Positions 1-64,000 of a stretch of 64,000 bases of DNA are shown piece after piece. The stretch is from Brevibacterium luteolum (GTDB lineage Bacteria; Actinomycetota; Actinomycetes; Actinomycetales; Brevibacteriaceae), in assembly GCF_013004595.1 (NCBI RefSeq), contig NZ_JABEMC010000005.1, positions 186,001 through 250,000 on the forward strand. The letters are read 5' to 3'. The notes under the pieces were generated by a model. That model searched no databases and was not told the origin of the DNA. It was given only the letters and a program-made list of their open reading frames with translations. The first letter of the stretch is position 1. Every line of letters starts with the position of its first letter. The position numbers were made by a program, and so were the translations under genes.

Positions 1-2
1 AC

Positions 3-1880
3 GACCAGATCTTCGTGCCTGAGTACAACCTCGGCGCGATGGAGAACCCTGGCCTGGTGACCTTCACCGACTCCCTCATCTTCCGCGACAAGGTCACCCG
101 CGCCTCCTATGAGGCGCGCGCCAACGTCATCCTGCACGAGATGGCGCACATGTGGTTCGGCGACCTCGTCACGATGGCGTGGTGGGATGACCTGTGGCTC
201 AAAGAGTCGTTTGCCGACTACATGGGCGGGCTCGCCCTAGCCGAGGCGACCGAGTTCGATGACGGCTGGGTGACCTTCGCCCTGCAGCGCAAGGGCTGGG
301 CGTACCGGCAGGACCAGTACCCGACGACGCATCCGATCGTCGCCGACATCCCCGATGTCGAGGCCGCCAAGCTCAACTTCGACGGCATCACCTACGCCAA
401 GGGCGCCTCGGTGCTCAAGCAGCTCGTCGCCTACGTCGGCCAGGACGCCTTCATGGCCGGCACCCGCCAGTACTTCCGCGCCCACGAGTTCGGCACCGCC
501 ACCCTCACCGACTTCCTCGCAGCCCTCGAAGCCGCCGCCCCGGACCGCGATCTGGCCGCCTGGGCCGACGCGTGGCTGAAGACGACCGGGGTCTCCGAGC
601 TCAGCTTGGAGATCGACACGGATGACGAGGGCACGATCACCGCCGCCGAGGTGGTGCAGCGCAATTCCGGGACCGGCACCTCGGGTGCGGCAGACGCCGG
701 CGCCGAGGTAGTGCGCCCGCACCGGCTGCAGCTCGCCGGGTTCACACGGAAGGGCAAGGTGCTGGAGCTGACGCAGACGTGGGAGATCGACTTCGGAGAT
801 GCCCGCACCGAGGTGCCCGGGCTCGTCGGCACGAAGCGCCCGGATCTGCTGCTGCTGAATTACGGTGACGACGATTTCGTCAAGGTCCGCCTCGATGAGG
901 CCTCGAGGCAGACGGCGCTCAAGCATGTGTCCCGGTTCGCCGATCCGATGGACCGGGCGCTGGTGTGGTCGGCGCTGACGAATGCGATGCGCGACGGGCT
1001 ACTGCCGGTCACCGACTTCCTCACCGCCTACAGCCGGTCGCTTAGCCGCGAGACCCATGCCGGGATCTCGGCTGCGCTCATGCGCACGATGCTCACCGCG
1101 CTCGATGAGTGGCTGCCCGAGCGCTTCGTCGACCCGGCCCTCGACGGGCTGCTCGGTGTCAGCTTCGATGCGCTGGCGGCTTCGAAGCCGGGTTCGGATG
1201 AGCAGCTGGCGCTGGCCCGCACGCTGCTCTCCCTCGTGCTGCGCAGTGCGAAGGTCCGCACGTCGACCCCGCCGGTGCGTGCGGGCCGGGAGCTGGCCCA
1301 GGCGATGCTCGCCATTGAGGCCGGTTCCGATATGCGCCCGGACTTCCCGGGCCTGACGATCGACCATGCGCTGCGCTGGCATGCGCTCACCGCGCTGGCG
1401 ACCCTCGGCTGGGCCGATGTGCCGGATATCGACGCGGCGCTGGCGGCCGATCAGACCGGTTCGGGCCGGCTGCACGCCCTGACCGCCGAGGCCGCCCGGC
1501 CGCTGCCGATCGCCAAGCAGCGGGCGTTCACCGCAGCGACGAGTGATGAGTCGCTGAGCAATGACGTCATCTCTGCGCGCATCGCCGGGTTCACGGTGTC
1601 CTCCGGCCTGCCGATCACCGAGCCGTTCGTCGAGGAGTACTTCCGGCTGCTCGCAGGCTTCTGGGATCGGTCGATCGAGATCGCCCGCCGGCTCGTCAAA
1701 GAGCTCTACCCCAGCTGGTCGATCCGCCCGGATGAGGTGCTGCAGATGACCGATGACTGGCTGGAGTCGAACCCGGATGCCCCGGCCGCCCAGCGGCGCC
1801 TGCTCATCGAACGCCGCGATGACCTCGCCCGTTCGATCCGGCTCCGGGCCGCCGATGAGGACACCGCTGGCAAGCACTGA
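3..1880 (+). CDS. pepN: Aminopeptidase N (M1 family), 5'-truncated by the window edge
   Basis: GAMEN motif, HEMAH-x18-E zinc motif, FDGITYAKG; the frame is open from the window start. Confidence 0.95.
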   Translation, partial: DQIFVPEYNLGAMENPGLVTFTDSLIFRDKVTRASYEARANVILHEMAHMWFGDLVTMAWWDDLWLKESFADYMGGLALAEATEFDDGWVTFALQRKGWAYRQDQYPTTHPIVADIPDVEAAKLNFDGITYAKGASVLKQLVAYVGQDAFMAGTRQYFRAHEFGTATLTDFLAALEAAAPDRDLAAWADAWLKTTGVSELSLEIDTDDEGTITAAEVVQRNSGTGTSGAADAGAEVVRPHRLQLAGFTRKGKVLELTQTWEIDFGDARTEVPGLVGTKRPDLLLLNYGDDDFVKVRLDEASRQTALKHVSRFADPMDRALVWSALTNAMRDGLLPVTDFLTAYSRSLSRETHAGISAALMRTMLTALDEWLPERFVDPALDGLLGVSFDALAASKPGSDEQLALARTLLSLVLRSAKVRTSTPPVRAGRELAQAMLAIEAGSDMRPDFPGLTIDHALRWHALTALATLGWADVPDIDAALAADQTGSGRLHALTAEAARPLPIAKQRAFTAATSDESLSNDVISARIAGFTVSSGLPITEPFVEEYFRLLAGFWDRSIEIARRLVKELYPSWSIRPDEVLQMTDDWLESNPDAPAAQRRLLIERRDDLARSIRLRAADEDTAGKH

Positions 1881-2087
1881 ACGATCGCCAGCAGACCTCC
1901 CGCTGGGAGCCGGTGGTGACAGCCGTGTTCATTCGGCCAGATGACCCGCGGTGCCGGTTCGCTGGAGTGCGGCTCAGGCGCGACGACAGGAAGGCAGTCG
2001 AACCAGGCGACAGAACCACAGCGTAGAGAAACCCCACCGACCCCTGTCTGCGAATCGGGAGCGATGGGGTTGCTCGACGGCATCGGC

Positions 2088-2612
2088 TCATATTCTCGGG
2101 AAGCGGCGCTTCTCGTCGAACGGCTTGACTTCGAACATGTCGATCCCGCGATCTTTCAGCCCCTGAAGTACGCGTTCGCTGACGATCCACGCATAGCTGT
2201 GGGCTCGCTCGCGCCAGGCGTATGAGCTGATCTCGCTCGTACCCTCGGTGTTCTCAGCGAATCCGACGTAGCCCTCGACTCGCCCTTCGTTCACGCTGAA
2301 GAGGTCAACATCGAACGTTGAGCACCCTGTCACACCGAGGTCGGCCACTGCGTCGGCGAAGCGCTGGGACACAAGCGTCGGAGGACCACCCCAGAGAATA
2401 TCGCCGCGGCGCTTGCCGCGACTGTCGGTACTGCGTTCGAACCACACAGGAAACGGGATCTCATCGAGTTTCCCGTCAGCCACGACATCGAACACCTCTC
2501 GTCCGTCCTCAAGCGTGGGAGAGCCCAGATCCGGACGGCCCTCCCAGGTCGTGTGAATCCAGAAGTCCCGCTGAGAACTCAGCGGCAAGATTTTGTACCA
2601 CGCGGTCACCAT
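2088..2612 (-). CDS. Hypothetical protein, possibly Imm11/DUF1629-like immunity protein
   Basis: GAAGGAG RBS before ATG; duplicated motifs LVSQRFADAV...GVTG and IVSERVLQGL...GI resemble Imm11; atypical codon usage. Confidence 0.55.
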   Translation of the reverse strand: MVTAWYKILPLSSQRDFWIHTTWEGRPDLGSPTLEDGREVFDVVADGKLDEIPFPVWFERSTDSRGKRRGDILWGGPPTLVSQRFADAVADLGVTGCSTFDVDLFSVNEGRVEGYVGFAENTEGTSEISSYAWRERAHSYAWIVSERVLQGLKDRGIDMFEVKPFDEKRRFPRI

Positions 2613-2967
2613 GCACTCCTTCCGTCAACACTGATAGTACGTGTCGGAAGCGTTGTGCGTTTCTGCGCGCGGATCTGGAGACGCAGCCCGGCCACGGCTC
2701 CTGGAACAAACCGAACCGGGTCTGCGATCACGGATCGGCACCCGTGTGGCTGAGGTGCTGAGTGCGTTCCTCGCCTTCACAGGGGCGTGGCTTACTCCCG
2801 TGTGTGCGAGCTTCAAGCAGGCTCACGCAGCAGTCTGGCCGAGCCGCGTCCTGCTTCCGAAGCTCACGTTGAGAAGGCTGGCCGCCGAGTCTCCGTGTGT
2901 TGCCAGCGCCGAAACCGCAGAGCACCTGCGCACGGATGGAAGCGCCGGTGCGGTGTACGCATCTGCC

Positions 2968-4038
2968 TCAGTCGGCGAGCGCCTCGGCGACGAGCTCGAG
3001 GGTGCGCACACGCGCCGGTGCCGCATCGAGCGGATCGGACTCGTAGGAGCCGGCGACCGGCTGGAGCATGATCTCGTCGACGCCGAACCGCTCGGCATCG
3101 GCCCGCAGCTTGGCTGCTACCTGATCCGGAGTGCCGATCGCCCACGGGGCGGTCATCTGCTCCGCCAGCGCGCGGTGGCCATCGGTCATGAGCTCATCGA
3201 CGCGCGCGCCGACGGTCGGCAGCGGGCGCATCGGGTCGCCGACGCGCAGATTCGCCATCGTGTACTGGTAGGGGCCGGCGAGCTTCCACGCCTCTTCTTC
3301 GGTCTCAGCGGCGATCGTGTTGACGGTGACGAAGGTCTTCGGCGTGCTGCCGTACTCGGTGGCGGTGAACTCGCTGCGGTAGAGCCCCAGCGCCGTCTCG
3401 GTGCCGCGGCCGGCGAAGTGGTGGGCGAAGACGTAGGGCAGTCCGAGGGCGGCAGCGAGCTGAGCGGAGTACCCGCTCGAACCCAGCAGCCACACCTGGG
3501 GTGCGGCATCGAGATGCGGAGTCGGTGAGAGCCGGTGCACCCTGTCGCCGAACATCGGGATCTCCGCACCACCGGGGCTGAAGAGGCTGAGGATGTCGAC
3601 GATGTGCTGCGGGAACTGCTCGACCGGGTCGAGGGTGTTGCCGGCGCGGTCGACCATGCGGCCCTCGCCGAGGTGACCGCGCATCGCCGCTGAGGTGATC
3701 GGGTCGGTGCCCGGTGCACGGCCGATGCCCAGGTCGATGCGGTCGCCGTAGGCGGCGGTCAGCAGGGCGAACTGCTCGGCAACGGCCAGCGGTGCGTGGT
3801 TGGGCAGCATGACGCCGCCGGAGCCCAGCCGGATCTGTTCGGTGTCCTGGCCGAGGTACATCAGCTCGGTGGCCGGGGCTGTCGAGGCGACTGAGGGCAT
3901 GTTGTGGTGCTCGGCCACCCAGTAGCGGGTGAAGCCGAGACGGTCGGCGGTGTCGACGAGCTGTTTGGAGGCGCGCAGGGCCTGACCGGTCGTCTGGCCA
4001 TCGCGCACAGAGATGAGATCGAGAACGGAGAGCTTCAT
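2968..4038 (-). CDS. Luciferase-like (LLM class) flavin-dependent oxidoreductase
   Basis: MKLSVLDL, GFTRYWVAEHH, RLGSGGVMLPNH, RIDLGIGRAPG; start moved to ATG 4038. Confidence 0.92.
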   Translation of the reverse strand: MKLSVLDLISVRDGQTTGQALRASKQLVDTADRLGFTRYWVAEHHNMPSVASTAPATELMYLGQDTEQIRLGSGGVMLPNHAPLAVAEQFALLTAAYGDRIDLGIGRAPGTDPITSAAMRGHLGEGRMVDRAGNTLDPVEQFPQHIVDILSLFSPGGAEIPMFGDRVHRLSPTPHLDAAPQVWLLGSSGYSAQLAAALGLPYVFAHHFAGRGTETALGLYRSEFTATEYGSTPKTFVTVNTIAAETEEEAWKLAGPYQYTMANLRVGDPMRPLPTVGARVDELMTDGHRALAEQMTAPWAIGTPDQVAAKLRADAERFGVDEIMLQPVAGSYESDPLDAAPARVRTLELVAEALAD

Positions 4039-4131
4039 ATCCGAACGAACAGTGTGCGCAGGCCGAACATTCCCGCTCACAGTGCGGACAGCAATGGCCT
4101 GATTGTGAGACACATGGCACCCTCGGGGACT

Positions 4132-5121
4132 ATGACGAAACCGCCCGAATCCACCGCCGCAGACTCTGCGGCCGTGCAGCCGCCGATCGCCCGCGACCCG
4201 CGACAGGAGCGCAATGCCCGCATCGCGGTGACGGTCTTCCCGCTGCTCGTCCTCGGCGGCGGCATCATCGGCTTCCTCGCCCCCGGTGCCTTCACCCCGA
4301 TGGCTGCGGCGGTGCCGTGGCTGCTCGGCGTCGTCATGTTCTTCATGGGCCTGACGCTGACGCTGCCGGACTTCACCCGCATCGCCAAACGGCCATGGGT
4401 CGTGGCGATCGGCCTGGGCGCCCAGTACGTCATCATGCCACTGGCCGGCTGGCTGGTGGCCACCGCGCTCGGCCTGCCGCCGGAACTGGCCGTCGGCGTC
4501 ATCCTCGTCGGCTGTGCACCCGGCGGCACTGCCTCGAATGTCGTGACCTACCTCGGCCGCGGCGATGTCGCCCTGTCGGTGACGATCACCACCTGTTCGA
4601 CGCTGCTCGCCCCGCTGCTGACACCGATCCTGACGCTGTGGCTGGCCGGGCAGTTCATGGAGGTCAGCGCTGCCGCGATGATGATGTCGATCGTCAAGAC
4701 CGTCTTCGTCCCGGTCGTCGCCGGTGTCCTCATCCGCGCCTTGGCCGGACGTCTGGTCGATGCGATCATGCCGGCGCTACCGTGGCTGTCGACCCTGGCG
4801 ATCACACTCATTGTCGCGATCGTCGTCGCCGGCTCCGCCGGCGCCCTCGTCTCAGCCGGCGTGCTCGTCATCGTCGCGGTCATCCTGCACAACTGCGTCG
4901 GCCTCAGCATGGGGTATGCCGTCGGCCGACTCACCGGCCTGAGCGCACCGGAGCGCCGCGCACTGACCTTCGAGGTCGGCCTGCAGAACTCCGGTCTGGC
5001 AGCGACCCTGGCCACAACCTACTTCTCACCGCTTGCCGCCCTGCCGGGCGCAGTGTTCTCGGTGTGGCACAACGTCTCCGGTGCCGTCATGGCGGCATTC
5101 TTCGCCCGCCGCGCCGACTGA
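4132..5121 (+). CDS. Bile acid:sodium symporter (BASS) family transporter
   Basis: CAPGGTASNV and EVGLQNSGLA motifs, multiple hydrophobic helices; start could be 4114. Confidence 0.92.
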   Translation: MTKPPESTAADSAAVQPPIARDPRQERNARIAVTVFPLLVLGGGIIGFLAPGAFTPMAAAVPWLLGVVMFFMGLTLTLPDFTRIAKRPWVVAIGLGAQYVIMPLAGWLVATALGLPPELAVGVILVGCAPGGTASNVVTYLGRGDVALSVTITTCSTLLAPLLTPILTLWLAGQFMEVSAAAMMMSIVKTVFVPVVAGVLIRALAGRLVDAIMPALPWLSTLAITLIVAIVVAGSAGALVSAGVLVIVAVILHNCVGLSMGYAVGRLTGLSAPERRALTFEVGLQNSGLAATLATTYFSPLAALPGAVFSVWHNVSGAVMAAFFARRAD

Positions 5122-5302
5122 AGGCCGAAACGCGATACCGTCTGAGCACCGGCCTCAATACCACCGGCCTCAAGCGCACTGACCTCCTCGAGCATGGGCA
5201 CCCGGTGCGCGCCTGCGCACGGGCAGGACACCGTGCGAAGGCGGCCGCCGGGATTCCCCCAAGCGGCCGCCTTGTCAATGCCTCAGCTCAGCTGAGCTCA
5301 GC

Positions 5303-6667
5303 TCACTTGGCTGCCTCGTCGAAGGCGGCTTCGAGCACATCGAAGGCATCAGCGAGCAGCTCATCGGAGATCGACAGCGGCGGCAGGAAGCGCAGCACGT
5401 TGCCGAAAGTTCCGGTGACGAGGACGAGCACGCCGTTCTTCGCGGCGTAGTCGGCCACGGCCTTCGCGAGCTCCGGCTTCGGCTCGGAGGTCTCGGCGTC
5501 GACGAGCTCAACGGCCTGCATGGCACCGCGGCCGCGGATGTCACCGATCTCCGGGTGGGCCGACTGGATCTTCGTCATCCGGTCGACGATCGTCTCACCG
5601 ATCGCAGACGCGCGCTCGACGAGGCCGTCGTTCTCGTAGGCCTCGATCGCACCGAGGGCTGCGGCCACGGCGGTCGGGTTGCCGCCGTAGGTGCCGCCGA
5701 GCCCACCGGCGCCCACAGCGTCCATGATCTCCGCACGGCCGGTGACAGCCGAGAGCGGCAGGCCGCCGGCGATGCCCTTGGCGGTGGTGACGAGGTCGGG
5801 CTCGATGCCCTCCCATTCGCTGGCGAACATCTTGCCGGTCCGGCCGAAGCCGGCCTGGACCTCATCCGAGATGAAGACGATGCCGTTCTTATTGGCGTAT
5901 TCGACCAGTGCCGGCAGGAAGCCCTCGGCCGGGACGATGAAGCCGCCCTCGCCCTGGATCGGCTCGATGAGGATCGCGGCGACGTTCTCGGCGCCGATCT
6001 GCTTGTCGATCATCGTCATGACGCGCTTGGCCGCGTCCTCACCGGAGACCTTGGTGCCGTAGGTGAGGTTGTCGCGGTACGGGTACGACATCGGTGCGCG
6101 GTAGACCTCGCCGGCCAGCGGGCCGAAGCCTGCCTTGTACGGGTGGGCCTTGGCGGTCAGTGCCATCGTGAGGTTGGTGCGGCCGTGGTAGGCGTGGTCG
6201 AAGGCGACGACGGCGTTGCGCTTAGTGTGGGCGCGGGCGATCTTGATCGCGTTCTCCACCGCCTCGGCACCGGAGTTGAACAGCGCCGAGCGCTTCTCGA
6301 AGCTGCCTGGGGTCAGGCGGTTGAGCGCCTCGGCGACCTCGACGTAACCCTCATACGGGTTGACCATGAAGCAGGTGTGGGTGAAGGCGCCGAGCTGCTC
6401 GGTGGCGCGCTCGACGACACGCTCATTGGAGTTGCCGACGGTGGTCACGGCGATGCCGGAGCCGAGGTCGATGATCTGGTTGCCGTCGATGTCCTTGAGG
6501 ATGCCACCACCGGCGGCGACGATGTAGGCCGGGAGGCTGACGCCGACGCCGCCTGCCACAGAGGCCTTGCGACGCGACTCGAGCTCCTGGGACTTCGGCC
6601 CGGGGATCTCAGTGACAAGTTTGCGTTCCTGCGGCAGTCCAGCGCCGCCCTTTTCCAAAGTGGTCAT
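5303..6667 (-). CDS. gabT: 4-aminobutyrate--2-oxoglutarate transaminase (class III PLP)
   Basis: FNSGAEAVENA, YHGRT, EPIQGEGG, DEVQAGFGRTG, TTAKGIAGG. Confidence 0.92.
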   Translation of the reverse strand: MTTLEKGGAGLPQERKLVTEIPGPKSQELESRRKASVAGGVGVSLPAYIVAAGGGILKDIDGNQIIDLGSGIAVTTVGNSNERVVERATEQLGAFTHTCFMVNPYEGYVEVAEALNRLTPGSFEKRSALFNSGAEAVENAIKIARAHTKRNAVVAFDHAYHGRTNLTMALTAKAHPYKAGFGPLAGEVYRAPMSYPYRDNLTYGTKVSGEDAAKRVMTMIDKQIGAENVAAILIEPIQGEGGFIVPAEGFLPALVEYANKNGIVFISDEVQAGFGRTGKMFASEWEGIEPDLVTTAKGIAGGLPLSAVTGRAEIMDAVGAGGLGGTYGGNPTAVAAALGAIEAYENDGLVERASAIGETIVDRMTKIQSAHPEIGDIRGRGAMQAVELVDAETSEPKPELAKAVADYAAKNGVLVLVTGTFGNVLRFLPPLSISDELLADAFDVLEAAFDEAAK

Positions 6668-6784
6668 ATCCGCATCGTAGACCCCGCACGCCCGTCGGGG
6701 CACGTCAGGTACCAGCACGCGAAACGCCGCCTCTCGTCTGGCTCCCGCACCCGAGGTGCCGGTCACGTTTCCGTGCCCGAGGTG

Positions 6785-7972
6785 TCAGCGGGCTCCGGGC
6801 AGCCGGCGCGGGTCGATGGCCGGGTTGCGTGGGATCCTGGGCGGGGCCTCGCGGGTGCGGGTGGGGGTGACGATGACCTCGGCGTTGGCGGCGATCCGCT
6901 CCTCGGCCTCCTTTCCTGACCCGTCTGCTTCGGTGACGCTGGTGGCGACCATCAGCTCGGCATCGACAGGCAGGCTGCGCTTGATGAGGGCCAGGGCGAT
7001 CGGCCCGAGCTCCCAGTGCACCGCCGCCGAGGTGACAGCGCCGACGGCCCGCTGGGCGCCGCGGACTTCCGCGTAGATCGGCGAGCCGGGCTCAGGCAGG
7101 GTATGGGCGGACCCGTCGAGGTGGAGGAAGACCAGCCGGCGCGGGGGCTGGCCGAGGTTGTGGACGCGGGCGACGGCCTCCTGACCGCGGTAGCAGCCTT
7201 TGGCGAGGTGAACGGCCGAGCGCAGCACATCGAGTTCGCCGACGAGGGCCTTGTGGTCGGCATCGGCTGGGCCGGGCCGCCAGGCTTCGATGCGCAGCGC
7301 TTCGAAGGCATCCCGGCCGACGACCTCGACGCCGTCGGCTGCCGGATCCCAGTCGAGCAGCTCCCCCACCGGCACGACGGCGATGCGCATATCGACGAGG
7401 TGGCCCGGATGTCCGGGGCTCGGCGTCGCCTGCTGGGCGGAGACGTCAAGCTCGGCGTCGACCGCGGCGTAGGTAGCCGAGCCTGCGCCGATGTTCGGCC
7501 ACGGGTCGTCGAAGACGAAGGCGGCCGGCAGGGAGGCCGGCGGCTCGCCGATGACACCGAGGCACTGGAAGTCGCTGCTGCGGTCGGTGAGTTCGATGCG
7601 CATCATGAACTTCATCGATTCGAGGAACGCGATCGCCTCAGCCGGGTCGGTCTCGCTTAAGAGCCACAGGGTCTCGCCGTCTTCGTAGAGCTTGAGCCAG
7701 TGCTCGATGTGCCCGGTCGGTGAGAGCACGAGCGTCTCGCTCGACTGCCCGGCAGTCAGGGTGTCGATCTTCTGGGTGGTGAGCGTGTTGAGCCAGTTGA
7801 GCCGGTCGGGGCCGGTGAGAGAGAGGACGCTGACAGACGACAGGTCGGCCACAGCCTTGCCGTCGGCCAGGCGGCGCTGTTCGCGCAGCGGGCTGCCGAG
7901 GTGGGCGACCTCGTTCTCCCGGTGCCCGGTTCCGAACACGGCGGCTGAACGGTTGAAGCGCAGGGCGTTCAC
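6785..7972 (-). CDS. ygfZ: YgfZ/GcvT-like folate-binding protein
   Basis: KGCYRGQE signature; RBS GGAG before GTG. Confidence 0.9.
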   Translation of the reverse strand: MNALRFNRSAAVFGTGHRENEVAHLGSPLREQRRLADGKAVADLSSVSVLSLTGPDRLNWLNTLTTQKIDTLTAGQSSETLVLSPTGHIEHWLKLYEDGETLWLLSETDPAEAIAFLESMKFMMRIELTDRSSDFQCLGVIGEPPASLPAAFVFDDPWPNIGAGSATYAAVDAELDVSAQQATPSPGHPGHLVDMRIAVVPVGELLDWDPAADGVEVVGRDAFEALRIEAWRPGPADADHKALVGELDVLRSAVHLAKGCYRGQEAVARVHNLGQPPRRLVFLHLDGSAHTLPEPGSPIYAEVRGAQRAVGAVTSAAVHWELGPIALALIKRSLPVDAELMVATSVTEADGSGKEAEERIAANAEVIVTPTRTREAPPRIPRNPAIDPRRLPGAR

Positions 7973-8058
7973 GGCATTCTCCTCTTCACTGGCATCGGTC
8001 CTTCCGGCTCCACCGTACGCGACTGCGGTGGGCGCGGCACTCAGTCGTGAGGTGTTCG

Positions 8059-8841
8059 TCAGCCGCCGCGGCCGATGGGTGTGCGGACCTTCTTGAGCTG
8101 CTCTTCGAGCTCCCGGAACATGCTGTCGAGATCGATCTTGCCGATCGCATCGCCGATCCCCTCGATTGCCCCGGACAGCAGCCGGTAGAGGTCGCTGTCG
8201 GCCAGCTTGCGCATGACATTGAGCAACGGGCGCAGCTCGTCAGCAGCCTCGGTGAGCGTGGTGTCGAGTTCGTCGATGGCGTCACGGACCGGCGGCAGGA
8301 GGCCTGCGGTGTCGATGTCGTGGATCTTCTGCTGCGCCGCGTCGAAGGCCTCGATCGCGGCCGGGGCGTCGCGAATGACGTCGGTGGCCTTGTCGATGGC
8401 CTGGCCGGCATCGTCGATGGTGTCGAACCAGGTGCCGGAGTCCGGCAGCGGCCGCAGCTTCTGGGCCCGGAAGTCGACGACCTCAGCGGCGGTTGAGAGC
8501 ACCGGGCCGGCATCGCTGAGCAGCGTGTGCATCTCGTCGGTGACGGTGCGCACCGCGGCGACGTTGTCGCCGAGCTTCGGGGTCTGCGACAGTCCTGTCA
8601 GCGTCCACGTGTCGAGCCCATGCTGGGCGGATTCGAGTTCGTCGATCGCACTCTGCAGGTGTCTCGGGGCTGCCTCGGGTTCGTCGTAGAGCGCGGCGAC
8701 GTACTTGTCGGCGGCATCCGAGGCGTCCTGCAGGTCCTGGGCGACGGCGCTGATGCGCACATAGGCGAATGCTGCCAGCGCCGCGACGGCGAGCAGGATG
8801 ACGATGAGGGTGAGGCTGATGCCCAGCGTGCGGCGACGCAC
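8059..8841 (-). CDS. Membrane-anchored helical hypothetical protein (resembles the N-terminal part of DUF4012 proteins)
   Basis: N-terminal TM helix followed by coiled-coil-like sequence; host-like codon bias. Confidence 0.65.
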   Translation of the reverse strand: MRRRTLGISLTLIVILLAVAALAAFAYVRISAVAQDLQDASDAADKYVAALYDEPEAAPRHLQSAIDELESAQHGLDTWTLTGLSQTPKLGDNVAAVRTVTDEMHTLLSDAGPVLSTAAEVVDFRAQKLRPLPDSGTWFDTIDDAGQAIDKATDVIRDAPAAIEAFDAAQQKIHDIDTAGLLPPVRDAIDELDTTLTEAADELRPLLNVMRKLADSDLYRLLSGAIEGIGDAIGKIDLDSMFRELEEQLKKVRTPIGRGG

Positions 8842-8847
8842 GTCTGC

Positions 8848-9450
8848 TCAGCTCACCTTCTTCAGCCGGGCGGAGGCGTGGCTGGTGAGTTCGGTGCCGA
8901 GGGCGGCCATGTCCCACGCCCACATGAGCTCACCGTTGACGAGCCCGTACATGCGGGTCGAGGCGGTGTACTCCTTGGCGCTGCGGGTGCGGGCGACGAC
9001 ATCGGTGCTCAGGTCGATGCGCGGGCCGTTGACCCGGCCTGCGTAGAGCTCCATGATCCCGTTGGGGTGCACGATCGAGACGTCGAGGTCGAAGTCGCCG
9101 TTGTCGTTGCGCAGCCCTTCGACCGCCTCGGCGGTGGTGTAGGGCGACTCACCGGTGGGCACCATGAGGCCGGGGCCGGCGTCGAAGTCCTGCCGGTCGC
9201 GCACGAGCTGCCAGATCCCGGTCTCGATCGAGAGCGTGTCGGCAGGCGTACCGTCCTCATCGAGCGTCCACGCGTGTGCGGAGTACGCCAGATAGGGCAC
9301 GTCGCCGGGCACGGTGAAGTCGACGCGCTGGCCGAACTGCTTCTCCGGGGTGCCGGGGTAGCCGACGACGCCCACGCCTTCCCAGGAGCCGATCAGCCAG
9401 GACAGCGGGACGAGCTCGCGGTTGAGGTTCGCGTCGATCTCAAGCGGCAT
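8848..9450 (-). CDS. FABP-like/nitrobindin (DUF1794) family protein
   Basis: PLSWLIGSWEG, ETGIW, RMYGLVNGELMWAWDMAA, H-x-SARL. Confidence 0.88.
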   Translation of the reverse strand: MPLEIDANLNRELVPLSWLIGSWEGVGVVGYPGTPEKQFGQRVDFTVPGDVPYLAYSAHAWTLDEDGTPADTLSIETGIWQLVRDRQDFDAGPGLMVPTGESPYTTAEAVEGLRNDNGDFDLDVSIVHPNGIMELYAGRVNGPRIDLSTDVVARTRSAKEYTASTRMYGLVNGELMWAWDMAALGTELTSHASARLKKVS

Positions 9451-9459
9451 GACTGCCGA

Positions 9460-9576
9460 TCACCGGTTGGTCTTGAACAGGTTGGTGATGACCTTGACGG
9501 CCACGCCGAGCGTGCCGAGGGCGGCGAGGCCGACGAGTCCGGTGAAGACGATTTCCAAAGCAGCAATGTTGTCCAT
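9460..9576 (-). CDS. Small 38-aa single-TM membrane protein (not in the ORF track)
   Basis: MDNIAALEIVFTGLVGLAALGTLGVAVKVITNLFKTNR*; GC3-rich codons; ends 10 bp before the FABP gene start. Confidence 0.7.
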   Translation of the reverse strand: MDNIAALEIVFTGLVGLAALGTLGVAVKVITNLFKTNR

Positions 9577-9619
9577 GCGCTCGATTGTACCCACCGGTCA
9601 GCAGCGCTGCACTCGCGGC

Positions 9620-10417
9620 TCAGCGGTAGAGCAGGATCCGCTCCAGCAGGTAGACGACGGTGCCGCCGAGGGCCACCGGGGTGGCGCCGACGGCCAGCTG
9701 CACGGCGAACCGGCGGGCCTTGTCGCGGCGGCGCTCGCGCTGGATCCGCACGGCCTGGAACTTCGCGACCGCCATAATCGACAGCATCCGGTCGACGGCT
9801 GCCACGAGTAAACCCATCGCCCCGCCGAGCACGAGTGAGACGAAGAGGGTGACCGATCCTGAGTGCATGAGGGCTGCGACAACTCCGGCGCCGAGCACCG
9901 CGACAGCGAGTGCCAGCGGGGAGGTGTAGCGGGCCGGGAACGGCAGCGCGGTCGCAGCCTGGGCGAGGATGATCGCCACCAGAGCGACGACCACACCCTC
10001 CCGGTCACCGGGCACACTGAGGGCTGCGATCCAGCTGGCGGCCGAGAGCACGATGACCAGGCCCGCGACCTGGGCGGAGACGTTGGCGACAGCGTGGGAA
10101 GCATCGACGCCGCGGGCGAGGTTCTGCACGAACGCCCACAAAAGTCCGATGCCGGTGATCGTCGGCAGCCATTCGACATAGGGGGCGGATTCCTGCGCCC
10201 AGACGGCGGCCATCCCGGCCAGGCCGAAGAGCAGCAGCATGACGCCGGTGGCCCGCGGCTGCGGCGAGTCCGTCAGCCTCGGCCAGCCGTAGGCGAGTGC
10301 GGCGACGAGCACGGCAGCGGCAGCAGCCAGCGGCCCATAGCCGAGGAAGCTGGTGACACCCAGCCCAACGGCCAGGCCCAGCGCCACAGCAACACGTATC
10401 CATCTCATCAGCTTCAT
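9620..10417 (-). CDS. Multi-pass membrane protein, hypothetical
   Basis: About 8 hydrophobic segments; start ATG 10417 or 10408. Confidence 0.8.
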   Translation of the reverse strand: MKLMRWIRVAVALGLAVGLGVTSFLGYGPLAAAAAVLVAALAYGWPRLTDSPQPRATGVMLLLFGLAGMAAVWAQESAPYVEWLPTITGIGLLWAFVQNLARGVDASHAVANVSAQVAGLVIVLSAASWIAALSVPGDREGVVVALVAIILAQAATALPFPARYTSPLALAVAVLGAGVVAALMHSGSVTLFVSLVLGGAMGLLVAAVDRMLSIMAVAKFQAVRIQRERRRDKARRFAVQLAVGATPVALGGTVVYLLERILLYR

Positions 10418-10577
10418 TGTGCCGTACACCGCACTGATCCGACACTCAGGCACCGGCCTCACCGGCGCACCCACCTCGTTATACTGACGCCAGAGCGTCT
10501 CCCTCCACCGGGCCCGGCGGCGGCCGGCCCGCAGTGTCCGGGGAGGCAGGGAATGCGTCGCGTGGAGGAGATTGCCC

Positions 10578-11495
10578 ATGGTTCCATCCGCTCCCGAGGC
10601 GGTTCTCACCGAAGCCGCGGAGCTCACCGATGAGGTGCGTGCGCTGCTGTCGCAAGCCGCTGCCGCTGACGGCATCGCCCCGATCTCCGATGGGCTCTTG
10701 GAGGCCGCCGGTGACGACCCGTGGATCATGCTCGAAGCCCGGGCCGGTGATGAGCTCATCGGCTTCGGCATCGCCGCAGCCCAAGGCGAGCGCGGTGCGC
10801 TCGAAGCCGTCATCGCGCCCGCCGCCCGCGGCAACGGCTACGGGCGCACCCTCATCGATGCGCTCATCGCACGCGCCGGCCACCCGGTGTGGATGTGGTC
10901 GCACGGCGACCATCCGGCCGCCGCGACGATCGCGACGACCCACGGCTTCTCCCGCGCTCGTGAGCTGCTGCAACTGCAGACCGGGCCAGTGGGAGAGCTC
11001 TCGCTGCCCGACCGCCCGGCCCCGGACGGGGTGACGCTGCGCTCCTTCGCCCCCGGTGATGAGCCCGGCTGGCTGGCGGTCAACAACGCCGCCTTCGACT
11101 GGCACCCCGAACAGGGCCACCAGGAGCTTGCCGACATCGAGGCGATCGTCACCGCCCCCGGCTTCGACCCGGATTCGGTCATCATCGCCACCACTGCTGG
11201 CGAGGATGGCCGCGAGCAGATCATCGGATTCCACCAGACGAAGCTCTCCGACGACCACCCGTCGGGTCAGCGGGTCGGGGAGGTCTACGTCATCGCCACC
11301 GACCCCGCCGTCCATGCCCGCGGCGTCGGCCAGGCGCTGACCGTGGCCGGGATGCGCTACCTCATCGACGCCGGTGCCGAGTTCATCGAGCTCTACGTCG
11401 AATCCGACAACGACCCGGCCCGCCGGCTCTACGCCCGGCTGGGCTTCGACCGGGAGATCATGCACGTCAGCTACGCCCCACCGCAGGAGTCCTGA
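10578..11495 (+). CDS. mshD: Mycothiol synthase (tandem GNAT)
   Basis: [44 protein letters not shown]. Confidence 0.93.
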
Positions 11496-11496
11496 C

Positions 11497-13632
11497 ATGT
11501 ACGACGTCTCCGCCTTCGGCGCCACCCACGACCTGCCGGCACCGGCCGACCGGTTCCTCGACCGTGAGCTGTCGTGGCTGGCGTTCAACGAACGCGTGCT
11601 CGCCCTGGCTGCTGATGAGACTATCCCGCTTTTGGAGCGGGTGAACTTCCTGTCGATCTTCGCGTCGAACCTCGATGAGTTCTTCATGGTCCGCGTCGCC
11701 GGGCTCAAACGCCGCATCGCTACCGGTTTGGCCGTCCCCTCTGTCACCGGCGCGCAGCCGCGGGCGGTCATGCGCTCGCTGGGCAAGCACACCCACGCGC
11801 TCATGGAGCGCCACGCCGCCCTCTTCACCGAGGACATCGAACCAGCCCTCAGCCGCGAGGGCATCCGGCTCGTGCGCATGGACGAGCTCACCGGTGAGGA
11901 GCAGACGATCATCGACGAGATGTTCGACACCCAGGTGTTCCCGGTCCTCACCCCGCTGGCCGTCGACCCGGCGCATCCGTTCCCCTACATCTCCGGGCTC
12001 TCGCTCAACCTCGGGGTGCTGCTGCGCCACCCGCAGACCGGCAATGAGGTCTTCGCCCGCGTCAAGGTCCCGCAGTCGCTGCCGCGCTTCGTCGACGTCG
12101 CCGCCTCCAACCGCACCCAAGGGGTCTCGCCCGAGGCGCCGGCCCGGTTCGTGGCGATGGAGGACATCATCGCCGCCAACCTCGACCGGCTCTTCGAGGG
12201 CATGGACGTCATCGGCCATTCGCTGTTCCGCGTCACCCGCAACGAGGACCTCGAAGTCGAAGAGGACGACGCCGAGAACCTCCTCAAGGCCCTGGAGAAG
12301 GAACTGACCCGCCGCCGCTTCGGTCCCGCAGTGCGCTTGGAGGTCACCGAGGAGCTGCACCCGCGAGTGCGCCGCATCCTCGTCCAGGAACTCGAGATCG
12401 ACGAATCGGAGATCTACGAACTGCCCCGGCCGCTCGACATGCGGGGCTTGAGCGAGCTGGCCTCGATCGCCCGCGAAGACCTGCACTTCCCGCAGGCGGT
12501 GCCGGCGATGAACCGCTATCTGTCCCAGGCGGAGACCTCCGACCAGGTCGACATCTTCGAGGCGGTCAAGGAACGCGACATCCTCCTGCACCACCCCTAC
12601 GATTCGTTCTCCACGAGCGTGCAGGCCTTCATCGAGCAGGCGGCCAACGACCCGAATGTGCTGGCGATCAAGCAGACGCTCTACCGCACCTCTGGCGACT
12701 CTCCCATCGTCGATGCGCTCGTCGACGCCGCCCAGGCCGGCAAGCAGGTGCTGGCCGTCGTCGAGATCAAGGCACGCTTCGATGAGGAGGCCAACATCAC
12801 ATGGGCGCGCAAGCTCGAACGCGCCGGCGTCCACGTCGTCTACGGCATCGTCGGGCTGAAAACACACGCCAAGCTGTGCCTTGTCGTCCGGCAGGAGGCC
12901 ACCGGGCTCGCCCGCTACTGCCATGTCGGCACCGGCAACTACCATCCGAAGACCGCCCGCCTGTATGAGGACTTCGGACTGCTCACCTGCGACCCGGAGG
13001 TCGGCCAGGACCTGACGAAGCTGTTCAACCAGCTCTCCGGCTACGCCCCGCAGTCCGAGTACGCCCGGCTGCTCGTCGCCCCGACCCGGGTGCGCGAAGG
13101 ACTGCTCGAGCTCATCCGCGCCGAGACCGCCCATGCCGAAGCCGGCCGGGAGGCGTCGATCCGGCTGAAGGTCAACTCGATCGTCGACGAGCGGATCATC
13201 GATGCCCTCTACCTCGCCAGCCGAGCCGGGGTGCGCATCCAGCTGTTCGTGCGCGGCATCTGCGCGATCCGCCCGGGCATCCCGGGGTTGAGTGAGAACA
13301 TCGAGGTCCGCTCGATCCTCGGCCGCTACCTGGAGCACTCCCGGGTGTTCGTCTTCGCCAACGGCGGGCACACGATCGCCTACATCGGCTCCGCCGACCT
13401 CATGCACCGCAACCTCGACCGCCGCGTCGAGGCACTCGTGAAACTGCGCGACCCCGAGCACATCGCCGAGGTCAGCGGGCTGTTCGACCTCGCCTTCGAC
13501 GATCGCACCGGTTCCTTCCATCTCGGCTCCGGCGGCATCTGGACGCGTGAGGCCAACGGCGAGGATCCGATCGACTATCAGGCCGAGCTCATCCGCCGGC
13601 ACCACCGCAAGCGCGCGACCGCGCAGGCGTGA
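11497..13632 (+). CDS. ppk1: Polyphosphate kinase 1
   Basis: [54 protein letters not shown]. Confidence 0.97.
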
Positions 13633-13656
13633 GCGCACCGTCATGAGAGGAGTGCT

Positions 13657-14631
13657 GTGAGCCCGACACCTGTCTCGACCGCCGGCGAATCCGCCCGGCT
13701 GAAGGCCGATGTGCTGGCCGGGGGCGCGGTGTGTTGGCGGGAGACGAGCGCTGGGCTGGAAGTGCTGCTCGTCCATCGGCCGAAGTACAACGACTGGTCG
13801 TGGCCCAAGGGCAAGGTCGAGAAGGGTGAGACGCTGCCCGAATGCGCTGTGCGCGAAGTCGAGGAGGAGACCGGACTCAAGATCCACCTCGGGCTACCGC
13901 TGCCTGCTGCCCGCTACACGGTCGGCAAGAACCTGCAGAAGCACGTCGCCTACTGGGCCGCCGAGGTGACCGGAGAGGCGAAGCTCACGGCGAGTGATCC
14001 GAAGGAGATCGACGACATCGGCTGGTTCTCCGTCGAACGAGCCCGGCAGATGCTGACGCTCTTCGCCGACCGGGAGCAGCTCGACAAAGTCGAGCACGCC
14101 CGCCGCACCGGGTCGCTGCGCGCCTGGCCGCTCGTTATCGTCCGCCACGGCAAGGCCTTCCCACGCGCCAAGTGGCATGAGACCGAGCATGTGCGCCCGC
14201 TGCTGGCTGTCGGAACCCGGCAGGCGATGGCGTTGACGAACCTGCTGGGAGCCTGGAACCTCCAGAAGCTCGTCTCCAGTCCGTGGAAGCGGTGTGTTGC
14301 CACCCTCAAACCGGTCGCAGCAGCGACGGGCTTTCGAATCAAGCAGGTTTCCGCACTGTCGGAGAAAGGCAATGCGGACTCGCCGAAGAAGACCGTCAAA
14401 GCGCTGACGAAGCTGCTGTACAAGGGCAGGCCGGTGGCAGTGTGCACGCACCGGCCGGTGCTGCCGACGGTGCTCGACTTCATCGCCGATCACGCCCCGA
14501 AGGGCCTGGCTGCGCACCTGCCGGATAAGGATCCGTACATGAATCCCGGTGAGATTCTCGTCGCCTATGTGCGCCCAGGTGAGGTGCCGCGCATCGTCGA
14601 GGTCGAACGCTACCGCCCGATCGACACGTGA
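13657..14631 (+). CDS. mutT1: NUDIX hydrolase fused to a histidine phosphatase domain (MutT1-like)
   Basis: Nudix box PKGKVEKGETLPECAVREVEEETG plus VRHG phosphatase motif. Confidence 0.88.
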   Translation: MSPTPVSTAGESARLKADVLAGGAVCWRETSAGLEVLLVHRPKYNDWSWPKGKVEKGETLPECAVREVEEETGLKIHLGLPLPAARYTVGKNLQKHVAYWAAEVTGEAKLTASDPKEIDDIGWFSVERARQMLTLFADREQLDKVEHARRTGSLRAWPLVIVRHGKAFPRAKWHETEHVRPLLAVGTRQAMALTNLLGAWNLQKLVSSPWKRCVATLKPVAAATGFRIKQVSALSEKGNADSPKKTVKALTKLLYKGRPVAVCTHRPVLPTVLDFIADHAPKGLAAHLPDKDPYMNPGEILVAYVRPGEVPRIVEVERYRPIDT

Positions 14632-14677
14632 AAAGCCCACCAGCCGTCGGCAGCGGCGTGTGTGTCAGCCGGTCGAG

Positions 14678-14977
14678 TCAGGAGTACCCGCCTTCATCCT
14701 CCCAATCGTTGAGCCGCATGAGCTTCTCTCGCGTGTAGCGCCGCCGCACACCGTAGCCAGCGAGATCGTCTTCCGGGATGAACAGCGCACCGTAGAATTC
14801 GAGTGAGGCGCGCACCCGGCTCTTCTCGTCGTCGGAGAGGTTGCCTCGTCCCCTTTCGAACTCCTTCACCTGCCCTCGGGTCACCCCCGCCTTCTTGGCG
14901 ATCGTCGCCGCCGACACCTTTGTGAACGCACGCGCAGCACGGGCAAGATCGCTGGTGAGAAATACCTTTTCAGTCAT
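14678..14977 (-). CDS. XRE-family HTH protein
   Basis: RAARA...IAKKAGVTRGQVKEFERG HTH; AAGGAGAGG RBS. Confidence 0.8.
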   Translation of the reverse strand: MTEKVFLTSDLARAARAFTKVSAATIAKKAGVTRGQVKEFERGRGNLSDDEKSRVRASLEFYGALFIPEDDLAGYGVRRRYTREKLMRLNDWEDEGGYS

Positions 14978-15189
14978 ATCCCTCTCCTTTCGCTAGGGTT
15001 GGCTCTCCAACTCTAGGCCACCTGCCTGCAAGCCGCGCGGGAGTCACAAGCCAGCCACCTGCCCCGCCGGACGCAGACGCGGCACAGGGTGGGAGCAGAC
15101 GCGGCACAGCACAACCTCCGGCGCCGCCATGTGAAGCGCGTCACTTCCTTTATCAAACTGTGAGCAAATAAGCACTGACTTTCGGGCGC

Positions 15190-15207
15190 GTTAACCGTTT
15201 GTTCACC
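15190..15207 (+). promoter_or_regulatory. PHO box-like direct repeat upstream of pstS
   Basis: GTTAACC-N4-GTTCACC, 11-bp spacing as in actinobacterial PhoP boxes. Confidence 0.7.
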
Positions 15208-15304
15208 TTCGGACTGCTTTGCCGTCACAGACCACTCGTAGCTTTGGAGCGTACGCGGGCGAGATGATGTCGAACGCCCTCCAATTCCAACGAAAGGCAA
15301 CCCT

Positions 15305-16414
15305 GTGAAACTCAACCGCTTTGCCCCTGCGGCCATCCTCGCAGCCGGTGCGCTCACCCTCTCGGCCTGTGGCGGCTCGTCGGCAACCGGCGAAGAAGGC
15401 AACGGCGGCGGTGGCGGCGAGGGCAGCAACCTCTCGGGCACCCTCACCGGAATCGGCGCTTCCTCCCAGAAGGCCGCCATGGACGCCTGGATCGCTGACT
15501 TCACCAGCGAGAACTCCGACGCTCAGGTGCAGTACTCGCCGGATGGCTCTGGTGCTGGCCGCGAGCAGTTCCTCGGCGGCAATGCCCAGTTCGCGGGCTC
15601 GGACTCCTACCTCGATGAGGATGAGATCGAGACGGCCAAGGATGTCTGCGGGCCCGACGGCGCCTACGAGTTCCCCGTCTACATCTCCCCGATCGCTGTC
15701 GCCTACAACCTCGAAGGTGTCGACGAGGTGAAGCTCTCGGCTGAGACCATCGCCAAGATCTTCAAGGGCGAGATCACCAAGTGGAACGATGAGGCGATCG
15801 CCTCGGAGAACGAGGGTGTCGAGCTGCCGGACGAGCAGATCACCCCGGTGCACCGCTCCGATGACTCGGGCACCACCGAGAACTTCACCGAGTACCTTGC
15901 CGACGCCGCCGGCGACACCTGGGACGAAGAGCCTGCTGACGCCTTCCCGTCGGCCTTCGGCGGCGAAGCCGCACAGGGCACTGACGGCGTCGTCCAGACC
16001 GTCAACGACACCCCGGGCGCCATCGGCTACGCCGACGCCTCGGCTGTCGGCGACCTCGGCACCGTCCACGTCAAGGTCGGCGAAGAGTACGTCGAGTACA
16101 CCCCGGAAGCCGCTGCCAAGGTCGTTGACGCCTCGGAGCCGGTTGAGGGACGCGGCGACGGCGACCTCGCCATCGACCTCAAGCGCGACACCACCGAGTC
16201 CGGCGCCTACCCGATCGTCCTCGTGTCGTACCACCTCGTGTGCTCGACCTACCAGGACCAGGAGACCGTCGACCTCGTCAAGGCCTGGGAGAACTTCGTC
16301 GTCTCCGAGGAGGGCCAGCAGTCGGCTGCCGAGTCGGCCGGTTCGGCCCCGATCTCTGACGATCTGCGCTCGCAGATCACCGAGATCCTCGACACCATCG
16401 AGGTCAAGTCCTGA
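15305..16414 (+). CDS. pstS: Phosphate ABC transporter substrate-binding lipoprotein
   Basis: Lipobox LSAC, GASSQ, GSGAG, FAGSD, HRSDDSGTT. Confidence 0.96.
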   Translation: MKLNRFAPAAILAAGALTLSACGGSSATGEEGNGGGGGEGSNLSGTLTGIGASSQKAAMDAWIADFTSENSDAQVQYSPDGSGAGREQFLGGNAQFAGSDSYLDEDEIETAKDVCGPDGAYEFPVYISPIAVAYNLEGVDEVKLSAETIAKIFKGEITKWNDEAIASENEGVELPDEQITPVHRSDDSGTTENFTEYLADAAGDTWDEEPADAFPSAFGGEAAQGTDGVVQTVNDTPGAIGYADASAVGDLGTVHVKVGEEYVEYTPEAAAKVVDASEPVEGRGDGDLAIDLKRDTTESGAYPIVLVSYHLVCSTYQDQETVDLVKAWENFVVSEEGQQSAAESAGSAPISDDLRSQITEILDTIEVKS

Positions 16415-16554
16415 CCCGGTCGGGAAGCTGCGCCTGCGCAGCTGACGTATCCTGAGGCGGTGTGCTGCTGACGCTTTCGGCAGCACACCGCTTCGGCGGG
16501 TTATTGAGACCCACACTATCGCCCACCTCACAGTTTCTGACCGAGGAGACCTTC

Positions 16555-17514
16555 TTGGCCACCACCGCCCCGGAGAAGACACCCCCGGCGTCACAGCCGA
16601 AGGCCGTTGTCCGCGTCGGCGATGCCGTGTTCTCAACGGCAACCCTGGCCGCCGGCATCCTGATCCTGCTGATCCTCGCCGGCGTCGCACTGTTCCTTCT
16701 GTTCCAGTCCTGGCCGGTCCTCAAAGCGCAGGCAACCGACCCGGAGTCGATCACCGGCGGCGGATTCTTCGCCTACGTCTGGCCGCTCATCATCGGCACC
16801 CTGGTCTCCGCGTTCATCGCACTCCTCGTGGCAACGCCGTTCTCACTGGGCATCGCACTGTTCACCACGCACATGGCTCCGCGCAAGCTCGCCCCGGTCC
16901 TCGGCTACACCATCGACCTGCTCGCAGCGATCCCCTCGGTCGTCTACGGCCTGTGGGGCCTCATGCTCGCCAGCCACCTCGTCCCGATCTACGCGTGGCT
17001 GGCCAAGTACTTCGGCTGGATCCCGATCTTCGCCCCGACTGAGGACGGCGGCATCTCACAGACCGGGCGCACCATGCTCACCGCGTCACTGGTCCTGGCC
17101 ATCATGATCCTGCCGATCATCACCTCCCTCATCCGCGAAGTGTTCCTGCAGACCCCGCGCCTGCAGGAGGAGGCCGCCCTGGCTCTGGGCGCGACCCGCT
17201 GGGAGATGATCCGGATGGCCGTGCTGCCCTTCGGCACCTCCGGCATCGCCTCGGCCATCATGCTCGGCCTCGGCCGCGCGCTCGGCGAGACCATGGCTGT
17301 GGCCATGATCCTGTCCTCTGGCCTGCTGACCGCCTCGCTCGTGCAGGCTGGCAACCAGACGATCGCCTCGGAGATCGCGCAGAACTTCCCGGAGGCTGCA
17401 GGGCTGCGCCTGTCCGAACTGATCTCGATCGGCCTCGTGCTGTTCATCATCACGCTCATCGTCAACATGGCCGCCCGCGCCATCGTGGCCAAGACCTCGG
17501 TGAAGGGAAGCTGA
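16555..17514 (+). CDS. pstC: Phosphate ABC transporter permease
   Basis: LAAIPSVVYGLWG, EAALALGATRWE, GRALGETMAV; TTG start after GAGGAG. Confidence 0.95.
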   Translation: MATTAPEKTPPASQPKAVVRVGDAVFSTATLAAGILILLILAGVALFLLFQSWPVLKAQATDPESITGGGFFAYVWPLIIGTLVSAFIALLVATPFSLGIALFTTHMAPRKLAPVLGYTIDLLAAIPSVVYGLWGLMLASHLVPIYAWLAKYFGWIPIFAPTEDGGISQTGRTMLTASLVLAIMILPIITSLIREVFLQTPRLQEEAALALGATRWEMIRMAVLPFGTSGIASAIMLGLGRALGETMAVAMILSSGLLTASLVQAGNQTIASEIAQNFPEAAGLRLSELISIGLVLFIITLIVNMAARAIVAKTSVKGS

Positions 17515-17515
17515 C

Positions 17516-18718
17516 ATGCAGAAGTCGAACACCTCGCTGCAGCCTCAGACGCAGCAACCGGCAGACACCGGCACACCAGCACCCCGGCAGAAGAAGAAGC
17601 GGACCGCCATCGAGCTGAAGTCCAAGCAGCTGCCCAAGTGGGCGCCGTGGGGCGTTGCCGCGGCCGCGATCATCGCCGCCATCGCGCTGTCGTTCATCTT
17701 CACCGGAGGCTTCAACATCGCCCTGGCCGCTCTGCTCGCCGGCCTCATCAACCTCGCCGTGATCTTCGCCTGGTCGTTTGCCGTTGAAGGTCAACGCAAG
17801 GCCACCGACCGGGTGGCGACAACGCTGGTGACCTCCGCCTTCGCGATCGCCTGCATTCCGCTCATCTCGCTGCTGTGGACGGCGCTTGAGCGCGGCGGCC
17901 CGGTGCTGCTCGAGCACCCCTCAGTGCTCAACCGCACGATGCAGGGCATGAAGGGTGTGCTCGACCAGGAGTACGTCGCCGGCGAGACGAGCCTGGCCGG
18001 CGGCTTCTACCACGCGATCGCCGGCACCGTCCTCATCACGCTGGCCTCGTGTGTCATCTCGATCCCGATCGGCGTGCTCACCGCGATCTACCTCGTCGAG
18101 TACGGCCGCCGGAATCCCCTGGCCCGCGGCATCACTTTCCTTGTCGACGTCATGACCGGCATCCCTTCGATCGTCGCCGGCCTGTTCGCGTTCTCGCTCT
18201 TCGGCACGATCGCCGCGATCGTCAATCCCGGTGCGATCGGCTCTGCCAAGACCGGTATCGCCGCAGCGGTCGCACTCTCGGTGCTCATGATCCCGGTGGT
18301 GGTGCGCAACACCGAGGAGATCCTCCGACTCGTGCCGATGGATCTGCGTGAGGCGACCTACGCGCTCGGTGTGCCGAAGTGGAAGACGATCGTGCGAATC
18401 GTCCTGCCGACGGCGATCTCGGGCATCCTGTCCGGCATCACCATCGCCATCGCGCGTGTCATCGGTGAGACCGCGCCGATCATGGTGACCGCAGGCTTCG
18501 CCAAGAACCTCAACTGGGACCTGTTCTCCGGCTGGATGTCGACGCTGCCCACCTATATCTACGACTCGCAGATGCGCCCGGTCTCACCCGGCGTGGCAGC
18601 AGCGGCCTCCAGCGAGCGCGCTTGGGCGGCGGCCCTCGTGCTCATCATCATCGTCATGCTGCTCAACCTCATCGCACGGCTCATCGCCAAGGCCCTCGCC
18701 CCCAAGGCCGGACGCTGA
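17516..18718 (+). CDS. pstA: Phosphate ABC transporter permease
   Basis: [27 protein letters not shown]. Confidence 0.95.
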
Positions 18719-18755
18719 CGGCTGCCTGGCAGCTGAAGAAAGGGAAAACTCACTC

Positions 18756-19535
18756 ATGTCCAAGCAGATCGACATCGAAGATCTCAACATCTACTACGGC
18801 GACTTCCTCGCCGTCGAGGGCATCAGCATGCACATCGAGCCGCGCTCGGTGACGGCCTTCATCGGACCGTCCGGATGCGGCAAATCGACGGTGCTGCGCA
18901 CCCTCAACCGCATGCACGAGGTGATCCCCGGCGCACACACGCAGGGCAAGGTGCTCATGGACGGCCAGGACATCTACGCCCCCGGCGTCGACCCGGTCAA
19001 CGTCCGCCGCGAGGTCGGCATGGTCTTCCAGCGCGCCAATCCGTTCCCGACGATGAGCATCAAGGAGAACGTGCTGGCCGGCGTGCGGCTGAACAACCGG
19101 CGCCTGTCGAAGTCCGATGCCGACGATCTCGCCGAGCGCGCCCTGCGCGGAGCGAACCTGTGGAACGAGGTCAAAGACCGTCTCAACCTGCCTGGCTCGG
19201 GCCTGTCCGGTGGTCAGCAGCAGCGTCTGTGCATCGCCCGTGCGATCGCCGTCCAGCCCGAGGTGCTGCTGATGGACGAGCCGTGCTCGGCACTCGACCC
19301 GATCTCGACGCTGGCCATCGAGGACCTCATCAACGAGCTCAAGGATGAGTACACCGTCGTCATCGTCACCCACAACATGCAGCAGGCCGCCCGCGTGTCC
19401 AACCGCACGGCGTTCTTCAACATCGCCGGCACCGGCAAGCCCGGCAAGCTCATCGAGTTCAACGACACCAACCAGATCTTCTCCAACCCGGACAAGGAAG
19501 AGACGCAGAACTACGTCTCCGGCCGCTTCGGCTGA
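18756..19535 (+). CDS. pstB: Phosphate ABC transporter ATP-binding protein
   Basis: [48 protein letters not shown]. Confidence 0.97.
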
Positions 19536-19560
19536 GCCACCCGTCTGCTCCCCCGCACAC

Positions 19561-19608
19561 AGACGACCGTTCCCGAGGTGGTGGACACCACCTCGGGAAC
19601 GGTCGTCT
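19561..19608. terminator. Perfect 23-bp inverted repeat between convergent pstB and pit, built from two copies of the 14-bp motif
   Basis: AGACGACCGTTCCCGAGGTGGTG-GA-CACCACCTCGGGAACGGTCGTCT. Confidence 0.8.
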
Positions 19609-19643
19609 CTGCATGCGGTCTGCAGGTGGTCGGTGCCTGCAGA

Positions 19644-20669
19644 TCAGTGCAGCACGTACAGCGGCAGGGCGACTGCCGCGCCGAGCAGGCCGGCGATGAA
19701 CAAGGCGGTGGCGGCGACGGCGACGACCGGGATGAGGAAGCGGCCGCGCACATGCGGACGGGGTGTGCCCAGCTCGGTGCCGATGTTGGAGGCGATGACG
19801 AGGTAGCTCATCGAGACCGGCAGCCGCAGCAGGGCCGCGGCGACGAAGAGGAAGCCGGCGGAGACGGCGTCGGCGACCGTGGCCTTGACCGGCTCACTCA
19901 TGGTGACCATGCGGACACTGACGGTGCGCACCATCCGCCAGCCGCTGAGGAAGGTGCCCAGCCCGAGGGCGACGGCGATGAGGATGCGAACCGGCCAGGC
20001 GATGCCGAGCACATCGTGGCTGATGCCGACCGGGTCGGTGTGGGCGAGGATCGCGATCATCATGACGACGCCGACCTTCTGCGCGTCCTGCATGCCGTGG
20101 GCCAGGCCGAGAAAGGCCGAGAGCACGTTGTTGGCGAACCGGCTGTGGCGAAACAGCGGCTTGGGCGCGTGGCTGGCCAGTACGCGGGTGGTGGCGCGGC
20201 TGGCGGCGTAGGCGATGACGAGGGCGACGACCGGGAGCAGGAAGGCCGGGGCGATGAGCGTCCAGAACACCAGACCGGCATCGGTGGCGATGCCGAATAC
20301 GAGGGCTGCGCCGATGATCCCGCCGAACAGACAGTGAGTCGAGGACACCGGCACTGCGACCAGGTAGGTGGTGATGTTCCAGACCAGGGCGGCGAAGATC
20401 CCGGCCCCAAGCACTAGCAGGACGGTGTTCTCCACCGGCGGGAACTCGACGAGGGCCACGGCAACGCTTTCAGCCACGCCCTGGCCGAGCAGAGCCCCGA
20501 TGAAATTGAACACCGCTGCGATGATAAGTGCCAGGCGCGGGTGGACGGACCTGGAGGCCACGGCATTGCCGACGGACAGGCCGGCGTCGTGGAAGCCGTT
20601 GACGAAGGCGTAGCTGATGGTGAGGACGATGACGACAGTGAACAGCACGTCGGAGGAGACGACATCCAC
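19644..20669 (-). CDS. pit: Inorganic phosphate transporter (PiT family)
   Basis: NGFHDA, PVSSTH, AHGMQDAQK motifs. Confidence 0.9.
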   Translation of the reverse strand: MDVVSSDVLFTVVIVLTISYAFVNGFHDAGLSVGNAVASRSVHPRLALIIAAVFNFIGALLGQGVAESVAVALVEFPPVENTVLLVLGAGIFAALVWNITTYLVAVPVSSTHCLFGGIIGAALVFGIATDAGLVFWTLIAPAFLLPVVALVIAYAASRATTRVLASHAPKPLFRHSRFANNVLSAFLGLAHGMQDAQKVGVVMMIAILAHTDPVGISHDVLGIAWPVRILIAVALGLGTFLSGWRMVRTVSVRMVTMSEPVKATVADAVSAGFLFVAAALLRLPVSMSYLVIASNIGTELGTPRPHVRGRFLIPVVAVAATALFIAGLLGAAVALPLYVLH

Positions 20670-20676
20670 GTCCGGC

Positions 20677-21297
20677 CTAGGATTCCTTGAGGGCGATGGC
20701 GGCAGCGATGCGGCCGACGTCCTTGAAGGATGCCGAGGCCTGGGTGAAGGCGGACGCCAGCTGCATCGAGGCTGCGGTGTAGGTCAGGCCCCGGCGCGAC
20801 AGCGGCACGGCGTCGGCGATCGATTGGCTCAAGGAGATGGCGCGCAGGTGCAGACGATCCATCGTCTCGACGTAATCCCACTGGTCATAGTGGCCCTGCA
20901 GCCGGCGGGTCATGCGCAGCGTCTGGTCTGATTGGTGCGACAGCACTGCGAGCATCTCCGGCACGCCGGCCGGCAGCTCGTCGAAGACCTGGGAGGTCAT
21001 GGCGAAGCTGACGGACTCCAGTTGGTAGCAGACCTCGCGCAGGCGATCGGCGAGGGCGAAGATGTCTCCGCGGTCGAGCGGGGTGATGTAGTTCTCGCGC
21101 AGCTGCCGGGTGATCACCCCACGTGCGGCGTCGGCCTGGTCGGTCAGCTCCTGCATGCGGGCACTGGCCTGCTGGCGGGCGTCTGCTGGGATGCCGGAGA
21201 GTTCGGCGAGGACGAGGTTGCAGCCCTGGATGAGCTCGGCGAGCTCGGTGCAGCGGGCGAAGAGCTGGGTATCCTGCGGTGTCCGTCTCAGGCGCAC
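20677..21297 (-). CDS. DUF47 (PhoU-like) phosphate transport regulator
   Basis: YITPLDRGDIFALA motif; directly upstream of pit; GTG start after GGAGGA. Confidence 0.88.
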   Translation of the reverse strand: MRLRRTPQDTQLFARCTELAELIQGCNLVLAELSGIPADARQQASARMQELTDQADAARGVITRQLRENYITPLDRGDIFALADRLREVCYQLESVSFAMTSQVFDELPAGVPEMLAVLSHQSDQTLRMTRRLQGHYDQWDYVETMDRLHLRAISLSQSIADAVPLSRRGLTYTAASMQLASAFTQASASFKDVGRIAAAIALKES

Positions 21298-21657
21298 GCC
21301 GTCCTCCGGTGTCTGTCTCAGCGGGATCGTAGGGTGAGGGCCGGCAGCAGGACGCGGGAGGACCGGTTGGTGCCGAAGTGTGGCGGTGCCGGACCGAGAG
21401 CGCCTCTCGGCGTGTGGCCGCTCGAAGCGGCTGATGTTGGAGCCCGGGGCTTCAGCGATCCGGCACCGTGCGCCCAGGATACAAGCTCGTCTTGAATTGC
21501 CCAACCGGGCAGATCCCGGCACGGACCCCGGTGCGACACGAGACCGGCTGGAGGCTGGCCGTCTGTTGTGCAGAAGGCCGCCGGCAGAGCCCCTGGTGAG
21601 AGGATCGCAGGCGTTCTCTGCAATACTCAGCGCTCTCGATGTGGCGCTCAACGTCGA

Positions 21658-22263
21658 TCAGTCGAGGCGGCCTTGGGTGTAGGCCCGCGCGGCGGCGGCG
21701 AGGTCGTCTGCGAGGCGTTCGAAATCCCCCGCGCCCGAGGTGTCGGCTGGGCTCTCGGCCCGACGTCCACGGGCGGTGACGGTGATGAAGGCTGCGGCCC
21801 GGGCCAGTGCGATGGCGTAGTCGCCGCGGAAAGCGCCGGCGAGAATCTCATCGGCGGCCCGGGCAACCTCGTCTGGACCCGGCGGGGAGGCGATGCCGGC
21901 GATCACCTCGGGTGCGGTGCGGCCGTCCCGGCCGGACGAGAACCAGTCCGCGGCCTGGCGCGGCGAACGGCGGATCCACTCGCGGATGGCGTACAGGCGC
22001 CACAGGGAACCGGGCAGGCTCACCGCCGGGGCGCTGGCCCACACCTCGGCGATGGCTTCCAGACCGAACTCCTCGGCCAGGTGGACGAAACGGGCGGTGG
22101 CGGCGTCGTCGCGGTCAGGATCAGTGCTGGAGTCGCGGTGCGGGGAGATGAGCAGGGCAGCCGTCGAGTGCGCGAGCTCGGTGCGCGCGGCAGGATCGGG
22201 GGCGGTGTCGAGCGGATCCATGTCCGGCATCGGCAGGGGCTTGTGAAAACGAGGCTGTGACAC
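21658..22263 (-). CDS. Conserved actinobacterial hypothetical protein
   Basis: SLPGSLWRLY and F-x-GDYAIALARAAAF blocks typical of a conserved Micrococcales family. Confidence 0.75.
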   Translation of the reverse strand: MSQPRFHKPLPMPDMDPLDTAPDPAARTELAHSTAALLISPHRDSSTDPDRDDAATARFVHLAEEFGLEAIAEVWASAPAVSLPGSLWRLYAIREWIRRSPRQAADWFSSGRDGRTAPEVIAGIASPPGPDEVARAADEILAGAFRGDYAIALARAAAFITVTARGRRAESPADTSGAGDFERLADDLAAAARAYTQGRLD

Positions 22264-22340
22264 GCCGCCCAGTCTACGCGGGCTGGCAAGGCGCCCTGTC
22301 GGGAATCCTACATCTGCCTCCCAGCCAGCGGCGCTACCGT

Positions 22341-23411
22341 ATGGCTATGACCAACAGTGCGAAGGTCCAGACGGGTCTCAAGACTGCTACGAAGTTCGCG
22401 TTCACGAAGGACGGCGAGCTCAAGCCGCATGCGGAGGGAACAGTGCGCAGGCTGCTGGCCGTGCAGCGCCCTGCGGTGCTGGCGTACCTGCGAATGCTGC
22501 GGCGGAAGAACCCCGAGGCCTCGCCTGCGGAGATCGCCGACATCGTCCGCAAGCACTACCTATGGGCAGCCACCGGTGGAGGTGCTGCAGTCGGCGCAAC
22601 TGCCGTGGTGCCCGGGCTCGGGACGCTGGCTGCCGCTGGTGTCGCGGCTGTGGAGACGGCCGGATTCTTAGAAGCTTCAGCACTGTACGCGCAGGCGATC
22701 ACCGAACTGCACGGGCTGCCGGTGCGCGATCCGCAGCGGGCGAACGCGCTGGTGATGGGTCTGATGCTCGGCAACGCAGGCAAGGACCTGGTGAAGAAGT
22801 TCTCCGCCCAGGCTGCCGGTGAGGGTCCGGCACTGACCTCGCATTGGGGCCCGATGGTCGCCAAGCAGATCCCGGCACAGATGATGGACACGCTGACCAA
22901 GCGGATGCGCAAGACGATGATGCGCAAGTACGCTGCGCGCACCGGCGGGTCGATGGTCGGCCGCCTCATGCCTTTCGGCATCGGAGCGGTGATCGGCGGT
23001 GTCGTCAACCATCAGATGGCGCGCACCGTCGTCCGGCATTCGCGCAGCGCTTTCGACCCGTACCCCGGCGCATTCCCCCACGACCTCGACCCGAAGATCA
23101 GCACGCCGAAGGCCGACGCCGACCTCATGGGCGGGCTCAAGCACCTCATCCGGCTGCTGCAGCTGCGCAAATCCAAGGGTCAGGTGATCCCCGGCGAGGT
23201 CATCGACCCGGTGACCGCTGACAGCCAGATCCTCGTCCACGAGAGTGCGGGGGACTTCGACCCCGAGGCGCCGCGTACCTATCAGACCGGCAACAGTGAG
23301 GCTGGCGGCAGAGGCAGCCGGTGGTGGGGACGCAAGACGGGCCAGCCTGCAGACGCTTCCGGGCGCAGGAAGCGCGGGATCAGCCCGTGGAGCGTTGATT
23401 GGCGGCTGTGA
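22341..23411 (+). CDS. Hypothetical protein, EcsC-like
   Basis: GAAVGATAVVPGLG and MPFGIGAVIGG motifs. Confidence 0.75.
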   Translation: MAMTNSAKVQTGLKTATKFAFTKDGELKPHAEGTVRRLLAVQRPAVLAYLRMLRRKNPEASPAEIADIVRKHYLWAATGGGAAVGATAVVPGLGTLAAAGVAAVETAGFLEASALYAQAITELHGLPVRDPQRANALVMGLMLGNAGKDLVKKFSAQAAGEGPALTSHWGPMVAKQIPAQMMDTLTKRMRKTMMRKYAARTGGSMVGRLMPFGIGAVIGGVVNHQMARTVVRHSRSAFDPYPGAFPHDLDPKISTPKADADLMGGLKHLIRLLQLRKSKGQVIPGEVIDPVTADSQILVHESAGDFDPEAPRTYQTGNSEAGGRGSRWWGRKTGQPADASGRRKRGISPWSVDWRL

Positions 23412-23471
23412 AGCCGCAGCTCAGTCTGTCGAGTTGGGCACCGTGGGACCAGCGGTCTACAATCAGTCTGC

Positions 23472-23547
<76 letters not shown>

Positions 23548-23597
23548 GGAGGTCGTTGTTCACACCGGTGGCATTACCGGTTTGAGACCTCGTTACA

Positions 23598-23626
23598 GCG
23601 GCCCGCCCCTCGTGGCGGGCCGCTTT
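23598..23626 (+). terminator. Hairpin terminator after tRNA-Lys
   Basis: GCGGCCCGCC-cctcgt-GGCGGGCCGC-TTT. Confidence 0.65.
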
Positions 23627-23670
23627 CGCGTGAGATTCGGGGTCGGAGAACGCGTTGAACGGTTCTCCCT

Positions 23671-23841
23671 GATGACCGTCTGCGGTGCGCCGCGCTGTGC
23701 TTTGCCCACAGCGTCGAGACCACGGGAGTATCACTGTGCCTATACGACATGACGTCCTCGTATTTCGCAACCGAACACGAAGACGAGCTGCGACGAGGCG
23801 GCTGGGCCCAGGAGCATCGTGGATCGCCGCGAGTTCGGTGA
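23671..23841 (+). pseudogene. IS1634-family transposase remnant
   Basis: Translates as CFAHSVETTGVSLCLYDMTSSYFATEHEDELRRGGWAQEHR, matching the recalled IS1634 block LYDVTTLYFE..EDELRKVGYSKE; no start codon, early stop. Confidence 0.7.
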
Positions 23842-23972
23842 AGGGTTCGCAGCGATACGTCGGCCATCATTGCCCCATCATGAGGCGGAGCAGGCCGGAG
23901 GCGCGCCTCCGCTTGGCGCGGCAGGTCTGCCGGTAAGCTGAGAGCTCTGTTCTGCCAGTCTCACGCGCAAGG

Positions 23973-25130
23973 ATGGTGTCGATGCCTTCCCCTCGGCCTC
24001 TGAAGACCCGCCGGGCTGCCGGGGACCGGAGGCGGCACCGGCTGTGGTGGACCGCGGCTGCGATCATCGTCTTCGCCGTCATCGGGGCGTTCGTCGACTC
24101 CGATGACGGCGAGCAGTCAGGCAGCGCGGTGCCGGAGGCCGGACCGTCATCGAACGCCGGGGTTCCGACGAGCGAGCCGACAGCCGCGGCTGGCACCGAT
24201 GCGAGTCCCACCTCGCCGCCTACCAGCACCGAAACGGCCTCGCCGGGCAGCGCTCTGGCGATGCTCGCCGAGCTGGAGGTCAAAGGCCGCGCACCGAAGA
24301 CCGGGTACGACCGCGAGTTCTTCGGGTGGCGCGACGACACCGACCGCAACGGCTGCGACACGCGTAATGACGTGCTGCGCCGAGACCTGCGCGACATCAC
24401 CCTGCAGCACAGCGGTTGCGTCGTCCTCGGTGGAGAGCTCACCTCGAAGTTCTCAGGCGAGACGTTCGACTTCATCCGCGGCGACGGCAATAACATCGAC
24501 ATCGACCACCTCGTGGCCCTGTCGAACGCCTGGCAGACCGGAGCGCAGTCCTTCGATGCGGCAACGGCAGTGGAGTTCGGCAACGATCCGCTGAATCTGC
24601 TGGCCGTCGAGTCACGGCTCAACGCCCAGAAGGGCGATGGTGACGCCGCCACGTGGCTGCCGCCGCGGAAATCCTATCGCTGCGAATACGTCTCGCGGCA
24701 GATCGCAGTCAAACGCAAGTACGAGCTGTGGGTGGTTCCTGCGGAGAAAGAGGCGATGATTCGGGTGCTGTCCGCCTGCGATGACGAACCGGCCTTCACC
24801 TCCGATGCCAGCTGGCCGAGCACCTCAGGCGGGGACATCGCCTCCTATGCCGATGCACCGACGAAGAACGGGTCGAGCGGTTCAGGTTCGGGCCGATCGA
24901 GCTCAGGCGGTTCCGGACCGGGCGGTTCGGGTTCCGGCGCCTCCTCGAACGGGTCCGGTGCGAAGTCAGATTCCAGGGGCTCGGGTGGCTTTGGACCAGG
25001 GTCGGGCACCGGCGGTGCCTATCAGAACTGTGCCGAAGCGCGTGACCGGGGCGGAGCGCCGGTGCACGTCGGGGAGCCGGGCTACGGCTCGCATCTCGAC
25101 CGCGACGGTGACGGCATCGGCTGCGAATGA
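23973..25130 (+). CDS. Membrane-anchored DUF1524 (HNH-type) nuclease with C-terminal Excalibur Ca-binding domain
   Basis: TM helix; GCDTRNDVLRRDL, DIDHLVAL, NLLAV, KGDGDAATWLP; Gly/Ser linker; YQNC...LDRDGDGIGCE. Confidence 0.9.
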   Translation: MVSMPSPRPLKTRRAAGDRRRHRLWWTAAAIIVFAVIGAFVDSDDGEQSGSAVPEAGPSSNAGVPTSEPTAAAGTDASPTSPPTSTETASPGSALAMLAELEVKGRAPKTGYDREFFGWRDDTDRNGCDTRNDVLRRDLRDITLQHSGCVVLGGELTSKFSGETFDFIRGDGNNIDIDHLVALSNAWQTGAQSFDAATAVEFGNDPLNLLAVESRLNAQKGDGDAATWLPPRKSYRCEYVSRQIAVKRKYELWVVPAEKEAMIRVLSACDDEPAFTSDASWPSTSGGDIASYADAPTKNGSSGSGSGRSSSGGSGPGGSGSGASSNGSGAKSDSRGSGGFGPGSGTGGAYQNCAEARDRGGAPVHVGEPGYGSHLDRDGDGIGCE

Positions 25131-25497
25131 ACCGGTCGCACCGGGGCACTGCCGCTCCGCCTGCGTGCGCACTGAGCCCCGGGCCGATATCGAATCAGAC
25201 GTTCCACAGCCCACGGGCGCTCGGTCTCCTGCGGGCGTCGGCGCGGCTCATCATGATCGTCCGGGCCGCCGCCTGGGCAGCCCTGGTGGAGAGCCCGATG
25301 AGCACGAGCAGCGAGGCCCCCGGCGCCCAACTCCGACCTACGGTCGCAGCCGAACCCGGCGGCCAGCAGCAGTCCGAGCCAGCGGCAGCCCGCTGGCCCG
25401 AGTGCCATCGCAACCAGCGAAGGCCACCCCGGCGGACGCCCCGAGCCGGCCGGTAGCCTCGGCCGGGGCGGGTTCGGTCTATGGCGGCTCAGTGCCG

Positions 25498-25899
25498 TCA
25501 CCGGCGGGAGCCGATGATGCTCAGCAGCCCGCCGATGATGGCGGCGTTCTTGGAGAACTGCAGCTGCTGGCCGGCACGCTTGTCCGGTTCGGTCTCGTTC
25601 CAGAAGTCATGCCCGGCGATCGTAGTCGGCACAAGGGAGGCCAGCAGCACAGCTGCTGAGGCCTTCGGCAGCACACCGAGGCCGAGTGCGGTTCCGGCAG
25701 CTGCCTGAACGATGCCGTTGAGGCGGACGACGAGTTCGTCGTTCTCGGGGATCGCTGGAACGTATTCGCGGAGAGTGCCGATAGTGGCGGCGGCCTTGTC
25801 GGGTCGGCCGGCAGGGTTCTTGGCGGCGTTGATGCCACCGGTAATGAAGATCGGGGCCAGGGCCAGACGGCCGCCTATGCGGACGAGAGTGGAGAGCAT
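25498..25899 (-). CDS. DoxX family membrane protein
   Basis: LVPTTIAGHDFW and FSKNAAIIGGLL motifs. Confidence 0.9.
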   Translation of the reverse strand: MLSTLVRIGGRLALAPIFITGGINAAKNPAGRPDKAAATIGTLREYVPAIPENDELVVRLNGIVQAAAGTALGLGVLPKASAAVLLASLVPTTIAGHDFWNETEPDKRAGQQLQFSKNAAIIGGLLSIIGSRR

Positions 25900-25969
25900 T
25901 CTTCCTCGATTCGCTCAGCTGTCGTTTCGTGGATGCAGACTGCGCTCTTCACTCTACGCCTTCGCACTG

Positions 25970-26410
25970 TCACCGAGATGCGCGTGTGCCGTCGTGGCCG
26001 AACATCGACAGGGTCTCCGCCAGGCCGCCGGCGAGGCGGAGGGCATGGCGCTGACCTCCGTCCGCGACGGTGTGGGCGAACGTGCCGTCGGTGAAAACAG
26101 CAGCAGCATAGTCGTCGACCGCATACCCGAAGGTGCACTCGCCGCCGGAGATCCATGCGCACAGCAGGCCCCGACAGTCGGGCTCACGGGTCCGGACCGA
26201 ACAGGGAGAGCACCGAGGGGCGGGCCCGGGCGCTGAAGGCGGCTTCGAACCGCTCGGCGGACAAGGCGGCATCACCGCTGGCGGTCGGATGCAACACCCC
26301 CGCAGCTGCAGTGAGCCGGTGAGCGCCAGCAGGCAGTCGCCGATGACTGGTGCTCCGTCTTCGGTCAACGAGAAGCCGCCTCCGTCGAGAGTGACGCCTG
26401 TGCCTTTCAT
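25970..26410 (-). pseudogene. Peptidase E (S51) pseudogene, frameshifted and internally deleted
   Basis: VTLDGGGFS..., PTASGDA...ERFEAAF...SVLSLF (second frame) and GYAVDD...AVF blocks; no intact catalytic G-x-SAG. Confidence 0.7.
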
Positions 26411-26487
26411 AGGCTCTCCCGTCCGATGACCACCGGTCGGCTCGATCGGACTCTGGAAGTTCGCGTGATCTGAGATACTCTGCTGTC

Positions 26488-27120
26488 ATGACCGGCCGCG
26501 GAAGTCCCTGGGAGCAGTTCGCGCATGACCCGCGCCGCAATCCCGATCTGCGGGCTTCGACTGCCGACCGCTCGACGGTCTGCGACTTCCTCGCCGAGGC
26601 CTACGCGGATGGCCGCCTCGACCGCGAGGAGTTCGAGGAGCGCACCGATGCCGCCAACGCGGCCAAGACCCTCGGGCAGCTGCCGCCGCTGCTGTCCGAT
26701 CTCGCCCCAGATGTCGACCCGCAGAAGTCGGGGCTGGCCGAGCTCGATGAGGGCATTCCACTCACCCGCGAGGAGATCGACGCGGCAGCACTCGAGCACT
26801 ACCGGTCGCAGCGGCGCAAGGCGCTCCTGGGGATCGTCGCAGGCCCGGTCGGCATCTGCGTGGCGATCTGGGCTTTCACCTCGATCGTCTCCGGAACGGT
26901 CATCTGGTTCTGGCCGCTGTTCGTCATCCTCGGCACCGGTCTGGGCTCATTCGGCGTCCTCGCCCGTCGTGACGAGATCATCGACGCCAAACGCGTCAAG
27001 CTCACCGAGCAGGCCCGCCGGCAACTCGAAGGCGCCGGCCGGGCACCGCAGCCCGAGCTCCGGGAATCCGATCCTGAGGAGGACGCGGACCCCGATCACC
27101 GCACCGGCTCAGACCGCTGA
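26488..27120 (+). CDS. DUF1707 domain membrane protein
   Basis: LRASTADR...LAEAYADGRLDREEFEER...L..L.SDL plus two TM helices. Confidence 0.88.
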   Translation: MTGRGSPWEQFAHDPRRNPDLRASTADRSTVCDFLAEAYADGRLDREEFEERTDAANAAKTLGQLPPLLSDLAPDVDPQKSGLAELDEGIPLTREEIDAAALEHYRSQRRKALLGIVAGPVGICVAIWAFTSIVSGTVIWFWPLFVILGTGLGSFGVLARRDEIIDAKRVKLTEQARRQLEGAGRAPQPELRESDPEEDADPDHRTGSDR

Positions 27121-27143
27121 GCCAGCGCGGCGGGAACTGCGGA

Positions 27144-27584
27144 TCAGTCCTCGGAGTCGGTAAGCCCGAGCCGGGTGAGGAACTGCTCGAAGGTGCCCGC
27201 ACCCAGACCGGGGACTGCGGTATAGGCAGCCTCGAGCTCCTCACGGGAGTGGGCGGCCGCATCAGCTGCGGTCGATACGCGCGGGTCGAGGTTGGCGAAC
27301 GTCATCGCGACGTCCATGAGCGCTTCGCTCTTGAGCCGGCCGGCCATCTGGTCCTCGCCCATCACCTCGCGCACGGGCGCCTCACCGAGGTTGATGAGCG
27401 CCTGCAGGTCATCGCCGACGTTCGGGTAGGTCTCGTGGAACGTCTCCAGCCGGTGCACGACATCTGTATCGGCATCCGATGCGCGGTCGGCAGGTGTCGT
27501 GGCGAAGACCGCTTCGAGCAGGGCGAAACCGATCCCCTCCCCTGAACTGCGGTCTGTGGTGCTGTGCTGCGATTCCGTGGCCAT
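27144..27584 (-). CDS. Hypothetical protein with C-terminal helix-hairpin-helix-like motif
   Basis: TAVPGLGAGTFEQFL; host-like codon usage. Confidence 0.65.
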   Translation of the reverse strand: MATESQHSTTDRSSGEGIGFALLEAVFATTPADRASDADTDVVHRLETFHETYPNVGDDLQALINLGEAPVREVMGEDQMAGRLKSEALMDVAMTFANLDPRVSTAADAAAHSREELEAAYTAVPGLGAGTFEQFLTRLGLTDSED

Positions 27585-28037
27585 GGGACCCCCTGGGTCA
27601 GATGACGTCGCTGTCAGCACCATCGTAACCCGGCTCCTCCGCGCGGCACGGGGTTTCGCAGAATCGCTGCGTCTGCAGGTTCTTCAGCTCCGCGTGCGCG
27701 GCGATGACGATACGCGGCCGGCCTGCTGTCGTGGGGTGTAGTCGACGACAGCGGCATAACGGTGCTCAGCGTCCTTCGAGAGCGCCTCGGCCTTTGGCCG
27801 TGCGGTCGGAGTTGAGGGCTGACACCCGCCTCTTGGAGTGCCGGGAGCTGCAGCGGGTGCGCCACCGGTCGTTGCGACCGATCCGGGGGCGAGCGTCGTG
27901 CCGTCTGGCTTGCTGGCGGGGCCGAAAGCGCGTGGGACCCGGTATCCGCTCATCGGGGCCTTACCGTTGCCGGCGATGCCGTGCAGCAGGCCAGCGGAGG
28001 CCACACCGGTGATAACGGTCCCAGGTGCGGGCGAAGT

Positions 28038-28313
28038 TCACCCCCGCAAGGCTGCGATGAGGTCGTCTTTGTTCATCTTCGAGCGGCCGGCGATATCGAG
28101 TTCGGCGGCGCGCTTGCGCAGCTGCTCGACGGTCCAGTCCTCGTAGGAGTCGGCATGACCGCCGCGTTCGCCCACGTCAGAGCGGGAATCCTGCGCGGCG
28201 GCGTTGGCGATGCGCGCGGACTTCTCCTTGCTGTTGCCCTCACGGCGCAGCGCTTCATACATCTCGTCGTCTTTGACCGATGGTCCTGGAGTCTTGCGAT
28301 CCGGTGCAGCCAT
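28038..28313 (-). CDS. Small protein with Rho termination factor N-terminal-like domain
   Basis: YEALRREGNSKEKSARIAN and YEDWTVEQLRKRAAELDIAGRSKMNKDDLIAAL. Confidence 0.88.
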   Translation of the reverse strand: MAAPDRKTPGPSVKDDEMYEALRREGNSKEKSARIANAAAQDSRSDVGERGGHADSYEDWTVEQLRKRAAELDIAGRSKMNKDDLIAALRG

Positions 28314-28360
28314 GCCCTCAGTCTACGTCATGGGGCGACAGACAGCCGGGTCAGCGTCGA

Positions 28361-28645
28361 TCAGGCGCAGGCGCGGGCCGGCTGGCCGGCGGCGGCAAAC
28401 CGGCGAGCTTCGACCACATCGGTGGGAACGATGCGCTCGCCGATGCTGACATACGGCGGGATGGTGGCAGCGGGGTCGGCGGCCGCAAGCTTGCGGCGCA
28501 CGGAGAAGCGCAGGCACACGGCATCGAGCGTCAAGCCCTCGACGACCTTGTGGGCGATGTCGATGCCGGTGATATTGTCATCGGCCAGCCACTGCTGTCC
28601 GGTGGTCTCGATCCAGGTGCGAAGAGTCGAAATCGTTGCATCCAT
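28361..28645 (-). pseudogene. Short ORF resembling the N-terminal pro-region of trypsin-like protease/endonuclease fusion proteins; probably truncated
   Basis: WLADDNITGIDIAHKVVEG...LRFSVRRK...IVPTDVVE; GGGAG RBS. Confidence 0.45.
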
Positions 28646-28867
28646 ACTCCCGAGAGTGACAGATCGACATGGCCTGTCGGTGACGCTGACGTAAACAGGG
28701 ACACATGAGCCCAGGCGGTCGCAGCCCTCACATTCAGCTGCGAACCGGCTGCGGAGGGTGTGCGTTCGCCTCCGCCCGGGACCGCACACCGGAATACCGC
28801 ACTTCACACCAGAGCACCGCACCTCATCGCACCCCGCACCAGACATTGCAGCACAGCAGCTGAGACA

Positions 28868-29470
28868 TCAGTCAGTGTGGCAGCGCATCAGTGCGGCTTC
28901 AGCGGCTGCACCGTCGCCGTCTGCAAGCGCGGCCAGCAGCTCCCGGTGAGTGGCCAGCGTCGCCTGCCGCTGGGCGCGGTCGGCTCCGGCCCGGGCGCCG
29001 ATGCGCTGCTGGACCGGATGGTCCCACACGCTGGTGAGCACTGAGCGCAGATAGGAGTTCGCGCACGCGTCGACGAGCTCGATGTGGAAGCGGCGGGAGA
29101 GTTCGAAGAACTCCGCCGGGTCGTCAAGGGCGAGTTCGGCCTGGTCGAGCCGGTGGGACAGCTCCAGCCGCGCCCGAGGTGTGAGCTGGCCGGTCAGCGA
29201 GCGCAGGGCGAGCGCCTCGAGGCTGAAGCGCACCTGCTGGACATCGGCGACGGTGGTGTCGTCCAGTGGGCAGACTTCGAAGCCGCGGCCGCTGCGCTGG
29301 CTCACCACCCCGGCGGCAGCCAGCTGCACGAGCGCCTCGCGGGCAGGGGTGCGCGAGACGCCGAAGCGCTCAGCGATGTGCTCCTGGCGCAGCACCGTGC
29401 CCGGGGCCAGCTCACCGCTGGCCACCGCGGCAGTGATTTTGCCTTTGACCTCAGCGGTCAGGTTGGCCAT
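28868..29470 (-). CDS. GntR (FCD/VanR-like) transcriptional regulator
   Basis: GELAPG...ERFGVSRTPAREAL, FHIEL, H-x-ELL. Confidence 0.92.
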   Translation of the reverse strand: MANLTAEVKGKITAAVASGELAPGTVLRQEHIAERFGVSRTPAREALVQLAAAGVVSQRSGRGFEVCPLDDTTVADVQQVRFSLEALALRSLTGQLTPRARLELSHRLDQAELALDDPAEFFELSRRFHIELVDACANSYLRSVLTSVWDHPVQQRIGARAGADRAQRQATLATHRELLAALADGDGAAAEAALMRCHTD

Positions 29471-29540
29471 CGGCGCCTCCTCTCCTGCGGTGTCTGCGCT
29501 GTCGTCGTTCCCATGCCCTTGCGTTCAGCTGTCCCGGCGC

Positions 29541-30494
29541 TCAGATGTCGAGGACGAGTCGGTCGCCGGTGCAGCGGGAGACGCAGATCATCATGGTATC
29601 TCCGGCCTGCCGCTCAGCCTCGGACAGCAGGGAGTCGCGGTGATCGATTGCTCCTGCGAGCACATCGGTCTCACATGATCCGCAGATGCCCTCCCGGCAG
29701 GAGTTGAACGGCCGGTAGCCGGCCCCTTCGAGAGCTTCGAGCACACTGCAGCCCACCGGGACTCTCACCTCGGCTCCGGTGTTCGTCTCGACGAGGAACT
29801 CCCGGTCATCGGCCATGACGGTGACACCCTCGCCGGTCTCGTTGACGAACCGCTCGGTGTGCAGCCGGTCAGCGAAGCCCTCCTGTTCGGCGATGATGGC
29901 CAGCCCGTCGAGCAGCGCATCGGGCCCGCAGGCGTAGACGCGCGCGCCGGCGGGCAGTCCGGCAAGATCAGCGGCGATGTCTCGCCGGCCGGCGATCGCG
30001 GATTCGTGGACGGTGACGTCGTCGCAGAGCTCTTCGACGATGTCGACGAACGGCAGCCGGCCCCGGCTGCGGCCCAGGTAGTACACGCGTGCCGGCTTCT
30101 TGCGCCACCACGCCTGCCGCAGCATCGGCAGCAGCGGGGTGATGCCGATGCCGCCGGCGATGAAGACGTAGGCGTCAGCGTCGTCGAAGGCGAACCGGTT
30201 GATCGGCACAGTCGCCCGCAGCACCGCGCCGGGGGCGAGCTGATCGTGTACGAAGTCCGAGCCGCCTCGGGAGCGGGGCTCGCGGCGCACCGCGATCTGC
30301 CAGGTGCGCGGGACGCGCGGGTCCGAGCACAGCGAGTACTGGCGCACCAGCCCTGCAGCCAGTTCGATGTCGATGTGGGAGCCGGGACTCCAGGTGGGCA
30401 GCGGGCCGCCGTCGGCGCGTTCGAGTTGGACGGCCATGACGTCCTCGCACACCGCCTGGGTGCCGATGACCTTCATGTCGATGAGTTCGGGCAT
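29541..30494 (-). CDS. PDR/VanB-type oxygenase reductase (FMN, NAD, 2Fe-2S)
   Basis: RQYSL, GGIGITP, YACGP, CREGICGSCE...CVSR. Confidence 0.93.
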   Translation of the reverse strand: MPELIDMKVIGTQAVCEDVMAVQLERADGGPLPTWSPGSHIDIELAAGLVRQYSLCSDPRVPRTWQIAVRREPRSRGGSDFVHDQLAPGAVLRATVPINRFAFDDADAYVFIAGGIGITPLLPMLRQAWWRKKPARVYYLGRSRGRLPFVDIVEELCDDVTVHESAIAGRRDIAADLAGLPAGARVYACGPDALLDGLAIIAEQEGFADRLHTERFVNETGEGVTVMADDREFLVETNTGAEVRVPVGCSVLEALEGAGYRPFNSCREGICGSCETDVLAGAIDHRDSLLSEAERQAGDTMMICVSRCTGDRLVLDI

Positions 30495-30518
30495 GATTCC
30501 TCCTTCTGCACTGGCCGT

Positions 30519-30998
30519 TCAGGGCACCCAGCGCAGCGGGCCGCCGTCGGCCGCGGCGATCTCGATCGCCTCGACGCGGGTGCGGGCATCAGCGGCGGAG
30601 ATGCGCAGGGTCTCGGTCTCCTCCCCTTCGGCGATGTAGACGTCGCCGGGGGTGATGTCGCGGGCCCATGGGCCGCCGGCGATGCTGATCTGGCAGGCGC
30701 CGGCGACTGGGACGATGACGAACTGGCGGCCTGCGGCGCGGTCCAGGTCCTTCTCACCAGGGCCTTCGACGGTGGTGCGGGTGATGGTCACCTGGGCAGG
30801 GTCGTGGTCGATGTCCACGCCGGCGTGGGGTTCGGCCCCGGTCAGCCGGATCGTCCACTTCCAGCGGTCTCCGCGCTCCGGGGAGTCCGGGCACGAGGCG
30901 AGCACCCGCCCGTTGCCGGCCCGGGCGGTGTAGTCGGCGCCGATGGTGGCGGCCTCACCGGAGGCGTCGAGGGCGCTGCCGCGCGAAAGCATCCACAT
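30519..30998 (-). CDS. Hypothetical beta-rich (cupin-like?) protein within the oxygenase operon
   Basis: Lies between oxygenase and reductase with 3-bp and 24-bp gaps; GGAGG RBS. Confidence 0.7.
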   Translation of the reverse strand: MWMLSRGSALDASGEAATIGADYTARAGNGRVLASCPDSPERGDRWKWTIRLTGAEPHAGVDIDHDPAQVTITRTTVEGPGEKDLDRAAGRQFVIVPVAGACQISIAGGPWARDITPGDVYIAEGEETETLRISAADARTRVEAIEIAAADGGPLRWVP

Positions 30999-31001
30999 CG
31001 C

Positions 31002-32126
31002 TCACACCTCCTGACCAGCCGGCTGGGCGGCGCTGTTTACGGGGTCGGTGTTCGCGGTGCTGGCGGTCCCGCCCGAGGCGGCGACGGCGTTCTTCTCAGA
31101 CGCCTCGCGCTTCGCATCCGCCTCACGCTGCTCAGCGCGGATGAGGGCGTTCATGATGCGGCGCGCCTTGGCGACCCCGCCGTCCTGGGCGATGAGCACG
31201 TCGAACTCATCAGCCGGGCGGGTCTTGAGCCCGCGCTCCTGGTTCTCAAGCGCCCACGCGTCCTCCTTGAGGACGGTGGCCAGGCCGACTTCGAGGTCCT
31301 TGGTCGCCTGCTCGTCATCGACGGCGAAGTTGCGGGCGAAGCAGTAGTAGTACCAGCAGTGGTCGGCGTCGATCGGGGTGATCGCGTTGGTGACCTTGAT
31401 GAGGTAGCCGTCTTCGCGCGGCTGACCCTCGGCGGTGATGCCCGAGTGCAGGGTGTGGTGGTTGGGCACATGGAATTCGGTGCAGTGGAACCGGTCGTAG
31501 GGCCCGGAGATGCCCATCGTGTCCTTGTACAGCGGCGGGGCCTCGACGCTGGGCATGAATCGGTCGACGCTGACGGTGTTGCCCTCGACTTCGACGGTGA
31601 CGCCGTATTCGTAGATGTAGTCGTCGCCGACGGTCGTCTGGTGGATCCACGATTCGTGGGTGAGGTCAAGCAGGTTGTCGTGGACGAGTTCCGCCCGGCA
31701 GTTGATGCCCAGGGAGTGGAACACCGGTGCCCATTCAGGGTCGTTGTGCCAGTGGGTGTCGGGAATGTCGCTGATGTCAGCACGTTCCGGATCGCCGGTG
31801 TAGACCCAGATCCAACCGTCCTTCTCGTAGACCGGATAGGTGCCGACGCGAGCCCGGTCGGGCAGCGCGGTCTGACCAGGCACACGCGTGCAGCGGCCGT
31901 CGCGGCCATAGGTGAAGCCGTGATAGGCGCACTCGACCGAGTCGTTGACGACCCGGCCCTCCGAGAGCGGGAAGCCGCGGTGAGCGCAGCGGTCGACGAG
32001 CGCGTGTGCTTCGCCGTCCTGGGTGCGGAAGAGCACGAGCGGCAGCTCGCAGATGGTGCGAGCGGTGGGCTTGTCGGTGACTTCGGAGCTCCAGGCGGCG
32101 ACGTACCAGGTGTTATAGACGTACAC
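31002..32126 (-). CDS. Rieske non-heme iron oxygenase alpha subunit, VanA-like demethylase family
   Basis: WYVAAW, C-A-H...C-A-Y-H Rieske motif, DNLLDLTHESWIH, ED iron ligand; AAAGGAG RBS. Confidence 0.93.
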   Translation of the reverse strand: MYVYNTWYVAAWSSEVTDKPTARTICELPLVLFRTQDGEAHALVDRCAHRGFPLSEGRVVNDSVECAYHGFTYGRDGRCTRVPGQTALPDRARVGTYPVYEKDGWIWVYTGDPERADISDIPDTHWHNDPEWAPVFHSLGINCRAELVHDNLLDLTHESWIHQTTVGDDYIYEYGVTVEVEGNTVSVDRFMPSVEAPPLYKDTMGISGPYDRFHCTEFHVPNHHTLHSGITAEGQPREDGYLIKVTNAITPIDADHCWYYYCFARNFAVDDEQATKDLEVGLATVLKEDAWALENQERGLKTRPADEFDVLIAQDGGVAKARRIMNALIRAEQREADAKREASEKNAVAASGGTASTANTDPVNSAAQPAGQEV

Positions 32127-32180
32127 GACTACTCCTTTGAGCGTGAGTGAGACGGCGGGCCGCGCTGCCCTGCCTATGTT

Positions 32181-32190
32181 TTGTATACAG
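32181..32190. promoter_or_regulatory. GntR-type operator upstream of the Rieske operon
   Basis: Palindrome TTGTATACAG followed by a TGTATTCA variant, about 55 bp upstream of the start. Confidence 0.6.
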
Positions 32191-32502
32191 TGTATTCACT
32201 GTAGGTGACGAGAGTGATCCGGCGCAAGAGCCAGCCGGGGCGATCTGACTGACCGGACAGGGGGTTTCCAGCGGGACCGCAGGCGAAACGGTCGCGGGAA
32301 GTTGCAGCCGCAGGGACCGTCGACACGGACACGCAGGAGTTCGTCACCTATGACGCGACGGCCAGGGAGCTGCGGACGACGACGTCGCGGATGCGGCGGC
32401 GGATTCGCAGGTGAAGCCGGAGCTCGACCAACAGGCAACACGTGCCACGGCTCCCGACCGCAGTGGCCTGCGGTGATGCACATCAAACGCCGCTTTAGGC
32501 AT

Positions 32503-32577
32503 ATTCCATGCCAGTAGAGCATGATTGATTCCATGCCGGTAAAGCATGATTGATTCCATGCCGGTAAAGCATGATTG
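32503..32577. repeat. 3 x 25-bp AT-rich tandem repeat
   Basis: ATTCCATGCCGGTAAAGCATGATTG at 32528 and 32553, plus a 2-mismatch copy at 32503. Confidence 0.95.
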
Positions 32578-32833
32578 CTGATGAGCGCATTGGGCGTCGG
32601 GTCGAGTCGAGAGCTCACTCCGCCCGGCGTCTTGCGGGGACCCGCAGGCGGTGATGAGATAAGAGCTGTCAGCCGCACGGCAGCGCACCGCCGCGCCGAC
32701 GACCCCTGACACGCGGGCTCCGGCCGGTCAACCCCATGCCCGGCCGACCGCTGACACAGCCGACCCGCGGCAGTGACAACGCAGCTTCAACTGAGACACG
32801 CAGCGCCAGCTGATGAGAGAAAGCAGAGAACCG

Positions 32834-34432
32834 ATGACGAACGGCGCCGACAGACTCCTGGCCACCCTTGAACACAACGACATCGAGGTGTGCTTCGCCA
32901 ATCCCGGCACCTCGGAGATGCACTTCGTTGCCTCCTTGGACAAGGCGACGAAGATCCGCGGCGTACTCGGGCTGTTCGAGGGCACGGTCACCGGTGCGGC
33001 TGACGGTTACTCTCGTATGACCGATCGCCCTGCCGCGACTCTCCTCCACCTCGGGCCAGGTCTGGCCAACGGCCTGTCGAACATGCACAACGCTCTGCGC
33101 GCCCGGGCTGGGATCGTCAATGTCATCGGCGATCACGCCACCTACCACCGCGACCTCGACGCGCCGCTGACCTCCGACATCGAAGGCACCGCGCGCCCGT
33201 TCAGCCACTGGGTGCGCAGCTCTCCATCACCGGACACCATCGCAGCCGACACCGCCGATGCCATCAGCCAGGCCGAGGCCGGTCGTGTCGCCTCGCTCAT
33301 CCTGCCGGCTGACACGGCCTGGAACCCGGTCACCGGCGACCCGGCCGTGCCGACTGCCGCCGCATTGCCGCGTCCGGTCCTCGATGAGCGCGTCATCGCT
33401 GCCGCTGCCAAGCGCCTGCGCGCCTCCGGTGAGCACACCGCGATCCTCATGGGCGGCCGCTCGCTGCGGGCCGATCAGCTCGCTGTGGCCGGGCGGATCG
33501 CTGCTGCCACCGGCGCCCATCTGCTGTCTGACACCTTCGCCCCTCGCACCGAACGCGGCGCCGGGCGGGTGACGACACTCAAGGTGCCGTACCCAGTGGG
33601 GCCGTCCCAGGAGCTGCTCGCCGATTTCGATGCGCTCATCCTCGTCGACTCGAAGGAGCCGGTGGCGTTCTTCGCCTACCCGGACAAGTCGAGCGTGCTC
33701 ACTGCTGCCGGCACGACCTTCTTCGAGATCTGCCCGCGCGAAGGCGATGCGCTCGCCGCATTGGAGGCTCTCGCCGAGGCGGTCGGTGCCACCGGTGCTG
33801 ATGTCCCCGGCGATGGGATCGCCTCCGGTGCTGGCACCGCCGAGGGCCGCGGCCATATTGCCGAGCTGTCTCTGCCGGGCATGCCGAGCGGCACGATCAC
33901 CCCGGAGAAGATCAGCGCGTTCCTCGGCAATGCGATCCCTGAGGGCGCGATCGTCGTCGATGAGTCCCTCACGACCGGCGGGAGCTTCTGGGCACAGACC
34001 GCCACGGCGCGCCCGCACGACTGGTTCTCCGGCACCGGCGGGTCGATCGGCTATGCGATGCCGGTGGCCGCAGGTGCCGCGATCGCCTGCCCGGATCGGC
34101 CGGTCATCACGCTCGAAAGCGATGGTTCGGGCCTGTACCAGCCGCAGGCGCTGTGGACTCAGGCCCGCGAAGGCCTCAACGTCGTCACGCTCATCTTCAA
34201 CAATGCCAAGTACCAGATCCTGCGCAATGAGATGGCCAATGTCGGGGTGCCGGACTTCGGCCCGAAGGCCAGCGCACTGCTCGACCTCAGCGACCCGGTG
34301 CCGAACTGGTCCGCCATCTCCGAGGGGATGGGCGTGCCGGCCCGTCGTGTCGAGACCGTCGAGCAGCTCGACGCCGCGTTCTCCGAGGCACTGGCTGAGC
34401 CGGGACCGCGGTTGATCGAAGTGATGGTCTGA
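32834..34432 (+). CDS. ThDP-dependent enzyme (acetolactate synthase large subunit-like/decarboxylase)
   Basis: CFANPGTSEMH, LLHLGPGLANG, SDGSG...N ThDP motif. Confidence 0.9.
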   Translation: MTNGADRLLATLEHNDIEVCFANPGTSEMHFVASLDKATKIRGVLGLFEGTVTGAADGYSRMTDRPAATLLHLGPGLANGLSNMHNALRARAGIVNVIGDHATYHRDLDAPLTSDIEGTARPFSHWVRSSPSPDTIAADTADAISQAEAGRVASLILPADTAWNPVTGDPAVPTAAALPRPVLDERVIAAAAKRLRASGEHTAILMGGRSLRADQLAVAGRIAAATGAHLLSDTFAPRTERGAGRVTTLKVPYPVGPSQELLADFDALILVDSKEPVAFFAYPDKSSVLTAAGTTFFEICPREGDALAALEALAEAVGATGADVPGDGIASGAGTAEGRGHIAELSLPGMPSGTITPEKISAFLGNAIPEGAIVVDESLTTGGSFWAQTATARPHDWFSGTGGSIGYAMPVAAGAAIACPDRPVITLESDGSGLYQPQALWTQAREGLNVVTLIFNNAKYQILRNEMANVGVPDFGPKASALLDLSDPVPNWSAISEGMGVPARRVETVEQLDAAFSEALAEPGPRLIEVMV

Positions 34433-34473
34433 GCCCCGCTGAGTCCCCCTGAGCCCTCTGCGCTGAGGTTTCC

Positions 34474-34512
34474 GACCCCGGTTTGCGCGCGATCGTGCGA
34501 ACCGGGGTCTTT
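34474..34512 (+). terminator. Hairpin between convergent ThDP enzyme and TetR genes
   Basis: GACCCCGGTTTGCGCG-cgat-CGTGCGAACCGGGGTC-TTT. Confidence 0.7.
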
Positions 34513-34557
34513 CTCTTCTCGAGTGCCCCCGGGCGGTGCGTGGCACGCGTTTCGGGT

Positions 34558-35148
34558 TCAGGGCGTGTGGTCGAGCACGGCTCCGCACAGCCAGCGCAGT
34601 CGTCTGCGGGCGACATCCAGCGTCAGCTCCAGGTCGGTGGCGCCGAACTGCGACATGAGCCCATCGCAGGCCGCGCTCAGCAGCGAGGCGCGGTCGGGGA
34701 TGTCCACTTCGGCAAGATGCCCTTCGGCGGCGAGGACGTGCAGCCATGACTCGACCCTGGCCAGCCCGATCTCGTAGAGCCGTGAGAGCATCCGCGTACT
34801 GGAGTCATCAGCCTCCGGGCCGAAGGCATTGGACATCTGGGTGACCCAGATGCCGAGCAGCGAGCGCGTCGATGCGTCATCATGCGGCAGGAACTGCAGC
34901 ATGCACTCCGTCAGCCGCTCGGCTGGATCCCGCGAGGAGTTCGCGATGTCGAGATCGGGCACCTCACGCGAATAGGCCCGCTCAGCCACTGCGCGCAAGA
35001 GCGCACTTTGGGTCGGGAAATAGTACCGAAGCGTGCTCGCGCCGATGCCGGCGCGCTCGGCAACAGCGCGCACGCTCGCAGCACCTGGCCCGCCGGACTC
35101 GACGAGCTCAAGGGCGGCCTCGACGATCTGCTCCCGCCTGTCAGCCAT
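34558..35148 (-). CDS. TetR family regulator
   Basis: SVRAVAERAGIGASTLRYYFPT HTH; GGAG RBS. Confidence 0.92.
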   Translation of the reverse strand: MADRREQIVEAALELVESGGPGAASVRAVAERAGIGASTLRYYFPTQSALLRAVAERAYSREVPDLDIANSSRDPAERLTECMLQFLPHDDASTRSLLGIWVTQMSNAFGPEADDSSTRMLSRLYEIGLARVESWLHVLAAEGHLAEVDIPDRASLLSAACDGLMSQFGATDLELTLDVARRRLRWLCGAVLDHTP

Positions 35149-35206
35149 CGGACTCCTCCCGTCACGCGCCTCTTCCAGCGCTTCGTTCACGACTCTCAAT
35201 CGCCAC

Positions 35207-35257
35207 TTGACAATCTAGCACACCGTACTAGTACATTGAACTAGCACGCTGTACTAG
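35207..35257. promoter_or_regulatory. TTGACA -35 element plus two palindromic TetR operators
   Basis: CTAGCACACCGTACTAG (35215) and CTAGCACGCTGTACTAG (35241) in the divergent intergenic region. Confidence 0.75.
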
Positions 35258-35302
35258 ACGAGTGCAGCCCTGCGTGAAGCCACCCCTCGTGAAGGAGAGA
35301 CC

Positions 35303-35770
35303 ATGTTCGAAGCACTCCAGGAATTCACCACCTCGCTGCCGGTGTGGGCCCGCTGGGCCGGCATCATCCTCATCTCCGCACTGCCGTTCGTCGAGTCCTA
35401 CTTCGGCTCAGTCATCGGCATCGTCGCCGGCGTCCACCCCGTCGTCGCGATCCCGGCTGCGATCCTCGGCAACGTCCTGTCGATGCTCGCCCTCGTCTAC
35501 GGCGCCCACAAGATCCGCGCCCGGGCGACTGCCAAGAAGCCGGCTGACTCACCGAAGAAGGCACGGCTCAGGAAAGCCTTCGACCGGTGGGGCGTACCAG
35601 GCGTCAGCCTGCTCGGCCAGACCGTGCTGCCCAGCCAGATCACCTCGATGGCGATGGTCTCCTTCGGCGCCTCCCGCAACGCTGTGGCGCGCTGGCAGAT
35701 CGTGTCGATCATCGCCTGGGGCGTGCTCTTCGGCGGGCTTGCGATGGCCGGTGTGCAGCTGTTCGGCTGA
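35303..35770 (+). CDS. Small membrane protein (putative small multidrug export-like)
   Basis: LPFVESYFG, LGNVLSM, FDRWGVPGVSLLG; AAGGAG RBS. Confidence 0.82.
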   Translation: MFEALQEFTTSLPVWARWAGIILISALPFVESYFGSVIGIVAGVHPVVAIPAAILGNVLSMLALVYGAHKIRARATAKKPADSPKKARLRKAFDRWGVPGVSLLGQTVLPSQITSMAMVSFGASRNAVARWQIVSIIAWGVLFGGLAMAGVQLFG

Positions 35771-35883
35771 GGCACGCGGTCGGCTCTGGCGTCCGCCAGG
35801 TAGTGCTCCCAGCCGGTTCGGATGCCGATAGGGCACACTTAGAAGAGCACCAGCACGCGCACCTGTTCGCGAAAGGAGCTCGC

Positions 35884-36123
35884 ATGTCGCCCTACGCCAC
35901 CGAACCGGCCAAGGATCCCGGCCTCGCCCTCGTCCTCACCCTCCTCGGCTTCGTCCTCATCGCGGGCCTGCAGTACTTCTACATCGGCAAGATCGTCATG
36001 GGTCTGCTGTTCCTCTTCACCGGCGGATTCTTCTTCGTCGGCACCGTCATCTCCTGCTTCACCATCCGCGGAGAGACCCGCCGGGTGAATGAGCGCCGGG
36101 CACGCCGCGCCGCCCGCTACTGA
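35884..36123 (+). CDS. TM2/NINE domain small membrane protein
   Basis: GLQYFYIGKIVMGLLFLFTGG; AAAGGAG RBS. Confidence 0.85.
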   Translation: MSPYATEPAKDPGLALVLTLLGFVLIAGLQYFYIGKIVMGLLFLFTGGFFFVGTVISCFTIRGETRRVNERRARRAARY

Positions 36124-36215
36124 GACCCGCCACCACCCATCAGCTGAGTCACCGCCCTCGGCGCCGACCGTTTTCCCCAGCCCCTCCCGACGCCAAACCG
36201 GCTCCCATCCCGTAG

Positions 36216-36228
36216 AATTGTTCAACAA
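36216..36228. promoter_or_regulatory. Operator (ATTGTTCAACAA) upstream of pxpA
   Basis: The same 13-mer lies upstream of the convergent transporter operon at 43461. Confidence 0.7.
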
Positions 36229-36273
36229 CGATCAGGGGACTGCGGCCCGCCGAGGCGAACTGGAGGAGAAGCT

Positions 36274-37032
36274 ATGAGCAGCATCGACGTCAACTCCGAC
36301 CTGGGCGAATCGGTCGCCGGCATTCCCGTCGGCGATGACGAGGCGATCCTCGACGTCGTCTCCTCGGCCAATGTCGCCTGCGGCTTCCATGCCGGCAGCC
36401 CGCACGGCATCTCGGCCACCGTCAGCCAGGCCGCTGCCCGCGGTGTGACGATCGGGGCGCACCCGGCCTACAACGACCCGTCGGGCTTCGGCCGCCGGTT
36501 CATCGACTACGACCCCAAGCAGCTGGCTGACGAGGTGCTCTACCAGATCGGCGCCCTCGATGCGATCGCCCGCGCGCACGGCTCCGAGGTCCGCTACGTC
36601 AAGCCCCATGGCGCGCTGTACAACGCGCTCGTGCGCAATGCCGAGCACGCTCAGGCCGTCATCGACGGGCTGCGGTCCTTCTCCCGCAGCGTCCCGCTGC
36701 TTCTGCTGCCCGGCTCGATCGCCGCGGAGATGGCCGTCAAGGCCGGTCTGCAGGTCATCACCGAAGCCTTCGCCGACCGCAATTACAATCCCGACGGCAC
36801 GCTTGTCTCCCGGTCGGAGGACGATGCGGTCGTCACCGACATCGACACCGTGCGCTCCCGGGTCATCGAGATGGCCACCTCGGGCACGGTCACCGCACGC
36901 GATGGCTCGACCCTGCGCGTCGACGCCCAGTCGATCTGCGTGCACGGCGACTCGCCGGGCGCTGTCGAGATGGCCAAGGCCATCCGCGAGGCCCTCGACG
37001 AAGCCGGCGTGACGGTCACGAGCTTCGCATGA
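36274..37032 (+). CDS. pxpA: 5-oxoprolinase subunit A (LamB/YcsF)
   Basis: DVNSDLGE, SANVACGFHAG, KPHGALYN, EAFADRNY, ICVHGD. Confidence 0.95.
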   Translation: MSSIDVNSDLGESVAGIPVGDDEAILDVVSSANVACGFHAGSPHGISATVSQAAARGVTIGAHPAYNDPSGFGRRFIDYDPKQLADEVLYQIGALDAIARAHGSEVRYVKPHGALYNALVRNAEHAQAVIDGLRSFSRSVPLLLLPGSIAAEMAVKAGLQVITEAFADRNYNPDGTLVSRSEDDAVVTDIDTVRSRVIEMATSGTVTARDGSTLRVDAQSICVHGDSPGAVEMAKAIREALDEAGVTVTSFA

Positions 37033-38633
37033 GCCCGGCCGACCGACCCGGCGCAGTGACGAGCACCCCGGAGTTCCGACTCATGGGCACCCGCTCGGTG
37101 CTCATTGAACTGCCCGACACCGCCACCGTCATGGCCTGGCACGCCCACCTGAGCGCCCACCCGCTCGACGCGCAGATCGAGGTCATCGCCGCCGCCCGCA
37201 CGCTGCTGTTCAAAGCCGCCACTCGCCGCGGCCTCGACACGGCCCTGACCGCCCTGCGCGAACTGACCCCCGATGACGCGGCCGCAGGTGCGCACAAGCG
37301 CATCGACATCGACGTAGTCTACAACGGCGAGGACCTCGAGGCAGTCGCCGAGCACTACGGCGTCTCGACCGAGGCGCTCATCGCCCGGCACACGAGCGAA
37401 GACTGGTTGGCCGCCTTCGGCGGGTTCTCCCCCGGCTTCGCCTACTGCACCGCCGCCGGCAGCGGCTGGAACACCCCACGCCGGGCCTCCCCGCGCACCA
37501 AGGTGCCGCGCGGTTCCGTCGCCCTGGCCGGGCCGTTCTCCGCCGTCTACCCGATCGACTCACCCGGCGGCTGGCAGCTGCTCGGCTCCTCCCCCACCCC
37601 GGTGTGGGACGTGGGCGAAGACCCGCCCAACCGCATCAGTCCGGGTGATGAGATCCGCTACCGGGCGGTGGCCGAGGAGGTCACGCTCTCCCCGGCCACC
37701 GCCTCGGCGCCGGCGAGCCAGCCGGCCCGCCCGGCGGCGACCGTCACCGCCGTGGGTCTGCAGGCGCTGTTCCAGGACCGCGGGCGCACCGGCCACGGCG
37801 ACACCGGCGTGCCGACCTCCGGGGTGCTCGACCGCGCCTCAGCCCGGCAGGCCAACCGGATCGTCGGCAACCGCGGCGACGCCACTGTCATCGAATGCCT
37901 CTTCGGCGGGCTCGCGCTGCAAGCTGAGACCGACCTGACGCTGGCCGTTACCGGAGCCGAGGCGCCTGTCAAAGTGGGTGGCAAGCCCGCCCCGCTGCGC
38001 ACCCCGCTCGTCGCCCCGGCTGGTGAGAGTGTGGAGATCGGTGCGCCGACGCATGGGATCCGCTCCTATGTCGCGGTGCGCGGCGGGTTCGTCACCAGCG
38101 AGGTGCTCGGCTCGACGGCCACCGATACGCTCTCCCGGCTCGGGCCTGAGCCGATCAGCGTCGGCCAGCAGCTCAAGGTGCCCGTCACACCCGACGTGGT
38201 TGCCGTCGGCGGGCCGGAGCCTACGAACCTACCGGAAGGTAATCTCACGACCGCAGAGCTGCGGGTGGTGCCCGGGCCGAGAGATGACTGGTGCGCCCCC
38301 GGTGAGCTGGAGACGCTCACCAGCCAAGTGTGGACGGTCAGCCAGGAGTCCAATCGCATCGCCCTTCGCCTGCAGGCAGGCGAGGACGGCCGGCCGCTGC
38401 GCCGGGCCGAGGACACCGGGGAGCTCGCCAGTGAGGGCATGGTCTCCGGTGCGATCCAGGTGCCGCCGGAAGGCCAGCCGGTGCTGTTCCTGGCCGACCA
38501 TCCGGTGACCGGCGGGTATCCGGTCGTCGCCACCGTCATCGCCGAAGACCTCGACCTCGCCGCCCAGCTGCCGCCGGGTGCCGAGGTGCGCTTCACCATC
38601 CACGCCGCCGACCTGCCAGGAGAACCGTCATGA
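37029..38633 (+). CDS. pxpBC: Fused 5-oxoprolinase subunits B/C (KipI/KipA-like)
   Basis: GFSPGFAY, YPIDSPGGWQLLG, QDRGR, GAIQVPP, DHPVTGGYP; ATGA overlap with pxpA. Confidence 0.92.
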   Translation: MSPADRPGAVTSTPEFRLMGTRSVLIELPDTATVMAWHAHLSAHPLDAQIEVIAAARTLLFKAATRRGLDTALTALRELTPDDAAAGAHKRIDIDVVYNGEDLEAVAEHYGVSTEALIARHTSEDWLAAFGGFSPGFAYCTAAGSGWNTPRRASPRTKVPRGSVALAGPFSAVYPIDSPGGWQLLGSSPTPVWDVGEDPPNRISPGDEIRYRAVAEEVTLSPATASAPASQPARPAATVTAVGLQALFQDRGRTGHGDTGVPTSGVLDRASARQANRIVGNRGDATVIECLFGGLALQAETDLTLAVTGAEAPVKVGGKPAPLRTPLVAPAGESVEIGAPTHGIRSYVAVRGGFVTSEVLGSTATDTLSRLGPEPISVGQQLKVPVTPDVVAVGGPEPTNLPEGNLTTAELRVVPGPRDDWCAPGELETLTSQVWTVSQESNRIALRLQAGEDGRPLRRAEDTGELASEGMVSGAIQVPPEGQPVLFLADHPVTGGYPVVATVIAEDLDLAAQLPPGAEVRFTIHAADLPGEPS

Positions 38634-40465
38634 CGCTTGCTTCCGTGCTCATCGCCAACCGCGGGGAGATCGCCGTGCGCATCGCCCGCGCGGCAGCCGA
38701 CCACGGGCTGCGCTCAGTGGCCGTGTACTCCGATGCCGACGCCGAGGCCCTGCACACCCGCATCGCCGACGAGGCCTACCGGCTGCCGGGCACCGCCCCG
38801 GCCGAGACGTACATGAACATCCCGGCCCTCATCGAAACCGCGCTGCGCGCCGGTGTCGAGGCCGTCCACCCCGGCTACGGGTTCCTCGCCGAGAACGCTG
38901 AGTTCGCTGCCGCCGTCGCCGAGGCGGGACTGACGTGGATCGGCCCGTCGCCTGAGGTGATCGAGAAGCTGGGCAACAAGGTCACCGCCCGCGAGATCGC
39001 ACTCTCCGTCGACGCCCCGCTCGCGCCCGGTTCCGATGGCCCGGTCGAGGACTGGGAGGAGGCGCACGCCTTCGCTGAGGAGCACGGGCTGCCGATTGCG
39101 ATCAAGGCTGCCTACGGTGGCGGCGGACGCGGCCTCAAAGTCGTCCATGAGCTCGCTGACGTCGAGGATGCCTTCGCGGCCGCCGGGCGCGAGGCGGTGG
39201 CCGCGTTCGGCCGCGGTGAGTGCTTTGTCGAGAAATTCCTCGTCCGCCCCCGGCACGTCGAGGCGCAGATCCTGGCGGACACGCACGGGAACACGGTCGT
39301 GATCGGGCTGCGGGACTGCTCGCTGCAGCGGCGCAACCAGAAGCTCGTCGAGGAGGCACCGGCGCCGTTCCTCACCTCCGAACAGGAGGCGACGATCCGT
39401 GAGGGCGCGGTCAAGATCTGCCAGGCTGCCGGGTACGTCGGCGCCGGTACGGTCGAGTTCCTCATCGCCGAAGACGGCACCATCAGCTTCCTGGAGGTCA
39501 ACACGCGCCTGCAAGTCGAGCATCCGGTGACCGAGATGACGACCGGCGTCGATCTTGTCGGCGAGCAGTTCCGGATCGCCGCCGGCCTGCCACTATCCTT
39601 CGCCGACGGCGATGCTTCTGACGGCAATGCCGCATGTGGGGACAGCGAGATCACTGTGCCGCAGCTCGGGCATGCGATCGAGTTCCGGCTCAACGCCGAA
39701 GACGTCGCCAACGGCTATGTCCCCTGCCCGGGCACCATCACCCGATTCGAGGCCCCGACCGGCCCGGGCATCCGCGTCGACACCGGGGTCACGAGCGGGT
39801 CGACGATCCCGGGTGCCTATGACTCGATGATGGCCAAGCTCATCGTCTTCGGTGCCGACCGCGACCAGGCGATCACGCGTGCCCGGCAGGCGCTGCGCGA
39901 ACTCGTCATCGAGGGAGTCGCCACGGTCGTGCCGTTCCACCAGGCAGTGCTCGAACACTCTGACTTCGCCGATGACTTCGCCGTCCACACGACCTGGATC
40001 GAAAACGACTTCGCCGAGCAGTTCGAACGCACCGAGGTCTTCGCCGATCAACGTGACGGTCAGCCGTTCACCCGGTTCGGCGTCGAACTCGATGGCAAGC
40101 GCGTCGAGCTCGGTCTGCCTGCTGAGCTGCTGAGCCGGCTCGCCAGCCCAGCCCCAAGCGGTGCGTCCACCGGCGAGGCCCAGCCTGCCGGCACCACGGG
40201 CGCGGACACCGAGACCGAGGCGAGCAGCACCGACAACGGCGCCGACGCCTCGGGAGCGGAGGTCACGAGCCCATATGCCGGCAGCTTCGTGACGTGGAAG
40301 GTGGCAGACGGCGACGCGGTCGAGGCCGGGCAGACGGTCGCGGTCATCGAGGCGATGAAGATGGAGTCCAATGTCTCCGCCCCGTCCGGCGGAACGATTG
40401 CATGTGAGTCCCTGGATGCAGGTGACAGCGTTTCGGCAGGTCAGGTGCTCGCGCGGATCTCCTGA
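38630..40465 (+). CDS. Biotin carboxylase / biotin carboxyl carrier fusion
   Basis: LIANRGEIAVR, HPGYGFLAEN, EVNTRLQVEH, EAMKM biotinylation site. Confidence 0.95.
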   Translation: MTLASVLIANRGEIAVRIARAAADHGLRSVAVYSDADAEALHTRIADEAYRLPGTAPAETYMNIPALIETALRAGVEAVHPGYGFLAENAEFAAAVAEAGLTWIGPSPEVIEKLGNKVTAREIALSVDAPLAPGSDGPVEDWEEAHAFAEEHGLPIAIKAAYGGGGRGLKVVHELADVEDAFAAAGREAVAAFGRGECFVEKFLVRPRHVEAQILADTHGNTVVIGLRDCSLQRRNQKLVEEAPAPFLTSEQEATIREGAVKICQAAGYVGAGTVEFLIAEDGTISFLEVNTRLQVEHPVTEMTTGVDLVGEQFRIAAGLPLSFADGDASDGNAACGDSEITVPQLGHAIEFRLNAEDVANGYVPCPGTITRFEAPTGPGIRVDTGVTSGSTIPGAYDSMMAKLIVFGADRDQAITRARQALRELVIEGVATVVPFHQAVLEHSDFADDFAVHTTWIENDFAEQFERTEVFADQRDGQPFTRFGVELDGKRVELGLPAELLSRLASPAPSGASTGEAQPAGTTGADTETEASSTDNGADASGAEVTSPYAGSFVTWKVADGDAVEAGQTVAVIEAMKMESNVSAPSGGTIACESLDAGDSVSAGQVLARIS

Positions 40466-40584
40466 ACCGTGCCGAGGATGCGGCGCGAGGCTGGTACTGA
40501 GGGCGTATGGGAACGGTAAGGGAACATGACAGAAAGATCACAGCCGCCGCTACCGCGATTGTCTCCTACTATGGCGGCGTGACC

Positions 40585-41214
40585 ATGGAATTCGTATCGG
40601 CACAGCAGCGGGTGACCCACACGCTACTGGAGGAGATCTCAACCGGCCAGCTCGCCCCTGGCGAGAAGCTCCACGAGGTTGCCCTGGCCACCCGGCTGGA
40701 GGTCTCCCGGAACACGCTGCGCGAGGCGTTCGTCGCACTGCAGGGCTACGGGGTCGTCGTGCGGCTGCCGCACCGCGGGGTGCATGTGACGCTGCCGGAG
40801 ATCTCGCACGTCGATGAGATCTACCAGTGCCGTTCGCTGCTCGAACCGGCCGTCCTGCAGTGGTCGGACCGGCTCGACACGGCCACGCTTAAGGACTGTG
40901 TGGCCGCCGGGCGGGCCGCACGCGAGGCGGGCGACCCCCATGCGGTCGGCGATGCCAACCAGCGGTTCCACTCGGCGATCATCGCCTCGGCCGAGTCCTA
41001 CTACGCCAACGAGGTCATGACCCGGGTGCTCGCGCTCATGCGGCTCGTCTTCATCCGCGGTTCAGCCGAGCGCCGCGGCTTCCACTGCCCCTATATCGAG
41101 CTCAACGCCACGATCGCCGACCTTGCCGCAAGCGGCCGGCGCCGCGAGGCCGCTGAGGAGATGCGCAGCTACCTCGACCGGGCGCGCAGCGAGGTCCGCG
41201 AGCTGCTGTCCTGA
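40585..41214 (+). CDS. GntR family regulator
   Basis: LAPGEKL...VSRNTLREAF, NQRFH; start uncertain (40507-40585). Confidence 0.9.
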   Translation: MEFVSAQQRVTHTLLEEISTGQLAPGEKLHEVALATRLEVSRNTLREAFVALQGYGVVVRLPHRGVHVTLPEISHVDEIYQCRSLLEPAVLQWSDRLDTATLKDCVAAGRAAREAGDPHAVGDANQRFHSAIIASAESYYANEVMTRVLALMRLVFIRGSAERRGFHCPYIELNATIADLAASGRRREAAEEMRSYLDRARSEVRELLS

Positions 41215-41274
41215 ACTTGGTCTCCTCACGCAGGTACGCCCGGCCTATGAGGAACCGACCTCGGGAACCTGGAC

Positions 41275-42087
41275 TTAGGGGACCTGGAACTCGGCATCCC
41301 GGGCGTCAGTGATGAGCATCTTCCCGGGTGAGTGGGCGATCGCGATCTCCGGGCGGGCGGCCAGCAGCGCGGCTTGCGGGGTCACCCCGCAGGCCCAGAA
41401 CACCGGCAGATGCCCATCCGGGATCGTCACCGCATCGCCGTAGTCAGGGTTGCCGAGGTCGCGGATGCCGATCTCTGCCGGGTTGCCGATGTGCACCGGT
41501 GCTCCGTGCACGGCCGGGTAGCGGGAGGTGATGCGCACCGCCTCGGCGACCTGGTTCGCCGGCAGCGGGCGCATCGACACAACAAGCGGGCCTGAGAAGA
41601 TCCCGGCCGGTTCGGTGTCGATCGAGGTGCGGTACATCGGCACGTTGACGTTCTGGCTGATGTGAGCGATGTCAATGCCGGCGGCCAGCAGCGCGGTCTC
41701 GAAGGTGAACGAGCAGCCGATGAGGAAGCTGACGATGTCGTCTCGCCAGAACGCGGTGGCATCCGTGACGGTCTCGGCGAGCTCACCGTTCCGGTAGATC
41801 CGGTAGGCCGGCACATCGGTGCGGATATCCCCGCCTTGAAGCAGCGGCGAGCTCGTCTGCCCGGCTTCGAGCACTCCGACGATCGGCATCGGCTTGGGGT
41901 TGCGCTGGGCGAAGAGCAGGAAGTCGAAGGCATGCTCGCGCGGCACAGCAAGCAGGTTCGTCTGCGTGAACCCCGGGCACAGGCCGGCGGTCGGCCGGTC
42001 GAGACCGGCCCGGAAGGCCGCCCTGGCCTGCGCAGGTGAGGTGAACGGGGAGCCCGCCGGTGCCTCGGGAGCGGTGTCCATCGTCAT
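41275..42087 (-). CDS. DUF1445/YcsI putative hydro-lyase (D-glutamate cyclase family)
   Basis: QRNPKP, DIRTDVPAY, GCSFTFE, HGAPVH, FWACGVTPQ, HSPG. Confidence 0.92.
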   Translation of the reverse strand: MTMDTAPEAPAGSPFTSPAQARAAFRAGLDRPTAGLCPGFTQTNLLAVPREHAFDFLLFAQRNPKPMPIVGVLEAGQTSSPLLQGGDIRTDVPAYRIYRNGELAETVTDATAFWRDDIVSFLIGCSFTFETALLAAGIDIAHISQNVNVPMYRTSIDTEPAGIFSGPLVVSMRPLPANQVAEAVRITSRYPAVHGAPVHIGNPAEIGIRDLGNPDYGDAVTIPDGHLPVFWACGVTPQAALLAARPEIAIAHSPGKMLITDARDAEFQVP

Positions 42088-43388
42088 CCCTGCCAGAGTG
42101 CGGCGATGCCGGTGAGCGAGTTCCAGCCCAGCCAGATCGTGACCAGCCAGGTGAGCGTACCGAGGGCGGCGAGCCACTTGGGGTACTGGTAGCCGTGCAG
42201 CAGGTCGCGGCGGGCCCAGGCGACCCACAGGACGACGGCGAAGCCGATTGGCAGGATGAGGCCGTTGAAGGCGCCGGCGAAGATGAGCAGTGTCTGCGGG
42301 GCCTGGTCGAGGATGAGGAAGGCGGTCGCGCACACGGCAATGAAGGCGATGGTGAGCAGGTTGCGGGTGCGCGCGCTCGTCCGCTGGGTGGTGACGAAGC
42401 TGATCGAGGTGTACGAGGCGCCGATGACCGAGGTGAGGCCGGCGGCCCACAGCACGACACCGAAGACGCGCAGGCCGACTTCACCGGCGGCGGCGAGGAA
42501 CGCATCGGCGGCGGTGTTGTCCTGCGACAGCGTCACGCCGCCTGCGACGACGCCGAGGATGGCGAGGAAGAGCAGCACGCGCATGACGCCGGTGATGATA
42601 ATCGAGAGCACCGAGACCTGGGTGATGTGGCCGACGTTCTCACGTCCGGTGATCTTCGAGTCAATGAGGCGGTGGGCGCCGGCGAAGGTGATGTAGCCGC
42701 CGACGGTGCCGCCGATGAGGGTAGTGACGACGAGGAAGTCGACCTCCTCGGGCAGCACGGTGTTCTTCAGCGCCTCGCCGACCGGCGGCTGGGAGACGAT
42801 GGCGACGTAGAGCATGAGCAGGATCATGATCGCGCCGAGTGCGACGACGATGCGGTCGAGTGCGACGCCGGCGCGCTTGGACAGGAAGATGAAGATCGCG
42901 ATGAGCGCTGAGACCGCGCCGCCGATCTTCGCGTCGATGCCGAGCATCGCGTTGGTGCCCAGGCCGGCACCGCCGATGTTGCCGATGTTGAAGATGAGCC
43001 CGCCGACGAAGACGAAGGCGGCCATCACCCAGCCGATACCCGGCAGCACCCGGTTGCCCAGTTCGTTGGCACGCAGCCCGGTGACGCCGAGGACGCGCCA
43101 GACGTTGAGCTGGATGGCGATGTCGACGAGCAGGGAGACAAGAATCGCAAACGCGAAGGCCACGCCGAGCTGGACGGTGAACACCGAGGTCTGGGTGATG
43201 AAGCCCGGGCCGATCGAGGAGGTGGCCATGAGGAACATGGCCCCGAAGATCGCGGTGCGACCGGTCGCCCCGATGGTGACGGCCTTCTTCGCATCGGCCG
43301 GTGTGCCGTTTGCCGGGGCGGTGTCGCCTGGCTGGGCTGTGTGGGCGCCGGTGTGATCGGGCGTGGGGTCCGGGGTGTGGCTGCTCAT
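42084..43388 (-). CDS. YcsG-like NRAMP-family transporter (probable 5-oxoproline uptake)
   Basis: FLMATSSIGPGFITQT, FNIGNIGG, GGTVGGYITFAGAHRL; pxp gene context. Confidence 0.88.
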   Translation of the reverse strand: MSSHTPDPTPDHTGAHTAQPGDTAPANGTPADAKKAVTIGATGRTAIFGAMFLMATSSIGPGFITQTSVFTVQLGVAFAFAILVSLLVDIAIQLNVWRVLGVTGLRANELGNRVLPGIGWVMAAFVFVGGLIFNIGNIGGAGLGTNAMLGIDAKIGGAVSALIAIFIFLSKRAGVALDRIVVALGAIMILLMLYVAIVSQPPVGEALKNTVLPEEVDFLVVTTLIGGTVGGYITFAGAHRLIDSKITGRENVGHITQVSVLSIIITGVMRVLLFLAILGVVAGGVTLSQDNTAADAFLAAAGEVGLRVFGVVLWAAGLTSVIGASYTSISFVTTQRTSARTRNLLTIAFIAVCATAFLILDQAPQTLLIFAGAFNGLILPIGFAVVLWVAWARRDLLHGYQYPKWLAALGTLTWLVTIWLGWNSLTGIAALWQG

Positions 43389-43460
43389 CGTGCTTCCTCG
43401 CTCGGGTGGGCGCGGGCGGCACCGGTGCGGTGGCTGCCCTGTGACGCGACACACTCTAGC

Positions 43461-43474
43461 AATTGTTCAACAAT
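43461..43474. promoter_or_regulatory. Operator (ATTGTTCAACAAT) upstream of the ycsG-like gene
   Basis: Palindrome matching the 36216 site. Confidence 0.7.
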
Positions 43475-43552
43475 GAGCGCGAGGGGAGGGGGTGTGGACA
43501 GGGACCGCTGCGCGGTTCGGTTCGCGCCGGCGCCGAGGCGGTGGCTGGGTAG

Positions 43553-44854
43553 TCAGGTGAGCTTCTGAAGTGCCAGGTGGGTGAGCCATTCGAGGGGGCC
43601 GCGGGTGGCCGGTCCGCGCACGCCGCGGCGGGCGGCGATCGCCTGCCAGACGAGTGCGAAGGCAATGACGGCTGCGAGCACGGCAACGAAACCGGTGATG
43701 GTGAGCGCCAGGCGGGCATCGGGGAACCGGCCGGCGAGGTCGAGACCCCAGCCGAAGAACAGGGCGCCGGCGAGCAGGTTCTGGCCGACGTAGACGCTCA
43801 GCGACATCCGCCCGGCGGCCGCGCACGCCGTCTCGATGACCCGGGGGATCCAGCGGTGCAGGCTGGCATGGGCGATGAGGGCGAGCAGACCGACGGCGAC
43901 GAGGCTGGCGGTGAGGTAGCGCTGGGCGACGACCGCCGCCGGGGAGCCGATGATGCCCAGCAACAGGTCGACAGGTGCGGCAGCGGCGCCGATGAGCAGG
44001 CAGCGGCGGCGCAGCCGGGCGCCGCCTGGGGTGAAGATGCCTCCTGCGAACAGGCGGGCACCGATGAGGAAGAGGCAGATGCCCATGGCGAGGGTGAAGA
44101 TCGGTTCGGCGCGGAAGATGAGGCTGTTGTCGAGGCGGAAGACGGCGAGTTCAGTGAAGCCGGCCTCGCGGTAGGGGTTGACGCCGTGCCACAGCGGCCA
44201 GTCGGCGGCCGAGCCGGTGAGCTCGGAACCGGCATCACCGTTGGCGCTTCCCGGCTGGGTGAGCAGCAGGAGGCTGAGCAGGCCGATGCCCAACACATGG
44301 AGGACCCCGGTCACCCAGGCCCAGATGCGCGTGCTGCGTGGGGAGGTGGCGATGATGCCGGCGATGATGAAGCCGGTGACGGCATAGCCCATGAGCACGT
44401 CGAATTCGGCGATGAGGATGAAGTTGATGAGCCCATCGAGGAACAGCAGCCCTGCGCGCGGGGCGTAGGTGCGCAGCCAGCCGCGGCGCCCGCGGCGCTT
44501 GCGCCAGGCGGTGAACTGCAGGAACACGCCGATGCCGAACATCATCATGAGCAGGGAGAGGAACTTGCCGTTGCTCAAGGAGCTGAGCACCTGGAAGGCC
44601 AGCGTCTGAGCACCTGCGGGAATCCCGGCGAGGGGATCGAGGAGGGAGCCCAGCAGGCCAGCGGGGTGGGTGAAGAGCCAGATATTGGTGCCGAGCGTGC
44701 CGAGCACGGCGGCACCGCGGGCGATGTCGAGTCCGGCGATGCGTCGGCAGCCAGGGGCAGCTGCGACGTCACGAGCGGAGGCATCAGCGGGACTGGCTGG
44801 CCGGTCGTCACGAACGGCGGGAGCCGCTGCCCCGCGGGTGGGTGAGGTCTTCAT
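43553..44854 (-). CDS. DUF418/YeiB family membrane protein
   Basis: RIAGLDIARG, GKFLSL, DVLMGYA, GRMSLSVYVGQ, GPLEW. Confidence 0.9.
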   Translation of the reverse strand: MKTSPTRGAAAPAVRDDRPASPADASARDVAAAPGCRRIAGLDIARGAAVLGTLGTNIWLFTHPAGLLGSLLDPLAGIPAGAQTLAFQVLSSLSNGKFLSLLMMMFGIGVFLQFTAWRKRRGRRGWLRTYAPRAGLLFLDGLINFILIAEFDVLMGYAVTGFIIAGIIATSPRSTRIWAWVTGVLHVLGIGLLSLLLLTQPGSANGDAGSELTGSAADWPLWHGVNPYREAGFTELAVFRLDNSLIFRAEPIFTLAMGICLFLIGARLFAGGIFTPGGARLRRRCLLIGAAAAPVDLLLGIIGSPAAVVAQRYLTASLVAVGLLALIAHASLHRWIPRVIETACAAAGRMSLSVYVGQNLLAGALFFGWGLDLAGRFPDARLALTITGFVAVLAAVIAFALVWQAIAARRGVRGPATRGPLEWLTHLALQKLT

Positions 44855-44862
44855 AGCCGAAA

Positions 44863-44903
44863 CAATACAGTCGTATGGTCAGGTGTGCAATACGCTTGTA
44901 TTC
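44863..44903. promoter_or_regulatory. Two palindromic TetR operators
   Basis: CAATACAGTCGTATGG and CAATACGCTTGTATTC between the divergent DUF418 and TetR genes. Confidence 0.6.
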
Positions 44904-44943
44904 CCGGTGCGTAAGCACCGTGACCGCCGACAGAGAAGGATCC

Positions 44944-45612
44944 ATGAGCACCAGCAGAGACCACATCGTCGAGGCGATCGTCACCGTCATCGCTGCAGGC
45001 GGCATCGAGAAGGCCACCGTCCGCACGGTCGCCAGTCAGGCCGGGGTGTCGATCGGCGCGGTCCAGCACCACTTCCCCAGCAAGGCCGCGATGCTGACCG
45101 CAGCGATGGAGGCGATCTCGGATGCTGTCACCGCCGACATCGAGGACTACCTCAGCACTTTGGAACCAGCCGGCACTCCTGCCGAAGCGGCCGGGCAGGC
45201 CGCCTCAGTGCTGCGCCACCTGTCCTTCATGCTCTGCTCGATCAGCGAGGACGACCTCGCTGCCGCCGGCATCTGGCTCGACTTCGTCGCCCTGTCCCGT
45301 GTCACCCCCTCACTCGCCGAGATCCACGCCCGCACATGGGCCCAGCTGCGGAAGCAGATGAGCGAACTCGTCACGGCAGCCCACCCGCACCATCCCGATC
45401 CCGAGGCGGCGGCCGGGTGGGCGCTGGCGACCTTCGACGGCATCGCCGTCTCCAGGGTGGCCGAGCCGCAGTTCATGACCGGCCCGCGGGCTGCAGCCCT
45501 GGCTGAGCGGACACTGGCGGCGATCGCCACGGAGGCAGTCGAGGCCCCCGGAACCGGCACCTCGGGAGCGGAGCCAGCCACCGCCTCGGCACCGGTGACC
45601 GGCACCGTCTGA
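44944..45612 (+). CDS. TetR (BetI-like) regulator
   Basis: TVRTVASQAGVSIGAVQHHFPSK; GAAGGA RBS. Confidence 0.92.
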   Translation: MSTSRDHIVEAIVTVIAAGGIEKATVRTVASQAGVSIGAVQHHFPSKAAMLTAAMEAISDAVTADIEDYLSTLEPAGTPAEAAGQAASVLRHLSFMLCSISEDDLAAAGIWLDFVALSRVTPSLAEIHARTWAQLRKQMSELVTAAHPHHPDPEAAAGWALATFDGIAVSRVAEPQFMTGPRAAALAERTLAAIATEAVEAPGTGTSGAEPATASAPVTGTV

Positions 45613-45807
45613 ACCACCGCCTCGGGCACGGGGATGAGCGGACACGATTTGGACACAATCACCGGTGCCGCACAGCCGCCAGTGACTTGTGACATGCTTC
45701 ACGATAAGCTCATCGGCACACCGCACTTTCGGTGGGCGCCGGAGCACCGGCGCCGGGTTCGCACCACCCGGTGACAACCTCACCGCACCGCAACCAGGAG
45801 GAATTCC

Positions 45808-46629
45808 GTGAAGCGATCCTTGAGCATTGCTGCCCTGACGGCGGCATCAGTCCTAGTCCTGTCCGCCTGCGGCGGCAGCGGCGGAGACGACGGCAACGGC
45901 GCCGAAGGCTTCCAGCCCGTCTCCGGCGGCAAACTGACCCTGTGCTCCGACATCCCCTATGAGCCGTTCGAGTTCACCGACGAGAACAACGAGACCGTCG
46001 GCTTCGACATCGACCTGGCCAACAAGCTCGCCGAGCGTCTCGACCTCGAACTCGACGTCGTCACTACCGGCTTCGAAGCCATCGAATCAGGCTCCGCACT
46101 CGACACCGCGCAGTGCGACCTGGCGCTGTCGGGCATGTCGATCACCGAAGAGCGAGCGACGAAGTTCGACTTCTCCCACAAGTACCTGCTCGACAACCTC
46201 GGCCTCATGGTCACCAAGGAATCGGGCATCACATCACTCGATGAGCTCAAGGACAAAGAGGTCGGGGCTCAGCAGGCGACGACCGGTGAGGCGTATGCCA
46301 AGGACGCCGGAGCCAAGGTCGTGCAGTTCGAAGATTCCGGCCTGCTGACCCAGGCGATCACCTCGGGCCAGATCGACGCTGCGGTGGCGAACCTCTCGAC
46401 GATCTACGCCGCCACCCAGGCCAGCGACAAGCTCGAGCTCGCCGAGGACTACGACACCGACGAGGCACTCGGCGCCGGCTTCAAGAAGGGCAACACCGAA
46501 CTTGCCGATGAGTTCAACACGATGCTCGGCGAGATGTTCGAAGACGGCTCGTACGACGAGCTCGTCGACGAATGGTTCGGCGAGGTCGCCGATGCCGCGA
46601 AGGTCCCGGAGGACCAGCGCGGATCCTGA
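45808..46629 (+). CDS. Polar amino-acid ABC transporter substrate-binding lipoprotein
   Basis: Lipobox LSAC, PYEPFEF, GFDIDLA. Confidence 0.92.
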   Translation: MKRSLSIAALTAASVLVLSACGGSGGDDGNGAEGFQPVSGGKLTLCSDIPYEPFEFTDENNETVGFDIDLANKLAERLDLELDVVTTGFEAIESGSALDTAQCDLALSGMSITEERATKFDFSHKYLLDNLGLMVTKESGITSLDELKDKEVGAQQATTGEAYAKDAGAKVVQFEDSGLLTQAITSGQIDAAVANLSTIYAATQASDKLELAEDYDTDEALGAGFKKGNTELADEFNTMLGEMFEDGSYDELVDEWFGEVADAAKVPEDQRGS

Positions 46630-46639
46630 TCCTGCTGCC

Positions 46640-46689
46640 CCGCACCCGAGGCGGGCCGACGCACTGACGCCGGCCCGCCTCGGGCACGG
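46640..46689. repeat. Hairpin formed by two inverted copies of the 14-bp motif
   Basis: CCCGAGGCGGGCCG...CGGCCCGCCTCGGG after the SBP gene. Confidence 0.75.
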
Positions 46690-46782
46690 CAGGGTTGACA
46701 CACTGAGCGAGCGGCCAGCCGGCGGCGCGAACCGCAGCCGGGGCGGCAGCACGACTCCACCCACCCCACAAGGAGCTTTACG

Positions 46783-47574
46783 GTGGCAATGACTATGCGC
46801 CAGCGGGCACGCATGTCCCGCGGCATCCAGTACGCGATTCTCATCATCGCCGTCATCGTCGCGGCATTCCTCGCCGACTGGGGCACGATCTTCGGGAAGT
46901 TCTTCAACCCGCAGGTCATGGCCGACCAGTTCCCCGGCATCATCACGATCGCGCTGAAGAACACCCTCATCTACACCGCCCTGGGCTTCGTGCTCGGACT
47001 GGCGCTGGGCATCCTGCTCGCGCTCATGAAGATCTCCTCCGTCGGGCCCTACCGGTGGCTCTCGACCCTGTACATCGAGTTCTTCCGCGGGGTCCCGGCT
47101 CTGCTTGTGTTCATCGCGCTGGGCTACGGCATCCCATACGCCTTCGGCATGCGGATGGACACGTACCTCACCGTCATGCTTGCGCTGGGCATCGTGTCGT
47201 CTGCCTACATCGCCGAAACCCTGCGCGCCGGCCTGCAGGCCGTACCCAAGGGCCAGTACGAGGCGGCCCGCTCACTGGGCATGACGCACTCGCGGGCGAT
47301 GATCACGATCGTCATCCCGCAGGCGTTCCGCATCATCCTGCCGCCGCTGACGAACGAGATCATCCTCATGACGAAGGACTCCTCGCTCATCTACCTGCTC
47401 GGCCTTGCCGCCAGCCAGTACGAGCTGACGAAGTTCGGCCGCGAGGCGATCACCGCTCCCGAGGCGGGCCTGACCCCGCTGGTGGTCGCCGGTGCCTGCT
47501 ACCTCGTCATCACCGTGCCGCTGGGCATCCTGGCCCGGAGGTTCGAGTCCCGTACCGCCAAGATCAAGAAGTAG
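46783..47574 (+). CDS. Polar amino-acid ABC transporter permease
   Basis: YIEFFRGVP, AETLRAG, GQYEAARSLG, KDSSL. Confidence 0.94.
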   Translation: MAMTMRQRARMSRGIQYAILIIAVIVAAFLADWGTIFGKFFNPQVMADQFPGIITIALKNTLIYTALGFVLGLALGILLALMKISSVGPYRWLSTLYIEFFRGVPALLVFIALGYGIPYAFGMRMDTYLTVMLALGIVSSAYIAETLRAGLQAVPKGQYEAARSLGMTHSRAMITIVIPQAFRIILPPLTNEIILMTKDSSLIYLLGLAASQYELTKFGREAITAPEAGLTPLVVAGACYLVITVPLGILARRFESRTAKIKK

Positions 47575-48468
<894 letters not shown>

Positions 48469-48471
48469 GCA

Positions 48472-48511
48472 ACCACCGCCTCGGGAACGGGACACCCGCC
48501 TCGGGAACGGG
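48472..48511 (+). repeat. Two tandem copies (20-bp period) of the 14-bp motif
   Basis: CGCCTCGGGAACGG at 48477 and 48497. Confidence 0.85.
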
Positions 48512-48546
48512 CCCGGGGCGTGAAGTCCACCAGCACAGGAGACGAC

Positions 48547-49371
48547 ATGACACGCACACGGCACCTCACCACACTCACCGCACTGGCTGCCGCCGGAGCC
48601 CTGATGCTCTCCGCCTGCGGCGGAAGCGGATCCGGCGCGACCGACGGCGGCAGCGACTACCAGCTGGCCAAGGACGGCAAGCTCATCATGTGCTCAACGC
48701 TGCCGTATGAGCCCTTCGAGTTCACCCGCGATGGAGAGTCGGTCGGATTCGACATCGACCTGGCGAAGAAGCTCGCCGAGCGGCTCGACCTGGAGTACGA
48801 GCTCGTCGACACCGGGTTCGAGGCGATCGAGTCGGCCTCGGTGCTCGACACGCAGCAGTGCGACATCTCGCTGGCGGGCATGACGATCACCGATGACCGG
48901 GCGACGAAGATGGACTTCACCGACGCCTACCTGCTCGACAACCTCGCGCTTATGGTGCGCAAGGACTCCGGCATCACGTCGATTGCCGAGCTCAGGGGCA
49001 AGGAGGTCGGCGTCAAACAGGCGACGACCGGTGAGAAGTACGCCCAGGAGCAGGGCGCGGAGACCGTGCAGTTCGAGGACAACACGATCATGATCCAGGC
49101 GATCAGCTCCGGGCAGGTCAACGCGATGGTCTCGAACGTGTCGATGATCTACTCTGCCGTACAGACTGATGACAACCTGGAGCTCGTCGAAAGCTACGAC
49201 ACCAACGAGCAGCTCGGCGCCGCGGTCGTCAAGGGCAACGACAAGCTGGCCGAGGAGTTCAACACGATGCTCGGCGAGATGTATGAGGACGGGTCGTATG
49301 ACGAGCTCGTCGACGAATGGTTCGGCGAGGTCGCTGATGCCGCGCGGATCCCGCCAGACCAGCGCGGCTGA
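48547..49371 (+). CDS. Second polar amino-acid substrate-binding lipoprotein (paralog of 45808)
   Basis: Lipobox LSAC; extensive identity to the first SBP. Confidence 0.92.
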   Translation: MTRTRHLTTLTALAAAGALMLSACGGSGSGATDGGSDYQLAKDGKLIMCSTLPYEPFEFTRDGESVGFDIDLAKKLAERLDLEYELVDTGFEAIESASVLDTQQCDISLAGMTITDDRATKMDFTDAYLLDNLALMVRKDSGITSIAELRGKEVGVKQATTGEKYAQEQGAETVQFEDNTIMIQAISSGQVNAMVSNVSMIYSAVQTDDNLELVESYDTNEQLGAAVVKGNDKLAEEFNTMLGEMYEDGSYDELVDEWFGEVADAARIPPDQRG

Positions 49372-49458
49372 GGGCGCGTGGCTGCTGGGCCGTGGGTGCT
49401 GGGCCGAGGGTGGCTGGAGCTGCCGATGGCCCTGAAACTGGCCGCGGCTCAGTGCCGT

Positions 49459-49526
49459 GAGAAAAGTTAGTAAAGTTGTTCATGGTTTTTCGAGCAGAAA
49501 CCATGAATAGCTTTACTAACTTTCTC
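49459..49526. repeat. AT-rich long palindrome, copy A
   Basis: AAAGTTAGTAAAGTTGTTCATGGTTT...AAACCATGAATAGCTTTACTAACTTT. Confidence 0.9.
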
Positions 49527-49584
49527 TGGTGATGGCCGGGGCGGCTTCTGACAGGACACGTTCGATGCAACTGTGGAGGAACCA

Positions 49585-50316
49585 ATGACCGATAACGCTT
49601 ACGCACATCCGCGATTGGCGAAGCTCTACGACGGCTTCGAAGGTGACCGCTCCGATCTCGACTGCTACGTCGAGGTGCTCAGCGAGGCGGGCGTGCGCTC
49701 GGTACTCGACGTTGGATGCGGCACCGGAGTGTTCGCACTGCGGCTCTCCGATCTGGGCTTGGAGGTCACCGGGGTCGATCCCGGCGCCGGCATGATTGAT
49801 GTCGCGCGTGCCAAGCCTGGCGCGGATGCGGTGAGGTGGATCGTCGGTGAAGCCGCAGACGCCCTGCCGATTCAAGTCGATGCGGTCACGATGACGGCCA
49901 ATGTCGCGATGGTCTTCACCTCCGACGATCACTGGGAAGCGACGTTACAGGCCATTCATGCCGCGCTGCGGCCTGGCGGGCTCCTCGCGTTCGAGTCGCG
50001 CAACCCCGCCGATCGCGGTTGGGACCGGTGGGGCCACCCTTATATGGAGATGGACGTAGCAGACGAGAGGATCGTGACATCGCAAGAGGTCACCTCCGTC
50101 AACCTGCCGCTCGTGACGTTCGTCGACACCAACCGGTTCCTCAGCGACGGAGAAGTGCTGACGTCCACGTCGACGCTGCGGTTCCGGGAGGAGGCGGAGA
50201 TTCGCACGTCCCTGAAGGAGTGCGGATTCACCGAGATCGACGTTCGCGATCTGCCCTATGCCCCGGGCCGCGGCTGGCTCGTCGTCTGCCGGAAGCCTGC
50301 GGGAGAAAGTTTGTAG
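49585..50316 (+). CDS. Class I SAM-dependent methyltransferase
   Basis: VLDVGCGTG, VTGVDP, LRPGGLLAFESRNP; GGAGGA RBS. Confidence 0.92.
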   Translation: MTDNAYAHPRLAKLYDGFEGDRSDLDCYVEVLSEAGVRSVLDVGCGTGVFALRLSDLGLEVTGVDPGAGMIDVARAKPGADAVRWIVGEAADALPIQVDAVTMTANVAMVFTSDDHWEATLQAIHAALRPGGLLAFESRNPADRGWDRWGHPYMEMDVADERIVTSQEVTSVNLPLVTFVDTNRFLSDGEVLTSTSTLRFREEAEIRTSLKECGFTEIDVRDLPYAPGRGWLVVCRKPAGESL

Positions 50317-50366
50317 AGCTACTCATCTGATCCGGCCCTCAGAATATGAACAGCTCTACAAACTTT
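50306..50366. repeat. AT-rich long palindrome, copy B (overlaps the methyltransferase stop)
   Basis: AAAGTTTGTAGAGCTACTCAT...ATGAACAGCTCTACAAACTTT; related in sequence to copy A. Confidence 0.9.
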
Positions 50367-50395
50367 GCGCGGACAGGGTTCGCTCCGGGGATTCG

Positions 50396-50447
50396 CTGGT
50401 CAGACTTTGGCCCTGCTGAGTGCTTCAGAGGGTCAAAGTGTGACCAG
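50396..50447. repeat. Third imperfect palindrome
   Basis: CTGGTCAGACTTTGGCCCT...AGGGTCAAAGTGTGACCAG (17/19 paired). Confidence 0.75.
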
Positions 50448-50492
50448 TCTTCAGAGAGCCCCAAGCAGGCCTGAACCAGCCGAGTTCAGCGA

Positions 50493-51764
50493 TCAGGCAA
50501 ACGCGGCGAGCACCTGGCCGACGGCCAGTCCGAGGAAGGTGCCGGCGAAGGCGCCGATGAGGGCGAAGAGCACACCGACCGGGACGAGCTGCCGGTTGAA
50601 GGCGCTCGCAACGACCGGGGCTGAGGCCACTCCACCGATGTTGGCCGTCGACGCCACGGCGATGCTGAACAGCTCGGTCTTCGTCGCCTTGGCGTACAGC
50701 ACCATGAGCACGAGGTGGATGAGCACCACCATGACGCCGGCAAGCAGGTACAGCGGCGCCTCGACGAGCGAGGTGAAGTCGGAGTCGGCGGCGATGACGC
50801 CGATGATGATGTAGAGCATGATCTGGGCGACTTCCGAAGAGCCGGGCATCTTGCCCCAGCGGGTCGAGCCGATGATGAGGCCGAGGACGGAGACGATGAG
50901 GATCGTCCACGTCGTCGAGGTCACGACGACGCCGATCTCCGGCAGCAGACCGCCGATCCATGTCGCCGCAGCTGAGGCGAACAGGCCCAGGGCGAGCACC
51001 CGGAACAGGGAGACGAGATCGAGAGTCTCCCCCGCCTCGGCGCCGGTGGCAGCGGGCGCGCCGGCGGCGGTAGACGCACCGGCCGCGGCAGGCGCGTCGG
51101 TGGCGGCGGGTGCACGGGTGGCGGCGGTGGAAGCGGTCGCGCCGGTGGCGGCGGGTGCTGTGGCGGAGGAGTGGACGTCGAGATAGGATGTGTCGGCTTT
51201 GGTCCAGGCGTTGAAGCGGTCGGAGACGGTGACCGAGGAGAACATCACGAGCAGCCACACGGAGTAGATGATCGTGTCGACGATGAGCACGTGGCCGAAG
51301 ACGTTCTCCGGGGCATCGAGGATCCCCTGTACGGCGACCATGTTGGCCGATCCACCGGTCCACGAGGCGGCGAGCGCGGACAGGCCCTTCCACGCCTCGG
51401 GGTCGAGCAGGCCGCGGAAGACGAGGAACGTCAGCACGAAACCGAGCAGGATCGACAGGGCCGAGGCCGCATAGGTCAGCAGCAGCTTGGGGCCGAGCTT
51501 GATGATCTGGCGGATGTCGCACTGGAAGAGCAGCAGCATGATCATCGCCGGCAGGAGCGCGTCCTTGACCCCGCCGCCGACGTCGGTGATCGAGTCGGAT
51601 TCGCCGAAGACGCCGATGGTGTTGAGCAGCGCGGCGATGAGGTAGAGGAACACGAAGCCGGGCACGAATCTGAAGACACGCACTCCGCGGCGCTTCTCCA
51701 GGTAGACGAGGACGGCTGAGATGGCGATGAGCAGGCTGAGGAAGAGGAATCCGTCGGTGATCAT
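50493..51764 (-). CDS. DUF819 family membrane protein
   Basis: SWTGGSANMVA, ASTANIGGVASAPVVA; Ala/Thr-rich internal insertion. Confidence 0.9.
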   Translation of the reverse strand: MITDGFLFLSLLIAISAVLVYLEKRRGVRVFRFVPGFVFLYLIAALLNTIGVFGESDSITDVGGGVKDALLPAMIMLLLFQCDIRQIIKLGPKLLLTYAASALSILLGFVLTFLVFRGLLDPEAWKGLSALAASWTGGSANMVAVQGILDAPENVFGHVLIVDTIIYSVWLLVMFSSVTVSDRFNAWTKADTSYLDVHSSATAPAATGATASTAATRAPAATDAPAAAGASTAAGAPAATGAEAGETLDLVSLFRVLALGLFASAAATWIGGLLPEIGVVVTSTTWTILIVSVLGLIIGSTRWGKMPGSSEVAQIMLYIIIGVIAADSDFTSLVEAPLYLLAGVMVVLIHLVLMVLYAKATKTELFSIAVASTANIGGVASAPVVASAFNRQLVPVGVLFALIGAFAGTFLGLAVGQVLAAFA

Positions 51765-51921
51765 GAGGGGCTCCGGTTGGGGATGTGAGGGGCGGGTGCT
51801 CGGTAAGCGAAACCGGAGCTGAGGAGCCGCCGGCGTCACTGCCGAGCACGTGCCACGTTAGCAGGTGCGGGCATGTGACGCTGAGAGGAGCTGGGATGAC
51901 CGCGCACAGTGCAGCTGCACA

Positions 51922-52011
51922 GTGCATCGGCACAGCATTGCGGTTCGGATCTCATGTTTGTGCATCGGCACAGCTTCGCGGTTCGGATGTCACGTTTGTG
52001 CTTCAGCCCAC
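51922..52011. repeat. 38-bp tandem repeat (about 2.4 copies) in the divergent promoter region
   Basis: GTGCATCGGCACAGC at 51922 and 51960, degenerate copy at 51998. Confidence 0.85.
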
Positions 52012-52117
52012 ACATGAGCCGGGCAGAGAGAGTAACGTGGTCCGGGGATACGCCTGTGCTCACGGCGCCCCGGCGCCCTCGCGGCCAGCCGCAGTCACCT
52101 ACGCTTCAGGAGATCCA

Positions 52118-53455
52118 ATGTCAGATCAGGCCGGCCCGTCCGAGACCGCCTCAGCGCGCGCCCCGTACATCGAGGTCGATGAGACCACCGCGCGCAAGGC
52201 CGCGACCGCCGCGCTCGTCGGCACGGCGATGGAGTGGTACGACTTCTTCCTCTTCACCACTGCGGCGGCCATCGTCTTCAACGTCCAGTACTTCCACTCC
52301 GAGGACCCGGCGATGGCCACCATCCAGTCCTTCGCCACGATGGGTGTCGGCTTCGTCGCCCGCCCGATCGGCGCTTTCGTCTTCGGCCACCTCGGCGACC
52401 GGATCGGCCGTAAGGCCGTCCTCATGATCACGATCATCGGCATCGGCGTGGCCACCGGCCTCATCGGCCTGCTGCCGACGTACTTCCAGATCGGCATCTG
52501 GGCGCCGATCGCGCTCGTCGCCCTGCGCATCGTCCAAGGTCTGGCCGTCGGCGGCGAATGGGGTGGCGCGGTCACCGTCGCCGTCGAGAACGCCCCGCCC
52601 GCCAAGCGCGCCCGCTACGCCGTGTTCCCGCAGATCGGCTCCCCGATCGGCACACTCATGTCCTCCGGCGGGTTCTTCCTCATGGCGGTCATCGTGCCCA
52701 CCCAGGCCTTCGACGCCTGGGGCTGGCGGATCCCGTTCCTCGCCGCGATCCCGCTGCTGCTCGTCGCCGTCTACATCCGCAAGCAGCTGGAGGAATCCCC
52801 GATCTTCCGCGAGCTCGAAGAGGCCGGTGAGAAGGAGTCCGCCCCGGTCCTCGAACTGTTCCGCAAGTCGTTCCCGCAGGTGCTCGTCGGGATGGGCGCG
52901 AACTTCCTCGGCGTCGGCGGGTTCTTCCTCGTCACCACCTTCGTCGTCTCCTACGGCACCGGCGTGCTCGGCATGACCAAGCCGCTCATGCTCGGCGCAA
53001 CCCTGGCCGCCGCTGCCATCGAGATCGTCGTGCTCATCTACTTCGGTCGCCTGGCCGAGCGCCTCGGCGTCTCCCGCGTGGCGGTCATCGGCAGTGTCGC
53101 GACGATTGTCATCGCCTTCCCGATCTTCCTCATGATCGAATCGACCGTCCCCGTGCTCGTGATCCTCGGCGTCACCATCGGCGTGGCCTGCCTGTCGATC
53201 CCGTACGCCGTCAACGGTGCGCTGACCACCGCACTGTTCCCGCCCTCGCACCGCCTGTCCGGTGTGGCGATCTCAGCGAACCTCTCAGCGATGGTCTCAG
53301 GCTTCGTGCCGATGCTCGCGACGGTGTTCCTCGCCGCGACCGACAACGCCTGGTGGCCGGCCCCGGCGATGCTTGCCGTCATCGCCGCGATCACCGGCAT
53401 CTGCTCGCTCATCGCCCCGCGGGTCTCCGAGGACATCCCCGGCTACCTGCGCTGA
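52118..53455 (+). CDS. MFS transporter, metabolite:H+ symporter (MHS) family
   Basis: EWYDFF, GHLGDRIGRK, GGEWGGA, WGWRIPF, EESP. Confidence 0.94.
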   Translation: MSDQAGPSETASARAPYIEVDETTARKAATAALVGTAMEWYDFFLFTTAAAIVFNVQYFHSEDPAMATIQSFATMGVGFVARPIGAFVFGHLGDRIGRKAVLMITIIGIGVATGLIGLLPTYFQIGIWAPIALVALRIVQGLAVGGEWGGAVTVAVENAPPAKRARYAVFPQIGSPIGTLMSSGGFFLMAVIVPTQAFDAWGWRIPFLAAIPLLLVAVYIRKQLEESPIFRELEEAGEKESAPVLELFRKSFPQVLVGMGANFLGVGGFFLVTTFVVSYGTGVLGMTKPLMLGATLAAAAIEIVVLIYFGRLAERLGVSRVAVIGSVATIVIAFPIFLMIESTVPVLVILGVTIGVACLSIPYAVNGALTTALFPPSHRLSGVAISANLSAMVSGFVPMLATVFLAATDNAWWPAPAMLAVIAAITGICSLIAPRVSEDIPGYLR

Positions 53456-53527
53456 GTCGATTGGCTCCGGCGGCCCGGGGGCTGCCGTTCCCGAGGCGGT
53501 GGCCGACGGCCGACGCTGCGCCCGGCG

Positions 53528-54778
53528 TCACGGCCCCAGCAGCGCAAGCGGCACAACGGCGATCCCATCGGGACGGCGGTATGCCGTCGTCCCTGTGGTG
53601 ACGACCACGAGGTCTGCAATCCGGTCTGGAATCTGGTCGCGCAGCCACAGTAGATGTCTGACGTCTGCAGGGGAGACACTGGGCGTGAGTTTGACCTCGC
53701 AGCCGACGACCTGCCCATCGACGCCTTCGACGATGAGATCGACTTCGCGATCTCCGCCATACATCCGCAGATGTCTCACGCGGGCTTCCGCGGCTTGAGC
53801 AGCGACTTTTACGCTCAATGTGACAAGCGATTCGAAGAGGGGACCCAGCATATGCGAACCCGTTCTCCCTACCAGGGAACCAGCAGACAGGCCCAGCAGT
53901 CGTGCCGCCAGCGCAGGGTCGGCGAGATGGTGCTTGGGTGCTTCCTGGAGTCTGCGCAGATCATTGTGTGCTGGCAGCCAACCAGGAACCGGGTCGAGCA
54001 GCCACAGCCGGGTGAGGTGCTCCCGATACGCCATTGTGGTCGTCTTCGCCGGCTGTGAACCGTCGCCTCCGGTGGTGGCATCGAGTATTTTCGAGTAGGC
54101 CGTCGTCGTGGACACAGCCGCCGCATAGGCGGCAAGCCACCGGCGCAGCACCTCTGGACGACGCACACGAAAACCCGAATCCGGAAGCTCACGGTCGATG
54201 ATTCTGTCGATGTAGGAGTCGAGCATTGCTCGTCTGACTCGCGGCGCGGCCGTCATGACGCCCGGGAATCCACCAGCGGCGATGGACTCTGCATAGTCGG
54301 CGACGGTGAACTGGGACTCCCCTTCGATCGCGCGCTGCTCCCCGCTCAGCAACGCAGCCAACGACACGGTGGGTGTCACGGCGCCTCGCTCATGCAGCGC
54401 CATCGGCCGCATCCGGAGCGAGAGGATCCGTCCTGCTCCGCTATGCGTACCAGCGGCATCCGTTGGAGTCGCCGACCCTGTCAGGAGAAACCGGCCGGGT
54501 TCAGCTCCGGCATCGACCCGCCGGCGGACTGCATCCCATACCTGCGGGAGCTTCTGCCATTCATCGATGAGCAGCGTGCCTTGTGGCACTGCTGAAAAGG
54601 TGAAGTCGGCGGCGGCGATCTCTCGCTGCCCAGGGTCATCGAGCATCCACTCTGTGGAAGCCCGCCGAGAAGCGGTATCGGTCTTGCCGACGCCCTTGGG
54701 GCCGTCGATGGCGATAGCCGGCGCCATCGACATGAGATCGTCCAGCTCCGTATCAATCGTTCGACGCTGATAATCCAT
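53528..54778 (-). CDS. AAA+ ATPase with DUF4143 and a C-terminal PD-(D/E)XK-like domain
   Basis: Walker A GPKGVGKT, Walker B LIDEWQ, FLLTGS, SGAGR, GGFP, K-x-HLADP, FESLV, EVDLIV...EVK; lower GC than flanks. Confidence 0.9.
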   Translation of the reverse strand: MDYQRRTIDTELDDLMSMAPAIAIDGPKGVGKTDTASRRASTEWMLDDPGQREIAAADFTFSAVPQGTLLIDEWQKLPQVWDAVRRRVDAGAEPGRFLLTGSATPTDAAGTHSGAGRILSLRMRPMALHERGAVTPTVSLAALLSGEQRAIEGESQFTVADYAESIAAGGFPGVMTAAPRVRRAMLDSYIDRIIDRELPDSGFRVRRPEVLRRWLAAYAAAVSTTTAYSKILDATTGGDGSQPAKTTTMAYREHLTRLWLLDPVPGWLPAHNDLRRLQEAPKHHLADPALAARLLGLSAGSLVGRTGSHMLGPLFESLVTLSVKVAAQAAEARVRHLRMYGGDREVDLIVEGVDGQVVGCEVKLTPSVSPADVRHLLWLRDQIPDRIADLVVVTTGTTAYRRPDGIAVVPLALLGP

Positions 54779-54846
54779 GCACTGCCCTTTCCGCACTCTG
54801 CGCGATCACCCGCACTCGTTGCCCGAGTGCCAACGGCAGCCCGTTG

Positions 54847-54932
54847 ACACTACCATCTACGACACTCGAACACTCCCTTACACGACACTTATACACTACC
54901 ATCCACGATACCTGAACACTACCATTCACGAT
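54847..54932. repeat. 4 x 23-bp imperfect tandem repeat upstream of the DUF4143 ATPase
   Basis: ACACT(A/C)CC(A/T)TNNACGA units at 54847, 54870, 54893 and 54916. Confidence 0.9.
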
Positions 54933-55059
54933 CGCACGTGAAGCGGTTCCGACCTGAACCCAGAACAACCCGGATTCTCCATCCAGACGACGGCGGGCGC
55001 GCTGCGCGCCGGACGGCACGGCCCTGCACGCGGGCTGGAATCTGTGATTGAGTGTGGGT

Positions 55060-56796
55060 ATGACGCGCATCACCTCCACTGCTGACTCCTCCCCTGCCGC
55101 CTCCGCCCAGGACTCCGCCGCCGGCCCCGATGCCCCCGCCTCCCGTTCGGCTGGGCACCTCATCGTCGCCCAGCTCGAAGCCGAGGGCGTCGAGCGCATC
55201 TACTGCGTGCCCGGCGAGTCCTACCTCAATGTGCTCGACGGCCTGCACGATTCGACCATCCGCACCATCACCTGCCGGCAGGAGGCCGGTGCCGGGTTCA
55301 TGGCACTGGCCGAGGGCCGGATGACCGGCCGGCCGGGCATTGCGATGGTCACCCGCGGGCCGGGTGCGGCCAATGTCATGATCGCCGTGCACACCGCCTA
55401 CCAGGACGCCACGCCTCTCGTCATCTTCGCCGGCCTCATCCCCACCGACCACCGCGGCCGCGAGGCCTTCCAGGAGTTCGATCTGGCTGGCTGGTTCGGC
55501 ACGACGGTGAAGAAGACCCTCATCCTCGACCACCCCGATGAGGCCGCAGCCCTCGTCGCCGATGCGATGCACACCGCCGCCTCCGGCCGGCCCGGCCCGG
55601 TCATCGTCGGTCTCCCCGAGGACCCGCAGCTCATCACCACCCAGGCGGACACCGTCACCCCGCGCCCCGTTCCCGAGGTGGTGCCCACCGCCGCACAGAT
55701 CGCCTCAGTCGCCGAGGCGGTCGCCAGAGCCCGCCGCCCGGTGCTCATCGTCGGCGGCGAGCGCTGGGATGAGCAGTCCTCCCGCACGGTCGCTGACTGG
55801 GCGGCCGGGCTCGGGATGGGCATCATCGCCGACTTCCGCGCCTACGACGGCATCGACCATGATGAGCCGCACTACCTCGGTGCGCTCGGCTTCGGTTCGG
55901 CACCCCTGACCCGCAAGGCCTTCGACGAGGCCGACCTGCACGTCTACCTCGGCTGCCAGCGCACCGATGTCTCAACGAACTCGTACTCGATCGGCTGCAG
56001 CCCGGACCACACGATCGTCATCAGCCCTGATCCTGACCTGCATGCACACTTCGGGCCGGTCGATGAGCAGATCATCGCCACCACCCGTGGCTTCGCCCAA
56101 GCACTCACCAGCACTGACGCAACGACCGGCACCGAGGCGACCACCGCCTCGGGAACGGAGACGAACCTGCCCGACTGGGTCACCGAGACCCGGCAGCGGT
56201 TCCAGCAGTGGCGCGAGATCCCAGCACCGACTGGTGATGAGGACCCGGCCTATGTTGATATGGACACCGCCTTCGGCGAGGTGCGCCGCCTGCTGCCGGA
56301 TGATGCGATCATCACGTATGGGGCGGGCAACTACTCCGGCTGGGCCTCGCGCTACCTGCCGGTGCACAGCTTCCCGTCAGTGCTCGGCCCGCGCAACGGG
56401 GCGATGGGCTTCGGGATGCCGGCGGCGGTGGCGGCTGCGCTCGTGTGCCCGGACCGCCCGGTGCTCGCCGTCGCCGGCGACGGCTGCTTCCTCATGAACG
56501 GCCAGGAGTTCGCCACCGCGGTCGCCCATGACCTGAATATCACCGTCATCATCAACGACAACAGCGTCTACGGCACGATCGTCGGCCACCAGGAGCGCGA
56601 CTATCCCGGCCGGCCGGAAGGCACTGGGCTGAAGAATCCGGACTTCGCCGCCTACGCCACCGCCTTCGGCGGCGCCGGATTCAGTGTGACCCGCACTGAG
56701 GACTTCGCGGCCGCCTTCGAAGCGGCGCTGAACCATCCGGGTCCTGCGCTCGTGCAGGTGCGCACTGACCCGGCGATCCGCTTCACCCGCAGCTGA
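55060..56796 (+). CDS. ThDP-binding enzyme (acetolactate synthase-like)
   Basis: VPGESYL, RQEAGAGFMA, VTRGPGAAN, GAMGFG, GDGCFLMNGQE...NDN. Confidence 0.92.
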   Translation: MTRITSTADSSPAASAQDSAAGPDAPASRSAGHLIVAQLEAEGVERIYCVPGESYLNVLDGLHDSTIRTITCRQEAGAGFMALAEGRMTGRPGIAMVTRGPGAANVMIAVHTAYQDATPLVIFAGLIPTDHRGREAFQEFDLAGWFGTTVKKTLILDHPDEAAALVADAMHTAASGRPGPVIVGLPEDPQLITTQADTVTPRPVPEVVPTAAQIASVAEAVARARRPVLIVGGERWDEQSSRTVADWAAGLGMGIIADFRAYDGIDHDEPHYLGALGFGSAPLTRKAFDEADLHVYLGCQRTDVSTNSYSIGCSPDHTIVISPDPDLHAHFGPVDEQIIATTRGFAQALTSTDATTGTEATTASGTETNLPDWVTETRQRFQQWREIPAPTGDEDPAYVDMDTAFGEVRRLLPDDAIITYGAGNYSGWASRYLPVHSFPSVLGPRNGAMGFGMPAAVAAALVCPDRPVLAVAGDGCFLMNGQEFATAVAHDLNITVIINDNSVYGTIVGHQERDYPGRPEGTGLKNPDFAAYATAFGGAGFSVTRTEDFAAAFEAALNHPGPALVQVRTDPAIRFTRS

Positions 56797-56827
56797 GCGG
56801 CCGGCAGCCAGACGAAGGAGGTCTGAG

Positions 56828-58522
56828 ATGCGACTCGACACGATCATCCGCAATGCCCGCATCCACACGATGGCCGGTGATGGCGCGCCCGCGCCCGAGG
56901 CGGTGGGGATCGCCGGTGGCCGGATCGTCGCCTTCGATGATGAGCTGGAGGGCTCGTACGCCTCGGCCGGCGAGGTCGTCGATGCCGCCGAGCTGACCGG
57001 TGATGCAGGCGGTGCTGGCGGTGGTGCGGGTGCGGGTGTGCCGACGGTGGTGCCCGGGTTCATCGACGCGCACTGTCACACGACGTGGTTCGGGCTGACG
57101 CTTGCCAGTGTCGATGTCGAGAACTGTCCCGGCGGCCTCGATGAGGTCTACGGCCGGCTGGCCACGGCTGCCGAGAAGCTGCCTGACGGTGAGTGGGTGC
57201 AGGCGACCGGGTACTCCCACCACGACTACGGTGGCGCCTATCCGGACCTCACCGTCCTCGACCGGATCACCGGTGGCCGGCCACTGTTCATGCGGCAGGT
57301 GAGCGGCCATTCGGCGATCGTCAACACCGCCGCCCTGCGTGCTGCCGGAATGCTCGAACCCGGCTACACGGATCCGGCCGGCGGCAAAGTCGTCCGCGAC
57401 GCCGACGGCCGCCCGACCGGGCTGGTCGAGGAGACCGCGCAGACGCAGGTGCAGGATCTCATCCGGCCGTATTCGGTCGAGACGATCGTCCACGCCCTCG
57501 ACCTGGCCACCGCCCACTACGCGAAGGAGGGGATCACGAGCTTCGGTGAGGCCGGGATCGCCGCAGGCTGGATCGGGCATTCGCCGCTGGAGGTCTACGC
57601 CTACCAGCAGGCCCGCCAGGCCGGGCTGCTGCGGGCGCGTGCCCAGCTCATGCCCGTCATCGACGCCCTCCACCCAATCCACGGCCACGCCGCCGACACC
57701 CCGGAACTCGGGCTCGACCTCGGCATGGTCACCGGGTTCGGGGATGACGAGATCCGCATCGGCCCGGTCAAGATCTTCATGGACGGCGCACTGTCGGGCC
57801 GAACCGCGGCACTGCACGAGCCCTATGTCGGCCAGTCCGATGCCGGGTACCTGCAGGACGACCCCGAAGTGCTGCGCGCCCAGACCCTGGCCGCCTACCG
57901 GTCCGGCTGGTCAGTGGCCGTCCACGCGATCGGCGACCGGGCTGTCGATGAGGCGATTCACAACATCACCGCAGCCGTCGATGAGTGCGGGCCACGGGCG
58001 TTTCCCAACCGGATCGAACACGCCGGGATGATCCGCACCGAGCAGCTGCCTGTCCTTGCCGAGTACGGCATCGCGGTGACCCCGCAGGCGGCGTTCTTCG
58101 ACAACATCGGCGACGGCATGCTCGACGCGATCGGTGAGGAGCGCGCCCACCTGCTCTACCGCGGCCACTCCTTCCTCGAGGCCGGCGTGACGCTGGCCGG
58201 CAGCTCGGATCGGCCGTGCGCGGAGGGCAATGTGCTGCGCGGCATGCAGTTGTTCATGACCCGCCTGACCCGCTCCGGCCGCGTCTCAGGACCCAGCCAC
58301 GAACGCCTGTCCGCGCACGAGGCGCTGGCAGCCTACACCTCGGGCGCGGCTGCCGCGATGGGCATGACCGGCACACATGCCGGCCGGGCCGGTGAGCTCA
58401 CCCGCGGGGCGCTGGCCGACCTCGTCATCGTCACCGGTGACCCGCTGGACACCGCTGCCGAGGCGGTGACCGGGCTGGGTGTGAAGGCGACGATGCGCGG
58501 CGGGCAGTGGACGCACCGGTGA
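56828..58522 (+). CDS. YtcJ-like amidohydrolase (Amidohydro_3)
   Basis: PGFIDAHCH, SGHSAIVN, KIFMDG, HAIGD, RIEHA, GSSD. Confidence 0.92.
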   Translation: MRLDTIIRNARIHTMAGDGAPAPEAVGIAGGRIVAFDDELEGSYASAGEVVDAAELTGDAGGAGGGAGAGVPTVVPGFIDAHCHTTWFGLTLASVDVENCPGGLDEVYGRLATAAEKLPDGEWVQATGYSHHDYGGAYPDLTVLDRITGGRPLFMRQVSGHSAIVNTAALRAAGMLEPGYTDPAGGKVVRDADGRPTGLVEETAQTQVQDLIRPYSVETIVHALDLATAHYAKEGITSFGEAGIAAGWIGHSPLEVYAYQQARQAGLLRARAQLMPVIDALHPIHGHAADTPELGLDLGMVTGFGDDEIRIGPVKIFMDGALSGRTAALHEPYVGQSDAGYLQDDPEVLRAQTLAAYRSGWSVAVHAIGDRAVDEAIHNITAAVDECGPRAFPNRIEHAGMIRTEQLPVLAEYGIAVTPQAAFFDNIGDGMLDAIGEERAHLLYRGHSFLEAGVTLAGSSDRPCAEGNVLRGMQLFMTRLTRSGRVSGPSHERLSAHEALAAYTSGAAAAMGMTGTHAGRAGELTRGALADLVIVTGDPLDTAAEAVTGLGVKATMRGGQWTHR

Positions 58523-58582
58523 ACCGGCCGGCACTCCAGCGTCTTCCCAGCGCGTGAGTCGCTGGCGGCTACAGTGGCACCC

Positions 58583-59197
58583 ATGGGCTATCAGACACTG
58601 CGTCGGGAGGCGCATGCCGAGATCGAGATCAAGCGCTCGCGCTTCATCGCCCGCGTCGTTCCAGTCGAGACCGAGGAGGCCGCCCGTGCGGTCATTGAGG
58701 AGCAGCGGGCTGCGCATCCGAAGGCTCGCCATCACTGCACGGCCTTCATCCTCGATGCCGATGGGCGCACACAGCGCTTCAACGACGACGGCGAGCCGGC
58801 CGGTACGGCCGGTGCCCCGATCCTGGAGGTGCTCACCGGCCATGAGCTGACGTATGTGGTGGCGGTGGTGACCCGGTACTTCGGCGGCACGCTGCTGGGC
58901 GCCGGCGGGCTCGTGCGCGCCTACGGCGGGGCGGTCTCCGCGGCACTCGAGGACGCGCAGGTGGTGACCCGTACGCTGCTGACCCCGGTGACGGTTGAGT
59001 TGAACTATGCCACGGCGGCTGCCGCCCAGCGGCAGGCCCAGCAGGCCGGATGGGAGGTCATCGACAGCGACTACAGTGCCAGCGTGCGGCATGTCTTCGC
59101 GGTGCCAGCTGACGAGGTGGAAGCGTGTGCAGCGATGCTCGCTGACGTCTCGGCAGGACTCGCCGCTCCCGAGGTGGGGGATCCGGTCTATCGCTAG
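58583..59197 (+). CDS. yigZ: YigZ/IMPACT family protein
   Basis: IKRSRFIA, DDGEPAGTAG, VTRYFGGTLLGAGGLVRAY. Confidence 0.93.
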   Translation: MGYQTLRREAHAEIEIKRSRFIARVVPVETEEAARAVIEEQRAAHPKARHHCTAFILDADGRTQRFNDDGEPAGTAGAPILEVLTGHELTYVVAVVTRYFGGTLLGAGGLVRAYGGAVSAALEDAQVVTRTLLTPVTVELNYATAAAAQRQAQQAGWEVIDSDYSASVRHVFAVPADEVEACAAMLADVSAGLAAPEVGDPVYR

Positions 59198-59319
59198 GCC
59201 GGCTGCAGTGCCGGATCGGTTGGTGTCACTGCGCCGGCTGGTCGGTGCTCGGCTGGGAGCAATGCCGGTGGGGATCAGTGCCCGTCTGGGACCGGTGTTC
59301 GGCTGGGATCGGTGCGTCG

Positions 59320-59820
59320 TCAGTCGAGGCTGGCGATACGGGCGACCTGTGCATTGGTGAGCATGACGAGGTCATCGGGACGCAGTTCGATCTCCAAGCC
59401 GCGGCGGCCGGCTGAGACGTAGACGGTGGAGAAGTCCTGAGCGGAGAGATCCATGACCACCGGCGAGGAGTTGCGCTGGCCGAAGGGGCTGACGCCGCCG
59501 ATCATGTAGCCGGTGCGGCGCTCGGTTTCGGCGATGCCGGTCAGCTGAGCTTTCTTGCCGCCGCACACGCCGGCGATCGCCTTGAGATCAAGCTGTCCGG
59601 AGACGGGCACAAGTGCGACGACTGGTTCCTGATCGACGTGGATCATGAGCGTTTTGAGGATTCTGCCGGATTCGACGCCGAGCTTCTCTGAGGCTTCGGT
59701 GCCGTAGCGGCGGCGGGCCGGATCGTGGTCGAACTCATGAACCGAGTAATCGATGCCGGCGAGGTTGAGCACGCGCAGGGCGGGGGTAGCCGCGGCGTGT
59801 GATCGAGCTGCAATCGACAT
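59320..59820 (-). CDS. ybaK: Cys-tRNA(Pro) deacylase
   Basis: TPA, ILKTL, TGYMIGGVSPFGQ, SAGRRG. Confidence 0.93.
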   Translation of the reverse strand: MSIAARSHAAATPALRVLNLAGIDYSVHEFDHDPARRRYGTEASEKLGVESGRILKTLMIHVDQEPVVALVPVSGQLDLKAIAGVCGGKKAQLTGIAETERRTGYMIGGVSPFGQRNSSPVVMDLSAQDFSTVYVSAGRRGLEIELRPDDLVMLTNAQVARIASLD

Positions 59821-60006
59821 GGGTGTTCGCTGCCTCCTGCCTGCCGGGTCAGTCGGGGACCTGACGGTTCGGCGGGCCGGTGTGTAGGTGCTGATCGGAC
59901 GGGTGGACGACAGCTACTTTAAATGACCGATCAGTCCGATGACCAATCTTTTGTCCGTCCCCGACAATCCGGTAGGAGATCAGGGGCGGATCCAGAAGCG
60001 TTTTTG

Positions 60007-60426
60007 TCAGCCCCAGCCGAGTTCGTGGAGGCGTTGGTCATCGATGCCATGATGGTGGGCGATCTCGTGGACGATCGTGGTGAGGATCTCCTCGCGCAGC
60101 CGTTCGGCCGTACGGGAGAACTCGATGAGGTTGATGCGGTAGAGGAAGATGACGTCTGGGGGCACAAAGGCCCACGGGTCGCCGCGCTCGGTCAGCGGGA
60201 TGCCGTCGTAGACACCGAGGATGTCCGGTTCCTCCGGCGGGGGCTCGTCCTCGGCGAAGAGGACGACATTGTCCATGTAGTCGAGCACACCTTCCGGCAG
60301 CTCGCCCATCACCTCGTCGACGAGGTCGTCGAAGATCGCGTACAGCGCATCGAAGGTCGCATCGTCGATCGGCTCGAGTGACTCGTGCTCGCCGGGACCC
60401 GCATGATCAGGGTGACCGCATGTCAT
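60007..60426 (-). CDS. Zincin-like metallopeptidase (DUF1025)
   Basis: LGVYDGIPLTER, HEIAHHHGIDD; start uncertain. Confidence 0.88.
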   Translation of the reverse strand: MTCGHPDHAGPGEHESLEPIDDATFDALYAIFDDLVDEVMGELPEGVLDYMDNVVLFAEDEPPPEEPDILGVYDGIPLTERGDPWAFVPPDVIFLYRINLIEFSRTAERLREEILTTIVHEIAHHHGIDDQRLHELGWG

Positions 60427-60644
60427 GGCCTCAGTCTACTGAGACACCTCAGTCCACTGAGGCGAGCCGACTGGCAGGCGGAGTGAGCGAGGGAGCGCGG
60501 ACCACCTCGGGTGCGGTGAGCGACATCACAGGAAAAGTCCGCCGACCCGTTTTGCAAATCCACCGAGCGGTGCGCTAAGCTATCGGAGGTTCATGCGCCG
60601 GACAAACCGGAGCTGACAGCCTCATCGGGAGACTGATGCGGGAG

Positions 60645-60717
<73 letters not shown>

Positions 60718-60760
60718 CGTGTAGGATGGAGTTCGCCCCATCCGGCACACAAATGAATAA

Positions 60761-60834
60761 GGCCCTGTGGCGCAGTTGGTTAGCGCGCCGCCCTGTCACG
60801 GCGGAGGTCGCGGGTTCGAGTCCCGTCAGGGTCG
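60761..60834 (+). tRNA. tRNA-Asp(GTC)
   Basis: Cloverleaf; anticodon arm CCGCC-CTGTCAC-GGCGG. Confidence 0.97.
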
Positions 60835-60844
60835 CGGAGCAATC

Positions 60845-60870
60845 GGCTCTTCTGTTTCAGAAGAGCCTTT
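60845..60870 (+). terminator. Hairpin with T-tract after tRNA-Asp
   Basis: GGCTCTTCTG-ttt-CAGAAGAGCC-TTT. Confidence 0.6.
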
Positions 60871-60915
60871 GTTCTATCAGCAGGCAGACGAGCTGCGCTC
60901 GCTGCCAGCGGATCT

Positions 60916-60991
60916 GGCTCTGTAGCTCAGTTGGTAGAGCGTTCGACTGAAAATCGAAAGGTCACCGGATCGACGCCGGTCGGAGCCACCA
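60916..60991 (+). tRNA. tRNA-Phe(GAA)
   Basis: Cloverleaf; anticodon loop CTGAAAA; encoded CCA. Confidence 0.97.
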
Positions 60992-61018
60992 GAAGAACCG
61001 AAACTAGGTGTCTAGAGC

Positions 61019-61067
61019 AAAACCCCTGGTCAGAGCGGAAATCACCACCGCACAGGCCGGGGGTTTT
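61019..61067. terminator. Bidirectional terminator-like hairpin between tRNA-Phe and the integrase
   Basis: AAAACCCCTGGTC...GGCCGGGGGTTTT. Confidence 0.65.
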
Positions 61068-61074
61068 CGCTTGC

Positions 61075-62127
61075 TCAGACCTCATCTGCCACTGACTCAC
61101 CGTGACCTCCTTGCGTAAGCTCAGACATGGACCCGTAGAACCGTTCGACCGTGCGCCGCGCAGCCTGCTTGCCCGCTGTCGTGTAGAGACTCGTCACCGC
61201 GAGAGACGAGTGACCCATGAACTCGCGGACATCGTGGGCAGGGATACCGGCATCCAGCCACGCCGTCGCCGCGTGATGCCGCAAGTCGTGCCAGCGGAGA
61301 CCCGGACGTACCTCGTCCCGCAGCTGTCGCCAACGCAGCTCGCGCGCCAAGTTCGACGGGTGCACCGGCTTACCAAGAGGACTCGTGCACATCAGCGTGC
61401 GCGGGTCTGCCGCAGCGAGGTCAACCCCGTGGGCCTCGATGCTATCCAGCAGCTCTGGCAGTATCGGCACGTAACGCGGCTTCCCGGACTTCGTTGTCAC
61501 TCGGTGCCCTTGCCGGTCCAACTGCGCATTGACCAACAGCAACCGCCGTTCCAGCTCGGCCTGCCCAACTGTGACTGCGGTAGCTTCCGAGAGCCGCAGC
61601 CCGGCGTATGCCATGAACCCGAACAGCAGCCGATAGCGGCGCGGGACCACCGTAAATAGCTGCGACAACTGCGTTTCTGTCAGCGCGTACGAGTCACGCG
61701 GTTCCGCCTTCTGCCGGGGCAGCTCAATCTGCTTCGCAGGATTCGCCCATATCAACCGTTCGCGCACCGCCCGCTGAAGAATGCGCGAGAGCACAGCCCT
61801 CGCATCCGTCTTAGTCGAACGAGCCCCTGACCACGAGAAGTACGCGTCCTCAATATCCATCGGTGACAGCTCATCCAGCCGATAATCACCCAGCGACGGA
61901 CGGACGCGCAGCCGCCAGCCAATTTCGTATGACGTCCGTGTTGACTTCGAGACCTGACGGAGCACCGCAGGCAGATGCTCAGCGCCAAAATCTGCGAGAG
62001 TTGGTAAGGTCGCCGCTCGTGTCCCTTTTAGTGTTTGCTCATCGACTCGGGTGAGGGCACCCGGCAAAATGCTGCGCATTTCACCGGCTATCGACACGGC
62101 CCCGGTCATTCGCTCTGCCGCACCCAC
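61075..62127 (-). CDS. Tyrosine recombinase/integrase
   Basis: Catalytic R (GLRLSEA), K (TKSGK), HDLRH, GHSS, Y (TSLY); converges on tRNA-Phe. Confidence 0.93.
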   Translation of the reverse strand: MGAAERMTGAVSIAGEMRSILPGALTRVDEQTLKGTRAATLPTLADFGAEHLPAVLRQVSKSTRTSYEIGWRLRVRPSLGDYRLDELSPMDIEDAYFSWSGARSTKTDARAVLSRILQRAVRERLIWANPAKQIELPRQKAEPRDSYALTETQLSQLFTVVPRRYRLLFGFMAYAGLRLSEATAVTVGQAELERRLLLVNAQLDRQGHRVTTKSGKPRYVPILPELLDSIEAHGVDLAAADPRTLMCTSPLGKPVHPSNLARELRWRQLRDEVRPGLRWHDLRHHAATAWLDAGIPAHDVREFMGHSSLAVTSLYTTAGKQAARRTVERFYGSMSELTQGGHGESVADEV

Positions 62128-62165
62128 AGCAGACTCCCGTCCTCAAATTTCCCCATGAGGTTGCG

Positions 62166-62217
62166 TGTCAACGACGGCTGAATTTTGACCCCTTAGCGAC
62201 GGCTGAATTTTGACCCC
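62166..62217. mobile_element. IS21-family-type terminal inverted repeat with two internal transposase-binding repeats
   Basis: Begins TGTCAACGACGG; CGACGGCTGAATTTTGACCCC repeated exactly at 62172 and 62197, an architecture like IS21/IS100 ends. Confidence 0.75.
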
Positions 62218-62240
62218 CTGTTGTTGTGGTTGTGTTGGTT

Positions 62241-62810
62241 TCAGTCGTTTTCGGTTAGTAGTTCGCGGCGTGTTTTGGTGCGGTAGGTCGCCACATGGAC
62301 GCGGTTGGCGCAGTTGCGCAGGTCGCAGAATCGCTTCGACTTGTTCTTTGTCAGATCAGCGAGCGCCGCGGTGCAGTCGTCCGCCGCACAGGTGCGGAGA
62401 CGTCCCAGGTCGCCTGAGCGGATCAGGTCGGTCAGCACCAGTGCAATGTCAGAGGCGACGCGCTCGCCCAGAGGAGCGGCGTTCCCCGCTGCGTGCAGAT
62501 GCCAATCCCACTCGTCGTGACGCACAAGTTGCGGGAACGTGCGGATCTCTCGGAATGTCGCGTTGATCGCGTCGACCACCGCGGTCACATCATCGTCTAG
62601 AACGACTCGGAAGCGCTCACGCATTGTCGCTACCGCAGCGACATCGAACGCTGAGGCCTCCAACGACCCGGTGAAGTCATGCACAGTGACGAAGCGCTCC
62701 AGTTCCTCCGGTGCGGCGAGCCGATCGTCCGGGCCCCTCACTCCGGGCCCGGTGTTCAACAGATCGACCAGCATGGACAGGTTCGCCCGAACATCGTGAC
62801 TGAAGCGCAT
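62241..62810 (-). CDS. CGNR zinc finger / ABATE domain regulator
   Basis: C-AADD-C...DLTKNKSKRFC-DLRN-CANRVHVATYR. Confidence 0.9.
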   Translation of the reverse strand: MRFSHDVRANLSMLVDLLNTGPGVRGPDDRLAAPEELERFVTVHDFTGSLEASAFDVAAVATMRERFRVVLDDDVTAVVDAINATFREIRTFPQLVRHDEWDWHLHAAGNAAPLGERVASDIALVLTDLIRSGDLGRLRTCAADDCTAALADLTKNKSKRFCDLRNCANRVHVATYRTKTRRELLTEND

Positions 62811-62916
62811 ACCTCTATGTTACCCGAGTGAGACCGGAGGCTACCAGCTTATAGACAGTGTTTTTACGGCTTCTGATAGAATACAAACAGTGTCTATCAG
62901 TTAATAGTCACTGTCT

Positions 62917-63972
62917 ATGTCAGCTCGAAGGGATGGTTCTGTGCACTATCGCGTGGTGGCTGGGTTCGTGTTCATGCTGGCCTCGGCGTTTTTCTTCGCC
63001 GTGTCCGGCCCGGTGGCCAAGGCCCTCTACGAGATCGGCTGGACGCCCGGCTCGGTGGTGCTGACCAGGCTGACCGGCGCAGCACTGATCCTCCTGATTC
63101 CCACCCTGATCGCCCTGCGAGGGCTCTGGGGCGAGGTGCGACGCAACTGGAAGCCGATCGCTGTCTACGGCGTGGTCTCGATGGCCGGGGTGCAGGCGTT
63201 CTTCTTCCTCGCCGTTGAACACCTCAGCGTCGCCGTTGCCGTGCTGCTGGAAGTGATGGGTGCCCCGTTGATCGTGGTGTTCTGGCTGTGGGCACGCACG
63301 CGCCAGCGCCCCAGCGCGGTAACGGGCATCGGGGTCGTCATCTCGCTGATTGGTGTGGTGCTGGTGCTGGACTTCCAGAACTCGTCACTGAGCTGGTTCG
63401 GGGTCTTCATGGCCGTCGGTGCGGCAGCGTGCTTCGCGTTCTACTTCCTCATGGCCGCCAACCAGACCATCGAGATACCACCCATCGCATTCACCGGACT
63501 GGGTATGAGCGCGGGCGCGCTCGCCGCGCTCATCATCAATCTCAGTCAGGTCATGCCTGCCCAGTTTGCCAACGCCAGCGTAGACTTCGCGGGCACGCGC
63601 ATGTCCTGGTTCATTCCCGCCCTCCTGCTGGTTGTGTTCACCGTCGGGGCGTACGTCTGCGGGTTCCTCGGCCTGCGCTACCTCGGAGCCACCGTGGGAT
63701 CGTTCGTGAACCTCACCGAAGTGCCCGCCTCAGCCATTGCCGCATTCATCCTCCTCGGCGAACTCCTCACCCGGCAGCAATTCCTCGGCGGAGGCATCAT
63801 CCTCGCCGGAATCGCACTCGTCAAATGGGGTGACCTGAAGGCACAGCCGCGACAAGAGCCGCCCAAAAGAGTGACACTCCAAGAGGGCGACGCGGACACC
63901 AGCACACGCGCCACGACCGCTCCACTCACGACGCTTCCGACCCCGTCCGACAAATACCTCAACGGCTCTTAG
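62917..63972 (+). CDS. EamA/DMT family transporter
   Basis: About 10 TM helices with duplicated EamA pattern; divergent from the CGNR regulator. Confidence 0.9.
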   Translation: MSARRDGSVHYRVVAGFVFMLASAFFFAVSGPVAKALYEIGWTPGSVVLTRLTGAALILLIPTLIALRGLWGEVRRNWKPIAVYGVVSMAGVQAFFFLAVEHLSVAVAVLLEVMGAPLIVVFWLWARTRQRPSAVTGIGVVISLIGVVLVLDFQNSSLSWFGVFMAVGAAACFAFYFLMAANQTIEIPPIAFTGLGMSAGALAALIINLSQVMPAQFANASVDFAGTRMSWFIPALLLVVFTVGAYVCGFLGLRYLGATVGSFVNLTEVPASAIAAFILLGELLTRQQFLGGGIILAGIALVKWGDLKAQPRQEPPKRVTLQEGDADTSTRATTAPLTTLPTPSDKYLNGS

Positions 63973-64000
63973 CCTCGATCCACCGCTATAAGGGGCTTCG

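Follow-up and report, generated by a model that had tools for sequence, protein, structure and literature searches.

REP/BIME elements with RAYT, Chi, KOPS and the highly repetitive motif of Lactococcus are all abundant, short, dispersed words; REP forms hairpins, and the Lactococcus motif has an unexplained abundance inside genes. To our knowledge, sequence-specific self-DNA tags are established in two Gram-negative families only, with methylation-gated uptake in Campylobacter, and we know of no sequence-specific uptake in any Gram-positive bacterium. The main comparators are DUS and its dialects in Neisseriaceae and USS in Pasteurellaceae (PMC3630211; PMC1939737; bioRxiv 10.1101/2025.10.24.684340), whose uptake receptors are given as ComP for DUS and, as a prediction, ComN/PpdA for USS (PMC12616744). 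About half of DUES are described as located in predicted terminators (bioRxiv 10.1101/2025.10.24.684340). Campylobacter CtsM, with its 6-bp palindromic tag RA(m6A)TTY, is a proven case of methylation-dependent uptake (PMC8627207; PMC10046745). HIP1 is described as palindromic, 8 bp long and, in numerous genomes, periodic at the kilobase scale, and the orphan methyltransferases linked to it have their site inside the HIP word (PMC4390886; PMC5861425). Type III Mod enzymes are described as having short asymmetric sites marked on one strand (PMC8259958).

Here, we analyzed a window of 64,000 nt of Brevibacterium luteolum (NZ_JABEMC010000005.1, positions 186,001 to 250,000, forward strand) along with its whole genome (G000) and related genomes. 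A preliminary description had reported at least 26 exact matches to a 14-mer in the window where about 0.1 would be expected. All 26 agree in coordinate and strand, and 100 dinucleotide shuffles give an expectation of 0.07. By our gene calls, 15 are inside genes and 11 between them. Both inverted pairs that had been described as hairpins do fold, neither with a U-tract, and the tandem pair was also borne out. See Table 1 for all sites. The methyltransferase, DUF4143 and integrase segments, described as word-free, were confirmed both as genes and as free of the word; the Imm11 gene was not located among the window proteins scanned. A known RNA family is rejected as the identity of the word, as an Rfam search of the window returned four tRNAs only, with no family at the word.

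Table 1. Copies of the word and associated features, in positions of the window unless a contig is given.
Feature	Position	Strand	Context
24-bp word (14-mer at 677-690)	667..690	+	in frame in pepN
Relaxed matrix site, not caught by 14-mer	6250..6273	+	
Word	6745..6768	-	between YgfZ-like gene and GABA transaminase gene
Word, tandem partner of 6745	6771..6794	-	directly past YgfZ-like stop codon
Word	10588..10611	-	mshD N-terminus, antisense, encodes SAPEA
Inverted pair (14-mers 19567-, 19589+)	19567..19602	.	long hairpin separating convergent pstB and pit, no U-tract
Word	21729..21752	-	sense, gene 21658-22230
Word	21894..21917	+	antisense, gene 21658-22230; gap-free alignment to relatives without word
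14-mer	29168..29181	-	GntR-family gene, minor frame
14-mer	30263..30276	+	oxidoreductase gene, antisense, minor frame
Word	36866..36889	+	pxpA, sense
Relaxed matrix site	37690..37713	+	
Relaxed matrix site	38913..38936	-	
Relaxed matrix site	39183..39206	-	
Word	40236..40259	+	biotin carboxylase gene, sense, close to C-terminus
Relaxed matrix site	42051..42074	+	
Relaxed matrix site	43527..43550	-	
Relaxed matrix site	45395..45418	-	
Three-word cluster (14-mers 45558, 45618; relaxed copy 45572)	45548..45631	+	TetR gene end
Inverted pair (46640-, 46676+)	46640..46689	.	hairpin past ABC substrate-binding gene
Word	47453..47476	-	ABC permease gene, antisense
Tandem pair, 20-bp unit (14-mers 48477, 48497)	48467..48510	+	past stop codon
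Window methyltransferase gene	49585-50316		no exact or matrix site
Word	53485..53508	-	intergenic, immediately outside accessory DUF4143 gene
DUF4143 gene	53528-54796		no exact or matrix site
Word	55667..55690	-	TPP-enzyme gene, antisense
Word, top score in window (31.8 bits)	56135..56158	+	TPP-enzyme gene linker
Word	56889..56912	-	amidohydrolase gene, antisense, close to N-terminus
Word	58326..58349	+	amidohydrolase gene, sense
Relaxed matrix site	58452..58475	-	
Word	59163..59186	-	YigZ-family gene, antisense, C-terminus
14-mer	60503..60516	+	intergenic, ahead of tRNA cluster
Integrase gene	61075-62127		no exact or matrix site
Solitary truncated Type III Mod-like methyltransferase	G000:C19:71088-72512		outside window

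The 14-mer is only the strongest portion of a 24-bp word, ASSYGRCCAC-CRCCTCGG-nnn-CGG, in which its positions 9-11 are a loose spacer. The asymmetric matrix of this word holds 22 bits and has ~1,070 sites, or about one per 2.8 kb. Genome-wide, the exact 14-mer has 537 copies in 2,965,761 bases (270 forward, 267 reverse): 370 in CDS, 166 intergenic and 1 on a boundary. Intergenic DNA, 14% of the genome, has 31% of the exact copies, and genes have 69%. Only 17-19 CDS copies are expected under protein- and codon-preserving nulls; these, together with a stricter null, reject a codon or peptide artefact. As had been claimed, the copies encode (T/A)SG(T/A) or (A/V)PE(A/V) in frame (337/370 CDS copies), and, given that [TA]SG[TA] peptides number 390 against 159 expected, the word is imposed on proteins. 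The exact 3-bp spacer occurs 1,288 times, versus 49-339 for nine other spacer lengths. Since the spacer positions are free while the frame and spacer length are fixed, reading by a protein fits, not template copying. The literature we searched (outside REBASE, subscription journals and supplements) contains neither a description of this word nor a Brevibacterium methylome with CCGAGG.

The word is maintained at the DNA level, in tolerant gene positions and in intergenic DNA, on both strands. In two relatives, it is intact at 27/40 and 21/32 sites; spacer position 10 is changed at 31-46% of ungapped sites, and third-codon positions 1, 4, 7 and 13 at 0-11%. Synonymous change of TCG was seen at 2/22 codons within the word versus 138/588 elsewhere. 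At synonymous sites, conservation does not extend to the bare hexamer (16/54 changed). The word is gained mainly by substitution, including ungapped multi-base gains, with slippage duplications also contributing, and tandem arrays have units of 15-33 bp. A hairpin inside the single word is rejected, as the putative stem shows no base-pair covariation (p=0.63). We also ran the proposed check of replichore polarity. The leading strand carries 151/287 exact and 303/602 matrix sites, and Chi/KOPS-type polarity is rejected. Spacing is uneven (CV 1.10), the Fourier peak for kilobase periodicity stays under the mean null maximum in a simple test on draft contigs, which limits its power, and helical phasing or periodicity is rejected, the sole phasing being the 3-bp frame. 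Density near the terminus is 1.3-1.8 times lower; neither exclusion from nor restriction to the terminus was found.

Next, comparison with relatives, as had been suggested, revealed that sister lineages have their own dialects sharing the core CCTCGG/CCGAGG. The signal is not absent from the G065 clade, which uses CCGAGGCC. Among 8-mers enriched on both strands, a CCGAGG word holds a rank of 1-3 in 11/12 samples that bear a solitary Type III Mod-like methyltransferase and in 0/5 that do not (strict null; G083 and G010 outside the sample). An exception is G018, where the enzyme looks intact and there is no enrichment (rank 58). Enrichment of the bare hexamer is only 1.15-1.4 times in most samples, and 2.1 in G058.

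The Mod-like methyltransferase is found in 66/69 genus genomes and 0/3 sister-genus genomes. It was lost in a nested clade whose enrichment is weak too. The link between enzyme and core comes down to roughly a single gain and a single loss in related lineages. The gene is a single-copy, syntenic core locus neighbored by lhgO and housekeeping genes, its catalytic motifs are intact, and dN/dS is 0.06-0.21 within the clade. Like the Type III Mod subunits of EcoP15I (4zcf, 6k0w) and Mbo45V (7dsu), it has a beta-class fold, modelled from the alignment (single-sequence prediction reached a pLDDT of 35 only), with motif IV and motif I (DPPY, FAGSGT) and an inserted target-recognition domain. Unlike them, it is truncated at both ends, as its full-length relatives have an N-terminal segment and a C-terminal domain that it largely lacks, and no Res gene was seen adjoining it. 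PF19778 was matched in 0/5 genomes, by a profile that barely detected its control. Other methyltransferase families are rejected as partners, as none is common to all five genomes tested (C5 and N6_Mtase are missing from G058). A fixed core that tracks a genus-wide lone methylase suggests a putative self-recognition tag, as in self-DNA uptake.

The genes needed for transformation in Micrococcus luteus, as described in PMC4322843 (comEA/EC, tad, dprA), are present and intact in G000, including two tad loci, with dN/dS of 0.07-0.25 for the comE and tad genes. However, comEC and the tad ATPases occur in 72/72 family genomes, word-bearing or not; therefore, the presence of competence genes, an earlier proposed check, does not discriminate between the two. 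Visual comparison of ComEA and the minor pilins of tad between dialect groups yielded no receptor candidate in the tad1, tad2 and comE loci, and the comEA/EC and dprA loci have 0 sites versus 1.9 and 1.3 expected. Homologous tracts are exchanged between related species: in a ~40-kb tract shared with G047, fourfold-site divergence is <=0.075 in 26/31 genes versus 3/90 elsewhere. The word is missing from recent mobile DNA, with 0 sites in a 46-kb prophage (16.8 expected) and 0 in a mobile-looking contig, C7 (9.2 expected). The resident prophage is neutral toward the word rather than avoiding it, and restriction-type avoidance by phage is rejected. The idea of a genome-wide self-signature distributed like DUS/USS withstood three tests set beforehand: neither a codon- nor a dipeptide-preserving null explains the CDS count, acquired DNA is without the word, and no described repeat family matches (Rfam in the window, RAYT/Y1 transposase in the genome).

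Like DUS and USS, the word is non-palindromic, lies on both strands in permissive coding and intergenic DNA and in few reading frames, has a fixed core with clade dialects, exceeds codon and peptide nulls and is depleted in recently acquired DNA; it also occurs in inverted pairs after genes and as overlapping dyads (as in Simonsiella) and is gained by point change. Unlike them, it belongs to a Gram-positive actinobacterium with Flp/Tad pili and no receptor candidate found, it is unevenly spaced, sparser near the terminus and present about once per 2.8 kb, its core co-occurs with a methyltransferase, and its uptake role is only putative. Exact inverted pairs <=80 bp apart number only 16 among 537 copies (a pair count, not a terminator prediction), so a large inverted-repeat terminator share is missing as well. 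As with CtsM, a conserved solitary methyltransferase occurs in a lineage with competence genes, and methylation would mark a self word as the proposed tag. In contrast to CtsM, the Brevibacterium enzyme is a Type III Mod in truncated form, its target is predicted, and an asymmetric core, extended to 8-24 bp, takes the place of the 6-bp palindrome. The word shares with HIP1 and alternative HIPs its hyper-abundance, synonymous-site conservation, putative link to an orphan methyltransferase and lineage variants, but it has no palindromic symmetry, reaches 24 bp and is aperiodic. It differs from REP/BIME in having no RAYT or palindromic covariation and being mostly genic, and from Chi and KOPS in lacking replichore polarity.

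We propose that the word may be a protein-read self-tag that accumulates by biased homologous DNA exchange (molecular drive), like DUS and USS. Word-bearing DNA would be favored by a reader that acts during Flp/Tad-ComEA/ComEC uptake or the recombination that follows, and copies arising from point change or slippage would therefore spread. The shared hexamer would be the target of the solitary Mod-type methyltransferase, most simply m6A at CCGAGG, making the tag a methyl mark with lineage-specific flanks. Taken alone, this predicted target is slightly more probable than not. That the word is a self-tag spread through a bias in uptake or recombination, perhaps with a methyl mark like that of Campylobacter, falls just short of probable, and reader and methylated CCGAGG holding jointly is doubtful. 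Similarly tentative is the fuller picture in which the methylase half of a Type III restriction system was domesticated in Brevibacterium to write a putative self-tag (methylated CCGAGG), and a competence-linked reader with lineage-specific flank preferences drove dialects, 8 to 24 bp long, into genomes and proteins genus-wide. If true, a Gram-positive phylum would have an uptake signal that combines methylation with sequence, uniting the DUS, CtsM and HIP1 phenomena. Why one word fills some genomes, and what part orphan methyltransferases play, becomes testable in a culturable, food-relevant actinobacterial genus whose dialects form a graded series, for which a candidate writer is named, and in which losses and exceptions occur naturally. 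Should uptake turn out to require the word or the mark, there would also be a simple way into the genetics of dairy Brevibacterium strains.

Instead, the word could be bound inside the cell by a chromosome protein (a nucleoid-associated, segregation or repair factor), possibly the methyltransferase itself, with copies kept by purifying selection. We consider this rather unlikely, although the 24-bp, 22-bit footprint, in which 16 overlapping dyads at one offset show a weak second half-site, conservation that falls on the extended word and a near-terminus density that is lower in every compartment would fit, and HIP1 has been argued to serve chromosome architecture (PMC5861425). Such a protein accounts poorly for a word with no periodicity, even spacing, terminus exclusion or restriction, and with strength that varies several-fold among congeners; furthermore, imposition on proteins and tandem expansion require a force favoring extra copies nearly anywhere. 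Less likely again is a ratchet of the kind suggested for HIP1 together with its orphan methyltransferases (PMC4390886), by which the enzyme would methylate the core and methyl-directed repair or conversion would keep the methylated strand, with no uptake role. Enzyme and core do co-occur, and changes in the target-recognition domain track the dialect clades. However, a ratchet would be expected to enrich and protect the 6-bp target, and the hexamer by itself shows little enrichment and no conservation; the 22-bit word would be unexplained, the resident prophage behaves neutrally, and enrichment in phage AGM1 is mild at most (10 vs 5.3).

Drive by a route other than transformation, either conjugation-like chromosomal transfer or a packaging or translocase system starting at words, seems improbable to us. 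The tract shared with G047 is long, drive theory is independent of route, and the tandem arrays resemble translocase-binding repeats. Against this, an unsystematic look noticed no candidate translocase or gene-transfer agent, and sites are absent from the prophage and from contig C7. As for a miniature repeat of REP type that a transposase would have spread, the intergenic excess, some long hairpins and the many copies in indel-bearing linkers would be in keeping with it, but a Y1_Tnp/RAYT profile search of G000 gave 0 matches (control: 6/14 found), the putative stem does not covary, and most copies are genic. A whole-word gap is seen at only 1/52 G057 sites and 0/39 G047 sites, unit lengths vary, and multi-base gains are ungapped. 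REP/RAYT identity is largely refuted, the minimal-REP option raised earlier is unsupported, and we regard this origin as very improbable.

We also compared the window with contigs of other strains, covering 40 of ~1,700 difference rows. The word-free methyltransferase segment of the window was skipped by other strains' contigs in 2/4 runs, and the DUF4143 segment was replaced, clearly in 3/4 runs.

All 26 copies of the 14-mer that the preliminary description had listed in the window were found where it placed them, against 0.07 expected, and the over-representation holds genome-wide. G000, the Brevibacterium luteolum genome to which the window belongs (2.97 Mb, 67% GC, 21 contigs), is actinobacterial by mycothiol synthase and other markers, and its polyphosphate kinase finds its best named match in Brevibacterium (74%). 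It has 537 exact copies. Using our own gene calls (2,521 genes, 86% coding), 370 are genic, 166 are intergenic, and 1 lies on a boundary. The genic count compares with 17 under a synonymous-codon shuffle, 19 under dicodon resampling, and 3.5 under a codon shuffle; two reading frames account for 337 of the 370. The tetrapeptides encoded by the 14-mer are in ~2.4-fold excess, which order-swapped controls do not share. The 14-mer is the strongest part of a 24-bp word.

An iterated matrix of the word has 24 positions and 22 bits, with the consensus A-S-S-Y-G-R-C-C-A-C, then CRCCTCGG, three loose bases, and CGG. G000 has about 1,070 matrix sites at a threshold of at least 17 bits; at 18 bits there are 944, versus 0 with the reversed matrix. 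A spacer of exactly 3 bp occurs 1,288 times, versus 49–339 for nine other lengths. The soft 5′ flank is alike in coding and intergenic copies and is similar to a weak inverted half-site, with one offset common to 16 overlapping dyads. No base-pair covariation was seen in the putative stem of the word. This anatomy, we infer, is better matched by a protein footprint than by a stem or by template copying.

The word comes in dialects around a common core, CCTCGG/CCGAGG. The CCAC-flanked 18-mer has 99–177 copies each in G000, G047, G057, and G072 and 0–5 copies in the remaining 68 family genomes; the G022 dialect has an AGGG flank. Under a stricter null, in rankings based on 67–227 kb of coding sequence per sample rather than whole genomes, the top two-strand word is CCGAGGCG in G000, G057, G022, G017, G048, G046, and G063, CCGAGGTG in G058, CGCCGAGG in G051 and G020, and CCGAGGCC in G065 (whole-genome counts agree). 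Relaxed cores number 361 per Mb in G000. In an order-wide draw, 10 of 12 other Brevibacterium genomes have 49–156 per Mb, with G011 and G061 as low exceptions, and the maximum among 188 genomes outside the family is ~37.

A search for three methyltransferase families in five genomes returned only one gene common to all five. Its product (METHYLTRANSFERASE), an enzyme of the beta class, has 474 residues and retains both the DPPY and the FAGSGT motif intact; its closest named homolog is from B. luteolum (92%). By both sequence and fold, the best solved relatives are Type III Mod subunits; compared with full-length Mod proteins (~46% identity), the enzyme retains the target-recognition domain and lacks the terminal parts. 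The gene is single-copy; outside the G000 clade it adjoins lhgO at 24 of 26 loci, and no Res gene was seen beside it at the loci examined. Of 69 genus genomes, 66 (all but G011, G061, and G080) have an ortholog; none of the 3 sister-genus genomes does. The absence in the G011/G061/G080 clade is a loss, because the clade is nested within the genus and another gene abuts lhgO in G011 and G080.

The core tracks this solitary enzyme. Among 15,000–26,000 words, a CCGAGG-containing 8-mer takes rank 1–3 in 11 of the 12 enzyme-bearing samples, versus best ranks of 8, 18, 28, 208, and 213 in five enzyme-less samples. Kin are not independent in this tally, which comes down to roughly a single gain and a single loss, plus one exception. 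The exception is G018 (L224–L227, L264–L267; rank 58); a smaller first sample of that genome had CCAGGG as its leading hexamer, which may reflect shifted specificity or noise. The sites modified by Type III Mod enzymes are short and asymmetric, and one strand receives the mark (PMC8259958). CCGAGG contains one adenine, and it is the presumptive target of the enzyme.

In alignments covering 162 kb with G047 and 138 kb with G057, 27 of 40 and 21 of 32 G000 sites, respectively, are intact. Third codon positions in both main frames are 14-mer positions 1, 4, 7, 10, and 13; among ungapped sites, 31–46% differ at position 10 and 0–11% at the other four. The extended word is conserved synonymously and the bare hexamer is not; therefore, models selecting the 6-bp site alone are disfavored. 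A methyl-directed repair ratchet strikes us as improbable. The word is gained by ungapped substitution, at times of more than one base, or by tandem duplication with a unit that varies. Only 1 of 91 relative sites shows a gap of the whole word, and against more distant relatives many copies are located in linkers with indels. The REP-type element once proposed is hardly credible, as no Y1/RAYT transposase was found in G000. A chromosome-binding protein may instead read the word, which we consider unlikely. Sites in G000 show no replichore polarity and no long-range period, and they are spaced with slight clumping (CV 1.10).

All features would be explained most simply by drive through uptake or recombination, at a little under an even chance. 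Copies would accumulate through biased homologous exchange, with a reader that favors the extended word and probably also methylation of its core; that biased exchange and a methyl step act jointly is rather doubtful. G000 carries comEA/comEC, dprA, and two tad loci, the set required for Micrococcus luteus transformation (PMC4322843). Purifying selection acts on its comE and tad genes, all 72 family genomes have comEC and tad ATPases, and no receptor candidate stood out among the tad and comE genes. Unrelated DNA appears to interrupt the tad2 pilin genes of G051 (L167), yet the word is enriched there. A ~40-kb core-gene tract of G000 is close to G047, with about one third of the usual synonymous divergence (low in 26 of 31 genes, versus 3 of 90 elsewhere). 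Its divergence pattern indicates interspecies introgression, and thus that homologous exchange between species occurs. G000 and G057 likewise differ unusually little at the locus of the solitary methyltransferase (dS 0.16). A transfer route other than transformation seems quite improbable.

The likeness to DUS/USS drawn in the preliminary description stands for statistical behavior (PMC3630211, PMC1939737, bioRxiv 10.1101/2025.10.24.684340). The terminator-pair feature fails and there is no known receptor, so we do not class the word with them. HIP1 (PMC4390886, PMC5861425) and CtsM (PMC8627207, PMC10046745) share the orphan-methylase link, but the Brevibacterium word is neither palindromic nor periodic. 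No description of it was found in the literature, REBASE and supplements being outside the search. The word is a real, genus-wide system with the solitary methyltransferase as candidate writer, and is apparently undescribed.

Features of the window and of G000 contigs (C-numbers), with loci (L-numbers)
Location	Strand	Feature	Observation
Window 23973-25130	+	GmrSD C-terminal (HNH-type) + Excalibur domain protein	Directly after tRNA at 23472
Window 49371-50236		Methyltransferase gene	Skipped by other strains' contigs
Window 53457-55023		DUF4143/AAA gene	Replaced by ~1.3 kb of different DNA in other strains' contigs
Window 61075-62127	-	Tyrosine integrase	Beside three tRNAs (60645-60988); GC drops to 62%
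C1:41.6-88 kb (L142-L144)		Prophage	Apparently complete; terminase shares 73% identity with the Brevibacterium phage AGM1 terminase
C1:334-373 kb		Core-gene tract	Menaquinone genes to rpoB
C12:407599-410260		N6 methyltransferase gene and adjacent possible endonuclease gene	Beside cell-division cluster
C15:359-365 kb		Type I system	
C16:90-94 kb (L183-L186)		Region near terminus	dS 0.34-0.49 to G047 and G072; apparently above C1 region
C19:71088-72512		Solitary methyltransferase	
C19:72704-74338 (L214)		HNH-domain gene between methyltransferase and lhgO	Also in G047, G057; absent in more distant relatives examined

The suggestion that foreign segments lack the word was borne out in acquired DNA. 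The longest site-free gap in G000 (46 kb) contains a siphovirus prophage with 0 sites versus 16.8 expected, and contig C7, which carries transposase and helicase/relaxase-like genes, has 0 versus 9.2. Core counts in the prophage are near expectation (10 versus 11), with no avoidance. An integrated element probably has its edge at the integrase region of the window. No motif copies lie between window positions 21918 and 29167, and the GmrSD/Excalibur protein is probably a secreted nuclease. Intergenic copies concentrate in convergent gaps and in the first 60 bp past stop codons. The most codon-typical genes are site-poor, at 11 per 100 kb versus 43–50 in the middle deciles. In every compartment, word density in the terminus region is reduced by a factor of 1.3–1.8, and the higher-looking dS near the terminus runs parallel to it.
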